Source of the DNA: a virus
Lineage: Duplodnaviria; Caudoviricetes
Length of the DNA: 64,000 nt
Virus record (IMG/VR): IMGVR_UViG_3300029288_000071
Span: 96,001-160,000 of that record
Reading direction: 5' to 3' (one strand)
Program-made: the position numbers and the translations under genes
Shown: piece by piece, positions 1 through 64,000 of the stretch
Numbering within the stretch: position 1 is the stretch's first letter
Layout: each line of letters opens with the position of its first letter
The notes under the pieces: generated by a model
Database searches by the model: none
What the model was told of the DNA's origin: nothing
Seen by the model: the letters and a program-made list of their open reading frames with translations, nothing else

Positions 1-441
1 TTTTATTTCTTGATTTTCATTCACATCATCTCTCTGTCTTTCACCAACATCAACATACAGTTTTCCTGAACCTTTACATTTATCACAAGTAATTCCACTT
101 TTTGTATCACTCATATCTCCAGTACCCTTACATTTAGGACACTTTACCATTCGTTTGGGTTGTTTGGAAATTATTCCGATGTATTTTCCACCGGGTTTAT
201 AGAGACCTTCATTCGTAAATTTTGGAGGTTTATCTGATTTCATTGTTTCTACTTTAATATAGTGAATGTGATCAGCGCCATCTCCATCCCATCCATATTT
301 TCTACCGCCTTTTTCATCAGGATCTATGACAATATCAAAAGTATGACCAATATTCCCAGATTTTTTAATATCATCTAGAATTTTTTCTAGATTATCATCT
401 TCATCTCTTACCAATAAAGTTATTTTCTTATAAGTTTCCAA
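1..441 (-). CDS. Partial ORF (runs off window) with DnaJ-type zinc finger repeats
   Basis: Not in ORF track. My translation from TTG at 441 is open to position 1 and contains CPKCKGTG and CDKCKGSG (CxxCxGxG x2). Confidence 0.65.
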   Translation of the reverse strand, partial: METYKKITLLVRDEDDNLEKILDDIKKSGNIGHTFDIVIDPDEKGGRKYGWDGDGADHIHYIKVETMKSDKPPKFTNEGLYKPGGKYIGIISKQPKRMVKCPKCKGTGDMSDTKSGITCDKCKGSGKLYVDVGERQRDDVNENQEIK

Positions 442-442
442 C

Positions 443-1300
443 TTATTTCTCTAATTGTTTTAATTCTTCCAAAAGCTGGCTGTACGTCATCAAAGCTTCT
501 GCTTTTTTCTGTTTCTTAAAAGAACCAACCTCAGCTAGTTTTTGCATTGCTTCAAATACTTTAGATAGTAAAGTTCTGTCTTTTATCTGTTTCATGTGTC
601 CATACAAATCTTTTTCAAATTTCTTTACTTTCTTTTCAGCAAATCTATCAAAACTATTATCTGAAGTACATCGGATATATTCTTGTAATATCTGTTTTTG
701 AGTTTCATTTAAAGTTTTATCATATTTGTTATTAAATTTCTTAATGATAAAATAATAAGTTAATTCATCAACTGGAAGATCTTTTTGGGGTTTAGTTACA
801 AACTCATTGATTCTTTTTATTTCTTTATTATCAAGTAAGTGGTTAATAACACTTTCTTCAATTTGTACTTTATGTTTTACATCATTTATTTTATCATTTC
901 TAACTGCTTCCATTAAAGAATAGATTGAAGCATATGTTTTATAGTTCGGAACATATGTTTTGAAAAATGTTTCTTTATTAAAATTAGAATTTATTTCAGT
1001 TAAAAGAGCATATTTTTCATCTCTAAGTTTCTTAAGATCTAATTTTTTTGAAGTATTTAAAACTTCTGAAAGGAGATGTGATGCTGATTGCCAATTTTTT
1101 TGTTCAGAATACATGATTGCATTAAAAAGATTTAATTCTTCTAGTAATTGTGAATCTTTATTAAAATATTTTTTTATAAGATAAAGTGCTTTTTTAGCTT
1201 TAGCATCATCTTTAGCTATTTTATTTGAAACTACTTGTTGTGATAGTAATTCGAATAATAGGCCCGAATTACTTTTCTTGTGATGTTTTATTTGTTCCAT
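443..1300 (-). CDS. Hypothetical protein downstream of portal (head module)
   Basis: 285-aa helical ORF overlapping the portal 3' end. Confidence 0.6.
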   Translation of the reverse strand: MEQIKHHKKSNSGLLFELLSQQVVSNKIAKDDAKAKKALYLIKKYFNKDSQLLEELNLFNAIMYSEQKNWQSASHLLSEVLNTSKKLDLKKLRDEKYALLTEINSNFNKETFFKTYVPNYKTYASIYSLMEAVRNDKINDVKHKVQIEESVINHLLDNKEIKRINEFVTKPQKDLPVDELTYYFIIKKFNNKYDKTLNETQKQILQEYIRCTSDNSFDRFAEKKVKKFEKDLYGHMKQIKDRTLLSKVFEAMQKLAEVGSFKKQKKAEALMTYSQLLEELKQLEK

Positions 1301-3173
1301 TATCTTTGCTTTCTCGTAGATTTAATTTTTTATCTAAATTTATAAATATACTGCTAAGTTCTCGTGAAATTTTACTTCGTTCATGTAAAGAATTACTAAG
1401 AAAATCATATTTCTTTGCAACTTTAATAATTTCCTTATCTTCTTTTTGTGAAGGATCAAACAAATCTATAACATTTTTAGGTTGTTCTTCATCTTCTTTC
1501 ACTTCTTTTTCTTTTTTAGCAGTAGGATTAGACATAGACATTGGTCTATTTCCTGAATTTTTATATACAGAACCTGTTCTATTTGCTAAAGAAGGTGCAG
1601 AAGCTCCAGGTTTAGCACCACCGCCTGGAATTATATCAATTGGTTGTTGTCCAGTTGGTAGTGAAGAAGGTGCTTTCCCACCAGCTCCAACATTTCCTAC
1701 TCCAAAAGGTTTTGAACCATAACTTTTACCATCTTCACCTTGTTGTGGCATATTAGCATTTGCAACTTCTTGAGCAATTTGTTGTAATTCAGCATTAAAT
1801 TTAGTATCTTTGTATACTCCAAGATTTATTTCTTTAATTTCATCATCTGTTAGTCTAAGTATTTTTCTCTGAGCTGTTTTTCTATCCATACCAACACTTT
1901 GAATAGCAGTTGTATATGTAGCAAATCTAGTATTCATCAATTCTAATTTCATTTGTTCATTAACAGTAGATGGATTTGTTAAAAGCAATTTAAAATCAGT
2001 TAAATCTTCTACATCTGTGTACCCAAGAGCATACAAATGAATCATTGCAATTTTGTTAAGTTCAGAAACTGCAAATTTTTGAATTCTATTAATTGTTTTA
2101 GCAAATCTAATATCTTCTTGACTTAATGTTGTTTTACCTTGTAATTGTTCTTCAAAAGTAAGATAAGCTCGAGGGATACCTAATGCAGCAATTAAATTTG
2201 ATTGTACATAACGAACATCATCAATATCTCCTAAGTTCTCTGCACCTTTTAAAGTTTCAATTCTTGTACCACTATCTCTTCCTCTAGTAGCTAAGAAATA
2301 GTCTTCTTCTTGTGAATGAACATTATATCTCAAATCAACATTTCCGGAAGAATCAACTAATGGAGATCTTTTTAGAATATCTTTTGCTTTTTGCATAAAT
2401 GATGGTACATCATTTGCACTGATATTTCCTACATCTATATAAAATATTCTTCTTTCAGGAGCTCTTTGAATTCTATACACTAACATAGCATCTTCAATTA
2501 AGTTTAATTGTTTCCAAATTCTACGAGCTGGTTCTACTAATGATTTTCCGTAGGGTAAGAAAGTATCATCACTAACAATTCTAAAGTGAGCAATTTGCCA
2601 ACTATCAAATACTACAGAAGAAGCTGTATTCCATTTGAATCTAACAGAATTAATATCACCATCAAAAGCTTCTTCTCTTTCAATTTCTACAGTAGGAAGA
2701 GGCATAAAACTTGTTATTCCTTCACCTTCAACAACATCTAACAATAAAAAGAAATCTCCATATTTGCACATATTTCTAATCCAATGCCATAAATGTTGTT
2801 CTACTGCTAATTTCTCAAAAAATAATTCTTCTAGAACTTGTTTTATTTTATCTGATGAAGATGCTATATGTAATATTTTTCCATCTTCATTATGTGTAAC
2901 TGAATCATCAGCAAAAATATTTAAAGCAGTTGAAAGAATACTGCTATTTATATCCATCATCTCATAATCACGAGTTCTTGCTAATCTTTCAGTAGATCCA
3001 GCTAAAGAATGCATATATTGATTTGAAGCTACTTTTGCAAATGCTCCAAATATTCTAGACTCCATTCTATTTGACGGACGATCTGCTGGGATTCTACTTT
3101 TTATAGTAGGTCTTCTTAAAAGATTACGTAATCTTTTGTAGAATCGATAGTCACGTTCTATATTGTCTGCCAT
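1269..3173 (-). CDS. Portal protein (T4 gp20-like)
   Basis: Motifs LIEDAMLVYRIQRAPERRIFYIDVGN, EEDYFL, TRIETLKG, LGDIDDVRY, EDIRFAKTINRIQ typical of the gp20 family. Confidence 0.95.
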   Translation of the reverse strand: MADNIERDYRFYKRLRNLLRRPTIKSRIPADRPSNRMESRIFGAFAKVASNQYMHSLAGSTERLARTRDYEMMDINSSILSTALNIFADDSVTHNEDGKILHIASSSDKIKQVLEELFFEKLAVEQHLWHWIRNMCKYGDFFLLLDVVEGEGITSFMPLPTVEIEREEAFDGDINSVRFKWNTASSVVFDSWQIAHFRIVSDDTFLPYGKSLVEPARRIWKQLNLIEDAMLVYRIQRAPERRIFYIDVGNISANDVPSFMQKAKDILKRSPLVDSSGNVDLRYNVHSQEEDYFLATRGRDSGTRIETLKGAENLGDIDDVRYVQSNLIAALGIPRAYLTFEEQLQGKTTLSQEDIRFAKTINRIQKFAVSELNKIAMIHLYALGYTDVEDLTDFKLLLTNPSTVNEQMKLELMNTRFATYTTAIQSVGMDRKTAQRKILRLTDDEIKEINLGVYKDTKFNAELQQIAQEVANANMPQQGEDGKSYGSKPFGVGNVGAGGKAPSSLPTGQQPIDIIPGGGAKPGASAPSLANRTGSVYKNSGNRPMSMSNPTAKKEKEVKEDEEQPKNVIDLFDPSQKEDKEIIKVAKKYDFLSNSLHERSKISRELSSIFINLDKKLNLRESKDNGTNKTSQEK

Positions 3174-3186
3174 TTTTAAATAATCC

Positions 3187-3279
3187 TTATACTTTAATTA
3201 CAGTTTTAGCTAGATCATTTGGTGATTTAACATTTAAATGCATTATTGATATTATTGTTATTGTTAATATATTTTTCAT
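3187..3279 (-). CDS. Possible 30-aa small ORF between terminase and portal
   Basis: ATG..TAA fills the gap exactly (MKNILTITIISIMHLNVKSPNDLAKTVIKV); no other support. Confidence 0.3.
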   Translation of the reverse strand: MKNILTITIISIMHLNVKSPNDLAKTVIKV

Positions 3280-3280
3280 T

Positions 3281-4888
3281 TTAGCCTACCAAATAACTTA
3301 AATCTTCACCTGCTACTACAAAAGGATTTTTATTTTGTCCTTTTCTAACATTTTCTTGTTGAATTGATGTATCTTCAACTGAATGTCTACCTTTTTCAAT
3401 ACTAATAGAATTTAATAGAGCTTCTGTTTGTAATATATCAGATGAAGTTAATCTTAAAGTAATATTTCTTACAAATAATCCAATAGCTAATGCCATTACT
3501 AAGTCATCATGTGTTTTTTCTGCTGCTTGAGCTCTAATTTGATTCCCAGTATTAACCCAAATAAATCCTTTAATTTCATCTAATAATCTTGATGAATGAA
3601 TAATATATTGTTTTTGTGTTAGAGTTTCAGCATATGAATTAATTACTAAAGGTCTGTTTTTAGGACCTGTAGTAAATCCTGGAATCTTATCAGGTCCCGG
3701 AATTGACCAATTTAAAGGATCAAAAAATAATTGTCCTTCTACTTTCTTTGACCAATACATCTTAGGATATTGAGAATCTAATACTCTTTGAATTGCTGCA
3801 TATCCAACGTTATTATTTTCACAAACAATCATTGCATTATTATATCTTCTTCCGACTTGAACAAGTAAATCACCAAATGTACTTGGATTTATTTTTCCTT
3901 TATATTCTGCTACTTGTTCCATATCTTCTACACAAGATACAATAATTGTAGAATAGTCTCCACCATCTCCTCTAGCAATATCTGAACTTAAAATGTAATT
4001 CTTTCCATATTCCATTTCTTTCCATATCCAGAAATTATGATCAAAAGCTTCTTTAGAAATTGGTTCTCGTATATAATTCTTTTCATACCATTCAATAGTA
4101 TCTGCATCAATAACAGTGTTTCCTGATTTTGCAAAATCACAACAGTATTCTTGAGCCCATTGAGCAGTTGTCATTGTAGCGCGTTCAGATTCTGCCCAAG
4201 CTTCATCTCTTTCAGGATGCAAACTCCAATGTAATTTTATAGGGAAAAAAGCTGCAACATCGTCAGATTGTCCTGATTCTGCTTTAACCCATTGCTCATG
4301 GAACCAGTTTCCAATACCTTTTGGAGTAGAAAGAATTACTGCAGATCCACCAGTTGCTAATGTAGGTCTAGCTGAAGTCCAAACTTCTTCAACTAATTTA
4401 TTTTTTATCATTGCAGCTTCATCAAATATCAATAAAGATAAAGCTTCAGATCTTGCTGTATCAACAGTTGTAGTAGAAGATTTAATTACTGATTGATTTT
4501 CTAATTGAATAGATTGTTGATTATCATTTGTTTGCGCTGGTACTAACCATTCAGGTACACTATTAAGAAACAATTTACATTTTCTGATAAGATTAGTTGC
4601 TACATTCCCTTTATTTGCAAGAATAAGAATTTCTTTAGCATTAAAAAAACAAGCTAACCACACACAATAAGCAGACATAAGAGTTGATAAACCCATTTGT
4701 CTGCCTTTTACAATAATAACAAATCTATTTTCTAACATTCTTTTTATTACGTTAGTTTGAAAATCATACAAACCAAAAGGTATAATACCACGGTCAGGAT
4801 GTTTAATACGTCCATATTTGTTAATAAAGTAACAAGGATCTTGTCTACATTTAGCTATTTCAGCTATTTGATCATTTGTTAATTGCAT
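3281..4888 (-). CDS. Terminase large subunit (T4 gp17-like)
   Basis: LYDFQ Q-motif, deviant Walker A KGRQMGLST, Walker B LLIFDEAA, STPKG coupling motif, nuclease motifs SSDIARGDGGDYS and HDDLVMALA. Confidence 0.95.
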   Translation of the reverse strand: MQLTNDQIAEIAKCRQDPCYFINKYGRIKHPDRGIIPFGLYDFQTNVIKRMLENRFVIIVKGRQMGLSTLMSAYCVWLACFFNAKEILILANKGNVATNLIRKCKLFLNSVPEWLVPAQTNDNQQSIQLENQSVIKSSTTTVDTARSEALSLLIFDEAAMIKNKLVEEVWTSARPTLATGGSAVILSTPKGIGNWFHEQWVKAESGQSDDVAAFFPIKLHWSLHPERDEAWAESERATMTTAQWAQEYCCDFAKSGNTVIDADTIEWYEKNYIREPISKEAFDHNFWIWKEMEYGKNYILSSDIARGDGGDYSTIIVSCVEDMEQVAEYKGKINPSTFGDLLVQVGRRYNNAMIVCENNNVGYAAIQRVLDSQYPKMYWSKKVEGQLFFDPLNWSIPGPDKIPGFTTGPKNRPLVINSYAETLTQKQYIIHSSRLLDEIKGFIWVNTGNQIRAQAAEKTHDDLVMALAIGLFVRNITLRLTSSDILQTEALLNSISIEKGRHSVEDTSIQQENVRKGQNKNPFVVAGEDLSYLVG

Positions 4889-6030
4889 TATTTCTTTTTA
4901 CCACCTGCTGTATAATGAGATTTATATCCCTTCTTTTTCATCCACCAAGCTAATGCATAGGGATTCATCTTTTCTAAAATAGCACATTCTTTTTCAAATT
5001 TCTCAGGATGTTTTTTCATTGCTTTAACAGTTCCAGAAAATCCGGGAGGACATGCTTCATTTTTCTTTTTAGCTTTTCTAGCAGCAGCCATTCTATTACT
5101 ATTTCTATTTCTGAGTGCTTGAGTTTCATTCCTTCTTTTAGCTTCATTTACTACTTCATCTTCTTTTTTCCCACACATTTCATCTAATTCTGCTAATTGA
5201 GCAGCTTCTAATTTTACATGTTGGATTGATTGAATATTAGCTATTTTAAATGCTCTTAATCCCTTTCCTAAAACGCCCACATAGACATTATCCCCACTTA
5301 TTTTTGTAAATCTACCAAAGTAAGTTTTAACTTCACCTGTTGAAGCTTTTTTGTAGCGCATTGCTGCTTCTGCTTTATCAGAAACAAGATTTTCTACTTC
5401 TTGCTTTGCTACTTCAGTTAAAACAGTTTCATGAATTACTTTTTTTAATGTTGATTTATTAATTTTCATTTTGTTTTCTAAAAGTTCATTCTCAAGTTTA
5501 TCATAATCTTTTTTAACTTGAGAGATAGGTTTATTATATTTTTTTGCTAAATCTTTATATTCTTCATCAGTAGCTCCTGAAAGATACAATTTTTTAAGTT
5601 CAGATTCATAAGATTCAATTAATTTTTTACTTTCCCATGTTATGGGTTTATTTAAGAAACTAGTTGGTAAATTTACCTTCATACCTGATACTGCTAAAGT
5701 AGCTGTATCTCCTAAAGCTGATAAAACTTTATATTTTTGTTCAGGTTTAATAAGTGATTGAACTCTAGCTGGAAGTTTTGATATTGCTTTCTGAACTATT
5801 GATACTTCATCACCTGAATCAATCATCTGACCTTGAGCACCAAGACCTTCTAATACTTCACCACGCAATGCTTTTTGAGCATAAATTCTTTCTTTATCAT
5901 CAAGTTTATCATAAATTTTTGTACTTTGCTTATACAATTCTTGTTTCAAATAAATATCTGAATTAGGTTTTGCTTCTAATTTTTTAAGTTTTCTAGCTAA
6001 TTCTATGTATTGATCTACTTCTTTTCTCAT
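4888..6030 (-). CDS. Putative virion/internal head protein, multi-module
   Basis: Glu/Lys-rich; internal MKINKSTLKKVIHE motif; WYL/SH3-like segment LRAFKIANIQSI. Confidence 0.5.
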   Translation of the reverse strand: MRKEVDQYIELARKLKKLEAKPNSDIYLKQELYKQSTKIYDKLDDKERIYAQKALRGEVLEGLGAQGQMIDSGDEVSIVQKAISKLPARVQSLIKPEQKYKVLSALGDTATLAVSGMKVNLPTSFLNKPITWESKKLIESYESELKKLYLSGATDEEYKDLAKKYNKPISQVKKDYDKLENELLENKMKINKSTLKKVIHETVLTEVAKQEVENLVSDKAEAAMRYKKASTGEVKTYFGRFTKISGDNVYVGVLGKGLRAFKIANIQSIQHVKLEAAQLAELDEMCGKKEDEVVNEAKRRNETQALRNRNSNRMAAARKAKKKNEACPPGFSGTVKAMKKHPEKFEKECAILEKMNPYALAWWMKKKGYKSHYTAGGKKK

Positions 6031-6306
6031 TTATCTTCTCGTTCTACTTGCTGGTGGAAATTGTCTTGGTTGATTTCTTTGTCCAAGATATTTATGTTCA
6101 ACTCGATCTCTTCTATTTGGGTGTTGAAACATATAATTCTGATGATTGTCTATATACCAATAATGTTGAATAGGATGCCATACCCACAATGGATGAGTTA
6201 TTGTTACTCCAATATAATCAGAAACATATTCAGTATCAGTAGTTACTACTTGTGTATAACAACCACAAAATAAAAAAATTAAAAATAAAAATATTAAATT
6301 TTTCAT
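6031..6306 (-). CDS. Putative small lipoprotein
   Basis: N-terminal K, hydrophobic stretch, then lipobox-like LFCGC. Confidence 0.5.
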   Translation of the reverse strand: MKNLIFLFLIFLFCGCYTQVVTTDTEYVSDYIGVTITHPLWVWHPIQHYWYIDNHQNYMFQHPNRRDRVEHKYLGQRNQPRQFPPASRTRR

Positions 6307-6821
6307 AAGTGATGTTCCTTTGCTCTTTTATCTACTTCATCTACAAATTCCCCCCAATCAATTTTTGTAGGATCCATTGTATTAGGATCAAAATTTATTG
6401 CTTCACCAGGTTCAGGTTTCCATACTTCTCTTCCAGAATTCATTCTTCTAGTTTCATTAATTGATTGTTTAGTAGCTTCTTGAAAAGTAGTTGTTGGACT
6501 AAAATCAATTCCTTCTAATGCATTTTCTACTTTTTCTTCTACTGGTATTTCATCCATTATTTCATTAATTAAATCATTTCCTGTATCAATTTTCTTTTTT
6601 TCAATTAAATGAGGAGCTTTTTGCTTTACTATATGCACTTGCTGTTTTTGAGCAGGTACTTTAGTTGATATTTTTGTATTATTAAAACTTTCTAAAAGTT
6701 GCTTTTTTAATCTTTTAGATTCTATATCAAATTCTTCACGAATAATTTCTCTAATTTGAGAAGAAATTTCTTTCATGATCAAATCTGCTAAAGCATTAAT
6801 TTGGCTTCTTTTGACTTTCAT
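6303..6821 (-). CDS. Hypothetical head-module protein
   Basis: N-terminal MKVKRSQINALADLIMKEI motif; adjacent to prohead protease. Confidence 0.55.
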   Translation of the reverse strand: MKVKRSQINALADLIMKEISSQIREIIREEFDIESKRLKKQLLESFNNTKISTKVPAQKQQVHIVKQKAPHLIEKKKIDTGNDLINEIMDEIPVEEKVENALEGIDFSPTTTFQEATKQSINETRRMNSGREVWKPEPGEAINFDPNTMDPTKIDWGEFVDEVDKRAKEHHL

Positions 6822-6838
6822 TTTTTAAATCTTTCAAC

Positions 6839-7447
6839 TTAAAATTTACTAATTTTATCTAAAATGTTATTAACTGCTACTATTCTATCAATTTTAGGAT
6901 TGTAGAAATATTTCTTATGAAAATCATAAGATTCTGTTAAAATAGCTTTAGATACAGATGGATTTGCTACTGCATCATAAGTAATTAATTGTAAATCTTC
7001 ATTTACAATTTCATGATTTTCATTATTTCTTCGAGTTGAACCAAAAGCTCGTGAGCTTGTTCCTACTGAACCACCAGCTTCAAGAATAGCTTTTAAATCT
7101 TTTCCTTTTGAAGTATTTAATACTTCTGCTTTACCTACAACTTTATTATCTTGCCATTGAAGTTCTTTTATTAACCAGCAAGCATTGCTAAGTTCTATAA
7201 TAGAACTATCTGGATGATCTAAAGCTCCGTATGCTCTATTCTCTTCAATCATCTTTTGAAATTTTTCAACTTCTCTTTCAAGAATTTCTTTTGGATAAAT
7301 TCTATCATTTTCATTTAAGGTTCCTGCTTCTGAGAATATTCCAGAAAGAATAACAGGTCCACCAGATTGAATTTGTTCTTTAATTAATTGCTGATTATAT
7401 GCCAATGGTCTGTAAGTAAGCAATAATCTTTGTTGTTTATTTTCCAT
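6839..7447 (-). CDS. Prohead core protease (T4 gp21-like)
   Basis: NENDRIYPKEIL, GALDHP (catalytic His), GTSSRAFGS (catalytic Ser), YDAVANPS. Confidence 0.95.
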   Translation of the reverse strand: MENKQQRLLLTYRPLAYNQQLIKEQIQSGGPVILSGIFSEAGTLNENDRIYPKEILEREVEKFQKMIEENRAYGALDHPDSSIIELSNACWLIKELQWQDNKVVGKAEVLNTSKGKDLKAILEAGGSVGTSSRAFGSTRRNNENHEIVNEDLQLITYDAVANPSVSKAILTESYDFHKKYFYNPKIDRIVAVNNILDKISKF

Positions 7448-7448
7448 A

Positions 7449-7721
7449 TTATTTAATTTCCTTGATAATGTTTGTAAGACTCAATTGCTCAATAGTCTCT
7501 TTATTAGCTCTTTTATTCATAAAGAAACGTTTTCTAGTTTTATCTGTAAATTCAATAATTACAGAAGTTTTTTTAGGACTAACAGATTGTACTTTTCCAA
7601 TTTTATTTTTATACTTGACAGTTCTGCCTACAGTGAATTCTTGTAACAAACTTATCTTCTTAATACGTTCTGATTCAATCTGATTTATAATTTCGATTAA
7701 TTTAGATAGATGTTTTTTCAA
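7449..7721 (-). CDS. Hypothetical protein (SH3/KOW-like small beta domain)
   Basis: FTVGRTVKYKNKIGKV pattern. Confidence 0.45.
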   Translation of the reverse strand: MKKHLSKLIEIINQIESERIKKISLLQEFTVGRTVKYKNKIGKVQSVSPKKTSVIIEFTDKTRKRFFMNKRANKETIEQLSLTNIIKEIK

Positions 7722-8703
7722 GTTTTTTCTCTTTAAGTACTTTTTTGAATATTCGAAAATTTTCTTTCAAATTCATCATTGCAGTCATAACTGATTTATA
7801 TCTTTCAGGTGATATTTTACCTGATTTTAATTGATTTGTTAAATGATCAAATTCTGGTGAATCCATAAAAGACTGTTGTCTTTGTTTTGCAGCATTATCT
7901 GCATGTGTAGGAATAGGTTCAGATTGTTTTGGCTTTTCTGGTGTTTTTGCAGGTACAGATTTTGTACTAGGTTTTGACATTTTAGCAAGCTTTTGTGATA
8001 CACTTGGCTCTTTTACAGGTACTTCTTTATTTTGTTGCCCAGCTATCTGATCAATTCCTTCTTTAGCTTGCCATTTTCTCCATAATGGATAGTAAGCAAC
8101 ATCATCTAAATCTCTAGGTTGTTCTAATCCTAAAGCAGAAATCATTGCTCGTTTTTCTTTTTGAATCTTTCCAGCTAAACTCCAACCAAAATTAGTACCT
8201 TGATCTAAAAATAATTTTTCATAAGTTTTTTCACCATTCTCTTTTCCATATTTGTCTATAAAAATCTGTTGACAATGACCATAATCTACTGGTCTATCTT
8301 CTCGATTATACATTCCTCCTACTGAAGAAGAATCAATTGCTTTCATTCTTTTAGGTCTTGGCTCATTATCATATTTATGACTATAGCCTTCTCCATGAGC
8401 AATTTTTATAGGAGCATTTTTCCAATCAGTAGTATCAGGTTTTGTAGCAAGTTGTGCAGGAGCAGAGGTAGGTTCAGATTTTGTAGGAACAGGTGTAGCA
8501 GATTTTGCTGGTTGTTGAGTTGGTTGTTTTCCACCAACTTTTACTAATTGTCCTCCCTGACTTTTAGCAACTACTTTACCAGATTTATCTTTATATCTTC
8601 CAAATCCAGCAGAAGTTAGTCCTTGTTGTTTAGCTTGATCTGAAGCTTGAGATTCAATTATTTCTAATATTAGTTTTTTTAGTACGGACTTCCTTATTTT
8701 CAT
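7702..8703 (-). CDS. Putative internal head protein
   Basis: N-terminal MKIRKSVLKKLILEIIE, QAKQQGLTSAGFGRY module seen in T4-like virion-associated proteins, and Pro/Thr/Lys linkers. Confidence 0.5.
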   Translation of the reverse strand: MKIRKSVLKKLILEIIESQASDQAKQQGLTSAGFGRYKDKSGKVVAKSQGGQLVKVGGKQPTQQPAKSATPVPTKSEPTSAPAQLATKPDTTDWKNAPIKIAHGEGYSHKYDNEPRPKRMKAIDSSSVGGMYNREDRPVDYGHCQQIFIDKYGKENGEKTYEKLFLDQGTNFGWSLAGKIQKEKRAMISALGLEQPRDLDDVAYYPLWRKWQAKEGIDQIAGQQNKEVPVKEPSVSQKLAKMSKPSTKSVPAKTPEKPKQSEPIPTHADNAAKQRQQSFMDSPEFDHLTNQLKSGKISPERYKSVMTAMMNLKENFRIFKKVLKEKKLEKTSI

Positions 8704-9190
8704 GTACTTTTCTCGGGCGTATGATGGCGAACCATCTTTTAATTACTTTAACATCTTCTTCTTCCCACCAGTGCTCCATAAAAGTATCAATTCTCATTTT
8801 TATGTTTTTTGAATATCTTGTTTTTTCACCTTCTATCCAATTTGAAGGATCAGCTAAATATACAAATGATTCATCAATATCATAAATAACTGAATAGTGT
8901 CCATTATTTCCATTATTAACTCCTGATTGAAAGCAAACTAAAACAGGAATATTTCTTTTTAAATATTTTTTTATATCTTCTAAATTACCATTTATTCTTG
9001 AATAAAAAGAAAAACCAAATTCATGAGAAAGATTTCGCATTGTTTGAAAATCTGTTCCTTCTTCTGTAATATCTCCTAATAAAATAAGTTCTTGTTCAGA
9101 AACTTTAACTTTGTAATAGTTAAAAATAGTTCTAAGTGCTGCTGGGCCACAAGTATAGTTAGTTTTCTGCTTACATGCTCTTAGGTTCAT
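8654..9190 (-). CDS. Peptidase C39-like cysteine protease
   Basis: QKTNYTCGPAAL (oxyanion Gln, catalytic Cys), GHYSVI (His), LADPS (Asp). Confidence 0.85.
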   Translation of the reverse strand: MNLRACKQKTNYTCGPAALRTIFNYYKVKVSEQELILLGDITEEGTDFQTMRNLSHEFGFSFYSRINGNLEDIKKYLKRNIPVLVCFQSGVNNGNNGHYSVIYDIDESFVYLADPSNWIEGEKTRYSKNIKMRIDTFMEHWWEEEDVKVIKRWFAIIRPRKVHENKEVRTKKTNIRNN

Positions 9191-9201
9191 TAGATATCAA
9201 T

Positions 9202-9450
9202 TTAACCTTCTTGATAATATTGAATTTCGTCTAGTATTTTATTCAAGTGTGACTCAATTCTTGATTGCGTTGCAGAACTCATTGAAGATGTGCTTAATTG
9301 TCTCATCAATTTTAATTTGTAAGCCCACAATTCATTTGCAATCGCATCAAATTTAGGATTGATTTTTCCTTCTTTTATTGAAAGCTGTTGCTTTTCTCTT
9401 AATTTAGATATCTTATGAGCTTCTGAAACGAGCTTCTTCATTGTTAGCAT
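9202..9450 (-). CDS. Hypothetical protein
   Basis: ORF track; tight gene packing. Confidence 0.5.
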   Translation of the reverse strand: MLTMKKLVSEAHKISKLREKQQLSIKEGKINPKFDAIANELWAYKLKLMRQLSTSSMSSATQSRIESHLNKILDEIQYYQEG

Positions 9451-9613
9451 TTTCTTTGTCTTTCTTCTGAGCTTTTATTCTCTCAGCTTGAACAATTTCT
9501 TGTTCTATTGATAAACAAATCTTATTTAAGATTGGATATACATCTCCATAATGTAATTTTGAAGAACGCAGAATAGCTCTCATTAATTCCAATCTAAATT
9601 TTTTCTGATTCAT
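9413..9613 (-). CDS. Hypothetical protein
   Basis: ORF track; tight gene packing. Confidence 0.5.
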   Translation of the reverse strand: MNQKKFRLELMRAILRSSKLHYGDVYPILNKICLSIEQEIVQAERIKAQKKDKENANNEEARFRSS

Positions 9614-9615
9614 TT

Positions 9616-10062
9616 TTAATTTCCTTGTGACATTGCATCAGTCCATAAGAATGCATAGCAATCAGCAGAAGTTAAAGCAACACTAGACAATCTAATGTAT
9701 CTACAAGGAATATTTGAAATTGTAATCATATTATATCCAGAAGATAAAACAGCTAAATCAACCCAATTAGCAGTAAAAGATGGATTGTATCCTACTGGAA
9801 TTGATCTTCCACTTTCGGGCATTGAAATATGATCATTCCAATCAATTCCTGTAGCACCAGCACTGATAAGATTACTACTGTTTGTTTGAATTGTAATATC
9901 ACTTAGTGCTGTAGTTCCTCCAGCTAATGTAAGTGTCCAATTTGATGCACCGCACCAAACAAAATTAGAAGCTGTTAATCCTGCAGCTGTCATAGATGAA
10001 GTAGTATCTCTTTTTAAAATAACTGCATCATCTTGATATATTGGTCTAAATGTACTTGACAT
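9616..10062 (-). CDS. Putative structural beta-rich protein
   Basis: Ser/Thr/Ala-rich, Lys-poor composition unlike neighbours; RYIRL motif; good RBS (AAGGA). Confidence 0.45.
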   Translation of the reverse strand: MSSTFRPIYQDDAVILKRDTTSSMTAAGLTASNFVWCGASNWTLTLAGGTTALSDITIQTNSSNLISAGATGIDWNDHISMPESGRSIPVGYNPSFTANWVDLAVLSSGYNMITISNIPCRYIRLSSVALTSADCYAFLWTDAMSQGN

Positions 10063-10078
10063 GTTTTTCCTTAAAAAT

Positions 10079-11425
10079 TTATATTGTTGCTACAATATTT
10101 TGAATCCTGTTTGTTTCTTTTTCTAAATGCTGTTCAATTATTGTTGTATAAAACTCTACTTTGTTATCAATATGATTATTTATGTCATATTTTTCTTCTA
10201 CCCATTTTTTACCATCTTGAGCAACTTTTTTGTATTCATCAAGATGAGTAATAACATAATCAAGACATTGTTTCCATTTTTCTGGATTTTCTTGATCAAT
10301 TGCTAAACTTTTTGCAGCTTCTGTTTTAAGAGATTTACCTCCTGGAGCTGCTAGGGGCATCATCTCAAACATATCATGATAACCACCAATATTTGTCCAA
10401 AGAGGAATTACTCCATATTTAAAATACTCTACAACTTTAATTTCAGATTTACATTGATTAAAAGTATTATTTTCTAAATAAGCTAATCCTATGTCAAGAT
10501 CTTTATAGAACTTTCCATATTTTTCTAATTCAACTGCATTATAAAATTCTACTCTTGTTTGATCAAAATCTTTGAATAAATTTTTAACTCTCCATCTATA
10601 AGTTCGTTGTTCATCAGTAATTTCTTTTTCAGAAAATGTTTTATTTCCTTTAGCATCTACATTAATTGTAACTTCAGTATCTTTTATAGCCATACCACTG
10701 AGTATAAAATGAGTATTTGGGAATTTATCATGTGCATATTTCAAAATAGGAACCATCTTTTTAATATCTTCAAAATGACTTGTTAGTCCAACCCATCCAA
10801 TTACAATCTTTCCATTATATTTTTCATCTCTTTTTAAGCTCCATTGGGGTTGTGACCAATCAAACATATTTCTTACAATAGATACATTTTTATTGAAATT
10901 TCTGAATGTTTGTTGTAATTTTCTACCAGTTGTAGTAATATAATCAGATTCTTTAAGAGATCTAACTGACATTTTGTCCTTACCAGCACTTAACCACATT
11001 TCTCTCATTGGATGTCTTAAAGGTAAATTGAACTCATTATCATCTACATCATGAAGAATGAGAGCTCTCTTTTTTGTTTTAGGCCATACTTTATAAATAT
11101 TATGTAACCAATCATGTAAATGACCTGCTCTATGTACTATTATTAAATCAGCTAACTCTAAATGTTTTGCATTTAAATTATTATCTGCATAAATCAAATT
11201 AAACTTTTCAGGATATTTTCTTGCTATTGCATACATTGGTTCTTCTATTCTAAAATAAGAAGTTCCAGTTCTGCTTGGTGTACTAAAAACTATTGTTCTT
11301 CTTGAAAAATCATATCTATCAGGATTCATAAAAAACTTTCTCAACTTGTCAGTATTTTCAGGTGTTTCATCATGTGTAACTAATATATCTGCTATCTCTT
11401 TTGGATAGTTTTCGTGAACTGACAT
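10079..11425 (-). CDS. GT-B glycosyltransferase
   Basis: YFRIEEP, HDVDDN, IGWVG..SH..D, DIGLAYL..NTFNQCKSEIKVVEY pattern of GT4-like enzymes. Confidence 0.85.
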   Translation of the reverse strand: MSVHENYPKEIADILVTHDETPENTDKLRKFFMNPDRYDFSRRTIVFSTPSRTGTSYFRIEEPMYAIARKYPEKFNLIYADNNLNAKHLELADLIIVHRAGHLHDWLHNIYKVWPKTKKRALILHDVDDNEFNLPLRHPMREMWLSAGKDKMSVRSLKESDYITTTGRKLQQTFRNFNKNVSIVRNMFDWSQPQWSLKRDEKYNGKIVIGWVGLTSHFEDIKKMVPILKYAHDKFPNTHFILSGMAIKDTEVTINVDAKGNKTFSEKEITDEQRTYRWRVKNLFKDFDQTRVEFYNAVELEKYGKFYKDLDIGLAYLENNTFNQCKSEIKVVEYFKYGVIPLWTNIGGYHDMFEMMPLAAPGGKSLKTEAAKSLAIDQENPEKWKQCLDYVITHLDEYKKVAQDGKKWVEEKYDINNHIDNKVEFYTTIIEQHLEKETNRIQNIVATI

Positions 11426-11455
11426 CTAAAAAATCCTTTATATTATGTGTGAGAT

Positions 11456-12151
11456 TTATGCTTTCCAATCATCTGGAATTATTCTATCTATTTTACTTAT
11501 AACATCATTATGGCAATTAACCCAATCACCATCTATCCAGAAATCTCCATTTAGAACATTATTTTTAAAATTAGCATCCATTGGAACTTCTTTTAATCCT
11601 GCAGATTTTAATCTTTCTACAACTGAATTTATTTTGCCTTTTTTGATTGGTATAGCGCTTCGAGTTCGAGCACTTTTTCTGTCTTCATTCAATTCATGTT
11701 TTTCTAATGACTTATCATCAGAAGAGGGTGATTTTGGAAGTTCATATGTATTTGTTACTTTATATAATCCCATATGACCTGTTGTATAGTTTGAAACTGC
11801 ATCTATTACAGATGATTTTTCTTTTTCAATTGATAAAGTTTTTCCAGTAGCTTCTTTATACAATTGTTTGAGTTGTTTAACTACATCTGCAAGAGTATAT
11901 CTCAAATCATCAAGTACTTTTTCTTGTTCGAGATGTGATGTAGTAAGTGCTGTTATTATGAGATCATCACCAGAAAATTTATGTGTTACACCAGCTTTAG
12001 AAAATTTATCTAAAATATTTTCTATAACATCTATATCTGTCATTATAGTTGGTACATAGAAATTATCTCTTGGTTGACCATCATCTTCTTTTCTAGATTC
12101 AGAATAATCTGGTATATCAGTTAAATCTTTTTGTTTAATTATTTTAATCAT
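11456..12151 (-). CDS. Hypothetical protein
   Basis: 231-aa ORF. Confidence 0.55.
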   Translation of the reverse strand: MIKIIKQKDLTDIPDYSESRKEDDGQPRDNFYVPTIMTDIDVIENILDKFSKAGVTHKFSGDDLIITALTTSHLEQEKVLDDLRYTLADVVKQLKQLYKEATGKTLSIEKEKSSVIDAVSNYTTGHMGLYKVTNTYELPKSPSSDDKSLEKHELNEDRKSARTRSAIPIKKGKINSVVERLKSAGLKEVPMDANFKNNVLNGDFWIDGDWVNCHNDVISKIDRIIPDDWKA

Positions 12152-12407
12152 GTATGTTTCCTATTTTATGTTTTTCTTCCCATTTACGAAGAATAGCATC
12201 ATTTTTTGGATCTTGAATAAATTCAAAACAAGTTGAACACATACCAAATTGCTCATTACAATGATAGTCACAAAGCATTATTTCTAGAATATCATCATGT
12301 ACTTGCGAACACAAAACAAGGGAAGTAGCTTGAGATTCATCCACTTCCCTTAATTCAACACACTTATCACATTTCTTAATGTTTTGTTCTGTGTTATTTT
12401 TTTCCAT
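12144..12407 (-). CDS. Cys-rich hypothetical protein
   Basis: CDKC, CDYHC and CSTC pairs. Confidence 0.5.
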   Translation of the reverse strand: MEKNNTEQNIKKCDKCVELREVDESQATSLVLCSQVHDDILEIMLCDYHCNEQFGMCSTCFEFIQDPKNDAILRKWEEKHKIGNIHD

Positions 12408-12621
12408 TATGTTCTAGATAATCCGTGACGAAGCGCGGATCGGCTATAAAGCTCTTCACATTATCCAGACGTTCATCACAAATACCCAAAACTTTCATGT
12501 GTTGTAAAATATCAACTTTCTTTGTTGATCCGCAATATGAACAAATATTAAGTTTAAAAAAATCTGAATTACTTCCTGTACATTGAGGACAGGCAATCAT
12601 TAATTTACGTTTCATTGTCAA
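12394..12621 (-). CDS. Small zinc-finger protein
   Basis: CPQCTG and CSYCGS. Confidence 0.5.
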   Translation of the reverse strand: MTMKRKLMIACPQCTGSNSDFFKLNICSYCGSTKKVDILQHMKVLGICDERLDNVKSFIADPRFVTDYLEHNGKK

Positions 12622-12655
12622 GCTTTCTTGTTAAGTTTTCAAGTTTAATTCTATA

Positions 12656-12665
12656 ATAAATATAA
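12656..12665 (-). promoter_or_regulatory. Putative phage promoter motif TTATATTTAT
   Basis: The same 10-mer occurs in four intergenic gaps (12656, 26852, 28062, 54862). Confidence 0.4.
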
Positions 12666-12678
12666 TAGAACAATTTAA

Positions 12679-13437
12679 TTAAAATACAAAATAATGTACT
12701 CCGAACATCAAATTATCTTGCCATTTATCTGCAGAGTTATTAATTTTATAGTTAATGTTGAACCAATATTGTTGATAAAACCGAGTTGTTATACCTACAT
12801 AAAAATCTTTAATTGCTAAAGTTTGAAGATTAATTCCAAAGTTTTTTGGAAGTTGTTCTGGTTTATATTTTTGTAGTCTCATAAAAGTTGCTTCATCTAA
12901 AGTAGATATTCCTTTTAACTTTACACCTTCAGTAAGACTAGTAGTTCTATACATCCATTTTTGTGTTATTTCATCTTCATATAGTTCTGCTTTTATTTCA
13001 ATTGGATCAAATTCCATTCCCAGAGACCATCTATTACTTTTTGCTTTTAAGTCATATTCAGTCCAACCTGCATATCTAACAAAAGATTTAGAACCATCAA
13101 ATTCAACTGTAATTATTGAATCTCGAATTGTAACATGTCCTTCTCCTATAGCTTTTATACTATCTATCAATATTTCAGTATTCGATTTTAAAGCTATATT
13201 CTCGTTTTTGAGTTTAGTATTTTCATCATTTAAATTTGCTACAAAAGATGTCAAAGTAGTTACTTTTCCTGCTAAAATATTTACAGAATCTTTATAAGCT
13301 TGCTCATTTTGAGTTTTTACATCATTATCAAATTGTAATCTTTGATTTTCTTGATATAAATGATAAACCCATGCACCAAATGCAAATAAAGCTATTACTA
13401 CAATAGCTATTAAATATGTTTTAATTGAACTAATCAT
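12679..13437 (-). CDS. Membrane-anchored coiled-coil protein (spanin-like candidate)
   Basis: N-terminal TM helix, coiled coil, and C-terminal amphipathic beta strands ending in Phe (GVHYFVF). Confidence 0.5.
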   Translation of the reverse strand: MISSIKTYLIAIVVIALFAFGAWVYHLYQENQRLQFDNDVKTQNEQAYKDSVNILAGKVTTLTSFVANLNDENTKLKNENIALKSNTEILIDSIKAIGEGHVTIRDSIITVEFDGSKSFVRYAGWTEYDLKAKSNRWSLGMEFDPIEIKAELYEDEITQKWMYRTTSLTEGVKLKGISTLDEATFMRLQKYKPEQLPKNFGINLQTLAIKDFYVGITTRFYQQYWFNINYKINNSADKWQDNLMFGVHYFVF

Positions 13438-13447
13438 AACTATTTCC

Positions 13448-15388
13448 TTACTTTAAAAATTCATTAAGTTGTTCATCATAACAGTGAATCAATTTATTCT
13501 CAATTGCTACTTTATTTAATTCTAAACTATGTTCTTTACAAATTCTTATATAGTCTTCAATTTCAATTTTATTGTTTTCTTTACACCATTTAATTAATTG
13601 TTTTATGAGCTTAAGATGATTATTGATTATATCTTTAGCTCTTTCTTTTTGTTCTTGAAGCATAACTTCAATTAATTTATTTGTAGAATCAATGTCATAA
13701 TTCCAAGCTCCTGCATCATTTGGAGTTTTAGTCGTTATTCTAGATAAATTACCGTCCATTCCTAATCTGCGAATAAAAGATGAAGCATATTCAGTAGCTT
13801 GAGCTAAATCTTGTATGCTTCCAGCAGATCTATAATTATCTCCAAAAATTGTTTCTTCTAAGATTTGCCCTGCTAAACATATACAAATATCATTTTTCAT
13901 ATATATTTTATTTGAAACTCTATCATGAAAAGCAGTAAATCCATTATTTGTTATACGTGTAGAATTTATGTTTATTTGAGTTGGAGCACATTTATATAAA
14001 ACACTATAAACAATGCTGTGCCCTAATTCATGTACTGCAACTAATATTTTTTCATCTATAGATTTTTTCTTTTTGATAGATTCAATATCAAGTTTTATAG
14101 TTCTTTTTAAATCTCCACAAATTAGCTTATCATATTCATGATCAATAACTATAGATTGTAAATCGTCTTTCATTGAATAAAATAAGAAATATGGTAGATT
14201 ATTCTCTAATATTTGAGAAATTGTAGATAATACAGGTCGTACTCCTTGAGTTGGAAACACTCCATTTTTATAGATTAAATCGTAAATAGCATCTGTAAAA
14301 CTTATATCAATTTTAGTATTTTCTTTTACTCTTTTTGAAATTTCAAAACAATGATTTTTGATGATTGTTTGATAACTAGATTTGCTTAAAGTAGGATAAA
14401 TAATATGTGTATTTCCGAATCTAGAAATCTGTTCTGGCTTAAATTGTTTCATTAAAGATTTTTTAATTTCTACTATGTTAATTTTTTTAGAAAATTCATG
14501 ATATATGTCAGCATCCATTTCAACATCTTCTACTTCACCACTCATACTGAATGCTTCATCTAAATTTCCTGATATGAAAATTAACATTTTCTGATAATTA
14601 TCACCTTCATAAGTTTCATTTTTGTCGAAACTTCTTTGAAGCAAATCTAACCTTTCATCTGGAGATAGTTGCATTATTTCTTCAATTGTTAAATTAGACT
14701 TTAACAATCTCTTAAATTGTTTTGCTTTATAATAATATGTCTGATATTTGAACTGAGGTTTTTCTTTTGGTACTTCTGAATCTTCTATTTTTTCTATATC
14801 ATTGCTATTTAAAGCTTTAGATTTTCTTTTTCTTTTTTTAGGAATAGGATCATTATTTTTATGCCATAATGTGTATTCTTTGTCATAAAGTTCTTCCATT
14901 ATTAAAGAAAATATTTCTCTTCTATTGCTAGAATTTGATTGAAATTTTCCATCAGAAAGAAGCATCCAAATGTCATTAAAATATTCATTATCTCTGATCA
15001 TGTTTCCTTCTTCATCAATAGTTCTAAATCTTTGCATTTCATCTAGCAATAAAATACAAGGCTCTTTAGAATCTACATTTGTATTTTCAATGACATCTTG
15101 AATCTTTTTAACGTGTTCTTCTTTCATGTCAAGTTGAATTTCAATGAATTTATCATTAAATTCTAAAAATTTAACAAGCTTTCTAACTAAATCAGTTTTC
15201 CCCACTCCTGTTGTACCCCATAAAGAAATTATCATAGGTCTAGATTGTAATTCAGGCATGACATACCATATTTGAATGTTATTGACAATTTCATCTATGA
15301 TATTGTCTAAACCTACAAATTCATGTTTTAGAAAAACTTTAAGTTCTTCTAATTTTTCAAGCTTTTTTTGATAATTTTCATTTATCAT
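13448..15388 (-). CDS. Soluble AAA+ ATPase fused to M41 (FtsH-type) zinc peptidase
   Basis: Walker A GTTGVGKT, Walker B LLLDE, HELGH zinc motif, LAGQILEE, GSIQDLAQAT; no TM segment. Confidence 0.85.
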   Translation of the reverse strand: MINENYQKKLEKLEELKVFLKHEFVGLDNIIDEIVNNIQIWYVMPELQSRPMIISLWGTTGVGKTDLVRKLVKFLEFNDKFIEIQLDMKEEHVKKIQDVIENTNVDSKEPCILLLDEMQRFRTIDEEGNMIRDNEYFNDIWMLLSDGKFQSNSSNRREIFSLIMEELYDKEYTLWHKNNDPIPKKRKRKSKALNSNDIEKIEDSEVPKEKPQFKYQTYYYKAKQFKRLLKSNLTIEEIMQLSPDERLDLLQRSFDKNETYEGDNYQKMLIFISGNLDEAFSMSGEVEDVEMDADIYHEFSKKINIVEIKKSLMKQFKPEQISRFGNTHIIYPTLSKSSYQTIIKNHCFEISKRVKENTKIDISFTDAIYDLIYKNGVFPTQGVRPVLSTISQILENNLPYFLFYSMKDDLQSIVIDHEYDKLICGDLKRTIKLDIESIKKKKSIDEKILVAVHELGHSIVYSVLYKCAPTQININSTRITNNGFTAFHDRVSNKIYMKNDICICLAGQILEETIFGDNYRSAGSIQDLAQATEYASSFIRRLGMDGNLSRITTKTPNDAGAWNYDIDSTNKLIEVMLQEQKERAKDIINNHLKLIKQLIKWCKENNKIEIEDYIRICKEHSLELNKVAIENKLIHCYDEQLNEFLK

Positions 15389-15400
15389 TTTAATTCCTTT

Positions 15401-18400
15401 TTAAAATTGAATTTGTGAATTACCAGATGTTGTATCAATAGTAATTGTTTGATCTACAAAATCTTGTATTTCAGATACATGAGAGATTAATATTACATGT
15501 TCAAACAATATCTTCAATTGATTGATAAACTTATCAATTGAAGATATCCAATCTTTATCTAAAGTACCAAAAGATTCATCAATCATGAAAACATTACAAT
15601 GAGGGATATTTGATATTGAAGCTAGTGCAGCTCTAATTGCAATAGCTGAAATAGTTTTTTCCATTCCAGAACCTAATTCAATTGGATTTGAAGTACCATT
15701 TTCATAGATAATAGAGATTGGAATACTTTTCTTATCGTAATCTAAGCTAAATTTAATACTAAATGGGATATAATCACCAACAATTTTATGAATTTCATCA
15801 TTAATGATATCAATATAGGAAGAAACAATCATGTAAGGTAAGCCTTCTCTATGAACACATCTTTGATACAATTTGTAGTCATTACTATCTAATTCTAATT
15901 GATTCATTGTTTTGAGATCAGTTTCAGATTTAATTATATTGTTTTCTAATTCTGAAATTCTCTTGTTATGAGCTACAATGTTATAATCTACAGTATTTAC
16001 TATTTTATTTAAATTTATAATTTCAATCTCTTTTTCAGCAATGAGTTCAGAAATTTGAGCATTAGATTCTTTGATTTGTTTAATAGATTCTATAGTTTGT
16101 GCTTCTTTATTTTGTTCATCAAGAATAGCTTGAGCTTTATCTATTTGTAAAGCTAATTTTTCAATATTTAAGCTTCTAATTTTAATTTGATTTTCTAATC
16201 TCTGAATTTCTAAAATTTGATCTTTTATAATTTCTAATTCTTTATCTACATTACTGATAGGTATTATATCTAATTCAATTTTAGATTTTTTAACAATTAG
16301 CTTATTTTGTTCATTTTCAATTCTTTTCAATTCTTTTTTAAGTTTATCTGCTTCTTGAAAAAATTCACATGATTGACATGTATCAGTAGTTTCTGTCCAA
16401 GGTTGTCTCTCTAAAATTTCAACTCTAGATTTATCTTTTTTTAGTCCTAAATTAGAAACTCGAATATCAGATTCTACTTGTCGTAAATCGGTTGTTAATC
16501 TTTCTTTTTCTTTTAATTTTACTTGAAGCTCAGTTACTTTATTAGAAAGATTTAGTAATTTCATTCTTTCAATTTTTTTAGATTCTTCTTCTAATAGTTT
16601 TTCTTCACTTTGTTTTTGAACAATTAGTCCTGTATGTAAAGTTTCAATTTTTTCTTTATCAAAATTTGCAACTGCAATATCTTCTACTTCTTGAATCATT
16701 GTTTTAAGAACTGCATGTTGTATTTTGACTTGATCTAATTGAGTTATTGAATATTGTTTATCTTCTTCTAAATCAATTAAAGAATCATTAAGTTTTTCAA
16801 TTTCATCATGGTAATTTTTGATAAAAGTTGCATAGTCAATTTGTTTGAATTGTTTAAGCAATGTATCAAATTCATTTGTTAATCTATGAGCTTCATCATA
16901 TTGAAGTTTAAAAATATTAAGACCTAGAAATTTAGAAAGTAATTCAAGTCTAAAAGTTTCATCAAATCCAGATTCAAGAAAATAAGAAATCTTTCCTTGT
17001 GATGAAATATTAGAAACTACTATTTCATCAAAATTACCAATCAATTTTCTTATAATTTTATCTGTATCAGTTCTTGAATCTCCTGTTGCACTAGTCCATT
17101 TTTCATCTATATATTTTTCTAAAGTAACTTTTGTAGATGTACCATCACCAACTCTTTTTGAACTTCTAGTTATTTTATACAATACTCCATTTACTTCGAT
17201 AGTAATAAATGCTTTACAAGTATCAGCTTTATTGTTAATAATTTTTGTAATTTTTGACATTCTTGCAGATTTATTGAAAAGAACATAAAGAAATGTATCA
17301 ATAAAATTTGATTTACCACTTCTGTTTGGAGCAAATAAACCAGTAACTCCCTTAAGATTTTTGAAGTTTAAATGATTATTTTCTCCATAAGAAAAAGTAA
17401 AATCCCAATCAATTTCATGAACTTTCCAGAAATTAGGTTGCATAATTTCTTCATTTGAAATAGAATTGCGGATTTTATTATTAATTTTAAGAATGCGCTC
17501 TATTGTAATTGAATCAGTTTTGTCTAAAAATTTTGTAATTAAATCATTTTGAACAGTAATATCAGCAGTTGACTTGATTTTTTGAAATTGAAAAGCAGAT
17601 TCTTTTTTAGTTTGTTCATAATCTCTCTTAACTTCGAGAGCAATTGGATTATATTTTTGCCTTAATTCAAGTTCAATTTGTTTAATTTCAGAAACAGTAT
17701 ATGTAAAATTAGATAAAGTAAGACGGATAGAAGAATTTTTTGCAGGATTGTCAATAATAGGCATATTCTGCTTATCTACTTTGTAAGCAACTTTTAAATT
17801 ATAAAAAGCATTATCATTAGGAATTTGAACAAATTTTGGTTTTGAAGATAAACTATCTGTATTCCAAAGCAAATATCCTTTTTGTAGTCCTTCTGAATAA
17901 TCTTGCTGAATAAGAGATCCACAATACCAAACATTCATTTTTCCTATTTGTTGTAATCTATGAATATCACCTAAAAATGCTGCATCATAATTTTTAAACA
18001 TAATAGATGCATCATATCCAGTATCTTTAAATGTAAAGTTTGTTTCAGAAACTGAACCTGAGATATTCCCATGAAATAAAGCTATAAATTTTCCTTTTTT
18101 AGTATTGAATGTAGGTTTTGAAGTAACAACATCCATTATATCATAATTTATCGGAAAATTTGGTTCATCTAAACATGAAAAAACTCCATAAACTACATCA
18201 TCAGAAATAGGATATAATCCTGATTGATCATATACAATAATTTGATACTTTGAATCAGTGATATTATTAACTATTGGTGTTATAGAATCTAATCTTTCAT
18301 TATTTTTGAGATTTACATCATGATTTCCAATGATTACATCAAGAGGAGCAATATTAGCTAAATTTCTAAAAAAATCAGAACCTAAATCTACTGCTTCAGG

Positions 18401-18559
18401 AGATAGAATACTCTTACTATGAAAAATATCTCCCACTAAAACAATTCTATCTACTTTTTGTTCTTTTAATGATTGATATAGTTTTTCAAAAATTATTCTA
18501 TATTCTTCATGTCTCTTATATAGCAAAATATGAATATCTGCTAAATGTGCTATTATCAT
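15401..18559 (-). CDS. Fused Mre11/SbcD nuclease - Rad50/SbcC ATPase (gp47-gp46 fusion)
   Basis: DIH, GDIFH, GNHD, FHG and GDIH phosphoesterase motifs, then APNRSGKS Walker A, coiled coil with CQSC hook, GSGME signature, IDESFGTLD, LISH. Confidence 0.93.
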   Translation of the reverse strand: MIIAHLADIHILLYKRHEEYRIIFEKLYQSLKEQKVDRIVLVGDIFHSKSILSPEAVDLGSDFFRNLANIAPLDVIIGNHDVNLKNNERLDSITPIVNNITDSKYQIIVYDQSGLYPISDDVVYGVFSCLDEPNFPINYDIMDVVTSKPTFNTKKGKFIALFHGNISGSVSETNFTFKDTGYDASIMFKNYDAAFLGDIHRLQQIGKMNVWYCGSLIQQDYSEGLQKGYLLWNTDSLSSKPKFVQIPNDNAFYNLKVAYKVDKQNMPIIDNPAKNSSIRLTLSNFTYTVSEIKQIELELRQKYNPIALEVKRDYEQTKKESAFQFQKIKSTADITVQNDLITKFLDKTDSITIERILKINNKIRNSISNEEIMQPNFWKVHEIDWDFTFSYGENNHLNFKNLKGVTGLFAPNRSGKSNFIDTFLYVLFNKSARMSKITKIINNKADTCKAFITIEVNGVLYKITRSSKRVGDGTSTKVTLEKYIDEKWTSATGDSRTDTDKIIRKLIGNFDEIVVSNISSQGKISYFLESGFDETFRLELLSKFLGLNIFKLQYDEAHRLTNEFDTLLKQFKQIDYATFIKNYHDEIEKLNDSLIDLEEDKQYSITQLDQVKIQHAVLKTMIQEVEDIAVANFDKEKIETLHTGLIVQKQSEEKLLEEESKKIERMKLLNLSNKVTELQVKLKEKERLTTDLRQVESDIRVSNLGLKKDKSRVEILERQPWTETTDTCQSCEFFQEADKLKKELKRIENEQNKLIVKKSKIELDIIPISNVDKELEIIKDQILEIQRLENQIKIRSLNIEKLALQIDKAQAILDEQNKEAQTIESIKQIKESNAQISELIAEKEIEIINLNKIVNTVDYNIVAHNKRISELENNIIKSETDLKTMNQLELDSNDYKLYQRCVHREGLPYMIVSSYIDIINDEIHKIVGDYIPFSIKFSLDYDKKSIPISIIYENGTSNPIELGSGMEKTISAIAIRAALASISNIPHCNVFMIDESFGTLDKDWISSIDKFINQLKILFEHVILISHVSEIQDFVDQTITIDTTSGNSQIQF

Positions 18560-18981
18560 TTATATCCCATTCTTTCCATTATTTTTGATAATTTTTCTTT
18601 CATTTCTTTTTGACTCATTATATCTGCATCTAATAATTGTTTAAATATTTCTTCAAAAACTTCAGTTACTATTTCTTCTTTTAATTCAGCTTTAATTTCA
18701 GCTTTAATATTACGTTTAAAAAATTCTTCTTCATGTACATTAGGATGATTTAAACCAGTAGGTCCAGTAGATATACCATAAGTAGATGCACCAATATTTG
18801 AAGAAAAAGATTGTATCCCACTTGTTGAAGGAGGAAGTAGCACATTTGGTACATTAGCACAAGAACTGCTATATGATATTAATGAATTTGATTTACCGTA
18901 TGAATTGATATATGATTTTAAGTCATCAAGCTCTTCTGATTCTTTTTCTTTAATATTAAATAATTTTTTAAATATATTCAT
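18556..18981 (-). CDS. Tagged mini-protein with a capsid-like helix (tag variant IMERMGY)
   Basis: KAEIKAELKEEIVTEVFEEIF aligns with the MCP-like helix of 43652..44050; GPTGL; ends KIMERMGYK. Confidence 0.55.
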   Translation of the reverse strand: MNIFKKLFNIKEKESEELDDLKSYINSYGKSNSLISYSSSCANVPNVLLPPSTSGIQSFSSNIGASTYGISTGPTGLNHPNVHEEEFFKRNIKAEIKAELKEEIVTEVFEEIFKQLLDADIMSQKEMKEKLSKIMERMGYK

Positions 18982-19919
18982 TCTAATATCCTCCTTAGAA
19001 CATCAGATTGCGTAAATCTCTTTCTATTCTTAAGCGCTTGAAAAAATTCTTTTTGAGTTAATTCTCCGGGATCTTTTTTATTGTATTCAATGATAAAAGT
19101 ATTTATTCCCCAATCAGTCAATAGCTTTCCTGCAGTAATAGTTCCTTGTTGACCTGGTTTATCATTATCTAACATTAAATAAACATTTGGTTTATAATTC
19201 ATGATCTTTTTGAATAGCTCACTGTCACTTGCTAAAGCTGATCCCAAAAGAGGTATAGAATTTTGTTTAATATTTATTGCATCAAAAGGACCTTCTACTA
19301 AAATTATAGGTCTATCCCATGTAATGAATAATTCATTGAAAATTATATCTTTTTTTGTAGTTTGAGTATGAACATATTTCATAATATCAGGAGAATTATA
19401 AATTGATCTTGCAACAAAAAAATCAACTCTACCTTTTGAATTATAGCTAGGAACAATTACTCTATCTCTGTATTTTCCTTCTTCACAATAATGAATATTA
19501 AAAGTTCTAATAGTTCTATAGTTTATACCTCTAGAATTAAGAAATGCTATTGATTTTTGTGCTATAACAGAAGGAATACAATTTCTTAATATTTGTGCAC
19601 CCAAAGGAAGTTTAATAGTTTCTTTAAATACAACTTCATTTTTATCTGCAAGTAAACTTCTTAAATCAGTTTCAAATTCAACACCAGATTCTAATCTATT
19701 CCATTCTTTCCAAGCAGCTTCTCCAGCATAAGATCTAATTAATTTTGATACATACCCACCATAATTGCAAATCCAACAATGAAATAGCTTTTTTTCTAAA
19801 CTAATTACAAGCTTTCTTTTATGATGTTGGCACTGAGGACAGAAAATAGTAAATTCTTTTGAATTTGATACATTATCTGGGAATATTTTGTGAAGTAGTT
19901 CAATTTGTTGTTGATTCAT
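18978..19919 (-). CDS. DNA primase (DnaG/gp61-like)
   Basis: CPQC..HCWIC zinc finger; TOPRIM LVEGPFDA and LDNDKPG. Confidence 0.92.
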   Translation of the reverse strand: MNQQQIELLHKIFPDNVSNSKEFTIFCPQCQHHKRKLVISLEKKLFHCWICNYGGYVSKLIRSYAGEAAWKEWNRLESGVEFETDLRSLLADKNEVVFKETIKLPLGAQILRNCIPSVIAQKSIAFLNSRGINYRTIRTFNIHYCEEGKYRDRVIVPSYNSKGRVDFFVARSIYNSPDIMKYVHTQTTKKDIIFNELFITWDRPIILVEGPFDAINIKQNSIPLLGSALASDSELFKKIMNYKPNVYLMLDNDKPGQQGTITAGKLLTDWGINTFIIEYNKKDPGELTQKEFFQALKNRKRFTQSDVLRRILE

Positions 19920-20439
19920 TTTTCACGCCATATAGGGCAATGATATACGAGTCCGCCATATCATAACATTCAGGAATTATTTTTCCTTTATTTCTACCTT
20001 TATTTTTTAAGGGCCAAGTGAAGAGCTTACAATTAGAATTTATCCACTTGAAAACTTCTTCTTTTGCATTTACTCCTTTAGGATAACGACCTATTCCTAT
20101 AATTGATTTTCTAGCAGATGATGCCATTATTTCTATAGGAAAAGTATTAAATTTTTTACATAGTGTAAATAAAAAAGCACCATTAAAACGCAATATTGTG
20201 CTAAGTACTTGTGCAGAAGATAATCCTTTACTAAACATCATGTTAGGTTGTTCAGCATAAATTTTATCAACTGTAAAGTCTTTAAGTTTTTTATCGAATT
20301 GTTCAATTGCAGAGTTAAGTTTTTCAAATAAAGTATCACCAACTGGTTTAATATAATCAATTAAAATTAAGTTTTTGTTTTCATCTAAAATAGTTAAGCC
20401 TACAGTAGAAGTACTTATGTCAAGCCCTAAAATATTCAA
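19900..20439 (-). CDS. RuvC-like Holliday junction resolvase
   Basis: ILGLDISTSTVG, IYAEQP, YDMADSY. Confidence 0.85.
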   Translation of the reverse strand: MNILGLDISTSTVGLTILDENKNLILIDYIKPVGDTLFEKLNSAIEQFDKKLKDFTVDKIYAEQPNMMFSKGLSSAQVLSTILRFNGAFLFTLCKKFNTFPIEIMASSARKSIIGIGRYPKGVNAKEEVFKWINSNCKLFTWPLKNKGRNKGKIIPECYDMADSYIIALYGVKNESTTN

Positions 20440-20852
20440 ACTTCGTATCCGATTTTCTTCATTAGCTTAGTGATTTCATCTATTGATCCAAATATTTGTT
20501 GTTCAAATTGTATAATTCGTTTAATTTGTATAGAATGATGTGGAGATGTGCAATAATAAGCTGTTTTTAATAAAGGAACATCAACATCTGAAAAATCAAA
20601 TTCATCAAAAAAATATTTGTTATTTTGTTTTGACCGAACGATGTGATCATTACTATGTAATTGATTGTAAGTTATTATTTGAATTTTTTTGGGATCTGAA
20701 CAATCATATTTCTTTTTTATTAAATCTCGCATGCTATAACTTGGAACAACAATAGTGGCTGTTCCATTTCCTGATAAAACCCATTGATGAACAGCTTGCA
20801 TCATACGGTGAGTTTTTCCACTTTGTCTTGGAGAGATATCAAGTTCCATCAT
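20436..20852 (-). CDS. Mini terminase-ATPase-like protein with LMKKIGY tag
   Basis: SPRQSGKT Walker A, FFDEFDF Walker B, CTSP motif III; ends ITKLMKKIGYEV. Confidence 0.65.
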   Translation of the reverse strand: MMELDISPRQSGKTHRMMQAVHQWVLSGNGTATIVVPSYSMRDLIKKKYDCSDPKKIQIITYNQLHSNDHIVRSKQNNKYFFDEFDFSDVDVPLLKTAYYCTSPHHSIQIKRIIQFEQQIFGSIDEITKLMKKIGYEV

Positions 20853-20853
20853 T

Positions 20854-21327
20854 TTATAATTCAGTTTCTAATTCTATTCCATTTTCATTAATATTTTTTT
20901 CAACTTTAACTTTAATAGGTTCAATTTTTTCAGGTATCTCAGCTATACTTAATTCAGAAAGTGAATCTGATTTTACCTTTCTAATGAAAGGTGATTTTGT
21001 TATTAAATCTAATTCAGCAAGAATTTTTGTATAATCAGTTTTAGTTTGTTTTTCTTTTGGATCTTTATTAGCTTCATCTTCAGTTTGTCGTAATTTTTGC
21101 ATTACTTGAGCTAATTTTACTAAAATATCAGCTTGTCTACTAGCTTGCTCAAGCCAACGGTCTGCCATTTGAGAAAGAACTACTAAATCTCCTTTATTAC
21201 TCAGCATTGCAGTTTCCATGTGTTGGTACAGTTTATTTGCTTTATTGCGATTCTCTTCAGTTTCATCCATGATTCTTTGGATTAACTTAATAATATCTTC
21301 TTTTTCGTATCCTGTGATATTTGTCAT
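20854..21327 (-). CDS. Hypothetical coiled-coil protein
   Basis: Helical; could be a small terminase-like protein but this is unsupported. Confidence 0.5.
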   Translation of the reverse strand: MTNITGYEKEDIIKLIQRIMDETEENRNKANKLYQHMETAMLSNKGDLVVLSQMADRWLEQASRQADILVKLAQVMQKLRQTEDEANKDPKEKQTKTDYTKILAELDLITKSPFIRKVKSDSLSELSIAEIPEKIEPIKVKVEKNINENGIELETEL

Positions 21328-21683
21328 TAAGATATTTTTCTATTATAAATTAAAGGTCTTGAAATTCCTAAAATTTCTTGTGGTTGTTCAGCAGGTTTTT
21401 CATCAGGTATAATTTGCAATTCTGAATGTTTTTTAACAAGTTCTTCTATTCCATTCCTTACTGCTTTAGTGTTTTCAACAAACTGGAAAATTGTATCATC
21501 ATAATAATGAATATTTTGTTCAAATAAACTATTAATTTGTTGATGAAAATCCCACATTAAATGATAACTTTCAAGTAGATCATCTTGTAGCACATCTTGT
21601 TGTTGACTCATTTTATATAAAAGGAATGTAGCTATTCCTAATAAAATAATTAAAAAAGCTATAACTAACCATAAAATTATCAT
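21327..21683 (-). CDS. Membrane-anchored hypothetical protein
   Basis: N-terminal TM helix. Confidence 0.55.
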   Translation of the reverse strand: MIILWLVIAFLIILLGIATFLLYKMSQQQDVLQDDLLESYHLMWDFHQQINSLFEQNIHYYDDTIFQFVENTKAVRNGIEELVKKHSELQIIPDEKPAEQPQEILGISRPLIYNRKIS

Positions 21684-21687
21684 AACA

Positions 21688-22257
21688 TTACTCTATATGT
21701 GTAAAATAGTCTGCTGTATGTAAGAAAAACATTAGCTTATTTCTAGATTCTTTATGTACTTTGTTTTCTTCTAAGAACATTCCATCGTGCCCTAAAATTG
21801 CTAAATATTCATCATCAGTTAGACTAACTTCAAAATGTGTTAAAATTCTAATACTTCTTTGAGCATGACTTAATCCGTCTGGAAGTTTTGCATTATAATC
21901 AAAGAGCTGCCCTTTTTCAATTTTCCATCTTTCTTGAGTTTGAGTATAAAGCAATTCTCCTTTAATTGTTCCAATTTTTCCTAAGTCATGAAATAAACCG
22001 CAAATTAATCTAGATTCTTTAGAAGTTTCAGGTGCCCAAAGATCACAAAGTAAATTTAAGTTCTTTGTAACAGCAAGACTATGATGCAAAAGTCCGCCGG
22101 GGGCACAATCATGTAGTCCAATTCTGTAGCTTCCTGGAGCTGTAAAATATCTATCTCCTATAACACTTATCATATTATTAATTTTTGTCTTATTGGGTTC
22201 AGTAAATGAATCCATTGCTTTTTCAAATAATTTAATTTCTTCTTCAGTTTTGTTCAT
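21688..22257 (-). CDS. HD-domain phosphohydrolase (YhaM-like)
   Basis: GGLLHHSL, LFHDLGKIG, ILGHDG, HTAD; start moved to MNKTEEE at 22257. Confidence 0.85.
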   Translation of the reverse strand: MNKTEEEIKLFEKAMDSFTEPNKTKINNMISVIGDRYFTAPGSYRIGLHDCAPGGLLHHSLAVTKNLNLLCDLWAPETSKESRLICGLFHDLGKIGTIKGELLYTQTQERWKIEKGQLFDYNAKLPDGLSHAQRSIRILTHFEVSLTDDEYLAILGHDGMFLEENKVHKESRNKLMFFLHTADYFTHIE

Positions 22258-22453
22258 TATTATTTTTCCAAATTCTAGCGGTTCTACACAAAAAAGCAAT
22301 GATAACAAGCATAACAAGTTGTATCAAGGCTAGGAAGAAACCTGCATTAAATAAAGTGATTAAAAAGTTTCCTAAAAATATTAAAGCTAATAAAACTGCT
22401 TGTCCATTGAATTTGTATTGATCAATAACAGCTTTTATTTGTTGAAAATTCAT
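22244..22453 (-). CDS. Small two-TM membrane protein (holin-like candidate)
   Basis: Two hydrophobic segments, basic C-tail, GGAG RBS. Confidence 0.45.
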   Translation of the reverse strand: MNFQQIKAVIDQYKFNGQAVLLALIFLGNFLITLFNAGFFLALIQLVMLVIIAFLCRTARIWKNNNEQN

Positions 22454-22460
22454 ATTGCTC

Positions 22461-22991
22461 CTATTTAAGTTTTTTCAAATCTGAAGGATGTCTTGTAACT
22501 GTTGACCCATCAGACATCTTAACTACATATTGTAGTCCAGGTACTTTTCTACCTAAAACTGTTCCTTCTTTCCAAGCAAGTTTACCCTTTACTATAGAAA
22601 CAAACCGGACTCGCTCACCTTTTGTGAAAGATGAATATTTTCCAGAAGGAATTTCTATCTTTTGAGAATAAGTCCAGAGAGCAGAAGATATTTTTGTTAC
22701 ACTTTTTATATTTACAGATTTGTAAGTTCGGTAAGAATCAGTTTGCAGTCTATTTCTAACATAAGATGAATAAAAATTTTGTGCAGTAATTTTGCCAGGT
22801 CTTAATTGTCCGTAAAGCAGTTTTTTCAGTGTAAAAAAGAAATAAGCTTTTTCTTGAGGAGTTTGATAGTTTTGGTTTAATCCATGTACTAAATTTCCTA
22901 CTTTTGCAAGAAAAAATATCTTTGGGTGTTTATCATGAACATTAGGGGCAGAATAATCAAATTCTATTGTGTCTCCTAATTGTACTTTCAA
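22461..22991 (-). CDS. DNA end protector-like protein (T4 gp2-like) with extra C-terminal SH3-like domain
   Basis: HDKHPKIF..HGLNQNY..YRTY resembles the gp2 family D..PLIF..GLNLHY..Y pattern. Confidence 0.55.
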   Translation of the reverse strand: MKVQLGDTIEFDYSAPNVHDKHPKIFFLAKVGNLVHGLNQNYQTPQEKAYFFFTLKKLLYGQLRPGKITAQNFYSSYVRNRLQTDSYRTYKSVNIKSVTKISSALWTYSQKIEIPSGKYSSFTKGERVRFVSIVKGKLAWKEGTVLGRKVPGLQYVVKMSDGSTVTRHPSDLKKLK

Positions 22992-23002
22992 TTCTTTGCT
23001 AT

Positions 23003-23037
23003 AAAAAATGAACCCGGCAAAATCTCTACCGGGTTCA
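23003..23037 (-). terminator. Rho-independent terminator
   Basis: Stem TGAACCCGG/CCGGGTTCA followed by a T-run on the minus strand. Confidence 0.8.
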
Positions 23038-23048
23038 AAGTGAATTAT

Positions 23049-23279
23049 TTATTGAACTTCTTTTTCTACATCTTCTATTAAAATCATAGTATGAGAAGCT
23101 GGAAAGACTGCAAGTAATTCTTTCCCTTTTGTAACTGTCCAAGAATTATTCTCAGATTTTATTTGATGCGTATCTAAATCGTATCTATAGTGACGTAATC
23201 CAGTTGTTCTTGATTCGTTAGAATTTTTTCCTTGTTTTGTAAGTTCGAATCCTGTTACCAAAATATGATATTGTTTCAT
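23049..23279 (-). CDS. Hypothetical protein
   Basis: ORF track. Confidence 0.5.
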   Translation of the reverse strand: MKQYHILVTGFELTKQGKNSNESRTTGLRHYRYDLDTHQIKSENNSWTVTKGKELLAVFPASHTMILIEDVEKEVQ

Positions 23280-23331
23280 TTTTCATTTTCGTGTTTGGAA
23301 GTTTTTTATGTGTCATTTAATCGAAAACCAA

Positions 23332-23604
23332 TTAGTTTAAATAAATAGCATTTTGTGTTATTGCTTTTAATAATTCAAATCTCTGTATATAATTCATTCT
23401 TTTTAACAAAAATAATTCTTGTAAATCTTTTAATTTATCACTATAATAAGAAGAATCAATAAATAATTCTTTATTTGTAATTTCTGTACATTCTTTTAAT
23501 ATTTCATTTAATTCAACTTTATCAGCTATAAATGAAGAAAAATGTGCATTAAATTCTGCACTTAAAGTATTTTGTAAGATAATATTTGGTTTAAAATGAT
23601 ACAT
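23332..23604 (-). CDS. Hypothetical protein
   Basis: ORF track. Confidence 0.5.
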   Translation of the reverse strand: MYHFKPNIILQNTLSAEFNAHFSSFIADKVELNEILKECTEITNKELFIDSSYYSDKLKDLQELFLLKRMNYIQRFELLKAITQNAIYLN

Positions 23605-24040
23605 TTTTTCTATTTGGTTTTATCGTTATAAAATCTTCTGTTTTAAATGGTTGTATTTTTGCTATTTCAGGACAAATTAATTTATAAAATTCTTTAATAG
23701 AAGCATCGTTATCAGTTTGAATGAAATTTAAATCAACTCCTAAAGAACAAGTTTGTTTTGAGTCTAGTTTTACAGAACTTAAGTCATGTTCATATGTAAA
23801 TCTAGAACCCTCATAAAACCAGTTTGTTAATTGTATCTCTTTACAGTTTTTGTCAATTGCAAATAATGATAATTTCTTTCTCAATAATTTCTTAAATTCT
23901 TCACATGATATAGCACCCTTAACTGGTATTAGAGAAAAACTTACATTTAAAATCAGTTGAAGAGGCTTAAGTTTTGATTCATACATTCCTTTTATTTTTA
24001 CATTATCAAAAGTTTCAGTTTTCAGATTTTTGAATTCCAT
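23591..24040 (-). CDS. Hypothetical protein
   Basis: ORF with AAGGAG RBS. Confidence 0.55.
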   Translation of the reverse strand: MEFKNLKTETFDNVKIKGMYESKLKPLQLILNVSFSLIPVKGAISCEEFKKLLRKKLSLFAIDKNCKEIQLTNWFYEGSRFTYEHDLSSVKLDSKQTCSLGVDLNFIQTDNDASIKEFYKLICPEIAKIQPFKTEDFITIKPNRKNVSF

Positions 24041-24104
24041 AACATAACTCCTTTGCTATGCAAGTATTCAATCGTGGATTAGGTAAAACAAAAAATTAAA
24101 TTAC

Positions 24105-24716
24105 TTAAACATTAAAAACTCTCTTCCAAGGAAATTGCAAATGAACATCTGACTTATCAAATCTGACATTGCAATGAGTAATCACTCCTTTAAATTTCAA
24201 TAAATCTGTGTCAAATCTATTTTGATCATGTACTGTACATTTATTTGGTATTGAAAAATCTTTACATAACTTATCAAGTAAAAAAATCAAAGAGTCAATT
24301 TGTTTTTCTTCATAAGCATCAAAATATCTATATCCACGCCATTCATATCCTAAGTCAACATAAGTATCTCTAAAGACTTGTCTTCCATCAAAAGCATAAA
24401 ATTTTCCATCAGCTTTTTTTATTAATCCACCTTCAGAAGCAAGTTCTATTCCTATAGAGTTTTGATTCATTATTTTATTATTTGCTGTTTTAAGTCCAAG
24501 ATGATGGCACCAATATTTTGGATCAAAAACTTCAAAAATTGTACCATCTCTATCTATTATATAAGCTGTACCAATTCTTTGTGGATCTTGAAGCCACCAG
24601 TTGAAAGTAGAAAGTGCTGAACCTCCAACTGTGTGATGTAAAACTATTTGATTCTTTGGGTAACTTTGTTTATAATATTGATCATCTGGTAATCGTAAAG
24701 TTTTATTTATATCCGT
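24105..24716 (-). CDS. N-acetylmuramoyl-L-alanine amidase (Amidase_2, endolysin), apparently with a non-canonical start
   Basis: The frame upstream of ATG 24470 is open and encodes IVLHHTVGGS..IGTAYIIDRDG..WCHHLG; downstream NSIGIE and THCNVRFDKSD. The only plausible starts are ACG 24716 or ATA 24710. Confidence 0.8.
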   Translation of the reverse strand, partial: TDINKTLRLPDDQYYKQSYPKNQIVLHHTVGGSALSTFNWWLQDPQRIGTAYIIDRDGTIFEVFDPKYWCHHLGLKTANNKIMNQNSIGIELASEGGLIKKADGKFYAFDGRQVFRDTYVDLGYEWRGYRYFDAYEEKQIDSLIFLLDKLCKDFSIPNKCTVHDQNRFDTDLLKFKGVITHCNVRFDKSDVHLQFPWKRVFNV

Positions 24717-24753
24717 AAAAGTTCTCTAAATTATCCGTAAAAGTTCTCTAAAT
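24710..24753. repeat. Perfect 22-bp tandem duplication
   Basis: TATCCGTAAAAGTTCTCTAAAT x2. Confidence 0.95.
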
Positions 24754-25581
24754 GGGCTGGCATTTATTACACCAGTAAGTTGTTCTTCCGTTTTGAGGTC
24801 CTTTTGAAACTATAGATTTGCACAATCTACATATTTTTTGTCCATAAATCATATGAACAGTTTTTCCTTTTTCTCCATTAGTATCTTTATAAGTTCTAAT
24901 GGTGGAACCTCCATAAGTATATGCATTTTTGATAACTTCTGAAATTGATTCAGAAAGATTTTGTAAATTTTCTGCTGTTAAGTTTTTAATCTTCTTAAAT
25001 GGATTAATCCCAGCTAAAAAACATATCTCACTTGCATAAATATTTCCAATTCCAGCAATAAAATTTTGATCCATTAATAGAGGTTTTATTCCTATCTCTT
25101 TATTCTTTTCTAATTGAATTTTTTGATAAAGCCACTCACTTGTAATATTTTCAGTTAATGCATCTAATCCATAATTGCTAAATTTTGCTTGTAACTTTTC
25201 ATTTTTGAAAAAATCTTCTTGAGTATAAATTTCAATTCTTCCCCATTTTCTTGGATCAATAAAGTCTATAACTCCATTTTCAAATCTAAGAGACATTCTT
25301 GTATGAGTTGGAGCTAATGTAGATTTTAATCTATTTATCCAACTACCTGACATTGATAAATGACTTGTTAAATAAAAAGTTCCGATAGATGATGTAAATT
25401 GAAAAATAATATATTTAGCTTTTCTAGAAACTTGATCTAGAACTGAATTTGTCATTAAATCTAAAAGCTTCTTTTTTGTTTTCCATTTGAAATCATGAAT
25501 CTCACTATCAATTAAAATCTTACCTTTGTATTTATCATTGAATTGATCAACTATTCTCTGAACTTCCGGACTTTCGGGCAT
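24748..25581 (-). CDS. mutM: Formamidopyrimidine-DNA glycosylase (Fpg/MutM)
   Basis: N-terminal PESPEV, RKAKY, HLSMSG, DPRKWG, H2TH AGIGNIYASE, and C-terminal CRLC..WCNKCQ zinc finger. Confidence 0.93.
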   Translation of the reverse strand: MPESPEVQRIVDQFNDKYKGKILIDSEIHDFKWKTKKKLLDLMTNSVLDQVSRKAKYIIFQFTSSIGTFYLTSHLSMSGSWINRLKSTLAPTHTRMSLRFENGVIDFIDPRKWGRIEIYTQEDFFKNEKLQAKFSNYGLDALTENITSEWLYQKIQLEKNKEIGIKPLLMDQNFIAGIGNIYASEICFLAGINPFKKIKNLTAENLQNLSESISEVIKNAYTYGGSTIRTYKDTNGEKGKTVHMIYGQKICRLCKSIVSKGPQNGRTTYWCNKCQPI

Positions 25582-26068
25582 TTTCAGTTTCCTTCAATTT
25601 ATTTTCTTCTCTCTTCTGTGCTTCTTCAGCAAGAGTTTTTATCATTTCAGCATTTCGTTGTTTTGTAACACGTTTAATTTTTCTTTTTTCTTTTTCAAGT
25701 TCAATAATTTTATGATCATGAATCAATTTAATTTTTAAATCTTTATGAATAATTTCAGCTGGAGCTATAGCTACAGCATCTAAATAAAAAGTTTGACTAG
25801 GTCCATCTTCAATAGATTGTAACATAATTTGCTCTTTTTCCCAATCTATTTTAGAAGCATAATAAAATTCTAAAAAACCTCTTGATATATCACCAGCATA
25901 ACAAAATGCCGTTCTAATTTCATTTTTTTCTAAAGAAGTAGTAATATTTATTTGATATTCTTTAGGAAGATTTTCAAATATTGCATATGTAAACCATTTA
26001 TGTCTTTCACCCGGTTTAAGTATCTTTAAACATTTTTGAAGAATTTCTTTATATTTCTTCCTATTCAT
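25547..26068 (-). CDS. Hypothetical protein
   Basis: ORF track. Confidence 0.5.
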   Translation of the reverse strand: MNRKKYKEILQKCLKILKPGERHKWFTYAIFENLPKEYQINITTSLEKNEIRTAFCYAGDISRGFLEFYYASKIDWEKEQIMLQSIEDGPSQTFYLDAVAIAPAEIIHKDLKIKLIHDHKIIELEKEKRKIKRVTKQRNAEMIKTLAEEAQKREENKLKETENARKSGSSENS

Positions 26069-26408
26069 TACTACTAACTTCTTTCACTAAATCTATCAAG
26101 TTATCAAACCATAAGTTTGCTTTTTCCCAATCTATTTCTTCATTTGTAGCAGGATCAATAAAATCAACGCGATACACACGATATTGTGTATCATTCCAAA
26201 ATCCAATAAATGATACATTCCCAGAAGGGTATTTTTCTATTGTTAATTTTTTAATTTTTTCTAGAAGTTGGTTTGACTTGCTATTACTAACATTACTTAT
26301 GAATTGTAATTTTAGTTTTTGAGGCTCAGTTAAAACATTTTGTAATTTTGAGCCACCAATTTTTGACCAAATTTCAAATAAATTAATTATTTTTTTCTGG
26401 TGTATCAT
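26061..26408 (-). CDS. Hypothetical protein
   Basis: ORF track. Confidence 0.5.
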   Translation of the reverse strand: MIHQKKIINLFEIWSKIGGSKLQNVLTEPQKLKLQFISNVSNSKSNQLLEKIKKLTIEKYPSGNVSFIGFWNDTQYRVYRVDFIDPATNEEIDWEKANLWFDNLIDLVKEVSSNE

Positions 26409-26700
26409 TTACATAATCTACAGTATATTTGTAACCTGCGGAAGTTTTTTCAAAGTGAATTTTATAAGAATCTATAAATTTTTTAGTATCTTTATTATCT
26501 TCTAACCAACAAACATAACCTGCTTCTAAATTTTCTCTTGAACTCATTATAGAATTTATAATAAAGCATTTTTGAACATTTTCATTTTTAAGTAAATCAT
26601 CACCTGTCAATTTTTCATCTACTAATTTTCTATTTTCAGTATAAATAAGAGCAAGTTGTTCTATAAATTCTTCTAATTTCTTGTCTAGTTCTTCAGACAT
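26383..26700 (-). CDS. Hypothetical protein
   Basis: ORF track. Confidence 0.5.
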   Translation of the reverse strand: MSEELDKKLEEFIEQLALIYTENRKLVDEKLTGDDLLKNENVQKCFIINSIMSSRENLEAGYVCWLEDNKDTKKFIDSYKIHFEKTSAGYKYTVDYVNDTPEKNN

Positions 26701-26711
26701 ATTTTCTTTCT

Positions 26712-26845
26712 AAAAAAATCAGGTCAAACAAAATAATGTCAAATTCTCGATGATTTTTGAAAGGGAGACTTTTTTCGTCATCTTGACTAAGATTTGCTTG
26801 ACCTGAATGACCTCCGATGAGTAGTTTTTACTCATTTGTGGATGT
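26712..26845 (-). ncRNA. Candidate structured RNA or leader
   Basis: Small hairpin ATGAGTA/TACTCAT, then a long bulged stem TCAGGTCAAGCAAA/TTTGTTTGACCTGA with inner GTCAA/TTGAC and GATGA/TCATC pairs, ending in a T-run; preceded by the TTATATTTAT motif. Confidence 0.5.
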
Positions 26846-26871
26846 TATAATATAAATATAATTTTATCTAA

Positions 26872-27489
26872 TTAAAAATCATTTTTTGCAATAATTTCTC
26901 CAACTGAAGCATATACTAACTTAACATATTTATCATTAACTTTTTTCATTTTTGACCCTTTGATGTCAATTGTCCCATTATGAGATGAAATAGCATAATC
27001 ATATCTCCCATACTTAACAAGAGAATTTTTTAATAACTGTGCAGCAATATGTGCATTATAAGCTGGAGTTAACAATTTCTCTTCAGTGACTTTAGGATCT
27101 ATTCTCATAGCAGTTTCAAATTGAATCATAAATAAGCCATAGGACCATTTTTTATTACTGTCCATTATTTTTCTATGAGCATATTTAAACTTAGCACTTT
27201 CATGCCAAGACATTCCACAGAAAATTGCTGGCTTAAGTCCATTAACTTTAGCTGTATCTATTAACATTTTCATGATTTCTTGTTCTTTAATTTTGTAAAA
27301 AACTGAATCTGTCATGTCAATAAAGTCTTTAGGACTAAATGCTACTGATTGACTTTGGATTGGAAGTAATGTCTCTGCTTGTGCTGATGTTGGTTTTACA
27401 CTATCAAATACTTCCAAAATTCTACAACTTGAGATTCCTGCTAAAGTTGTAAGGATTAGTAAAACAACTACTAAGGTTTTTATTTTCAT
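26872..27489 (-). CDS. Lytic transglycosylase (SLT domain) with signal/lipoprotein peptide
   Basis: WHES catalytic Glu, SYGLFMI..TA, AISSHNG; N-terminal hydrophobic stretch with GISSC. Confidence 0.8.
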   Translation of the reverse strand: MKIKTLVVVLLILTTLAGISSCRILEVFDSVKPTSAQAETLLPIQSQSVAFSPKDFIDMTDSVFYKIKEQEIMKMLIDTAKVNGLKPAIFCGMSWHESAKFKYAHRKIMDSNKKWSYGLFMIQFETAMRIDPKVTEEKLLTPAYNAHIAAQLLKNSLVKYGRYDYAISSHNGTIDIKGSKMKKVNDKYVKLVYASVGEIIAKNDF

Positions 27490-27513
27490 TGAGTTCCTCT
27501 GATGAATGAATAT

Positions 27514-28053
27514 TTAGTTTCCACAACACTTCTTGAACTTCTTTCCTGAACCACAAGGACAAGGATCATTTCTACCAACTTTAATCTGTTTTGTTTCTTT
27601 GTAAATTTTATCAGTTATCAATATTCCGTTAAGATGATCAAATTCGTGTTGAAAAATAACTGCTTCTTCGTCTACGAGGACAAATTTTTGCCTATTTGTT
27701 ATAGAAGCTTGTGTAGAAACTGTTATTTGTTTTGCTCTTTTTACTTTTACTTCTTTATTTGGAATTGATAAACAGCCTTCTTCTGATATTATCTCTTCTT
27801 TTTCATATTCTTCTATTTGTGGATTGATCCATTTAATAAATTCATATTCTTCTATTTGTGGATTTTGCCATTCAGATTTGTTTTTCTTAAATTTAGTTAT
27901 AAAAATTCTAACAGGTAGCCCAATTTGAACTGCTGCTAAACCAGAACCCATTTCCGGAATTTCTTTAAGAAGCAAATCTACTACTTGCTGACTTTCTTCA
28001 AAAGGTATTTCATTACTTACTATCTTAAGTTTTTTCTGGTCTATAATAATCAT
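27514..28053 (-). CDS. def: Peptide deformylase with C-terminal SEC-C motif
   Basis: [24 protein letters not shown]; ends [20 protein letters not shown]. Confidence 0.95.
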
Positions 28054-28102
28054 TGATTGAAATAAATATAAATAAAGAATGATTAAGAGTAAACGTTATT
28101 TC

Positions 28103-28139
28103 ACTGTTAAGTAAATCTAATACTTAACTACTTAACAGT
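28103..28139. other. Intergenic inverted repeat with alternative pairing
   Basis: ACTGTTAAGTA / TACTTAACAGT, with TACTTAAC present twice. Confidence 0.6.
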
Positions 28140-28154
28140 AAATACATGACAAAA

Positions 28155-28595
28155 CTAAAAATGAATAGTTTGATCAGCAATTTTTATCAATTGCCATTCA
28201 GGGATAATCCATCCTCTGCCTCCATTTGGAGAAGATTTTATTAAGAAACTTCCACTGCCCAAAATGTTTTGTAATTTTTTAGTTTCTATTACATAAAGAA
28301 TTTCTGGCATGTCTAAAGTTTTGGGTTTATTAGTTACCCACCATTTACACTGATTTTTACAATTATCCAGTTTATCTATTTCAATCCAAGCATTCCCTGT
28401 TTGTAACATTCTATAGTCAGTATATAATTGAAGAAATTCTCCTTCTGCATTAGCAAAATCAATTAAAGATCCTTTATGCTGTTTTTTAACAACTGACCAA
28501 TTTGTTTTCTTTTCTATATTTTGTAATAGTTGATTTTCAGTGTCTATTTTTTCCTGAAATGATTTTGCTTGATAGTCTTCTGATAATGAAGTCAT
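28155..28595 (-). CDS. Hypothetical protein (possible degenerate PD-(D/E)XK fold)
   Basis: IDF..TD...TGNAWIE..GRGWIIP pattern. Confidence 0.4.
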   Translation of the reverse strand: MTSLSEDYQAKSFQEKIDTENQLLQNIEKKTNWSVVKKQHKGSLIDFANAEGEFLQLYTDYRMLQTGNAWIEIDKLDNCKNQCKWWVTNKPKTLDMPEILYVIETKKLQNILGSGSFLIKSSPNGGRGWIIPEWQLIKIADQTIHF

Positions 28596-29638
28596 AAATT
28601 TTTTAACCTTGCGTTAATTCGATATTGTGAAATATTCGTTGCATTCATGTAAGACATTGAACTTTGTAATCCTGTCTTGAATCTTTTTATAACCTTAGCA
28701 ACAGAATCATCAACATAAGGAACTAACGTTTCATTACCTTCATTAAAATCTGGTTTTTCATTGCTAAATTCTTGTTGTACACTAAATGATGCTGCACCTC
28801 TATAAGTCTTATACTTTGAACCATCTTCTAACTTAAGAACATTTCCTGGAGTTTCTTTATATCCTGCAAATATTTTTCCTGCCATTACTAAATCAGCACC
28901 AGCAACTAAAGCTTTACACATATCAGATGGAGTTCTAATTCCTCCATCAGCAATTATTAGAGTATTTTTTTGAACAGACTTACATTCTAATACAGATTCA
29001 AGAGTAGGCATATACACACCCGTTTCAGTTTTTGTAGAACAAACTGAGCCGCCACCTATGCCTACTCGGATAGCATCTACTCCTAAATTCTGTAAAAATT
29101 CAAATCCTTCTTTTGTAGCTACATTCCCAGCAATAAGATATACTTTACCTGTATAATTTATAGGCTCTGTTTCTCCAATACGTAAATTTGTTATTGCTAA
29201 TGAATCTTCATATAAACTTACGCATTTCCTTATCCATTTAATCGCTTCTTCAATTTGTTTATTTGCTCCATTAGCTGTATCTAGACAAAAAATTCTGCAA
29301 CCCGCAACAAATAATTCTTTAAATCTTTCTTTATAGTCTCCCGTAATTCCTATAGCACAAGCTATAGTTTTTAGTTCTACTCCTAAATGCGCCGTATTGT
29401 TTGTATAGTACTCTTTTCTTTGTTCTTCAATAGATTGAAATCTATGAATGATTCCCAGAGCACCAATTCCTGCTAATCTATAAGACATTTCTCCATTACA
29501 TACATCGGGCATAGGAGAAGCTATAATCGGAACATCTAATTTTGTTCCGAAACAATTTATTGATGTGTCACAATCTTTTCTGTGTTTTATTTCTGAGATA
29601 ACTCTTGGTATTAATGTTGTATTATTGAATGTTTTCAT
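28592..29638 (-). CDS. IMP dehydrogenase / GMP reductase family (no CBS domains)
   Basis: PIIASPM, IAGNVAT, GIGGGSVCST catalytic Cys loop, IIADGGIR, YRGAAS. Confidence 0.9.
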   Translation of the reverse strand: MKTFNNTTLIPRVISEIKHRKDCDTSINCFGTKLDVPIIASPMPDVCNGEMSYRLAGIGALGIIHRFQSIEEQRKEYYTNNTAHLGVELKTIACAIGITGDYKERFKELFVAGCRIFCLDTANGANKQIEEAIKWIRKCVSLYEDSLAITNLRIGETEPINYTGKVYLIAGNVATKEGFEFLQNLGVDAIRVGIGGGSVCSTKTETGVYMPTLESVLECKSVQKNTLIIADGGIRTPSDMCKALVAGADLVMAGKIFAGYKETPGNVLKLEDGSKYKTYRGAASFSVQQEFSNEKPDFNEGNETLVPYVDDSVAKVIKRFKTGLQSSMSYMNATNISQYRINARLKNL

Positions 29639-29903
29639 ATCCTATATTTTTCATTAAAAATTTAATTTTATCAAAATTAGATTTTTTATAACTTTTTAAA
29701 CTTTTGATATCATTGAGTGATACATCAAAAGGTACTCCATCATGTTCAATATTACCATCTGAAATACCTATCAATGTTACTTTGTTTTCTTTATATCTAG
29801 CAATAACAAAATTGTGCCAATCATCTTCAGGATTTACCCAATAAATTTTAACTGGATTGCCGATATTGTTTTCTATGATTCTATCAATCTGTTTTAATTC
29901 CAT
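29622..29903 (-). CDS. Small protein with LMKNIGY tag
   Basis: Ends DKIKFLMKNIGYENIQ. Confidence 0.6.
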   Translation of the reverse strand: MELKQIDRIIENNIGNPVKIYWVNPEDDWHNFVIARYKENKVTLIGISDGNIEHDGVPFDVSLNDIKSLKSYKKSNFDKIKFLMKNIGYENIQ

Positions 29904-30423
29904 CTATTTCATCACCCCACACATCCCAGTTTTTTGTTTTTTGTCTTGCAAATAATTCAATTTTATTGGATTTTGGGTACATTGCTTCTATTCTTTTTCT
30001 AATTTCATTTGGTTTTTTACTATGTTTACTAACTGATTCAGCAAAAAATTGTTTTTGTCCTGGATTTCTAACTCTATCTTTAGGAATTTTCCCTTTTTTA
30101 AATAATAGACACAATTCACATCCAGACATTGTATAATTTCCTACATTTGCTCTATTTTTGTACCAAACAAATGCTACAGTGATATATTTGAACCCCCAAG
30201 ACTTACCAATTTCAATACATTGATCTAAAGCAGCAGAAACTACCCATAAAAAAAGTAAACATGACTTTTCATCACTTATTTTATCAATTAAAGTTTCTTT
30301 TAAAGCTTTAATTTCTTCAAAAGACATAACTTTGTAATAATTTGAAGCAGGAGACCATTTTGAACCACCAGTATTCCCATATTTCCATGGAGGATCAGCA
30401 TAAATGATTTGATATTTTTTCAT
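29884..30423 (-). CDS. MT-A70 family adenine methyltransferase
   Basis: IYADPPW, LFLWV, WGFKY, HSKKP, IELFAR, WDVWGDE. Confidence 0.92.
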   Translation of the reverse strand: MKKYQIIYADPPWKYGNTGGSKWSPASNYYKVMSFEEIKALKETLIDKISDEKSCLLFLWVVSAALDQCIEIGKSWGFKYITVAFVWYKNRANVGNYTMSGCELCLLFKKGKIPKDRVRNPGQKQFFAESVSKHSKKPNEIRKRIEAMYPKSNKIELFARQKTKNWDVWGDEIDGIKTD

Positions 30424-30782
30424 TTATACAATAATTGTTGAAGTTGATCCATTATTTCTTTATTTTCAACAGGAACTCTACCAATTAATACTATTTTGTT
30501 CCAGAATCCACCATTCCCACCAACATAATGAGTATTAGTGTAAGAAGTTATGGTTTTAAGTAAATTAAATGGTACAATAGTGATTTCTTCATTATTATAA
30601 TCCATTTTTATTTTAAAAATTATTCCAATTTCTACTTTAACATTCCCTCTAATTGGATGAATGACATCTTCTTGAGCTATATCTTTTTCCATTGATTTTA
30701 TCTTATCTTTGAATCTTTCAATCCAATGATAAACATCATATAGAGCAGCTTTATATTCATAGATGACTAGTGTATTGTTCAT
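30420..30782 (-). CDS. Hypothetical protein
   Basis: ORF with AGGA RBS. Confidence 0.5.
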   Translation of the reverse strand: MNNTLVIYEYKAALYDVYHWIERFKDKIKSMEKDIAQEDVIHPIRGNVKVEIGIIFKIKMDYNNEEITIVPFNLLKTITSYTNTHYVGGNGGFWNKIVLIGRVPVENKEIMDQLQQLLYK

Positions 30783-30799
30783 TTTTTATGTCCTCTAAT

Positions 30800-30946
30800 T
30801 TAATTTCCATCTTCTTCAGCCGTTATATATATTTTTAGTTCATCTTTGACGTTATTTTCTTCCATAAATTTTGCTATTGCTTCTTCTTTTGTTTCAGCTT
30901 TTATATACGCATAAACTTGAAATACTACTTCCCAATTTTTTTCCAT
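30800..30946 (-). CDS. Small 48-aa hypothetical protein
   Basis: Not in track; AAGGAG RBS; MEKNWEVVFQVYAYIKAETKEEAIAK... Confidence 0.6.
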   Translation of the reverse strand: MEKNWEVVFQVYAYIKAETKEEAIAKFMEENNVKDELKIYITAEEDGN

Positions 30947-30973
30947 TTCATTCTCCTTATGGTGTAGTAACAT

Positions 30974-31948
30974 TTATTCAAACCTTTTCTTTTCTATGTC
31001 AGGAAGACTTTCATAAGTATCAAAATAGGGCCATGTTTCAGGTCTGGGTAAATAACAACCTGTTTGTTCTCCTATTGTAGTAAAATCTGCACCTGCTTGG
31101 TTAAATTTAACATTTTGTTCTACTTTTGGTAGTGGCCATCTTGGATTTTTTGAATTAGCTGCAAATAAAAGTCCTAAAATATCAGGCATTGAATTTACTT
31201 TAATTAATAAAGATTTTTTAGCTAAATCTTCTGCTGGTTTAAGATATACAGCTAATAATGGAAATTTTTCCCAAACTTTAAACCACATAACTACTGTAGA
31301 ACCAACAGTGTCTTCTTGTTCTGTTTCTATAAGACGTCTAGCACAAACTCCTTTAAGTGACTGATAATTTATATCCCAACCAATAGAATATCCTATGTTC
31401 ATAGGAAGAATAGATCTTGCTGATTGCCAATTTTCTTGACCTGTCTGTAACATATTACAATATAGTTCTTTAGTCCATTCAATATGATCTTTAAAAAGCT
31501 TAAATGATTCTTCATTATTAGCTATGCTTGTTGGAACAATTACTGGCCATTCTGCTGCTGAACTATCTCTAACACCTCTTGCAGCAAAAACTGAACCAAG
31601 TCTTGTTCTCATATGTTGGTCTGCAGCAGCTCTTGAAATTCCTGAAATCATAAATGTAAATTTTGGAATTTCTAAAGCTAAAGGCAGTGTTCTACCTTCT
31701 AAAACTTCTTTTGTTACTACAAATCTTGCTTCAGGTGATAGCTTTTTCCATTTATCAGTGTCATGAATGTCATTTCCCCAAGTTTGTAGAGCAAAATTTA
31801 CCATTGCTCTATATGGATTTTCAACACATGAAACTATTTGAACTTTTATTTGAGAACACCCAACTATAAATTCTGTTTTTGGTTCAGTTGCAGGATTATC
31901 CCAATCAACTACTTTTTTTATTTCTTGTTTAATTGATTCTTTAATCAT
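30974..31948 (-). CDS. Divergent ThyX-like flavoprotein
   Basis: LE..KFTF.ISGISRA..Q..RTR, ARSILP, IN..SL, RRL pattern of ThyX, but the RHR...SxR signature is altered to RTR...GVRD. Confidence 0.75.
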   Translation of the reverse strand: MIKESIKQEIKKVVDWDNPATEPKTEFIVGCSQIKVQIVSCVENPYRAMVNFALQTWGNDIHDTDKWKKLSPEARFVVTKEVLEGRTLPLALEIPKFTFMISGISRAAADQHMRTRLGSVFAARGVRDSSAAEWPVIVPTSIANNEESFKLFKDHIEWTKELYCNMLQTGQENWQSARSILPMNIGYSIGWDINYQSLKGVCARRLIETEQEDTVGSTVVMWFKVWEKFPLLAVYLKPAEDLAKKSLLIKVNSMPDILGLLFAANSKNPRWPLPKVEQNVKFNQAGADFTTIGEQTGCYLPRPETWPYFDTYESLPDIEKKRFE

Positions 31949-31952
31949 AAAT

Positions 31953-34900
31953 TTATCCTTTTATTACTTTTATATTTGCAAAACTTCTTGTAGAATATCC
32001 ATACTTGTTATTATCAAGATTTGTCATGACTAATAAACTTCCCACATTAAAATCTAATGGTATTTGTTGAGCCCAGACTTTAACATCCATAGATTTTTCT
32101 TCATCTGCAATAGTAATGACATAATAGTTTTTATTTGTTTTAGTTTTTCTCAATAATACATTTTGTAAAATACCTGCAACAGTTCTAGTCATTGTATCAG
32201 CTTGTCCAACTTTAGTAACTTTATATTTTGTAAGAATTTCATTATATTTTGAAATGGGATGTTCTCTTAAATAAAATCCTAAATATTTTGTTTCAAAAGA
32301 AGTTTTTTCAGAATCAAAATAATCATCTTCTATTTTAAAAGTTGGATTGTCTTTCTTTTTCTTTTCCCTCAGTTGATAGTAATAATTCAAAATTGATTTT
32401 CTATTATTATTCCAAGAATCTAATACACCTAACTGGATAATTGGTTCTATTACTCTTTTTGAGATTTTTTGTTTAACTACTTTTTGCAAAAAATCTTCTA
32501 AAGAATCAAAAGGTCTACAATTAATGAGTTTTTGAACTTCATCTTTACCACACCCTTTAATAATTTTAAATCCAGTTATTATATTATTTTTTTCATCAAG
32601 AGTAAACTCATAACTAGACTTATTTATGTCAAAAGGAATAATATTAATTTGATTCTTTTTGGCTTCTTTTATCATTTCGGGAATATTTTCTTGAGAAATT
32701 CTATTAAGTAAAGAAGTAAAATATTCAAAAGGATAATAGACTTTTAGCCACATTTGTTGATAAGCATTTAGAGCATATCCGGCTGCATGTGCTGCACAAA
32801 AACTATACTCTGAATATTTTGCCATTTGATCTAACAATAAGTCAATTTGTTGTTCATCTAATCCGTTTTTTTCTGCACCAAGTTTAAATTTTTCTAATAC
32901 TTTATCAAAATCATCTTTTCTTTCTGAATCTTGATTTGCTTTATGAAGTAACTTCATTACTTTTCTTGCTTTATCAGCTTCAGCTAAACTAAATCCACCA
33001 ATTTCTCTCAAAATACCCATTACTTGTTCTTGATAAGTAATAACTCCATAAGTTTTTGAAAGAATATTTTCCATTTTAGGATGAATATACTTTATTTTTG
33101 AAGGATTATTCTTATATTCAATATATTGAGCTACAAATCCAGCATCAATACTTGCAGGTCGGTATAAGCTATTAATAGTAGTGATGTCTTCAAAATTTGA
33201 GGGTTTTGATTGTTGAAGAATTGATCTCATACCTGGAGAACCAAATTGGAAGATATCAATTGTATCTGCTTGTTGAAATTTTTCATATACTTTTGGATCT
33301 TCTAATGGATCAGTTTCCATTTTTAATGTAACATTAATTCCTGTTTTTTGCTGAATCAATTTTAATGTGTCATTGATAATAGAACAAGTATTTAATCCCA
33401 ACAAATCAAGTTTAATGAGACCAATTTCAGAAACTTCTCTTTCATCTCCACCTTCTTGTAAAGCAGTCATGTATTGATCTTTTAATCTAATAATTGGAAT
33501 AAAATCATATAATTTTCCAGGAGAAATAACAGTTCCTGATGCATGAGAGCCAGCATTTCTTACTTGGTCTTCTAATTTTGTTCCCCATTTAAGAAAATAA
33601 TCTTCATGATTTTTAATAAATTGCTTAAGATTATCTGGAAGGTTTTTTACAGATAAAGCTTGTAGATTTTCTTTTAATGATTTTTGATCATCAAATATTT
33701 TTGATAATTCATTTGTTAAAGCAAAATCAAAATCATTTACTCTACTTAAATCTCGAACTATAGATTTTGCTCCAAATTTAATGTAATTTGCAATATGAGC
33801 TACTGATTGATAACCATACTCTTTTTTGAGTTCTTCTTCAATCATTTTTTGTTCATCAGAAGAAAAATCACAATCTATATCACAAGGATCTTTTCTTTCA
33901 GGGTTTAAAAATCTTTCAAAATATAGATTATTTTTAATTGGGTCTAGATTTGTAATTTTTAAACAAAAAGATACTAATGAACCCACTGCAGAACCTCTAC
34001 CTGCTCCAGTTCTTCCACCTAATTCTGCTATTTTTTCAATAACAGATTTTATCAATAAAAAATATCCAGCAAATCCTTTTTTCTTGATAATGTCCATTTC
34101 ATATTTGAGTTGTTCTAAATATCTTTTTTCTTTAGGGATTCTTTGTTCATCTATTCTATTTTTAAATCCTTCTACACATAGTTTTGTAAAATAACTTTCA
34201 TTTGTAAAGCCATCAGGAATTTTGCATTTAGGAAAGTTGAATTGATAGAATGGAATTTCAATATTTACTTTAGAATTTATTTCTAATGTATTTTCAAGCC
34301 ATTCTTCTACTTGAGAAGTAGAAACTCCATATTTTTTAGAAGTTTCAATGATTTGATCATATGTCTTTACATAAAATCCGTGTTGATTTATCAACCAAAC
34401 ATTAAAATCAGGTTTAGTCAAATCCTCAAAAGTAGCTCTTTGATTAATCATCATCTTTACTTTTTGAAGATACCAATCTTCTTCATCTACATAGTGGGCA
34501 TCTAATCCAACTATAACTTTAATATTTTCACTTTTACCAATTTCAATAAGTGCATCATTATAATCTTTTTGAAAATTGTCATCTTCCAAAAATTGAACTT
34601 CAAGATAAAAATCATCTTTGAATATCGATTTATATTTTTGAACAAGCTCTACAAAGCCTTTATAATCACTAAAACGAATTTTATTTGCCCATTGAGAGCC
34701 CTGACAAGCTGTAGTTACAATGATATTTCCAGCTTTTTCAAAAATTAACTCATTTTTTGTTCTAGGTTTGTAGTAAAAACCATTCATTACAGCTTCACCA
34801 GAAATGTGAACTATATCTTTATATCCCTGATAATTTTTTGCTAATAAAATGATATGACTATTAAATTTATCAAAATCTTTGAATTGAATTTCTTCTTCTG

Positions 34901-35153
34901 GATTTGGTTCTTTATCTTTTCCTTGATTATCTCTATTATCATTAAGATAAGCTTCAATTCCTATAATTGGATTAATGTTTTGTTTCTTACATTCTTTATA
35001 GAACTTTAAAGAGCTAGCCATATTGCCATGTTCGGTTAAAGATAAACCCGGCATTCCAAGCTCTTTAGCTTTTTTGATATAATTCTCAACAGTCATAGAG
35101 CCATCACCAAATGAATAGCAACTGTGAGCATGGATTGCTGAATAAGTTTTCAT
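31953..35153 (-). CDS. dnaE: DNA polymerase III alpha subunit (DnaE)
   Basis: PHP domain HAHSCYS/TEHGN, GRGSAVGSLV, PCDIDCDF, IKLDLLGL, YQEQVM, YSFCAAHA; no intein evident. Confidence 0.96.
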   Translation of the reverse strand: MKTYSAIHAHSCYSFGDGSMTVENYIKKAKELGMPGLSLTEHGNMASSLKFYKECKKQNINPIIGIEAYLNDNRDNQGKDKEPNPEEEIQFKDFDKFNSHIILLAKNYQGYKDIVHISGEAVMNGFYYKPRTKNELIFEKAGNIIVTTACQGSQWANKIRFSDYKGFVELVQKYKSIFKDDFYLEVQFLEDDNFQKDYNDALIEIGKSENIKVIVGLDAHYVDEEDWYLQKVKMMINQRATFEDLTKPDFNVWLINQHGFYVKTYDQIIETSKKYGVSTSQVEEWLENTLEINSKVNIEIPFYQFNFPKCKIPDGFTNESYFTKLCVEGFKNRIDEQRIPKEKRYLEQLKYEMDIIKKKGFAGYFLLIKSVIEKIAELGGRTGAGRGSAVGSLVSFCLKITNLDPIKNNLYFERFLNPERKDPCDIDCDFSSDEQKMIEEELKKEYGYQSVAHIANYIKFGAKSIVRDLSRVNDFDFALTNELSKIFDDQKSLKENLQALSVKNLPDNLKQFIKNHEDYFLKWGTKLEDQVRNAGSHASGTVISPGKLYDFIPIIRLKDQYMTALQEGGDEREVSEIGLIKLDLLGLNTCSIINDTLKLIQQKTGINVTLKMETDPLEDPKVYEKFQQADTIDIFQFGSPGMRSILQQSKPSNFEDITTINSLYRPASIDAGFVAQYIEYKNNPSKIKYIHPKMENILSKTYGVITYQEQVMGILREIGGFSLAEADKARKVMKLLHKANQDSERKDDFDKVLEKFKLGAEKNGLDEQQIDLLLDQMAKYSEYSFCAAHAAGYALNAYQQMWLKVYYPFEYFTSLLNRISQENIPEMIKEAKKNQINIIPFDINKSSYEFTLDEKNNIITGFKIIKGCGKDEVQKLINCRPFDSLEDFLQKVVKQKISKRVIEPIIQLGVLDSWNNNRKSILNYYYQLREKKKKDNPTFKIEDDYFDSEKTSFETKYLGFYLREHPISKYNEILTKYKVTKVGQADTMTRTVAGILQNVLLRKTKTNKNYYVITIADEEKSMDVKVWAQQIPLDFNVGSLLVMTNLDNNKYGYSTRSFANIKVIKG

Positions 35154-35164
35154 TTCTTTTTATT

Positions 35165-35234
35165 AAATGCTTCTTTTACTAGTTCTTTTTCTATTTCAAA
35201 AATGCTTCTTTTACTAGTTCTTTTTCTATTTCAA
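35165..35234. repeat. Perfect 35-bp tandem duplication just upstream of dnaE
   Basis: AAATGCTTCTTTTACTAGTTCTTTTTCTATTTCAA x2. Confidence 0.95.
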
Positions 35235-35532
35235 ATAATTTAGCAAGTATTCCTTGTTGTTTTTTAATATAAATTATAGTAAAGTCATCAAGTATTTTCT
35301 TTACAAATGCTTTTGTAGCTATTTTGTAAGTTTTATTTTTAATTGTGCTCCATCTATATTTTTCATTTAAATCTAATTTCCCCCATTCATCTCCCATTAA
35401 TACAATGTAGTGATTATCATCTATTTTTTCTTTAACTAAAAAAGTATCTTCATTATCGCTTAAATCACCATTATGAAGACTTTCAATTTCATAATAAATT
35501 GTTAGTTGGTAAAATTTCATTATATCATCCAA
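35191..35532 (-). CDS. Hypothetical protein
   Basis: ORF track; C-terminus altered by the duplication. Confidence 0.5.
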   Translation of the reverse strand: MDDIMKFYQLTIYYEIESLHNGDLSDNEDTFLVKEKIDDNHYIVLMGDEWGKLDLNEKYRWSTIKNKTYKIATKAFVKKILDDFTIIYIKKQQGILAKLFEIEKELVKEAFLK

Positions 35533-36491
35533 TAAGGTTTTATATTTGAATTGTTAATTACTGATTTTATTGTACTTAAAATACCATCTTCTAATTTATA
35601 GTAAAAGTTAAAATCTGGAACCCATTTTAATAATTTACTATTATCAATATTGTGATAGTGTAAATAGTCTTGAGTTCCATCAAAATTAATTTTGCTAAAA
35701 TCTAATTTTTGCGGACAGGTTTTTTGAATAATTTCAAATAATTCATCCCAATTTTTTGCATCACTATAGTGTGTTCCTACATTAATTTCTCTATTCCATA
35801 CATCTGAAATCATTAAACTTAATGTAGCTAAAGCAATATTCTCTACTCTAGTATATGATTTACAAATTTTTTGATCCAATAGAACATTTAATTGATTAGA
35901 TTCGGGTTTTAAAACTGTATAAATAACTTTAGTTAATGCACTATGTAAATCTTCAGGATAATCGCCAAAACCAAAAACTGGGCGTAAAATGAGCTTTGGA
36001 GTTTTACATAATCTCTTAACAATCATCTCTCCAGCATATTTTGTTATTCCATAAAGAGTTTGGGGGTTAATTCTAGTATATTCAGTTATTGGATTATCAT
36101 ATCCATAATCATTTGGGTCAAAAATTGCAGTAGTAGAATAATAAACGAGCTTAATATTAAATTTGTTACAGATATCTACTATATTTTTTGTGCCTTCAAC
36201 ATTTGTCCTAATTGCTTCAGATGGATTAGCTTTGCAAAAATCAGTTCCAACATATGCACCTGAATGAATTATAATTTCTACATCTTCAAAAAGATGATTA
36301 AATCCTTCTAAATTTGTAAAATCAATTTCTGGTTGTCTAATGCTAAAGCTTTGATGACTTTTATATGCTACTAATTGTCTGTCTGGTATTTGTCTATTTA
36401 TAACTTCAAAGGGCCACTTATTTGTAGCTATAATTTTTTGAATTGCTAAAGGGATAGTTCCTGATTCACCTGTAATGAATATTTTTTTCAT
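35520..36491 (-). CDS. NAD-dependent sugar-nucleotide epimerase/reductase (extended SDR)
   Basis: ITGESGTI, IIHSGAY, NVEGTKNI, YSTTAIF, YGITK (YxxxK). Confidence 0.88.
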   Translation of the reverse strand: MKKIFITGESGTIPLAIQKIIATNKWPFEVINRQIPDRQLVAYKSHQSFSIRQPEIDFTNLEGFNHLFEDVEIIIHSGAYVGTDFCKANPSEAIRTNVEGTKNIVDICNKFNIKLVYYSTTAIFDPNDYGYDNPITEYTRINPQTLYGITKYAGEMIVKRLCKTPKLILRPVFGFGDYPEDLHSALTKVIYTVLKPESNQLNVLLDQKICKSYTRVENIALATLSLMISDVWNREINVGTHYSDAKNWDELFEIIQKTCPQKLDFSKINFDGTQDYLHYHNIDNSKLLKWVPDFNFYYKLEDGILSTIKSVINNSNIKPYWMI

Positions 36492-37054
36492 TTTTTCCTT
36501 TTTAAAGTTTTAATTACTCTATGAAGAGACATTGTATGAACATTTATAATAGTTTTTTCTAAATGAAAGTCATGCTGAATGATTTGTGACATCAAATGAC
36601 AAGCCCAGATAAAAGTTTGAGCATCATATAAAAAATTTGTATCATAATTTTGACTTCTGACATATACATTCAGATATAAACCACCATCTCGGATATAAAA
36701 ATGAAAATAAGATAAGCAGTGATTATCTTCTCCATCATAATTGTTAACAAATGCTGCTTGTCTTGACTCAGGATGTGCTAAAAGATACATTGCAACATCT
36801 CTTGTCCTATTTAAAATGAAATTTCTTTCATTTTTTTCTTCTTTATTTTTATTTTTGATGTCTACAATTACTAATTTTTCTGGAAGTTTATGAAAATCAA
36901 GAATATATCTATAATTTGTCAACTCAAGAGTTTTTTGAAACTTTTTATCCTTTGAATTATAAGTTTCTATCTTTTTAGCTGCTTTTGACTTAAAAGCTTT
37001 CTCAATTTTTTGCTCTATTGTTAATTTAGATACTTTCAAGTACAGTCCTATCAA
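36488..37054 (-). CDS. Truncated thymidylate synthase-like protein (dCMP-modifying type)
   Basis: SRQA, HCLSYFHFYIR..LYLNVYVRSQN..FLYD, SLH; Asp at the dUMP/dCMP specificity position. Confidence 0.75.
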   Translation of the reverse strand: MIGLYLKVSKLTIEQKIEKAFKSKAAKKIETYNSKDKKFQKTLELTNYRYILDFHKLPEKLVIVDIKNKNKEEKNERNFILNRTRDVAMYLLAHPESRQAAFVNNYDGEDNHCLSYFHFYIRDGGLYLNVYVRSQNYDTNFLYDAQTFIWACHLMSQIIQHDFHLEKTIINVHTMSLHRVIKTLKRKK

Positions 37055-37634
37055 TAATGTTCATTTTGTCTCTATTTTGATCAAACCATTCATAAGTAAC
37101 TGGATCTGGAACTTCAATTGTTTGCTGAGTACCTCTTTTGATAATTCCAACACCATAATCAAAATTTAAAACTCCCATGTATAAATCTGGTCTTTTTTCT
37201 CTTAATCTTAACCAAGCAGCATAACAATTTCCATTCCAATCCCATTTTTTTGATTCAATCATTGCAATATGTCTATCAGGATTTGCTGCTTCTTTTGTTT
37301 TGGGTAACATATCATGGCAAATTATAATTCCATTTTCATTTAATACATCTAATGAATTGATAATGTCTTTCAAGACTTGTTCTTTAATATGTAAACCATC
37401 AATAAAGATAATATCAAATTTCTCTTTATTTTGAGCAAAAAATTCATCTGAAGTCATAGATAAGATACCTAATTCAGATGAACTCTTAAACTTTTTAGGT
37501 TCAATTCCAACTTTCTTTTGGCAATTTATTTTTTTATAATTTGAACCATGAGCAGTTCCTATTTCAAGATAAGATAAGTATTGTTTTTTGTCAATGAAAT
37601 ATTGAATAACAGATGTTCTTGTCTTTTTTATCAT
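37026..37634 (-). CDS. Class I SAM-dependent methyltransferase (Methyltransf_24-like)
   Basis: YLEIG, FDIIFIDGLH, GIIICHD. Confidence 0.85.
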   Translation of the reverse strand: MIKKTRTSVIQYFIDKKQYLSYLEIGTAHGSNYKKINCQKKVGIEPKKFKSSSELGILSMTSDEFFAQNKEKFDIIFIDGLHIKEQVLKDIINSLDVLNENGIIICHDMLPKTKEAANPDRHIAMIESKKWDWNGNCYAAWLRLREKRPDLYMGVLNFDYGVGIIKRGTQQTIEVPDPVTYEWFDQNRDKMNIIDRTVLESI

Positions 37635-38821
37635 TCGAAAAAATCCTTTAATTTTGCAAATTGTAATGTGTAATATAAATCTTTTTGTAGTTGTTTATAA
37701 TAATTTAAATTATGCAATTGGAATATTACTTTATCATAATCTATAGTATGTAATATTTTAGGAATATCTGTTAAGTTTTGAATTAGATCATTATTTTTGA
37801 AAAAACTGAGCAATTCGGGATTATCTTTAAATAGCCCACATTCAAAATTTGTATCTTTATCAATAAAAGGAATACAGTCTCTAACAAGCGAATAATATAA
37901 TCTAGTTATTGCAAACTCATTTGTTTTTGGTGAAGGGAAAATAAAAGAAAATTTACTTTGACCTATCAATTTATTGTAATCTACATCTTTTATTACTTTA
38001 TTTTCTATAGTTTTTGACTTCAAATTATAGAATAAATTAAACTTTAATTTTGATTCAGTAAACTGCTTTTCAATATCTTTTATTTGTAAAGCATATTGTA
38101 CTCTTTTTTCAACTACTTTATCTTTCTTAAGTCTATCTATATTTTCATAAGGAACCATAAATCCAGTTGTAAAGTCATATTTTTTGTCATTGAAGTTTGT
38201 TCGAGAATCATTGTAGAAAAATGTATAACCAATAAATGGAATAGTATAATCTACTTTCCTATCGCTTAGATTATATTCATAAATTGTTTTACATTCATTT
38301 GATACAATTTTTGAAAGATTAACTTCCCATGGGTCATCTAAATACTGTAATACTTTGATGTTTTTAAACTGATTAAGCATATCATAAATGAAAAACATTT
38401 TTCTAAAAAAAGTGAATAGAATCATCATTTTATTATGCTTTGAAGTATCTTTATAAAAACTATCAAGTTCATCTTTAAGAATTTGTTCATTTCCTAATCT
38501 GTAAGATTTTAAAATTGGTAAAGAAGAAACTAACATATATTTAAAGTTATATTGTCCTCCTAATGCAATAACTTCTTGTTGAGCATCATCCCAGTTTTTA
38601 ACATCTGAATTAAAAATATAGTAGTCTCGATAATTAAAAGTTTTTAAAATATCTTCACATTCTTTGTAAGCCTTCTCATTTACAAAAATGAACACTGGAT
38701 TCAGGTTGAACATAGAGCAAATCTTCTGAGCAGCAAAACAAGTTGCTCTAATTCGAGTATATGTTATATACTTTACTCTCCAACCGAAAAAAACAAGTAA
38801 ATTTTTAGTCAATGTGTTCAA
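37631..38821 (-). CDS. Putative DNA glycosyltransferase (T4 beta-glucosyltransferase-like GT-B)
   Basis: YLDDP and NEFAITRLYYSLVRDCIPFIDKD resemble BGT FTDP and NFITLRVWETMASDAVMLIDEE; genomic context. Confidence 0.55.
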   Translation of the reverse strand: MNTLTKNLLVFFGWRVKYITYTRIRATCFAAQKICSMFNLNPVFIFVNEKAYKECEDILKTFNYRDYYIFNSDVKNWDDAQQEVIALGGQYNFKYMLVSSLPILKSYRLGNEQILKDELDSFYKDTSKHNKMMILFTFFRKMFFIYDMLNQFKNIKVLQYLDDPWEVNLSKIVSNECKTIYEYNLSDRKVDYTIPFIGYTFFYNDSRTNFNDKKYDFTTGFMVPYENIDRLKKDKVVEKRVQYALQIKDIEKQFTESKLKFNLFYNLKSKTIENKVIKDVDYNKLIGQSKFSFIFPSPKTNEFAITRLYYSLVRDCIPFIDKDTNFECGLFKDNPELLSFFKNNDLIQNLTDIPKILHTIDYDKVIFQLHNLNYYKQLQKDLYYTLQFAKLKDFFE

Positions 38822-39104
38822 CTACTCCGTTCTTGTCAGGTTTTCCCCATTTACGCTTTTTATTTATTTCTAATTTTTTAGTAGCTTCTTTATAACAACT
38901 CTTTTTATATTTCCCAGCTATTCCAAACAGTAAAATTTGACAATCTGCAATTTCTGAACCTACATCTCTACCAGATGACATATCTTTTGACAGTTCATTA
39001 ATTTCTTTTTTTAAATGAATAAGTTTAGAAAATGCAGTTGATTCAGTAAAAGTTTTATTTTGCCATCTTACTATCTTATTTTGAAGCTTATCCATGTCAT
39101 TCAT
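38805..39104 (-). CDS. MazG-like dNTP pyrophosphohydrolase (DUF550-like)
   Basis: WQNKTF, HLKKEINEL, EIADC, KLEINKKRKWGKPD. Confidence 0.8.
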   Translation of the reverse strand: MNDMDKLQNKIVRWQNKTFTESTAFSKLIHLKKEINELSKDMSSGRDVGSEIADCQILLFGIAGKYKKSCYKEATKKLEINKKRKWGKPDKNGVVEHID

Positions 39105-39622
39105 TTCAAAAATCCTAATAAAGTTTTAATTTCTTTTTCATAAATTAATTCTGGCTCTTTTTTATAAGCATAGTAATAGCTCGGATGTTTAATTTTATAT
39201 ATTGGATCATGTTTGGTTTTCATATATTCAAATACTTGATTCCCTAAACAAATTATATACTGAGGTTTTATGATTTCTAGTTCTCTTTTTAAAAATTGCT
39301 CAAAGCAAATATCACAATGTTTAATATCTACTTTATTATCAAATGATGAACATTTTACTAAGTTTGTAAAATAACTTTGATCATAAATTCCAATTTTTTT
39401 AAGTAATTCAGTAAATGGGTTACCTTCATAAGTTATCATAGTACTACCTGGAAATCTTCTTAGAGATGGATTTAAACCAATGAAGAAATACTTTACAATT
39501 TCTGATTTTTGATTGGGTAATAATTTTCCAAAATGAGGATTTAATTCTGAATAAGTATTTTGAAGAATAGAACCATAATCACAAATTTTACAATTTACTA
39601 TCTCATTTTTTAAAGGTATCAT
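39101..39622 (-). CDS. Uracil-DNA glycosylase family 4-like
   Basis: CKIC, FIGLNPS, YFTNLVKC, RELEIIKP..IICLG, HPSY. Confidence 0.85.
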   Translation of the reverse strand: MIPLKNEIVNCKICDYGSILQNTYSELNPHFGKLLPNQKSEIVKYFFIGLNPSLRRFPGSTMITYEGNPFTELLKKIGIYDQSYFTNLVKCSSFDNKVDIKHCDICFEQFLKRELEIIKPQYIICLGNQVFEYMKTKHDPIYKIKHPSYYYAYKKEPELIYEKEIKTLLGFLK

Positions 39623-40022
39623 AAATTTTTTGAGCTACTTGTTTAACTGTTTTGTGAGTTGTATTAAATTTATAGAAATTTTTATTCTTGTATTTGTTAA
39701 AATATTTTTCATATAAATCTAATTGTTGTTTAGCATGTTTCAACTTTAAAATATGAAGTTCACCTTTTCCATCAGCTCTTCTTAATATTTCTTCTGGAGT
39801 AGCATATAGATAGATCCATTTTGTTTCAAAAACTCTATCAAAAAGATTTATAATTATCTTAAGCCAAGTTTCATTACTTTTTCTTTTATATAATTTATCA
39901 TAAACCATATTACAAATTGGACTTCTAACTATAATCCAAGGCTCATAATTCATTAACTTTGATAATTCATGTCTCACAGAATCTTTTCCTGAACAATCAG
40001 GTCCAAAAATTATTACAATCAT
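39603..40022 (-). CDS. dNMP kinase (thymidylate kinase-like)
   Basis: GPDCSGKD P-loop, RSP, IYLYA..EEILRR. Confidence 0.75.
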   Translation of the reverse strand: MIVIIFGPDCSGKDSVRHELSKLMNYEPWIIVRSPICNMVYDKLYKRKSNETWLKIIINLFDRVFETKWIYLYATPEEILRRADGKGELHILKLKHAKQQLDLYEKYFNKYKNKNFYKFNTTHKTVKQVAQKIYDTFKK

Positions 40023-49401: not shown

Positions 49402-50090
49402 TATCTTTTCTCCCATAAAATAATAAAATCGCATGATAAATGATTACAGATTTCTGTTTCTCTATCTAAATCTTTAAAAACCTGCTTGTCATGTCTTTTT
49501 TCATACACTTCATAAACAGTATTTGTTTCTAGACAGTAACCATCAACAACATAACCTAATTTTTTTATGTGATATTGTCTCTGAATTTTACAATTATCTC
49601 TATGCTCTTGTAAATCTAATAGTTGTTTTTCAATTTTTCCTATATTAAAATATGGTTTTGAATTACCATTTATGATTCTATTTAGCATTGAAACTCTCAT
49701 TTTTCTTTTAGTTTCAGAAGAATGATGCTTCCCAAGCATAGCTTTATTGATACACTTATCTCTATTTTCTTTGATTTTAAACCTTTCTTTAATTTTTAAT
49801 CGAGTTTCTTGTGTTACTGGAAATTCCTTATATCGCTTCTTTTGAGCCAAACTACCAATCTCTCTTTGATTTTGTGTCCAAATGCTTCCTAAGTTTCTTG
49901 GTTTTAATTTATTGCTTTCAGCAATTCTTTTTCTGCCTTCTATGGTTTTTGATTTACCTCCTATACTTCCTGAACATTTTTTACATTTTGTATTCAAGTC
50001 TATTGCTCTTTGTAATAAATGCTTAGTTTTGTATGTCTGTAAATTGCCACATTGAGAACAGTTTTTACTAAAATTTTCAGGTAAAATCAT
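49401..50090 (-). CDS. Putative homing endonuclease (Zn finger + NUMOD3 + DUF559-like)
   Basis: CSQC/CKKC, GKHHSSETKRKMR, YVVDGYC..VYEVYEKRH. Confidence 0.8.
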   Translation of the reverse strand: MILPENFSKNCSQCGNLQTYKTKHLLQRAIDLNTKCKKCSGSIGGKSKTIEGRKRIAESNKLKPRNLGSIWTQNQREIGSLAQKKRYKEFPVTQETRLKIKERFKIKENRDKCINKAMLGKHHSSETKRKMRVSMLNRIINGNSKPYFNIGKIEKQLLDLQEHRDNCKIQRQYHIKKLGYVVDGYCLETNTVYEVYEKRHDKQVFKDLDRETEICNHLSCDFIILWEKR

Positions 50091-50370
50091 TGATTTGTTT
50101 TCTAGCTCTGTGTTTTGTAATTAATGCTCGGATAAAAAGAATAATAGGAAATGATATTAAACAAGTCAAAAATAAAAATATAATTATAAGTCCATGAAAA
50201 AAATCTTTAATAGACTTTTTAAATTCTTCTAAAAATTGTTTCAAAAAACTATTACAATCAAATATCATGTTTTCCCAAATAGACATTTCATTTTCATTTT
50301 TTGTGCAATTTCTAATCTTGTCATTATCAATAATAAGATTAGTTCTATCTATTCTAAATGGATTTTTCAT
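50077..50370 (-). CDS. Small membrane protein
   Basis: C-terminal TM segment. Confidence 0.5.
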   Translation of the reverse strand: MKNPFRIDRTNLIIDNDKIRNCTKNENEMSIWENMIFDCNSFLKQFLEEFKKSIKDFFHGLIIIFLFLTCLISFPIILFIRALITKHRARKQINDFT

Positions 50371-51397
50371 ATGAATTTAATGGAGCAAAAATTTGATTCC
50401 AACTATCAAAATTTTGTATTTGTTTAAAAGCTGAATCTTGCATAAATAACAATCTCAACTGAAAAGGTTTAAAAACAGGATTTTGATTTAGTGCACTTTT
50501 AACTTTTTCTAATCCCTCTACACTAAAAGTATGTTCAAGTAATTGCATCACCTGCCAATTCTTTTTCAACTTTTCTTGTTCATCTAAAATTACTTTGTAA
50601 AATTTACTACCCTTAATATTTGCTTGACAATGCTCAAATACTCTATCAAGATTTGTAGGAGTTGAATCTATTAAAAATGGGAATAGTTTATTTATAGTTT
50701 TTAAACCAATTCCTTTAATTCCTGGAACATTATCAGAAGAATCTCCTTGAAGAGTTTTAATCATTATCCAATTTTTTGGATAACACTTATATTCTTTAAT
50801 CATGTGTTCAACGTCGATTATTTCTTTTTTAATAGGGCGATAAACTGATACTTTATCTGTAACTAATTGGAAGTAATCTTTATCAGAACTAACTATAATT
50901 TTGTGTTGATCAAGCCATAAATACTGACTTATATAACCTATCACATCATCTGCTTCCATTAATTCTACTTCAATTTGATAAACAGGTAAAGTTTCAAGAT
51001 ATTCTTTTACTCGATAAAGCTGTTTTTTAAAACTTTCCCATTCTGCTTCAGGAGTTTCCCATTGAAAAGTTCTATTCAAAGATCTTTTTATATCTCTTCC
51101 TTGTTTATATTCAGCAAGTATTTCTTTTCTTTTTCTTGATGAGTGTTTTCCTTCCCAACAAAAAACAACTTTAGTAGGATGAAATAGTTCTACAATAGAC
51201 TTTACAGATTGCATCATACCCCACATCCCACCAACATGGTTTCCTGATCCATTTGCTAAATTAAGTACTGCAAACGAACGAATAAACATGTTCATTGAGT
51301 CAATTAAAAGAATTCTTTGAGAACCTTTTTCTTCAATTTCAACTTCTAAAAGTTTATCTTTTTGAATTGCAGCTATTTGGTTTTCTACAGTTTCCAT
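50354..51397 (-). CDS. 5'-3' exonuclease / RNase H (Pol I N-terminal/FEN family)
   Basis: LIDSMN, YKQGR, EADDVIG, SSDKDYFQL, GDSSDNVPGIKGIG. Confidence 0.93.
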   Translation of the reverse strand: METVENQIAAIQKDKLLEVEIEEKGSQRILLIDSMNMFIRSFAVLNLANGSGNHVGGMWGMMQSVKSIVELFHPTKVVFCWEGKHSSRKRKEILAEYKQGRDIKRSLNRTFQWETPEAEWESFKKQLYRVKEYLETLPVYQIEVELMEADDVIGYISQYLWLDQHKIIVSSDKDYFQLVTDKVSVYRPIKKEIIDVEHMIKEYKCYPKNWIMIKTLQGDSSDNVPGIKGIGLKTINKLFPFLIDSTPTNLDRVFEHCQANIKGSKFYKVILDEQEKLKKNWQVMQLLEHTFSVEGLEKVKSALNQNPVFKPFQLRLLFMQDSAFKQIQNFDSWNQIFAPLNSYEKSI

Positions 51398-51630
51398 TAA
51401 GTTGTGCTTTCAGTAATAATTTTCTTAATTATACGGCCTTGTTTGTCATATTCATACTCTTCAACAACTTTTTTAGGAGTTATTAGAGGCTGAATTGGTT
51501 GAATTGGATTGATTGGAGGCCATGTTATAGTTATATTGTTAGGTTTTTGATTTCCAAAATATTTGATATATTCTGAACAGCTTTTACAAGCTTCAGTTCC
51601 TGCTAATGAACAACAACATACTAAAGGCAT
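51397..51630 (-). CDS. Small Cys/Pro-rich hypothetical protein
   Basis: CCCSLAGTEACKSC and PIQ repeats. Confidence 0.5.
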   Translation of the reverse strand: MPLVCCCSLAGTEACKSCSEYIKYFGNQKPNNITITWPPINPIQPIQPLITPKKVVEEYEYDKQGRIIKKIITESTT

Positions 51631-51631
51631 T

Positions 51632-52306
51632 TTATTTTTCCTCTTTAAAATAATCTACTATTCCTTTCACAAAAGTTAAAGAGATCACTGGGAGTATTCC
51701 GCTAACCATAAACATTACAAATCGTAATGACCAAGGTGAAGTACTTAATGCTAGTAAATCTAAAATTGACTTAAGTGATTCTGGTGTTGTATTTACATAT
51801 GCATGATACATATTTCCAATAACTTGTAAGGCACTCAATACAAAGAATATAGACCATATTGTAAATTTGTTTAATTTATTAAGTGTAACTAAAGCAACAA
51901 GTGAAGACATAGAAGCTAATTCAATAGATACTGAAATAGCTATCGCCATTGCATAACTATTAGAAGTAGCAAATAAAGTAATTAAATGCATCATAGAAAT
52001 TAATGAAATAGCTAGAGGGGGTATTATAAATGCAAAGAAAATAATTTTTTCTCGTTTTGTTTTGAAAAATGAACTATTTTCTTCTTTTTTTATTTCATTT
52101 TTTTGTTCATATTGTAGTTTTTCATCAGGATATGCTAAAGTTGCTGATTGATTTTTATCTTCTGGAACATTTAAAACTCCTAATACGTCACTTTCTTTTG
52201 CTTTTATTGATTCTGGTTGTGTTGGCATAATATTTTTAATGTTTTCTTCTAAGAATTCAACGTTGTTGCTTCCTCTTTCTTGGTTTAATCCTATTTTGCT
52301 TATCAT
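51632..52306 (-). CDS. Four-TM membrane protein
   Basis: Four hydrophobic segments; SISVSIE, QVIGN, SGILP. Confidence 0.6.
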   Translation of the reverse strand: MISKIGLNQERGSNNVEFLEENIKNIMPTQPESIKAKESDVLGVLNVPEDKNQSATLAYPDEKLQYEQKNEIKKEENSSFFKTKREKIIFFAFIIPPLAISLISMMHLITLFATSNSYAMAIAISVSIELASMSSLVALVTLNKLNKFTIWSIFFVLSALQVIGNMYHAYVNTTPESLKSILDLLALSTSPWSLRFVMFMVSGILPVISLTFVKGIVDYFKEEK

Positions 52307-52661
52307 TTGTTTTTCTTAGATAGTGGGGTAAATCATCGTCTTCTAATTTGTTAATTTCTTGAAAATGCATCAATGCCATAATGTTAAACATTACTCCTGC
52401 AAGATGATCTTCATCTTCATAACCTGCTAAAAACTTATTTAAATGTCTACTAGCAGAATCAACAAATCTATGAAATGGGATCCCGCCTTTTTCCCAATTC
52501 CTATCATAATATTTTATAGCTCCTTTTTCCATCCACTTTGCTATTCGGTCAATAGCAAATGGAGAAACTAAATCATATCTACCTTTTCCAATAGCGGGTT
52601 CTCTAAGAGCTTTACCTTTTCCGAAAACAATTCTTTTTCCTGTATCTGTCATTCCATCCAT
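52257..52661 (-). CDS. dATP/dGTP diphosphohydrolase (DUF5664-like)
   Basis: GKGRYDLV, GAIKY..RNWEKG, SASRHL, EDHLA. Confidence 0.85.
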   Translation of the reverse strand: MDGMTDTGKRIVFGKGKALREPAIGKGRYDLVSPFAIDRIAKWMEKGAIKYYDRNWEKGGIPFHRFVDSASRHLNKFLAGYEDEDHLAGVMFNIMALMHFQEINKLEDDDLPHYLRKTNDKQNRIKPRKRKQQR

Positions 52662-53869
52662 TAAGAAACATCTCCTTCTACTACTTCTTCAGGTATTTCT
52701 AATTCATCAAAAGAAGGTGTACAATTACTATAGTCAATTGAATTTGCATCAATAATCATTTTTCTTACATATTCACGAATTTCAGGAGGAGTAATAATCT
52801 TTCTCCATTCATCTTTTTTGAATTCAACTTGAATGATATTTGGTTCATCTCCTTCTTTTGTATTTACATAATCTGGAAGATTTATAAGATATTTTTGTTT
52901 TGTCGGTCTTTCAATTTTTCCTTTAAGAACTAAATTGTCTAACCAACTAGATTCATCATCAATTCCTTTGTCAAAATAAATATCAAAAGTACACTTTCTT
53001 TGTGGTGGAGCAATTTTATTTTTCTTTGTTTGAGCTTGAACCGTTACTCCAATAACTATGTCATCTTTTTTAATATCTGTTATTTTTGTTAGACGAACTC
53101 TAACTGAAGAATGAAAAGGAACTGCATTACCACCAGGAGCAGTCCATTTATCACCAAAACTAACACCAATATTTGATCTTAACTGATTTGTAAAAAGTAA
53201 TAAAACATCTTCTCTTCCAATAAATTGCGTAACTTTTCTCATAGCTTTAGAAATAGCTAGAGCTTTTGCTGTACCATAACCTTCTTTATCAAAAGAGCCT
53301 TCTAATTCTTCAGTTGAAGGTGTTGCAGCTATTGAATCCCAAACAATAGTAATAAAATCTTTACTTCCTAGTTCTCTAATCTTTTTAATTGTAGATTCAA
53401 TAGTGTCAAATACTTTTTCAACTGTTCCTGCAGATACATAAACTAATTTATGAACTCCTGCTTTTTCTGCTTCTTTTCCAACTTTTAATCCCATTTTAAC
53501 AAGTAAACTAATATCAGTTGAATTTTCTTCATCAAAAAGAATAGGAATTCCTCCCATTTTTTGTGTATTAATTAAAACTTGATTTGCAACTAATGATTTT
53601 CCAGCAGAAGTATTACCAGTTAATTCAACTAATCTACGAACTGGCATTCCTCCACCTTGTTGCCATTTACCATTTGTAATTATTGTATCAAGAATTGTAC
53701 TACCTGTAGAGATGAGAGTTGTTATATCAGTTGGTGTTCCTTGTTCACCTAATAGATAAGCTCTATCACCAATACTTTTTGACATATTTTTTATTAATGC
53801 ATCAGATAAAGAAGATTTGTCACCCAAATTACTCAACGCATCTTCTGCTGAAGTTACTCGTTTTGCCAT
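52661..53869 (-). CDS. recA: RecA/UvsX recombinase
   Basis: ISTGS..LD, GNTSAGKS, IVWDSIAA, FTNQLR, PGGNAVPFHSSVR, KNKIAPP. Confidence 0.95.
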   Translation of the reverse strand: MAKRVTSAEDALSNLGDKSSLSDALIKNMSKSIGDRAYLLGEQGTPTDITTLISTGSTILDTIITNGKWQQGGGMPVRRLVELTGNTSAGKSLVANQVLINTQKMGGIPILFDEENSTDISLLVKMGLKVGKEAEKAGVHKLVYVSAGTVEKVFDTIESTIKKIRELGSKDFITIVWDSIAATPSTEELEGSFDKEGYGTAKALAISKAMRKVTQFIGREDVLLLFTNQLRSNIGVSFGDKWTAPGGNAVPFHSSVRVRLTKITDIKKDDIVIGVTVQAQTKKNKIAPPQRKCTFDIYFDKGIDDESSWLDNLVLKGKIERPTKQKYLINLPDYVNTKEGDEPNIIQVEFKKDEWRKIITPPEIREYVRKMIIDANSIDYSNCTPSFDELEIPEEVVEGDVS

Positions 53870-53889
53870 ATTATTTTCCTGAAAAAATT

Positions 53890-53954
53890 AAGCTAGGAAG
53901 AAACAAAATATGAATTATTGTCAAATTAATTCACTTTTGAATCTTCACTAGCTT
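53890..53954 (-). promoter_or_regulatory. Long bulged hairpin between ssb and recA
   Basis: Nested pairs AAGCTAG/CTAGCTT, GAAGA/TCTTC, CAAAA/TTTTG and TGAATTA/TAATTCA, followed by a T-run on the minus strand. Confidence 0.65.
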
Positions 53955-53960
53955 CTAGAA

Positions 53961-54749
53961 TTATTTATTTATGTTTTGGTTTTTTATTGCATCAAACATT
54001 TCACTGAGCTCACTTAAATCTTCTGAAGTTCCTTCATCTTCTGAAGCTTCAGGATTTGTTATAGGAGCTTGAACTTGATCTCCTTCAGCAACAAATGCAT
54101 CTAATGCATTCTTTATTTCTTCAGGTGTCAGTTTGTTAAATGCATCAAAAACATTAGGACAGTTTTTAATTAGATCAGTTGCAACTTTAGCATCAGAACT
54201 TAATGCTGAAGGATTTGCTGCAGGTCTAACTTGAACTTGTCCATAAATAAATTGAGGTGTTGGGGCTGTTGCCATAACCTTTATATCTCTTCCTTTTATA
54301 GGATCACTTAAATCACCATATTCTGGATCAATAAATAATTGAGCAATTGAAGTATAAGTATTTTTACCTATTCCCCAAAATTTCACACCTTCTGTTTCTT
54401 GACCTCTAACTAAAACAGGAATGTAAACTCTCAAGCGAGATTTGAGTCTTTTCCAAAGAGCAAAATTTTTGTCATTTTTCTCTTGGACTAAATATGCACC
54501 ATATTCACATATAGCACATTTTTCAGCAGGATTTATAGAACGAGGACAAATAATTGATTTCACAGGTCCTACATCATAGTGAAAATATAATTCATTAAAA
54601 GGATCAGGACCATGTTTATATGGAACAATTCTTAATTGAACTTCCTGACCTCGAGGTGGTCTAAAAATTAATGTTTGTTTTTTTGTTTGATTAGTCATTG
54701 CGTCAAGTTTTGCTTTGACTGAACTCATTACCTTGTTGTCGATTGGCAT
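53961..54749 (-). CDS. Single-stranded DNA-binding protein (T4 gp32-like)
   Basis: LRIVP, YFHY, CP..CAICE zinc site, GVKFW, YGDLSDPIKGRDI, acidic tail; next to recA. Confidence 0.85.
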   Translation of the reverse strand: MPIDNKVMSSVKAKLDAMTNQTKKQTLIFRPPRGQEVQLRIVPYKHGPDPFNELYFHYDVGPVKSIICPRSINPAEKCAICEYGAYLVQEKNDKNFALWKRLKSRLRVYIPVLVRGQETEGVKFWGIGKNTYTSIAQLFIDPEYGDLSDPIKGRDIKVMATAPTPQFIYGQVQVRPAANPSALSSDAKVATDLIKNCPNVFDAFNKLTPEEIKNALDAFVAEGDQVQAPITNPEASEDEGTSEDLSELSEMFDAIKNQNINK

Positions 54750-54883
54750 TGAGATTTTCTCCGTAGAATGTAACGTATTTTTACTAAGGATATTGAGGTA
54801 CTACGCTACTAGGGTTGATTTCTATTTAATTACTAATTTGATGTAGAACCGATTGGTAGGTATAAATATAATTCAAATATTTT

Positions 54884-55735
54884 CTAAGTAAACAATTGTT
54901 TGTAAAATGCGTAATTATTTTTAAAAAAATTATTTTCTTTTACTTTAGAAAACTTATCAAGCGCTCGTTTATTAAAAATAATTCCATGAATATCTAAACC
55001 ACTTTTTGAAGTTCTTAAGTAAGTAATTAAGTTGTATTTTTGACTTAACTTTTTAAAAATTTCTATTTGCATTAAAATATAATGATACTTAGAAGTATCA
55101 ATTAGTTCTTGATTAGGCGTTGCAAAAATAAAAACATCTGCTTTTGAAAGTTTTAAAATCATTTCTTCAGGATTGCTAACGTGCTCTAATGTATGAAAAC
55201 AAGTGCATATTGATTTTTCTGGAAATTTCGTAAATTCATCAGGATGTTTATAAGTAATCCCAACTCCTGCCATTAAGTCTCTAAAATCTTTAACTTCAAC
55301 TAAAATTTTTTCTTTACAGTCAGGTAAAAGTGCTAAAAATGGAGAAGATCCTCCACCAAAATCAATTACTGTATCATCTTTTTCTATTATTGAATTTATA
55401 AAATTAGCATATTCAACATCAAATCCGGGATTTTCATAAGGAGGATTCAATCTAACAGCCCCATAACCTGGAGCATCTGTGATAATTGTTTTGTTGTCTT
55501 CTCTATCACACTTAAGTTTTATTCTTTCTTCATAATTTTCTTTTAGAAACTTAACTTTAGCTTTAAATGATTCAGGAGTATTAAATCCATCATAACCTGC
55601 TAAGTCAGTATATGATTCATAATTAGTATTTTCCCAATTGCATCTTTTTCTTAAGATTCGATAAAACTCATCATCTGAATTTCTTGCAAGTTTGATTTCA
55701 TCTGAAAATATTTTTACTTCTTTAAATTCTTCCAT
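54884..55735 (-). CDS. Class I SAM-dependent methyltransferase-like
   Basis: VIDFGGG, FHTLEHVSNP, FATPN. Confidence 0.75.
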   Translation of the reverse strand: MEEFKEVKIFSDEIKLARNSDDEFYRILRKRCNWENTNYESYTDLAGYDGFNTPESFKAKVKFLKENYEERIKLKCDREDNKTIITDAPGYGAVRLNPPYENPGFDVEYANFINSIIEKDDTVIDFGGGSSPFLALLPDCKEKILVEVKDFRDLMAGVGITYKHPDEFTKFPEKSICTCFHTLEHVSNPEEMILKLSKADVFIFATPNQELIDTSKYHYILMQIEIFKKLSQKYNLITYLRTSKSGLDIHGIIFNKRALDKFSKVKENNFFKNNYAFYKQLFT

Positions 55736-56259
55736 TAATATCCGATTCTTTTCATTAAAACTTCGATAGGATCTATAATTTTTGGGATAAAGTTTGGTGG
55801 AGATACTTTTAAATTATTACTACCCATATTAAGTGGCATTATTCCTTCAGAAAATTCTGTTTCAGCATATCTAGCTATAATTCCCCTTCTAGGAATAAAA
55901 CTAGGATCAATAATCGGTACAGTTGGCATTAATGTCAGAAAATAAAATATTTTATTTGTTGCTATTTTATTTAATTCATCAGTAACTACATCAAATAATT
56001 GATCAAGTATTTCTCTTTTAGAATAATCAAGTGAATCAACAAATGAACATCTTAATTTTCTACTTGCACAAATTAAAGGTTTTTGTATTAGTTCTAAATC
56101 TTCTAAAATAGTTATTACAAAAGTAGGACTAGGTGCTCGATCATATTTAAACCTAACTTTATCAGGATTATTGTGAAAATAAATAAAAAGATTGTCAGTA
56201 AATTCAATGTTATTTATTCCTGAAAAATTAACTATTTTATTTGGTTGATAATCTATCAT
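55735..56259 (-). CDS. Major capsid protein-derived mini-protein with LMKRIGY tag
   Basis: ASRKLRCSF and IIDPSFIPRRGIIARYA match the gp23-family SRKLKA.W and DP.SF.P..G..TRYG/A; ends DPIEVLMKRIGY. Confidence 0.7.
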   Translation of the reverse strand: MIDYQPNKIVNFSGINNIEFTDNLFIYFHNNPDKVRFKYDRAPSPTFVITILEDLELIQKPLICASRKLRCSFVDSLDYSKREILDQLFDVVTDELNKIATNKIFYFLTLMPTVPIIDPSFIPRRGIIARYAETEFSEGIMPLNMGSNNLKVSPPNFIPKIIDPIEVLMKRIGY

Positions 56260-56498
56260 TGAATATTTTGAGTATTAGCAGTTGAAGTACTAACAATGAT
56301 TCCACTATTTAGATTTATCATATCCCTTGTTTCAACTATTTTATTACATTCTTCACATACTTTAACTTGTCTAAAAGTAGAATGTCCAGGTGCCCACCAT
56401 TCATCCATCCAGTCAGAAATCTTTTCATGTTTACATTCTTCTTGTAAGTCTTCAATTTCTTTTTTATGCTTTGCTAATAGATCTTCAATCTTTGACAT
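56256..56498 (-). CDS. Small zinc-binding hypothetical protein
   Basis: CKHE..CEEC. Confidence 0.55.
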   Translation of the reverse strand: MSKIEDLLAKHKKEIEDLQEECKHEKISDWMDEWWAPGHSTFRQVKVCEECNKIVETRDMINLNSGIIVSTSTANTQNIQ

Positions 56499-56799
56499 TT
56501 GGTTCTCCTCTCATGATTGCTAAAACTTCTATTTCTCTCATGATTAAATGTTTCTTTTCATCAAGCATTATTTCTGTTCCCGTATACTTATTGAAAAGAA
56601 CTTTATCACCAACTTTTACACTCAATGGAAGAATTACTTGAGGATTCCCAAGTAATTGACCTGGTCCTACAGCAACTACAGTTCCAGTATTTTTTGATTC
56701 TCTAGCACTAAGAGGAATAACTAATCCTGATGGAGTTGTCTCATTTTCAGCATCAGGTAATACAATTATTTTATCATAGAGTGGTTCTAATGTTATCAT
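56485..56799 (-). CDS. groES: Co-chaperonin GroES
   Basis: LEPLYDKI, TPSGLVIP, GTVVAVGPG, VKVGDKVLF.KY.G; start at MITLEP with AAGG RBS. Confidence 0.95.
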   Translation of the reverse strand: MITLEPLYDKIIVLPDAENETTPSGLVIPLSARESKNTGTVVAVGPGQLLGNPQVILPLSVKVGDKVLFNKYTGTEIMLDEKKHLIMREIEVLAIMRGEPNVKD

Positions 56800-56807
56800 A
56801 CTTTTCC

Positions 56808-57263
56808 TTATATTTGAAAAATATCTGGTGGAATTAATACTAATTCTATGCGTGGTTTTGCTTCTGAAAACATCTGCTTCGATATTTTGAAATCTTCTTG
56901 CCAACGAGGATTATCATTAAAAGGTGCAACACACCTAGCTATTCCTGCTTGAATAACTAAACCAGCACAAGGAGAACAAGACATGAATGGATAAGTATAT
57001 AGCGTACATCCTGTTAAATCTCTTTTAGCTGCTATAATTGCATTTCGTTCACAATGAACAATCATTTTATACTTTAAATCTCTGTTATTCAATCTTTCTT
57101 CAGTATCTAAAACATTTCTTGGAAGTCCATTAAATCCTAAACTTATCACGTAATTATTTTGATCTACAATTACTGCTCCTGTTTTTGTGCTGGGATCTTT
57201 AGACCAATTAGACGCAAATCTAGCTAATTCAAGATAACGAATATCCCATTTTAATTGATTCAT
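56808..57263 (-). CDS. dCMP deaminase
   Basis: WSKDPSTKTGA, GFNG, HCERNAI, SCSPC. Confidence 0.92.
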   Translation of the reverse strand: MNQLKWDIRYLELARFASNWSKDPSTKTGAVIVDQNNYVISLGFNGLPRNVLDTEERLNNRDLKYKMIVHCERNAIIAAKRDLTGCTLYTYPFMSCSPCAGLVIQAGIARCVAPFNDNPRWQEDFKISKQMFSEAKPRIELVLIPPDIFQI

Positions 57264-57931
57264 ACTATTTCCTTGATTAATTTTAAACCCATTAATTGTT
57301 CTTTTAATTCAAATGAAAGCCGATCTGCAAAAATAAATACAGAATACTGTCCATGAAAATTATGTTTTGATGTAATATAAGTTGCATCAGTTCTATCTTT
57401 AATTAAATCTCTAATCATATCAAGATTGTATTGATCAGGATGAAATGGAGTTTGCCAATCATCAATACAGATTATAGGTTTATTTAACCTTAAAACTTGA
57501 ATTAGTTCATCTCTTAAAGGCTTAGGATTAGGAGTTTCATGATCATGTGCATCAAGATAAAATAAACAATTATCTTCATTTGTAAACTCATTTGAATCAA
57601 TTTTTTCTTTAAGCCACTTAACAGAATCAGAACAAGCTATTTCAACATTTGTATGATTTTGAATTCTAATTGGTAGAAACTGATCAATATATTTTTGATG
57701 ATATTCTACTCCATAAAGTCGATATTTTCCTCGAGTTCCTTTTCCTTGAACACCTACATTAAATTCATCTCCATATAGTTTACAGAAAACATGTTGCATA
57801 ATCATGAGTGAATCACCTTGATAAACACCCGTTTCAATAAATTTGTTGATTTGAAAACGTTTAATTATTTCTTCTGTGGCTATATTAATCATTTTTGCAC
57901 CTTGCTTCCCACATTTTTCTGGCTTCTTCAA
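57260..57931 (-). CDS. Putative SAM-dependent methyltransferase
   Basis: FIETG, DSVKWL, FYLDAH, ICIDD. Confidence 0.7.
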   Translation of the reverse strand: MKKPEKCGKQGAKMINIATEEIIKRFQINKFIETGVYQGDSLMIMQHVFCKLYGDEFNVGVQGKGTRGKYRLYGVEYHQKYIDQFLPIRIQNHTNVEIACSDSVKWLKEKIDSNEFTNEDNCLFYLDAHDHETPNPKPLRDELIQVLRLNKPIICIDDWQTPFHPDQYNLDMIRDLIKDRTDATYITSKHNFHGQYSVFIFADRLSFELKEQLMGLKLIKEIV

Positions 57932-58181
57932 TTTTATTTTGTAGAATTTCTAGTTCAGTTCTATACGGTTTTCCAATCTCCCAACATTTTTTACACCAAA
58001 CTATTCTATAATCACCACCTGTTTCTTCTTCATAGCCAATACAATCATTACATAAATCTTTTTTACAAATTTCACATTGAGCTACACAACACTGTAATCC
58101 CCAATGAAGTTCTTTGCCGCAATCATCACAAAATCTTTTGTTTACTACGACTTCTTTAGTTTCTGTAGTTTTCTTTATCAT
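57885..58181 (-). CDS. Cys-rich zinc-finger protein
   Basis: CDDC, CEIC, CNDC and CKKC. Confidence 0.6.
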   Translation of the reverse strand: MIKKTTETKEVVVNKRFCDDCGKELHWGLQCCVAQCEICKKDLCNDCIGYEEETGGDYRIVWCKKCWEIGKPYRTELEILQNKIEEARKMWEARCKND

Positions 58182-59697
58182 AATATTTTCTCTTAAGTTT
58201 AAGACTTGTCATTTTCACAACATTATCTACAGCAATTTTACCGTACAATCTATAAATTTTATCTATAAATTTTGGATTTGTATGATATTTTAGAAATGCT
58301 TCATCTCTAAATTTCAGAATTTCTGCTTTGCTCAAAGTTCCTGTTGCAATTGGATTTGTATCATAAGATAAATAAGCATATTCTGAATAATTTCTTTTTT
58401 CATCATTTGGATCATATAAATCTGAACCTGGAAATGCCATTGTTGCATAAGCATTCCATCCTACAGTATTCAATTGTATAGATAAATCTAAAGTTTTCTG
58501 CATAGTTTCTAAAGTATCACCTGGGAGACCGAACATATAATTTCCCATAACTTCTATATCAGCATTAGAAAGTCTTTTTATCACTTCAAAAATATTTACA
58601 TCTTCAAATTTTCCTTTTGCAGCTTCTAATCTAATTTTCTTATCTCCGCTTTCAATACCTAAACAAAGCCATTTTATTCCAGCAGCTCTTATTTTGGTTA
58701 AAATTTCTGGATTTGAAACTGTATCAATTCTTGAATATGCCCACATTCTTAAATTTTTTGCATAATCTCTTTTGGCTAACTCTTCAACTAGAGGAAGATA
58801 ATATTTTTTATTTAATAAAAACATTTCATCAACAATTCTAATTGTTTCTACTCCCATTGCAGCTAATTTGTCAAATTCTTTTATTATAAATTTAGGAGAC
58901 CAAAATCTCATTCCAGCATAATTAGATGCTCTTCCTACTCTTTCATTTCCTTTTCTGTTAATAAGATTAATCATACAAAAATTACACTTAAACATACAAC
59001 CTAAAGAAGTTTGAATAGCAGCATAAGGACTTCTTTTTGCTTCATCATATTCTCCATGCCATAAAGGAGAACGGTACAAATCAAAAGGTTTTTCTTTATA
59101 AGGAAGTAAATCCCAAGCATATCCTGGTAAATCAATATCCATTCTTTCTTGAGAAATTATATCTTCAGGTTCTGTTAAATATGGAGTTTCATCATGTAAT
59201 CTAAATCCAATTCCTTTTATTTGTTTTAAATCATCATATTTCACTAAACCATCAGTTAAAATTAATTTTACAAGATTTCTTAGAGCATAAACTCCTTCAT
59301 TAGGAAAAATAAAATCAAAACATTTTTCTTTTTCTAAAACTTCATAAGGTAAAGCTTGAACATAAGATCCAACAAGTAATATGGGCCATATTTTCTTTTC
59401 ATATTTAAGAAAATTAGCTAAATCAACTGCTCCTTCCATATTAGCAATTCCTGAACTTACATTTTGCCCATATACAACAAAACATATTACTGCTGGATCC
59501 AATCTGTCTATTTTTTCTGAAACTTGTTCATAAGATAAGTTTTCAGCAGTTACGTCTAAAATTCCACATTCAAATCCAGCTGATCGCATAGACTGAGCCA
59601 ATAAAAGAGACCAAGTTGGTGGTTCTATTGCAGAATATTTTGTAGCTAAAGATTGATAGTTTTTAGTATTATTCGGTGTTATAAATAAAATATCCAT
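58156..59697 (-). CDS. B12-binding radical SAM enzyme (class B methyltransferase-like)
   Basis: N-terminal cobalamin-binding domain, TSLGCMFKCNFC, VDEMF, LGIESG, YMFGLPGDT. Confidence 0.9.
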   Translation of the reverse strand: MDILFITPNNTKNYQSLATKYSAIEPPTWSLLLAQSMRSAGFECGILDVTAENLSYEQVSEKIDRLDPAVICFVVYGQNVSSGIANMEGAVDLANFLKYEKKIWPILLVGSYVQALPYEVLEKEKCFDFIFPNEGVYALRNLVKLILTDGLVKYDDLKQIKGIGFRLHDETPYLTEPEDIISQERMDIDLPGYAWDLLPYKEKPFDLYRSPLWHGEYDEAKRSPYAAIQTSLGCMFKCNFCMINLINRKGNERVGRASNYAGMRFWSPKFIIKEFDKLAAMGVETIRIVDEMFLLNKKYYLPLVEELAKRDYAKNLRMWAYSRIDTVSNPEILTKIRAAGIKWLCLGIESGDKKIRLEAAKGKFEDVNIFEVIKRLSNADIEVMGNYMFGLPGDTLETMQKTLDLSIQLNTVGWNAYATMAFPGSDLYDPNDEKRNYSEYAYLSYDTNPIATGTLSKAEILKFRDEAFLKYHTNPKFIDKIYRLYGKIAVDNVVKMTSLKLKRKYYDKENYRN

Positions 59698-59698
59698 T

Positions 59699-60181
59699 TT
59701 ATTTTAACTCTTCTCTGACTCTCATTAATACTTTTCCGAGTAAATTTAATCCTTTCCAATTTTTTTCATCTAAAATTTTATCATCTTCCCAATGAACTCC
59801 AACACCCCAAATTATATCTTTAGGAGTCCCTTCAACTAAAATTTTACTATCTGTATCAAGAAGCAATTTTCTCAATTCTTGACTATAAAAAAACTTTAAA
59901 TAAACTGCTTCATACATAAATTTTTCTCTAACTTGAGACCATTTTTCATCATCGTAATTCTTAACTTCTCTACCTAGTTTTTTTGCAATTCTAGGTTCTG
60001 AACCATTCTGAACAATTTCTTTTGCTTTTTCACTATCGTTAAAAAATTTTGCTTTCATGTACATAAACAATTGTTCAGAATTAGAGAAAATATTGTTGTC
60101 ATAGTTTATCTTTAAGTCATTTGGAATCCAATTTGAAAGAAACGAACCCCAGAAGTAAATATGTGTATCAGTTATTCTCAT
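59699..60181 (-). CDS. NADAR (YbiA-like) family protein
   Basis: FLSNW, SEQLFMYMKA, KKLGREV, KF, LVEG..DIIWGVG, GLNLLGKVLMRVR. Confidence 0.92.
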   Translation of the reverse strand: MRITDTHIYFWGSFLSNWIPNDLKINYDNNIFSNSEQLFMYMKAKFFNDSEKAKEIVQNGSEPRIAKKLGREVKNYDDEKWSQVREKFMYEAVYLKFFYSQELRKLLLDTDSKILVEGTPKDIIWGVGVHWEDDKILDEKNWKGLNLLGKVLMRVREELK

Positions 60182-61030
60182 TTAGTCTTCATCCCAATCA
60201 TCATTAAATTGAACTGTATGTGATAAATCTACAATTCTTGAAAAATCTAATGGATTTCTTTTATAAAGTGCATTACTTTGGCTACCTGTTGATTTTATAA
60301 GAGGAGTTAAATCTGCTAAAATAAATCCATTTTTATTCATTAATTCATTAAATTCTCTAAATAAAATAGTTCCATCATAAAGAGGAATATGATTAACTTC
60401 AGTATAGATATAGTCAAACTGATTTAAAACTTTATCTGCACCTTTAATTACAAAATATTCATATCCTTGAACATCCATATAAAGCAAATTACAGTGCTTT
60501 ACATGATCTTGAACAATTGAGCTGCAAGAATTTATAAAATTATTCAATGACCAAACAGGTACATCATATTCATGAGCAGTGATTAATTTTGGATTATATT
60601 TTGTTGCTATTTTTGAAAAGGGCAACAATGAACTTGAATTCGAATTATTTGGACCACATTCGAAGAACTTCATAAGTCCATCATTTTCTCCAATAGCAAC
60701 ATTATAGATTAAAGTATTTGCTTTAGGGTAATTTTTTATTAATTTTTCTTTAATTGTATTATAAGCTCTAGTTACAGGTTCAAAATAAATCTGATATTTG
60801 AAATTTAATTTATTAAATAAATCAACTTGCTCTCCATAAGCAGCACCAATTTGAATAACTCCTTTTATGTTTTTCAATACTTCAAGATTATCAAACACGC
60901 AATGCTTTAAAGTGCTCTCTTGTGCATCCAATCTTTTTTCTTCAAAATCGCGCAAATCAACTAAATTTTTATTAGGTTCCATGTGATAATATCCTGTAAA
61001 TTGTGAATTGTGAGCAGGTATTGTTTTCAT
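60182..61030 (-). CDS. FkbM family methyltransferase
   Basis: IQIGAAYG, FEP, SSSLL, MDVQGYE, YTEV. Confidence 0.88.
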   Translation of the reverse strand: MKTIPAHNSQFTGYYHMEPNKNLVDLRDFEEKRLDAQESTLKHCVFDNLEVLKNIKGVIQIGAAYGEQVDLFNKLNFKYQIYFEPVTRAYNTIKEKLIKNYPKANTLIYNVAIGENDGLMKFFECGPNNSNSSSLLPFSKIATKYNPKLITAHEYDVPVWSLNNFINSCSSIVQDHVKHCNLLYMDVQGYEYFVIKGADKVLNQFDYIYTEVNHIPLYDGTILFREFNELMNKNGFILADLTPLIKSTGSQSNALYKRNPLDFSRIVDLSHTVQFNDDWDED

Positions 61031-62061
61031 TAATCAGCATCTTCAAATTCATTTGTGATTGGTTCTTCAAGTTCTGGAATAGCTAAAAATGCATCAATTC
61101 TTTTTATTATTTCTTCAACTGATAATCCATTAGCATCTAACAATTGATTTCTATTTCCATTTTCAAAAATATATCTTTCTGGAAGAGCTATTCTTAAAAT
61201 TTTCTTTTTAATTCCTAAATCTGCTAATGTTTCACAAATAATTGATCCTAAACCACCATCAAGTTGATGTTCTTCAAGAGTAATTATATAATCATAATGA
61301 TCAATTGCTCTTTGTAATAATTCTTTATTAATTGGTTTTAATTTCCAAATATCAAATACAGAAATTTGATAGGTTAATTCTATTAATTGTTGCCAAACTT
61401 TCAATGCTCTGCCTAACATGAATCCTGTTGTTAAAATACAAATTTTATCTGTAGAGTTTTGAGAAGTTTTAGAATTTCTTAAACCACCTCTGACACATAT
61501 CATTCCTGCATCAATGATAGGAGGAACAGGTTGCGTAATTTTATTTTCAATTGGTTCTTTTTCAATAATTGGATCTAAATTTCTTTCTAATCTAACATAT
61601 CTTAATTTTGGTATTTCTAAAGTTAAATTAACTAATTGCTCTATTTGTCTTGTATTAGATAGATTATAAATTTCAATATTATTAATTGATCTCATGTAAG
61701 CAATATCTTCAGTAGGTTCATGAGCGGGTCCAGCTGGAGCATAAGCTAAACCAACACCATTTGCTAAAATAGTAATTGGATTATTTGCTAAAGCACAAGA
61801 ATATCTAATTTGCTCAAAACATCTAGCTGCCCATATAGCCATAAAATATACATAGATTTTTTTACCTGAATGAGATAATCCTGCAGCTACATTTATTGCA
61901 TTTTGTTCACAAATTCCAGCAGAAATAAATTGATCAGGAAGTTCTGATCTCCATTTATCTAGAGATTCTGCTCCCATATCAACAGTAATAAGCATAATAT
62001 CTTTGTCTAATTTTGCTTTTTCAAATAATATGTCTAAAAATTCATTTCGTTGGGTTTTCAT
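61030..62061 (-). CDS. Transketolase C-terminal (pyrimidine-binding) subunit
   Basis: GICEQNAINVAAGL, RCFEQIR, GPAH, YVRL, EEH..GGLGS. Confidence 0.9.
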   Translation of the reverse strand: MKTQRNEFLDILFEKAKLDKDIMLITVDMGAESLDKWRSELPDQFISAGICEQNAINVAAGLSHSGKKIYVYFMAIWAARCFEQIRYSCALANNPITILANGVGLAYAPAGPAHEPTEDIAYMRSINNIEIYNLSNTRQIEQLVNLTLEIPKLRYVRLERNLDPIIEKEPIENKITQPVPPIIDAGMICVRGGLRNSKTSQNSTDKICILTTGFMLGRALKVWQQLIELTYQISVFDIWKLKPINKELLQRAIDHYDYIITLEEHQLDGGLGSIICETLADLGIKKKILRIALPERYIFENGNRNQLLDANGLSVEEIIKRIDAFLAIPELEEPITNEFEDAD

Positions 62062-62300
62062 TTTTGACTTCTCTCTATATACTGTTGTTTAAATTCAGTA
62101 AGATTGAAATTGCCTATTCTTTGAGGAAGTTGTTCTAACTCTTCTGATGTTAATTGTTTAGCATATTCTTCAATGATATGTCGAATAACAAAGGGCCATA
62201 AATCTATAAAAGCTTCCCAAGTATTTTTAGTTCTATCTATACAATCAAGTAGATTTGCTATATCTTCTTCATCAATAGTAATTTGTTTTTTAATTTTCAT
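62058..62300 (-). CDS. Hypothetical protein
   Basis: ORF track. Confidence 0.5.
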   Translation of the reverse strand: MKIKKQITIDEEDIANLLDCIDRTKNTWEAFIDLWPFVIRHIIEEYAKQLTSEELEQLPQRIGNFNLTEFKQQYIERSQK

Positions 62301-62491
62301 AATTTAGCAAACTCAACATTTATTTTGAAATCTTCTGTAATTATTTTTTGTAAACCTTCAAGTTTACTTTTGTAGAATTCTAATCTCAATTTTTTTATAG
62401 TTTCTTCTTCTCTATTTCTTTTTATAGATTTGTATTCATCAAAAACACAATTATAAGCAAATAGAATATCTAATTTTTTTCGTTTTGTCAT
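62297..62491 (-). CDS. Hypothetical protein
   Basis: ORF track. Confidence 0.5.
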   Translation of the reverse strand: MTKRKKLDILFAYNCVFDEYKSIKRNREEETIKKLRLEFYKSKLEGLQKIITEDFKINVEFAKL

Positions 62492-63285
62492 GATAACTCC
62501 TGCAATGCTTGTTCAATTAACTTAGGATCTTTTGGAATAGTATTATGATATTCAAATCGACCTTCCATATAACTGACACCTTTTCCCTTAATGGTATCTG
62601 CAATAATTACAAAAGGTTTTACAACGCATGGTTCTTCTAATCTATCTTTAATTATAGAGAATGAAGCTCTTAATTGATCAAAATCATGACCATTAATTCT
62701 ATTTGCTGCAAAACCAAACGCATGAAATTTATCTTGAATAGATTCTAATTTAAGTAGTTTTTCAGTTTCACCAATTGTGCTCATTTTATTTCTATCTACG
62801 ATTATTATGATATTTTTCAATTTATAATGAGCAATAAACATTAAACTTTCCCAATTTGAACCTTCATACAGTTCACCATCTCCAAGAATAATATAATGAT
62901 TTATTTTTCTATTAGCAAGTGCTAAACCAGCTACATAACCGATAGCATTACCTAATGAACCTCCAATAAAATTACATCCAGGAATTGTTTGATCTGAATG
63001 TAATCGTAAAATTCCTTCTGGAGTACAATACCTATCAAGCTCTGCATGTGGAAAATATCCTAAATCTGCTAAAATAGGATAAACAGAAGGAGATCCATGC
63101 GCTTTTCCAAAATATAATTTGTCTTTAGTATGATCAAAATCAGTTACAGGATCTTTGTATAAAGAAACTAGAATATCAACTGGAGATAGACTTGTTGATA
63201 AATGTCCATATCCACTTTTTGTTTTGAATTCAACTATTCTTTTTCTAACTGATTTTGCATATTGTTTTAACTGTTGATTTGTCAT
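62488..63285 (-). CDS. Transketolase N-terminal (TPP-binding) subunit
   Basis: GHLSTSLS, KAHG, GSLGN, LGDGELYEG..E, DRN, NGHD, TIKGKG. Confidence 0.9.
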   Translation of the reverse strand: MTNQQLKQYAKSVRKRIVEFKTKSGYGHLSTSLSPVDILVSLYKDPVTDFDHTKDKLYFGKAHGSPSVYPILADLGYFPHAELDRYCTPEGILRLHSDQTIPGCNFIGGSLGNAIGYVAGLALANRKINHYIILGDGELYEGSNWESLMFIAHYKLKNIIIIVDRNKMSTIGETEKLLKLESIQDKFHAFGFAANRINGHDFDQLRASFSIIKDRLEEPCVVKPFVIIADTIKGKGVSYMEGRFEYHNTIPKDPKLIEQALQELS

Positions 63286-63293
63286 AATATTCT

Positions 63294-64000
63294 CTATAGA
63301 TTTGTGTAAATACTTGGATTCAATATTTCAAATGACTTTAACAATTCTTGAATCCCATGGTCAACTGAAATAAAAGCTTTAAATCCTCTTTTTTCTATTT
63401 TTGAATTTTGAACTATATAATTTCTTTGATCTGGATCTTTTGCATCTTCAAATTGAACTATTTTAAAGTTAGGAACAAAAGATTTTATTTTCTGACATAA
63501 TTCTAATTTTGATAAGTTAGCATCTGATAGTCCAAAATTGTAAACTTCATTTTTCATTTTGTCCCAATTTAGGATTGTCCAATCAAAAACTGCAGCAACA
63601 TCTCTTACATGAACATAATTTCTTTTAAAGTGTCCCTCAAATAAAGAGATAAAACCATCATTCCAAGCTCGATAAGTAAAATCATTGACTAAAAGATCTA
63701 ATCTCATTTTAGGACTACAACCAAAAACTGTAGCTAATCTAAATACTACTGAATTATCAACATTTCTAACCATTTTTTCTGCTTCACATTTTGTTTGACC
63801 ATAAACAGAAATAGGATTTAAAGCATCTTCTTCAGTGAATACTACACCTTCTCCTTGGCCATATCCTGAATTTGTGTTAGGATAAAGAAGTAATTGATTT
63901 TTTGATTTCACTTTACAGATGTTTTCAATTTGATCTTGATTTATTTGTTTAGCAACTAAAGGATTCTTTTTACAAGCAGGCATACCTACAATAGCAGCTA
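63294..64000 (-). CDS. NAD-dependent epimerase/dehydratase (5' end outside window)
   Basis: AAIVGMPAC, TNSGYG, YGQTK, RLATVFG.SP.MRLDLLVN; frame is open to the window edge. Confidence 0.88.
   Translation of the reverse strand, partial: AAIVGMPACKKNPLVAKQINQDQIENICKVKSKNQLLLYPNTNSGYGQGEGVVFTEEDALNPISVYGQTKCEAEKMVRNVDNSVVFRLATVFGCSPKMRLDLLVNDFTYRAWNDGFISLFEGHFKRNYVHVRDVAAVFDWTILNWDKMKNEVYNFGLSDANLSKLELCQKIKSFVPNFKIVQFEDAKDPDQRNYIVQNSKIEKRGFKAFISVDHGIQELLKSFEILNPSIYTNL

Follow-up and report, generated by a model that had tools for sequence, protein, structure and literature searches.

Several small ORFs of otherwise different content carry nearly the same short peptide close to their stop codon, and the question raised by this locus is what that peptide does. 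The window (the whole stretch of DNA analysed, 64,000 nt) is part of the 207-kb genome of a deep-branching T4-like phage, uncultured and of landfill origin, with a GC content of 29%. The first-pass annotation had reported the peptide, hereafter the tag, in eight ORFs. All eight tags were recovered where it had placed them, on the minus strand (Table 1), the variant of ORF 46456 being at best a degenerate copy (HMM 9 bits, iE 0.09); the ortholog of this ORF in the sister phage has LMEKIY and also lacks the Gly.

Table 1. Tagged ORFs and other genes discussed in the text (positions in the window).
Feature	Position	Strand	Details
Tagged ORF, orphan body, 141 aa	18556..18981	-	Tag IMERMGY 18562-18582, one residue ahead of the stop
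Tagged P-loop (ASCE) ORF, 138 aa	20436..20852	-	Tag LMKKIGY 20445-20465
Tagged ORF, 93 aa	29622..29903	-	Tag LMKNIGY 29637-29657
Chimeric ORF, 132 aa	43652..44050	-	Internal tag 43838-43858
Chimeric ORF, 74 aa	44037..44261	-	Tag 44049-44069
Double-tag ORF, 77 aa	44251..44484	-	Tandem tags LMKKIGY 44305-44325 and LMQKIGY 44260-44280
Doubtful or degenerate member, 104 aa	46456..46770	-	Variant LMKRIY 46480-46497, without the invariant Gly
Tagged ORF, 174 aa	55735..56259	-	Tag LMKRIGY 55738-55758, stop directly after
NUMOD3 + REase (DUF559-like) homing-endonuclease-type gene	42708..43367	-	Pfam; just downstream of the fragment cluster
Candidate reader: stand-alone Peptidase C39	8654..9190	-	Pfam 64.5 bits; Cys/His/Asp present
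Candidate reader: soluble AAA+/M41 (FtsH-like) protease	13448..15388	-	Pfam and sequence

A looser regular expression or an HMM, used on the whole 207-kb genome, detected 28 tags in 27 small ORFs of 61 to 174 aa, most of them beyond the window at record positions 23-82 kb. Tagged genes represent about 8% (about one in 12) of all genes and 13% of the small ones. The consensus sequence comprises 12 residues, [D]-[P]-I-x-x-L-M-K-K-[IM]-G-Y, where D and P are not present in every copy, and Asp or Glu is preferred directly after the Tyr. The strict pattern [LIVM]M[KRE][KRN][IM]GY has 16 matches genome-wide, whereas 200 residue shuffles average 0.005, and in an unbiased scan of C-terminal 8-mers the tag peptide is ranked first, with 18 partner ORFs. 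All 28 tags are on the coding strand and inside open frames of at least 50 aa. A stop codon is located within 10 residues of the tag in 23 of the 27 cases of the non-overlapping gene set (binomial p = 3e-17). The tail beyond Gly-Tyr comprises 0 to 10 aa, which speaks against a classical degron at the extreme C-terminus; a free C-terminus is not needed, since five of the tags lie inside their ORF or N-terminally. No clear disordered linker was found in the stretch ahead of the tag. The tag is a portable short linear motif, probably formed by one amphipathic helix turn-set with a Gly-Tyr cap.

Conservation acts on the peptide, as had been proposed. The DNA flanking the tags is unrelated between copies, and the synonymous codons within the tag follow the genomic usage (p = 0.90 for Gly, 0.23 for Leu and 0.11 for Tyr), which indicates selection on the peptide. 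The natural variants seen within a tag are all synonymous (two sites in the first tag of ORF 44251-44484).

The bodies that carry the tag are mutually unrelated: only the tag aligns in an all-vs-all BLAST, and a separate alignment agrees. The body types include a P-loop domain, Zn-ribbon-like Cys clusters and pieces of the major capsid protein (MCP). ORF 20436 had been annotated as a piece of the terminase ATPase, a proposal that fails since its similarity to TerL is not significant (p = 0.33). Instead, the body is that of a small, complete P-loop protein in which the Walker A motif reads 'SGKT' and the Walker B motif 'FFDEF', and it belongs to a family of complete phage P-loop proteins of about 190 aa (ESM atlas score 0.95, TM 0.71). 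The other members of this family have no tag; the tag has been appended to a pre-existing protein family. Its portability follows from these tag-less relatives, from its position relative to the same gp23 pieces, which differs between the two sister phages, and from the double-tag ORF 44251. This last ORF is conserved and made up largely of its two tandem tags; its final 30 aa hardly differ between the sister phages, whereas the body contains indels. ORF 29622 is an orphan, with no recognisable body; the Tyr-Glu codons of its tag contain the T-ATG-A sequence that is the start of the downstream GMP-reductase-like gene. For ORF 18556, the start of the Mre11-Rad50 gene lies 5 nt past the Tyr codon of the tag.

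The tag is restricted to this phage and to one sister phage, which contains 14 further copies, likewise all C-terminal or co-directional. None was detected among 5.8 billion other proteins searched, and two complete distant relatives (G003 and G004) gave 0 matches. This confinement to two sister phages makes phyletic profiling powerless. When the tag is masked, 7 of 10 tagged ORFs of the sister and 11 of 16 of this phage find no homolog in the other phage. The tRNA genes interspersed among the tagged ORFs are nevertheless 85-100% identical between the sisters. The tagged bodies have thus been mostly exchanged between the two phages and the tag has been kept. Against a special role of the tagged set, lineage-specific genes represent about two thirds of the gene set overall. 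Five orthologous tagged pairs could be compared, with dS up to about 1: dN/dS lies in the range 0.2-0.45 (0.22-0.43) for four of them and is about 0.95 for the fifth, so that decay products with dN/dS near 1 are not the rule.

We give an even chance to the explanation that the tag is an address or docking label on fast-turnover accessory proteins, read by one common partner. The lineage would have placed the tag at the C-terminal end of many unrelated small proteins; one partner would recognise it, and would thereby handle a large, quickly exchanged repertoire of small proteins as a single class. Both the existence of one common reader and its identity are what we infer from these data. In this genome the T4 late-promoter motif gives no information on when the tagged ORFs are expressed.

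The capsid-targeting sequence (CTS) of the T4/T-even internal proteins IPI, IPII, IPIII and Alt offers the nearest working analogy: one short conserved peptide is found there on unrelated small proteins, and the CTS-bearing loci are hypervariable among close relatives, one address serving many cargos (PMC3012670). As in T4, a conserved short peptide is combined here with hypervariable small bodies, in a T4-like phage and near tRNA and accessory regions. However, the T4 CTS is an N-terminal stretch of about 10 aa that is removed by cleavage and has a prohead-protease site (L/I-x-E) at its end, whereas the tag is C-terminal and unrelated in sequence, and no [LIV]-x-E protease site occurs consistently ahead of it; packaging is a hypothesis here. 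On this analogy, the leading form of the docking explanation is that the tag might target the prohead interior or the scaffold for co-injection, a proposal to which we give a low probability. The cargo-loading peptides of encapsulins are also short, C-terminal and found on diverse cargos, and they dock inside an HK97-fold shell. They share with the tag the variable lengths of the tail and of the preceding segment, but their motif is of the G-S-L-K type and not L-M-K-K-I-G-Y, binding to a T4-like MCP would be hypothetical, and the 27 putative cargos of this phage are far above those of encapsulin operons. One candidate reader is the stand-alone Peptidase C39, encoded within the head-gene module and 75% identical in the sister. 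In the wider clade this gene adjoins those of TerL and the portal, and no tags were found on the wider-clade contigs that carry it.

Docking on a host hub protein is only slightly less probable than prohead targeting. Timed turnover by the soluble AAA+/M41 protease of the phage seems less probable still. This protease contains the Walker A, Walker B and HELGH motifs and has no N-terminal transmembrane segment. It recalls the AAA+ degron systems (the ssrA tag, or the MuA and lambda CII tails, with ClpXP or FtsH), where a C-terminal peptide directs many proteins to one machine. Such degrons are usually at the extreme end with a free carboxylate, whereas the tag is followed by its variable tail and is internal in some copies. 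Moreover, homologous proteases are present in viruses without a shared tag: the family has 883 representatives at E<1e-30, and no shared tag was found on the giant-virus-like and phage contigs that encode it.

Among the rival explanations, the one that ranks highest, although improbable, makes the tag itself the active part. Many carriers would then supply a high dose of one inhibitory peptide that blocks a host protein, with a chaperone, a protease adaptor, the clamp or an RNA polymerase site as conceivable targets, and the bodies would be largely arbitrary. Such a function is consistent with the rapid swapping of unrelated bodies under a retained tag, with a conserved ORF that is essentially two tandem tags, with the acceptance of gene-fragment chimeras as bodies and with the tag of ORF 55735, which differs from that of the sister by three conservative changes inside the consensus. 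However, residues 18-167 of the same ORF are 100% identical in the sister (150 aa), other bodies have dN/dS of 0.2-0.4, and the ATPase motifs of ORF 20436 are intact. This purifying selection and these motifs indicate that the bodies are functional in their own right.

The first-pass annotation had also considered the bodies as pieces of head proteins. The assignment held for ORFs 43652, 44037 and 55735 and was lost for ORFs 18556, 20436 and 46456. ORF 43652 contains, in order, an N-terminal prohead-protease snippet of 15 aa (about 44000-44044), a Cys/His cluster, the tag and an MCP E-loop/spine-helix piece (43664-43801). Smith-Waterman shuffles support its MCP and protease pieces (p = 4e-11 and 1e-3, respectively); it scores 33.8 bits against Pfam Gp23 (cut-off 24.4) and is 45% identical to residues 319-365 of the phage's own MCP (tblastn). 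The ORF of the sister has the same modules in another order. ORF 44037 is composed, in order, of a degenerate relic of the protease N-terminus, a piece from the C-terminal strand of MCP (about 44097-44201), which is 57% identical to MCP residues 499-533 (p = 2e-14), and the tag. ORF 55735 displays the motif 'F.PRR....RYA' (p = 1.6e-3), which resembles an MCP C-terminal signature (about 55861-55944), aligns to MCP residues 519-547 and matches 79 of 81 clade MCPs. On the other hand, ORF 18556 is not significantly similar to MCP (p = 0.012), nor ORF 46456 to the portal (p = 1.0).

From such pieces a bait function had been proposed, in which the mini-proteins would display epitopes of MCP, portal or prohead protease as decoys for defence sensors or as poisons of rival assembly, the tag tethering them to a common effector. 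We regard it as quite improbable, although head-protein pieces are found in 4 of 28 tagged against 1 of 149 untagged small ORFs (Fisher p = 0.002). The pieces in the chimeric ORFs are maintained by selection: the ORF combining protease relic, MCP strand and tag is kept in the sister (G2 17153-17461) with a dN/dS of about 0.43, and the sister adds further pieces, such as G6 12591-12842, which resembles the 'VSVQP' region of MCP. All the pieces correspond to the most conserved signature motifs and are equidistant from the 81 clade MCPs, rather than nearest to the phage's own MCP, which fits selection on family-wide residues. The tag-less relatives revealed neither such head fragments nor a gp24 paralog able to decay into them. 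A precedent is the Gol peptide of T4 gp23, a piece of about 30 MCP residues that activates the Lit protease on its own; Gol, however, acts inside full-length gp23 and triggers host defence, whereas here the MCP motifs, together with the tag, are encoded by mini-ORFs of their own, whose link to a defence system would be hypothetical. Against the bait function, at least 80% of the tagged bodies have no hallmark similarity, and the terminase, portal and one of the MCP assignments have fallen. The restriction to conserved motifs may reflect a detection bias, since old or foreign fragments stay detectable only there. If expressed early, a mimic of MCP might just as well set off abortive infection or disturb the assembly of the phage itself, and Avs and similar sensors are known to recognise folds, not snippets of 30 aa. 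Most simply, the tagged ORFs with head motifs are chimeric members of the accessory repertoire.

It is very unlikely that the tagged ORFs are ordinary paralogs of one small gene with only the C-terminus still recognisable, or non-functional remnants. A few pairs are weakly similar just upstream of the tag (e.g. the D-P-I subset), and the one pair with the high dN/dS would suit decay, but the diversity of lengths and body types, the lack of detectable body-to-body similarity and the purifying selection on most orthologs argue against it, and at this GC content chance does not preserve open frames of 60-170 codons. The least probable explanation, a nucleotide signal for the downstream gene (translation-initiation region, promoter or RNA-processing site) contained in the 3'-terminal part of the ORF ahead of it, is already largely refuted: the downstream start is the ATG of the Tyr-Asp/Glu codons (T-ATG-A) in six cases, which may explain the Asp/Glu preference after Tyr, and lies 5-8 nt later in four more, but 18 of the 28 tags have no nearby start codon and are followed by tRNA genes or spacers of 80-190 nt, all copies are in frame with a long ORF, and neither third-codon positions nor flanks are constrained.

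Concerning the surroundings of the fragment cluster, the NUMOD3 + REase gene at 42708 has paralogs elsewhere in the genome. It is missing from the sister and from a groundwater variant, whose contig joins 42712 to 43385, and is a mobile insertion.

The motif [LIVM]M[KRE][KRN][IM]GY occurs 16 times in the genome, whereas shuffled sequences contain 0.005 copies on average. With the profile and a looser regular expression, 28 tags were detected in 27 ORFs of 61 to 174 aa, and their consensus is D-[P/K/E]-I-x-x-L-M-K-K-[I/M]-G-Y-[E/D]. The eight sites named in the first-pass annotation are all present in the sequence, and the genome-wide set is larger. A six-frame scan places each occurrence in a coding-strand open frame of at least 50 aa; the same scan of two complete tag-less relatives (G003 and G004) reveals no occurrence in long frames. 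In a non-overlapping gene set, 23/27 tags are located at most 10 residues from the stop codon (p = 3e-17), with tails of 0 to 10 aa, and five tags are N-terminal (two) or internal (three). The tagged genes account for 8% of the whole gene complement and, among genes of at most 180 aa, for 13%. When all C-terminal 8-mers were compared without bias, the tag peptide came far ahead of any other in the genome. The second most recurrent terminal peptide is the leader M-K-T-R-K-G-F-[IV]-S-N-S-S, common to the N-termini of four proteins encoded outside the window (record 42431-48945). A search of the literature for the peptide MKKIGY found nothing. The near-tag WMKKKGY of a 380-aa protein of the head module (window 4888-6030) was dropped, as the sister phage displays the non-conserved sequence SMKNKGM at this place.

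The tags are distributed in three regions of the record (23-37 kb, 63-82 kb and 114-152 kb) and the structural regions contain none. Between 63 and 82 kb they are interspersed with 24 tRNA genes. In the stretch from 63 to 79 kb (L094), these 24 tRNA genes are mixed with 14 tagged small ORFs, several of which overlap the next tRNA gene or end 0 to 3 nt before it.

The constraint acts on the tag peptide. The DNA flanking the tags is unrelated between copies, and the synonymous codons of Leu, Gly, Tyr and Arg follow the genomic usage; the exception is Lys, for which additional AAG codons break up the A-runs. In a variant from groundwater, both differences within the tag at 44305-44325 are synonymous. 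The tag sequence could also be read as the translation-initiation region of the downstream gene: the T-ATG-A of its Tyr-Asp/Glu codons constitutes the downstream start codon in six cases, and the start lies 5 to 8 nt further in four. Since 18 of the 28 tags precede tRNA genes or long spacers, this reading is rejected as a general explanation, although the overlap may account for the preference for Asp or Glu after the tag Tyr.

A back-translated pattern for L-M-K-K-I-G-Y-[D/E] was used to interrogate 2.9 million viral contigs and detected, apart from four chance singletons, only one other virus. This sister phage comes from one metagenome as four contigs (G001, G002, G006 and G007) with a nucleotide identity of 70-82%. 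It possesses 14 tags, all co-directional, and its structural contigs contain none. A tag profile search of 5.8 billion proteins gave matches confined to the same two phages; a first homolog search, restricted to near-query length, had given no match. The complete distant relatives (major capsid protein, MCP, about 40% identical) contain no tag and display other small-gene expansions instead. At 103-117 kb of G003, about 19 paralogous ORFs of about 60 aa have both the N-terminus MKVGDLVK and the C-terminus LEVVSESR in common, so that this expansion of small genes differs in kind.

The bodies of the tagged proteins were compared between the two phages by BLAST after masking of the tag. No match in the phage under study was found for 7/10 tagged ORFs of the sister contig G006, and 11/16 of its own tagged ORFs located in covered regions have no match in the sister, despite an identity of 85-100% for the tRNA genes lying between them. 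The bodies have therefore been exchanged and the tag retained. The tagged orthologs that could be paired have dN/dS values of 0.22 to 0.43, except one pair at about 0.95, with dS up to about 1. Over residues 18-167, ORF 55735 (window 55735-56259) does not differ at all from its ortholog in the sister (100% identity), with adjoining genes at about 80% nucleotide identity; three conservative changes fall within the 7-residue tag core and the other differences are only found at the N-terminus. This identity suggests either a recent exchange or a very strong constraint. In ORF 44251, a variable body precedes two tandem tags, and the last 30 residues of the protein are near-identical in the sister. 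A single paralogous family is very improbable, as the tagged bodies cannot be aligned with each other. AlphaFold2 models built from the single sequence of ORF 20436 and from an alignment of two sequences for ORF 55735 were unusable (pLDDT about 31-33); sequence searches of the PDB with both ORFs gave nothing significant, and a search of the ESM atlas with ORF 55735 gave only noise. A portable, peptide-level and lineage-specific C-terminal module, carried by a set of small proteins in fast turnover, is established. The observation reported in the first-pass annotation is confirmed and extended; its interpretation, that six of the eight bodies look like pieces of phage head proteins and may serve as baits, is supported in part.

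This interpretation was examined on all tagged ORFs using Pfam, PHROGs, BLAST and Smith-Waterman alignments with shuffle-derived p-values (see table). MCP pieces are indeed present in ORFs 43652, 44037 and 55735, and the double assignment of ORF 43652 to MCP and prohead protease holds. The proposed identities of ORF 18556 (MCP) and ORF 46456 (portal) are not supported, nor is any identity for ORF 29622. ORF 20436, proposed as a terminase ATPase, has no Pfam match and a Smith-Waterman p of 0.33 against the TerL of the phage. It is a complete small P-loop protein whose family comprises phage proteins of about 190 aa without tag, so that the tag was appended here to a pre-existing protein; the cluster closest to it is a P-loop family of phages distinct from TerL, which comes up only as a generic ASCE-fold neighbour.

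Head-protein pieces, homing endonucleases and other features (window positions unless the record is indicated)
Feature	Location	Support	Remark
MCP E-loop/spine-helix segment	ORF 43652-44050	p = 4e-11	Pfam 33.8 bits (cut-off 24.4)
Prohead-protease N-terminal snippet, 15 aa	ORF 43652-44050	p = 1e-3	
MCP C-terminal strand	ORF 44037-44261	Smith-Waterman p = 2e-14 against own MCP	PF07068 21.2 bits, below cut-off
MCP signature F.PRR....RYA	ORF 55735	p = 1.6e-3	recognised against 79/81 clade MCPs
Portal motif R.IYYIDVG	record ORF 67924-68190	p = 1.3e-4	outside window
MCP VSVQP region	tagged ORF in sister		
Stand-alone Peptidase C39 (double-glycine peptidase)	8654-9190		head-gene module
Soluble AAA+/M41 protease	13448-15388		
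Fused Mre11-Rad50	15401-18559		
NUMOD3 + REase-type homing endonuclease	42708-43367		strain-variable
Paralogs of the NUMOD3 + REase endonuclease	record 186426-187025, 189230-189619, 165989-166921		

The enrichment of head-protein pieces in tagged ORFs is genuine: similarities with p < 2e-3 were obtained in 5/112 tests with tagged ORFs versus 1/596 with untagged ones (149 small ORFs; Fisher p = 5e-4). The match of ORF 43652 with the Gp23 family profile PF07068 is significant. The fragment ORFs cover only the profile positions 141-194 and 299-331 of about 376; they contain no full-length HK97-type fold, the pieces being out of order with the tag between them. The similarity of the pieces is roughly the same (40-60%) for each of the 81 clade MCPs, and the MCP of the phage itself never ranks first, which indicates that the pieces are not recent self-copies. 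No MCP fragments were found in the relatives. A decayed gp24 paralog as the source has no support, the relatives having a single Gp23-family gene. The modules are arranged as [relic A - gp23C - tag] [protease-N - Cys/His - tag - gp23 E-loop - spine helix] in the phage and as [protease-N - gp23C - tag] [gp23 E-loop - tag - spine helix] in the sister. The homing endonuclease adjoining this cluster is missing in the sister and in the groundwater variant, of which the contig joins 42712 to 43385; since it is present or absent among strains, the locus is recombinationally active.

The tag of ORF 44037 can be aligned, with a gap of two residues, to the MCP motif P-R-R-A-V-M-T-R-Y-A-K (window 44049-44093 versus MCP residues 536-547), and in ORF 55735 the MCP-like motif beginning with SFIPR and the tag-containing segment beginning with NFIPK resemble a tandem duplication. 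These resemblances could point to an origin of the tag in the C-terminal motif of the MCP, a speculation that is statistically unsupported. The idea that the tag mimics this motif is likewise speculative, since the MCP obtains no score with the tag HMM.

Shared targeting peptides on diverse cargo are known, and the unusual element here is the sub-class of head-motif chimeras. The closest precedent for the tag is the capsid-targeting sequence (CTS) of the T-even internal proteins, diverse defence-countering proteins of which the CTS is the sole common feature (PMC3012670). As in T4, one short conserved peptide is carried by otherwise unrelated small proteins, and the loci are hypervariable, most tagged bodies being replaced between the sisters. 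However, the T4 CTS lies at the N-terminus and is terminated by a prohead-protease site (L/I-x-E), whereas the tag is C-terminal in 23/27 cases and no consistent [LIV]-x-E site was found upstream of the tags. The cargo-loading peptide of encapsulins is also short, C-terminal and found on diverse proteins, but its consensus, of the L-x-I-G-S-L-K type, which docks inside an HK97-fold shell, differs by eye from the tag. An ssrA-like degron forms the very end of a protein and has a free carboxylate, whereas the stop codon directly follows the tag in only four cases.

The most economical mechanism would be that the tag acts as a docking or address label recognised by one putative partner. Two candidate readers are encoded in the window and, judged from their sequences, both peptidases are apparently active. 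The Peptidase C39 is conserved beside TerL and portal in a T4-like clade from landfill and groundwater (L127-L132). Substrates of this family carry at their N-terminus an amphipathic leader with G-G, G-A or G-S as its last residues, whereas the tag is C-terminal and ends in G-Y; no ORF with a GG leader was found next to the C39 gene, and no tag on the fetched contigs of the wider C39-bearing clade. As tag reader, it is neither supported nor excluded. The viral family that includes the AAA+/M41 protease is large (883 representatives at E < 1e-30; L133-L136); homologs are located in tag-less viral contigs, and no close homolog was found in IMG/VR. G003 and G004 lack this protease, but they also lack about two thirds of all genes, and the sister contig stops before this gene. 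Neither enzyme co-varies with the tag. Complex prediction of the tag segment with the MCP and a scaffold candidate gave a score of 0.00, which speaks neither for nor against binding. One contig that encodes a member of the AAA+/M41 family also encodes an mRNA capping enzyme and Rpb10; it is binned as 'Aenigmarchaeota MAG' but looks like a mis-binned giant virus.

The bait or decoy reading can be upheld only for those ORFs, a minority, that contain head-protein fragments. In its most elaborate form, the mini-proteins would present the best-conserved capsid, portal and prohead-protease motifs and the tag would couple them, with many other small effectors, to one machine (for example the prohead interior or the soluble AAA+/M41 protease), capturing or destroying host sensors of head proteins or sabotaging the assembly of co-infecting T4-like rivals; we regard this as very improbable. 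Purifying selection maintains, in two phages, the tagged chimeras built from the best-conserved motifs of MCP, portal and protease, an unusual reuse of structural-gene snippets as small proteins that bears on the origin of new phage genes. For the address label, the identification of the reader would render the whole class of tagged genes interpretable: small orphan genes dominate phage genomes without functional handle, and the tag offers a single experimental handle for about 27 of them. Should the tag serve as a signal for capsid targeting or turnover at the C-terminus, it would represent a second, independently evolved counterpart to the N-terminal CTS of T4 and a ready-made tool for cargo loading or timing.

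The phage itself (207,030 bp, 29% GC, CheckV completeness 91%) is a deep-branching T4-like myovirus, and metagenomes from landfill and groundwater contain near-identical DNA. The 64-kb window corresponds to positions 96,001-160,000 of its IMG/VR record. Its MCP gene (record 11232-12950, plus strand) encodes a protein with less than 40% identity to those of Microcystis phage Mel-JY01, the Flavobacterium 'immuto' phages and Rhodothermus RM378. The minus strand carries 306/320 genes. Copies of the T4 late promoter TATAAATA number 23 on the minus and 28 on the plus strand and show no association with gene starts, which makes this motif uninformative. Besides TerL, portal, prohead protease and C39, the window encodes the AAA+/M41 protease, nucleotide metabolism genes, several homing endonucleases and a bacterial-type replisome (DnaG, PolIII alpha, DnaB, RecA and gp32), where PolIII alpha/DnaE (31953-35153), DnaB (47995-49434) and DnaG (18978-19919) take the place of the gp43/gp41/gp61 set. 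The portal gene (window 1269-3173) is uninterrupted; the portal genes of the sister (G007 11743-14315) and of related contigs (L127, L130) are split by insertions, with about 2.4 kb of additional sequence in the sister and Intein_splicing matches of Pfam inside Portal_T4 in the relatives. Finally, a class II (B12) ribonucleotide reductase of 667 aa is located at window 44460-46463, and the same locus of the sister (L088 14488-16920) encodes an unalignable ribonucleotide reductase of 810 aa, which looks like a non-orthologous replacement between phages about 80% identical.

What the first reader, a model, noticed from the sequence alone, without database searches (positions are those of the whole stretch)
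20436..20852. Miniature terminase-like ATPase whose Walker A differs from the phage's own terminase
The 138-aa ORF keeps PRQSGKT, FDE and TSP in terminase order but has no nuclease domain. The real terminase at 3281 has a deviant KGRQMGLST. The mini copy looks more like canonical T4-type terminases (SRQLGKT), as expected for a decoy against terminase-sensing Avs systems or an inhibitor of other phages' motors.
Basis: partly seen in the sequence, partly recalled or inferred. Interest (0 to 1): 0.72.

Follow-up and report, generated by a model that had tools for sequence, protein, structure and literature searches.

The report
Stand-alone mini terminase-type ATPase, tagged
A 138-residue phage gene encodes only the ATP-binding core of a DNA-packaging (terminase-type) enzyme. 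It belongs to a large, unnamed phage family whose nearest described relative, T4 Vs.8, sets off the bacterial immune sensor Avs2, and what the protein does for the phage is still untested.

Summary
The ORF and its three motifs are real: PRQSGKT (8-14), FFDEFD (81-86) and TSP (102-104). The phage's own terminase does carry KGRQMGLST.

The gene is not a one-off copy of that terminase. It belongs to a phage-only family: 56 clusters at E<1e-3, proteins of 111-399 aa, no Pfam or NCBIfam model, and PHROG relatives of unknown function.

In a controlled profile panel the family scores best against T4-type terminase ATPase domains (P-SSM2 gp17 91%, KVP40 gp17 73% with all three motifs in register) and T4 Vs.8 (87-95%). 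Thymidine kinase is the runner-up at 75%. Helicases, RecA-like, AAA+ and kinase P-loops score below 5%, apart from one SF2-like ORF of P-SSM2 at 21.5%. Fold searches cannot separate terminase from SF1/SF2 helicase lobes.

None of nine gene neighbourhoods is a packaging module; here the gene is translationally coupled to a RuvC-like resolvase and a primase. This copy lacks the family's C-terminal domain and instead ends in the genome-wide LMKKIGY tag.

The decoy idea is untested. Vs.8 activates EcAvs2 (bioRxiv 10.64898/2026.04.30.721860) rather than blocking it.

The scan has noted terminase-derived small proteins on other phage DNA before (e1-5353421, e1-396450).

The parts
20436..20852 (-). 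ORF of 138 aa (P0001): stand-alone minimal ASCE/RecA-like ATPase domain plus a C-terminal tag
   Evidence: family; AF2 model with the alignment has pLDDT 85.8, five strands flanked by helices
20811..20831 (-). Walker A, P8-RQSGKT-14, with the P-loop Arg-Gln typical of T4-type terminases
   Evidence: K13 invariant, R9 and G12 at least 90%; aligned with PRQTGKS of P-SSM2 gp17 and PRQLGKT of KVP40 gp17
20595..20612 (-). Walker B with catalytic Glu, F81-FDEFD-86
   Evidence: D83, E84, F85, D86 at least 90% conserved; aligned with FLDEFAF (P-SSM2 gp17) and YVDECAF (KVP40 gp17)
20541..20549 (-). T102-S-P104, counterpart of the terminase/helicase coupling motif (family consensus YYxTTP)
   Evidence: aligned with LTSTP of KVP40 gp17
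20439..20480 (-). C-terminal helix DEITKLMKKIGYEV, this genome's recurrent tag, standing where other family members have a domain of about 60 aa
   Evidence: 31 matches of the tag pattern in the genome's ORFs against 1.3 in shuffles, nearly all at C-termini of small minus-strand ORFs; helix 124-133 in the model
19900..20439 (-). downstream RuvC-like Holliday-junction resolvase (179 aa); its start overlaps the P0001 stop by 4 nt
   Evidence: phrog_159 E 7.2e-12; coordinates
18978..19919 (-). DnaG-type primase in the same gene train
   Evidence: Toprim_2, DNAG_N, Zn_ribbon_DnaG; phrog_47 E 2.1e-50
20854..21327 (-). upstream 157-aa ORF of unknown function; its stop lies 1 nt before the P0001 start
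   Evidence: no significant family
23009..23037 (-). terminator-like 13-bp hairpin; no further minus-strand terminator-like site down to 18400, so P0001 lies inside one long co-directional unit

Best explanation
P0001 is a stand-alone, minimal terminase-type (Vs.8-like) ATPase domain. It belongs to a large, unnamed, phage-only family and is an accessory protein, not part of the packaging motor.

Shown: it keeps the full nucleotide-hydrolysis set in the order and register of T4-type terminases. These are the Walker A Lys/Thr with a P-loop Arg-Gln, Walker B Asp plus catalytic Glu, and the TSP coupling motif. It has nothing else except a C-terminal helix that about 30 other small proteins of this phage also carry.

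Inferred: it binds Mg-ATP through K13/T14/D83 and hydrolyses it with E84. Being a single RecA-like lobe, it probably works as a dimer or oligomer, so that a second copy completes the site; a natural tandem fusion of two such domains exists (P0067). Its C-terminal LMKKIGY helix probably docks it on the unknown partner shared by the tagged proteins. It is made together with the replication and recombination genes.

Because it displays the ATP-site face of a terminase, terminase-sensing receptors should be able to see it, as shown experimentally for T4 Vs.8 with EcAvs2. Whether that contact is its purpose (anti-defence) or a liability, and what its cellular target is, remain open.
For: - Family: 56 clusters at E<1e-3, all small proteins, with a coherent LEISxR[QR]xGKTxRL / FFDEFDF / GYYxTTP signature. 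Atlas clusters are 69-100% viral.
- Terminase-type affinity with controls: hhalign P-SSM2 gp17 91-93%, Vs.8 87.5% (94.6% against a 7-sequence Vs.8 alignment), KVP40 gp17 73% with three motifs in register, Cygsa01 TerL 55%, T4 gp17 35%. UvsW gives 4.9%, an SF2-like ORF of P-SSM2 21.5%, and gp41, RecA-like, AAA+, SbcC and AAA_28/33 at most 1.3%.
- Best match of the family profile in whole genomes: gp17 in P-SSM2 (E 5.8e-5) and vs.8 in T4 (E 0.0037). The Vs.8 HMM's only hit at E<1 in this genome is P0001.
- Lowest E-values in Pfam and PHROG scans are to Terminase_6N (8.6e-5) and phrog_2 TerL (1.4e-11).
- Not packaging: none of nine neighbourhoods is a packaging module; they hold replication, recombination and nucleotide-metabolism genes.
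- Tandem fusion: P0067.
- Tag. Similar endings occur in relatives from other phages: P0043, P0037, P0017, P0025.
- Vs.8 biology: bioRxiv 10.64898/2026.04.30.721860.
Against: - Homology to terminases is weak in absolute terms. P0001 alone has no Pfam hit. Only 3 of 55 members touch Terminase_6N, while 12 touch AAA_14 and 10 touch TK.
- The family profile found no terminase among PDB sequences at E<=10, but did find TK and SF2 helicases.
- The fold ranks NS3, Rep and PhoH2 (Z 11.2-11.7) above T4 gp17 (Z 9.9).
- The Vs.8 link rests on the Walker A-Walker B stretch and a shallow Vs.8 alignment. Vs.8 has an N-terminal extension of about 90 aa and lacks the TTP motif.
- ATP hydrolysis, oligomerisation and tag binding are all inferred.
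Confidence: 0.55

Rival explanations
1. Protective decoy or inhibitor. The mini-ATPase is made early and binds terminase-sensing receptors (Avs1-3, Upx) without activating them, or it poisons the packaging motors of competing phages.
For: - It exposes a canonical T4-type ATP site, whereas the phage's own TerL has a deviant one.
- Its nearest described relative, Vs.8, is predicted to sit in the EcAvs2 pocket and is toxic with EcAvs2; the authors raise an anti-defence role.
- The family is patchy, fast-evolving and found in accessory regions.
- In this phage it carries the tag shared with mini-proteins reported to hold capsid, portal and protease fragments. A relative, P0037, is fused to a gp23 fragment (Pfam Gp23 2e-9, phrog_138 7.7e-10).
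Against: - No experiment or computation here shows binding to any sensor.
- The only data for a relative show activation of Avs2, the opposite of protection.
- Strict conservation of the catalytic Glu and the coupling motif suggests selection for hydrolysis, which a passive decoy would not need.
Confidence: 0.1
2. Replication or recombination accessory ATPase that works with the neighbouring nucleases: an energy-supplying or loading partner for the RuvC-like resolvase, the primase and SbcCD. Any terminase resemblance is only shared ancestry.
For: - The gene has a 4-nt overlap with the RuvC-like gene and sits in one gene train with primase and SbcCD, with no terminator-like site between.
- Relatives lie next to the clamp and clamp loader (Cygsa01), between the DNA polymerase and exonuclease/endonuclease VII (Friunavirus), beside PDDEXK and RNaseH-like genes, and near gp41/UvsW.
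Against: - No neighbour is conserved across the nine contexts.
- A relative of the RuvC-primase pair (L002) has no P-loop gene upstream.
- Other contexts are nucleotide, NAD or 7-deazaguanine metabolism.
- The protein has no recognisable DNA-binding element.
Confidence: 0.15
3. Thymidine-kinase-like or other nucleotide-metabolism phosphotransferase built on the same alpha/beta core and unrelated to terminases.
For: - TK is the runner-up in the profile panel (75%, 83 columns).
- 10 of 55 members touch Pfam TK.
- TK1 structures score Z 10.0-10.2, and Foldseek ranks TK at 3-4.
- Several relatives sit among dUTPase, RNR, MazG, deoxyribosyltransferase and FolE/QueD genes.
Against: - There is no zinc lasso or other acceptor-binding domain, and P0001 lacks even the family's C-terminal domain.
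- The P-loop Arg-Gln and the TTP motif are terminase-like, not TK-like.
Confidence: 0.08
4. Decaying remnant or mis-called ORF with no function.
For: It is among the shortest members and has lost the C-terminal domain.
Against: - All catalytic residues are intact, it is tightly coupled within an operon, and other short forms exist (134, 137 and 111 aa).
- A conserved tag replaces the lost domain.
Confidence: 0.02

Closest known systems
Phage T4 Vs.8 (NP_049732, 219 aa). bioRxiv 10.64898/2026.04.30.721860 describes it as an uncharacterised ATPase-like homologue of the terminase ATPase domain that is toxic with EcAvs2.
   Same: - Small stand-alone protein of a T4-like phage with a terminase-style Walker A (GRQSGKS) and Walker B, encoded among early accessory genes.
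- It is the best T4 match of the family profile (E 0.0037).
- hhalign gives 87.5-94.6% from Walker A to Walker B.
- P0001 is the only hit at E<1 of a Vs.8 HMM in this genome.
   Different: - Vs.8 has an N-terminal extension of about 90 aa and a Cys-rich C-terminal part, and it lacks the YYxTTP motif and the tag.
- The relationship is distant and supported only across the N-terminal half.
- Avs2 activation was not tested for P0001.
ATPase domain of T4-type large terminases (gp17; Pfam Terminase_6N, PHROG 2)
   Same: xRQxGK[ST] Walker A, hhhhDE[FC]xF Walker B and [ST][ST]P coupling motif in the same order and register, with the same RecA-like core (T4 gp17 Z 9.9; Atlas Terminase_6N clusters TM 0.65-0.72).
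   Different: - About half the size of the terminase ATPase domain.
- No nuclease domain.
- No Pfam match for P0001.
- Not in a packaging module.
- No detectable similarity to this phage's own TerL.
Type II thymidine kinase (TK1; T4 tk)
   Same: A P-loop alpha/beta core of similar size with GK[ST]xxL and DExxF (hhalign 75%; Z 10.0-10.2).
   Different: No lasso/zinc substrate domain, and a terminase-like P-loop Arg-Gln and TTP motif.
N-terminal RecA-like lobe of SF1/SF2 helicases (NS3, Rep, Hel308, UvsW) and PhoH2
   Same: These are the best fold matches (Z 10.2-11.7), sharing motifs I, Ia-like, II and III.
   Different: There is no second RecA lobe. Sequence-profile affinity is low (UvsW 4.9%, SF2-like ORF 21.5%).
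Stand-alone terminase-ATPase paralogues noted earlier in this scan (coliphage 186 W-like genes; about 70-aa terminase-derived proteins)
   Same: The same general kind: a phage keeps an extra, isolated piece of the terminase ATPase.
   Different: Those genes lie between the terminase and portal genes or are much shorter. I did not compare their sequences with this family.

Membership tests
Large terminase, T4 type (Terminase_6N + nuclease) | Walker A with P-loop Arg-Gln (xRQxGK[ST]) | tested here: met
   PRQSGKT at 8-14; R9 at least 90% and K13 100% conserved in the family
Large terminase, T4 type (Terminase_6N + nuclease) | Walker B/catalytic Glu and [ST][ST]P coupling motif in terminase order and register | tested here: met
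   hhalign against KVP40 gp17 aligns all three motifs over 107 columns; P-SSM2 gp17 aligns from Walker A to Walker B
Large terminase, T4 type (Terminase_6N + nuclease) | Match to Pfam Terminase_6N at or above the curated cut-off | tested here: not met
   No Terminase_6N hit for P0001 at E<=10; 3 of 55 members at E<=0.1, best 8.6e-5; in the Cygsa01 genome, Terminase_6N finds TerL but not the family member
Large terminase, T4 type (Terminase_6N + nuclease) | C-terminal RNase H-like nuclease domain | tested here: not met
   138 aa, single domain; no relatives of 448 aa or more
Large terminase, T4 type (Terminase_6N + nuclease) | Gene located in the packaging/head module | tested here: not met
   It lies between an HD hydrolase and RuvC-like, primase and SbcCD genes; none of nine relatives' contexts is a packaging module
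T4 Vs.8-like stand-alone terminase-ATPase homologues | Small stand-alone protein with terminase-like Walker A and B | tested here: met
T4 Vs.8-like stand-alone terminase-ATPase homologues | Sequence homology to Vs.8 over the whole domain | tested here: inconclusive
   hhalign 94.6% but only 77 columns (Walker A to Walker B) and a 7-sequence Vs.8 alignment; HMM E-values 0.0012-0.1
T4 Vs.8-like stand-alone terminase-ATPase homologues | Vs.8 N-terminal extension and Cys-rich C-terminus | tested here: not met
   Absent from P0001 and from the family consensus
T4 Vs.8-like stand-alone terminase-ATPase homologues | Activation of, or binding to, Avs2 | not testable with these tools
   Known only for Vs.8, from co-expression toxicity
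Thymidine kinase type II (TK1) | C-terminal lasso/zinc domain that binds the nucleoside | tested here: not met
   No such domain or CxxC pairs in P0001; in the long forms the C-terminal part is helical
SF1/SF2 helicases | Two tandem RecA-like lobes (motifs I-VI) | tested here: not met
   Only one lobe is present; a tandem form exists in one relative, P0067, but both of its halves are of the same mini type
This genome's set of C-terminally tagged small proteins | C-terminal [LIMV][LM]x[KR][IM]GY helix | tested here: met
   LMKKIGY at 130-136, two residues from the C-terminus; 31 matches in the genome against 1.3 in shuffles

The most novel reading that the evidence does not exclude
The mini-ATPase could be one bait in a phage-encoded 'bait plus common handle' system against pattern-recognition receptors. 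In this reading, small proteins that display the most conserved surfaces of hallmark proteins are made early and bind Avs-type sensors. Those surfaces would be the terminase ATP site here, and capsid, portal and protease fragments in other tagged ORFs. A relative (P0037) combines the ATPase with a gp23 fragment in one chain. The shared LMKKIGY helix would then deliver the complex to a common neutralising partner, for example the phage's own FtsH-like AAA protease at 13448-15388.
Probability: 0.05. Interest if true: 0.9.

Novelty: new variant of a known kind. Interest (0 to 1): 0.55.

Why it matters
Terminase-sensing receptors (Avs1-3, Upx) are among the most widespread bacterial anti-phage sensors. 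Why some phages carry extra, isolated terminase-like ATPases is an open question raised in 2026 with T4 Vs.8.

This locus shows that such mini-ATPases form a much larger and more diverse phage family than Vs.8 alone. Members occur in T4-like, ViI-like and phiKMV-like phages. The core is conserved and looks catalytically competent, while the C-terminal attachments vary: a small domain, a genome-wide tag, or a capsid-protein fragment.

That gives a ready panel of natural variants for testing. The open question is whether these proteins are triggers, decoys or enzymes. The panel could also be used to find what the shared tag binds.

Tried and rejected
- Single-sequence AF2 gave an unusable model (pLDDT 32.7).
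- Homodimer plus ATP co-fold: no verdict (score 0.00), so it counts neither for nor against oligomerisation.
- No DNA-level or close protein relatives: megablast and tblastn of P0001 against phage genomes, the word-indexed protein search and viral contigs.
- P0001 and the family profile against PDB sequences gave no terminase, only weak SNF2, UvrB, NS3 and TK hits.
- NCBIfam and PADLOC gave nothing meaningful.
- hhalign of the family against the phage's own TerL, and against a 7-sequence alignment of its clade, was not significant.
- I could not identify which two members give the phrog_2 hits (best 1.4e-11). Thirty members scanned individually showed at best 0.0022.
- I tested whether the family's C-terminal domain is homologous to the genome's tagged mini-proteins. 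There were 14 hits at E<1 against 5-7 in reversed or shuffled controls, so I rejected it as compositional.
- A 640-aa ORF (genome 74753-76675) has a weak FFDYFD...YKST resemblance (E 0.0098) but no Walker A, so I did not pursue it.
- A search for UvsW relatives to build a control profile found nothing.
- A sliding-clamp-binding role for the tag: large ORFs, including the PHP-type polymerase, do not end in the tag, so nothing supports it.

Full report
**Observation**

The window is bases 96001-160000 of a 207-kb IMG/VR phage record, estimated 91% complete. ORF 20436-20852 on the minus strand encodes 138 residues.

The terminase at 3281-4888 is real: Terminase_6N E 1.5e-11 and phrog_2 E 3.7e-46. 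It reads VKGRQMGLST. The same K-G-R-Q-x-G-[LI]-S-T pattern appears in the five related terminases recovered with their N-termini from viral contigs, so it is the norm of that terminase clade.

**It belongs to a family and is not a private copy**

- phmmer against 1.84 billion cluster representatives found 56 proteins at E<1e-3, all 134-255 aa. A profile search added more, up to 399 aa.
- The 55-sequence alignment has the consensus LEISxR[QR]xGKTxRL ... FFDEFDF ... GYYxTTPxxxR. K13 is invariant, and R9, G12, R16, D83, E84, F85, D86, Y99 and Y100 are at least 90% conserved.
- The family has no Pfam or NCBIfam model. Its PHROG relatives (5437, 2586, 1488) are of unknown function.
- Its ESM Atlas clusters are 69-100% viral.
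- No relative of 448 aa or more was found.
- Most members have a further helical C-terminal domain of about 60 aa. P0001, P0016, P0028 and a 111-aa Friunavirus protein are core-only forms.
- One relative, P0067, is a tandem duplication whose first P-loop has lost the Arg.

**Fold**

With the alignment, AlphaFold2 gives a confident model (pLDDT 85.8): five strands flanked by helices, followed by two C-terminal helices.

- The exhaustive structural search ranks N-terminal lobes of SF2 and SF1 helicases first (Z 10.9-11.7), with PhoH2 at 11.2. TK1 scores 10.0-10.2, UvsW 10.2 and the T4 gp17 ATPase domain 9.9.
- Atlas searches put Terminase_6N fragments and SNF2/ResIII lobes at the same TM of 0.65-0.75.
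- Foldseek on the PDB gives KaiC, RecA and TK at E of about 1e-3.

The fold therefore says "helicase/terminase-class RecA-like core" and cannot discriminate further. This fits the literature: the terminase coupling motif is shared with helicases and translocases (PMC3012670).

**Sequence-profile tests**

Per-member scans are mixed. AAA_14 is touched by 12 of 55 members, TK by 10 and Terminase_6N by 3. The lowest E-values, however, are to Terminase_6N (8.6e-5) and phrog_2 TerL (1.4e-11).

Searching whole model genomes with the family profile was more telling:

- In P-SSM2 the best match is gp17 (E 5.8e-5).
- In KVP40 gp17 is among the matches (E 0.0115).
- In T4 the best matches are vs.8 (E 0.0037) and tk (E 0.014).

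I then ran one hhalign panel with identical settings:

| Target | Probability |
|---|---|
| P-SSM2 gp17 | 91% |
| T4 Vs.8 | 87.5% |
| T4 tk | 75% |
| KVP40 gp17 | 73% |
| Cygsa01 TerL | 55% |
| T4 gp17 | 35% |
| SF2-like ORF | 21.5% |
| UvsW | 4.9% |
| gp41, RecA-like, FtsH-like, SbcCD, AAA_28, AAA_33 | at most 1.3% |
| the phage's own TerL | 0.7% |

The KVP40 alignment spans 107 columns with Walker A, Walker B and the S/T-T-P motif all in register. Against a 7-sequence Vs.8 alignment the probability is 94.6% over 77 columns.

As calibration, that same shallow Vs.8 profile reaches only 22% against T4 gp17, although the literature treats Vs.8 as a terminase homologue. So this family is at least as terminase-like as Vs.8.

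Against this, the profile found no terminase among PDB sequences at E<=10, and TK stays a close runner-up.

**The Vs.8 connection**

The source is bioRxiv 10.64898/2026.04.30.721860. It reports the following:

- Vs.8 is an uncharacterised ATPase-like protein with Walker A and B motifs homologous to the T4 terminase ATPase domain.
- It is modelled in the same Avs2 pocket as a terminase ATPase domain, with a bridging ATP.
- EcAvs2 is activated by the isolated ATPase domain of several terminases.
- The authors call the function of such non-terminase activators open and suggest they could be anti-defence proteins.

But the only experimental datum for a relative is activation, not protection.

**Context**

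In the window the gene lies in a co-directional train: HD hydrolase, a 118-aa membrane ORF, a 157-aa ORF, P0001, RuvC-like resolvase, primase, a tagged 141-aa ORF, a fused SbcCD and an FtsH-like protease.

- The gap before P0001 is 1 nt, and P0001 overlaps the RuvC-like gene by 4 nt.
- A strong minus-strand terminator-like hairpin lies at 23037-23009, with none after it down to 18400.

Relatives sit in these places:

- upstream of the clamp and clamp loader in Pseudomonas phage Cygsa01;
- between the DNA polymerase and exonuclease/endonuclease VII in a Friunavirus;
- beside PDDEXK and RNaseH-like genes, near gp33, gp59 and gp32;
- next to dUTPase;
- between a deoxyribosyltransferase-like gene and MazG, near RNR and PolB;
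- in FolE/QueD clusters;
- near gp41 and UvsW;
- beside transketolase-like and NADAR genes.

No neighbour is conserved, and none of these neighbourhoods is a packaging module. A relative of the RuvC-primase pair has no P-loop gene upstream. This pattern fits an accessory early or middle gene better than a core replication factor or a packaging component.

**The tag**

P0001 ends in DEITKLMKKIGYEV. The pattern [LIMV][LMIF]x[KRQN][IML]G[YT] occurs 31 times in the genome's ORFs against 1.3 in shuffled proteins. Nearly all occurrences are at the C-termini of small minus-strand ORFs. This confirms notes by other readers.

- In P0001 the tag stands where other members have their C-terminal domain.
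- Family members from other phages end similarly: P0043 ...LMRKIGYNI, P0037 ...WLDRLGI, P0017 ...LYRIGG, P0025 ...YRCGM.
- The P0037 contig holds two more such motifs.
- P0037 also carries a gp23 capsid-protein fragment (Pfam Gp23 2e-9; phrog_138 7.7e-10, residues 185-234). It lies two genes downstream of a 124-aa ORF matching the tail-sheath C-terminal domain.

What the tag binds is unknown. I found no support for a clamp-binding role, nor for homology between the family's C-terminal domain and the tagged proteins.

**Reading**

- Shown: a conserved, apparently catalytically competent, single-lobe ATPase of terminase-type sequence signature, stand-alone, encoded outside the packaging module and carrying this phage's common tag.
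- Inferred: ATP hydrolysis; action as a dimer or oligomer (from the tandem fusion; the co-fold gave no verdict); tethering through the tag; visibility to terminase sensors (by analogy with Vs.8).
- Unknown: its target and its benefit to the phage.

I give 0.55 to the identity-and-mechanism statement. The rivals get 0.15 for a dedicated recombination/replication partner, 0.10 for the decoy or inhibitor reading, 0.08 for a TK-like enzyme and 0.02 for a remnant.

**Novelty**

The kind of thing, an isolated terminase-ATPase-like protein in a phage, has been known since the Vs.8 preprint and the phage 186 W-type genes noted earlier in this scan. This broad family is new as far as I could find in papers and libraries. 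So are its minimal 110-residue core, its placement in replication and nucleotide-metabolism regions, and its variable C-terminal attachments.

Noticed in passing
whole genome; in the window e.g. 18556-18981, 29622-29903, 43652-44484, 55735-56259: The C-terminal tag [LIMV][LM]x[KR][IM]GY occurs 31 times against 1.3 expected, almost only on small minus-strand ORFs. It is already the subject of other notes of this scan.
   Followed up: partly
L010:8001-8768 (P0037), L010:7442-7816, L010:1742-2476, L010:8765-9226: In another T4-like phage contig (NCBI GCA_048632895.1) a family member is fused to a gp23 capsid fragment and ends in WLDRLGI. A 124-aa ORF two genes upstream matches the tail-sheath C-terminal domain. 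Two further ORFs carry tag-like motifs (FMRKMGY, YLERLGI). The tag and the hallmark-fragment phenomenon are therefore not confined to this genome.
   Followed up: partly
protein P0017, residues 135-157: After its ATPase core this relative has EYNEFGRRVASII...DFEIERV. This resembles the conserved ExNxxG nuclease motif region of P-SSM2 gp17 (11 of 23 identical). It is not statistically significant (domain E 0.35).
   Followed up: partly
L020:6001-7200 (P0067) and L009:6001-6879 (P0076): A tandem-duplicated form (399 aa, first P-loop degenerate) and a 292-aa form both lie inside FolE/QueD (7-deazaguanine-type) gene clusters.
   Followed up: no
window 3281-4888; L013-L017: The terminase clade of this phage conserves a deviant Walker A, K-G-R-Q-x-G-[LI]-S-T, with the lysine displaced upstream. 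L013, from JGI sample 3300037067, is 84% identical. The tagged relative P0043 comes from the same sample.
   Followed up: partly
window 4888-6030: The 380-aa ORF immediately upstream of the terminase ends in ...AWWMKKKGYKSHYTAGGKKK, a tag-like variant on a large protein.
   Followed up: no
genome 74753-76675 (21 kb before the window; L012): A 640-aa ORF shows a weak match to the family's Walker B-to-TTP stretch (FFDYFD...YKST; E 0.0098) but has no Walker A and no informative Pfam hit.
   Followed up: partly
window 13448-15388 and 15401-18559: The phage encodes an FtsH-like protein (AAA plus ClpB_D2-small plus Peptidase_M41) and a single-chain SbcD-SbcC fusion of 1052 aa, directly downstream of the primase operon.
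   Followed up: no
window 31953-35153: A 1066-aa ORF starts with a PHP-domain-like HAHSxYSxxDG, which suggests a DnaE-type rather than a gp43-type replicase. I judged this by eye only.
   Followed up: no
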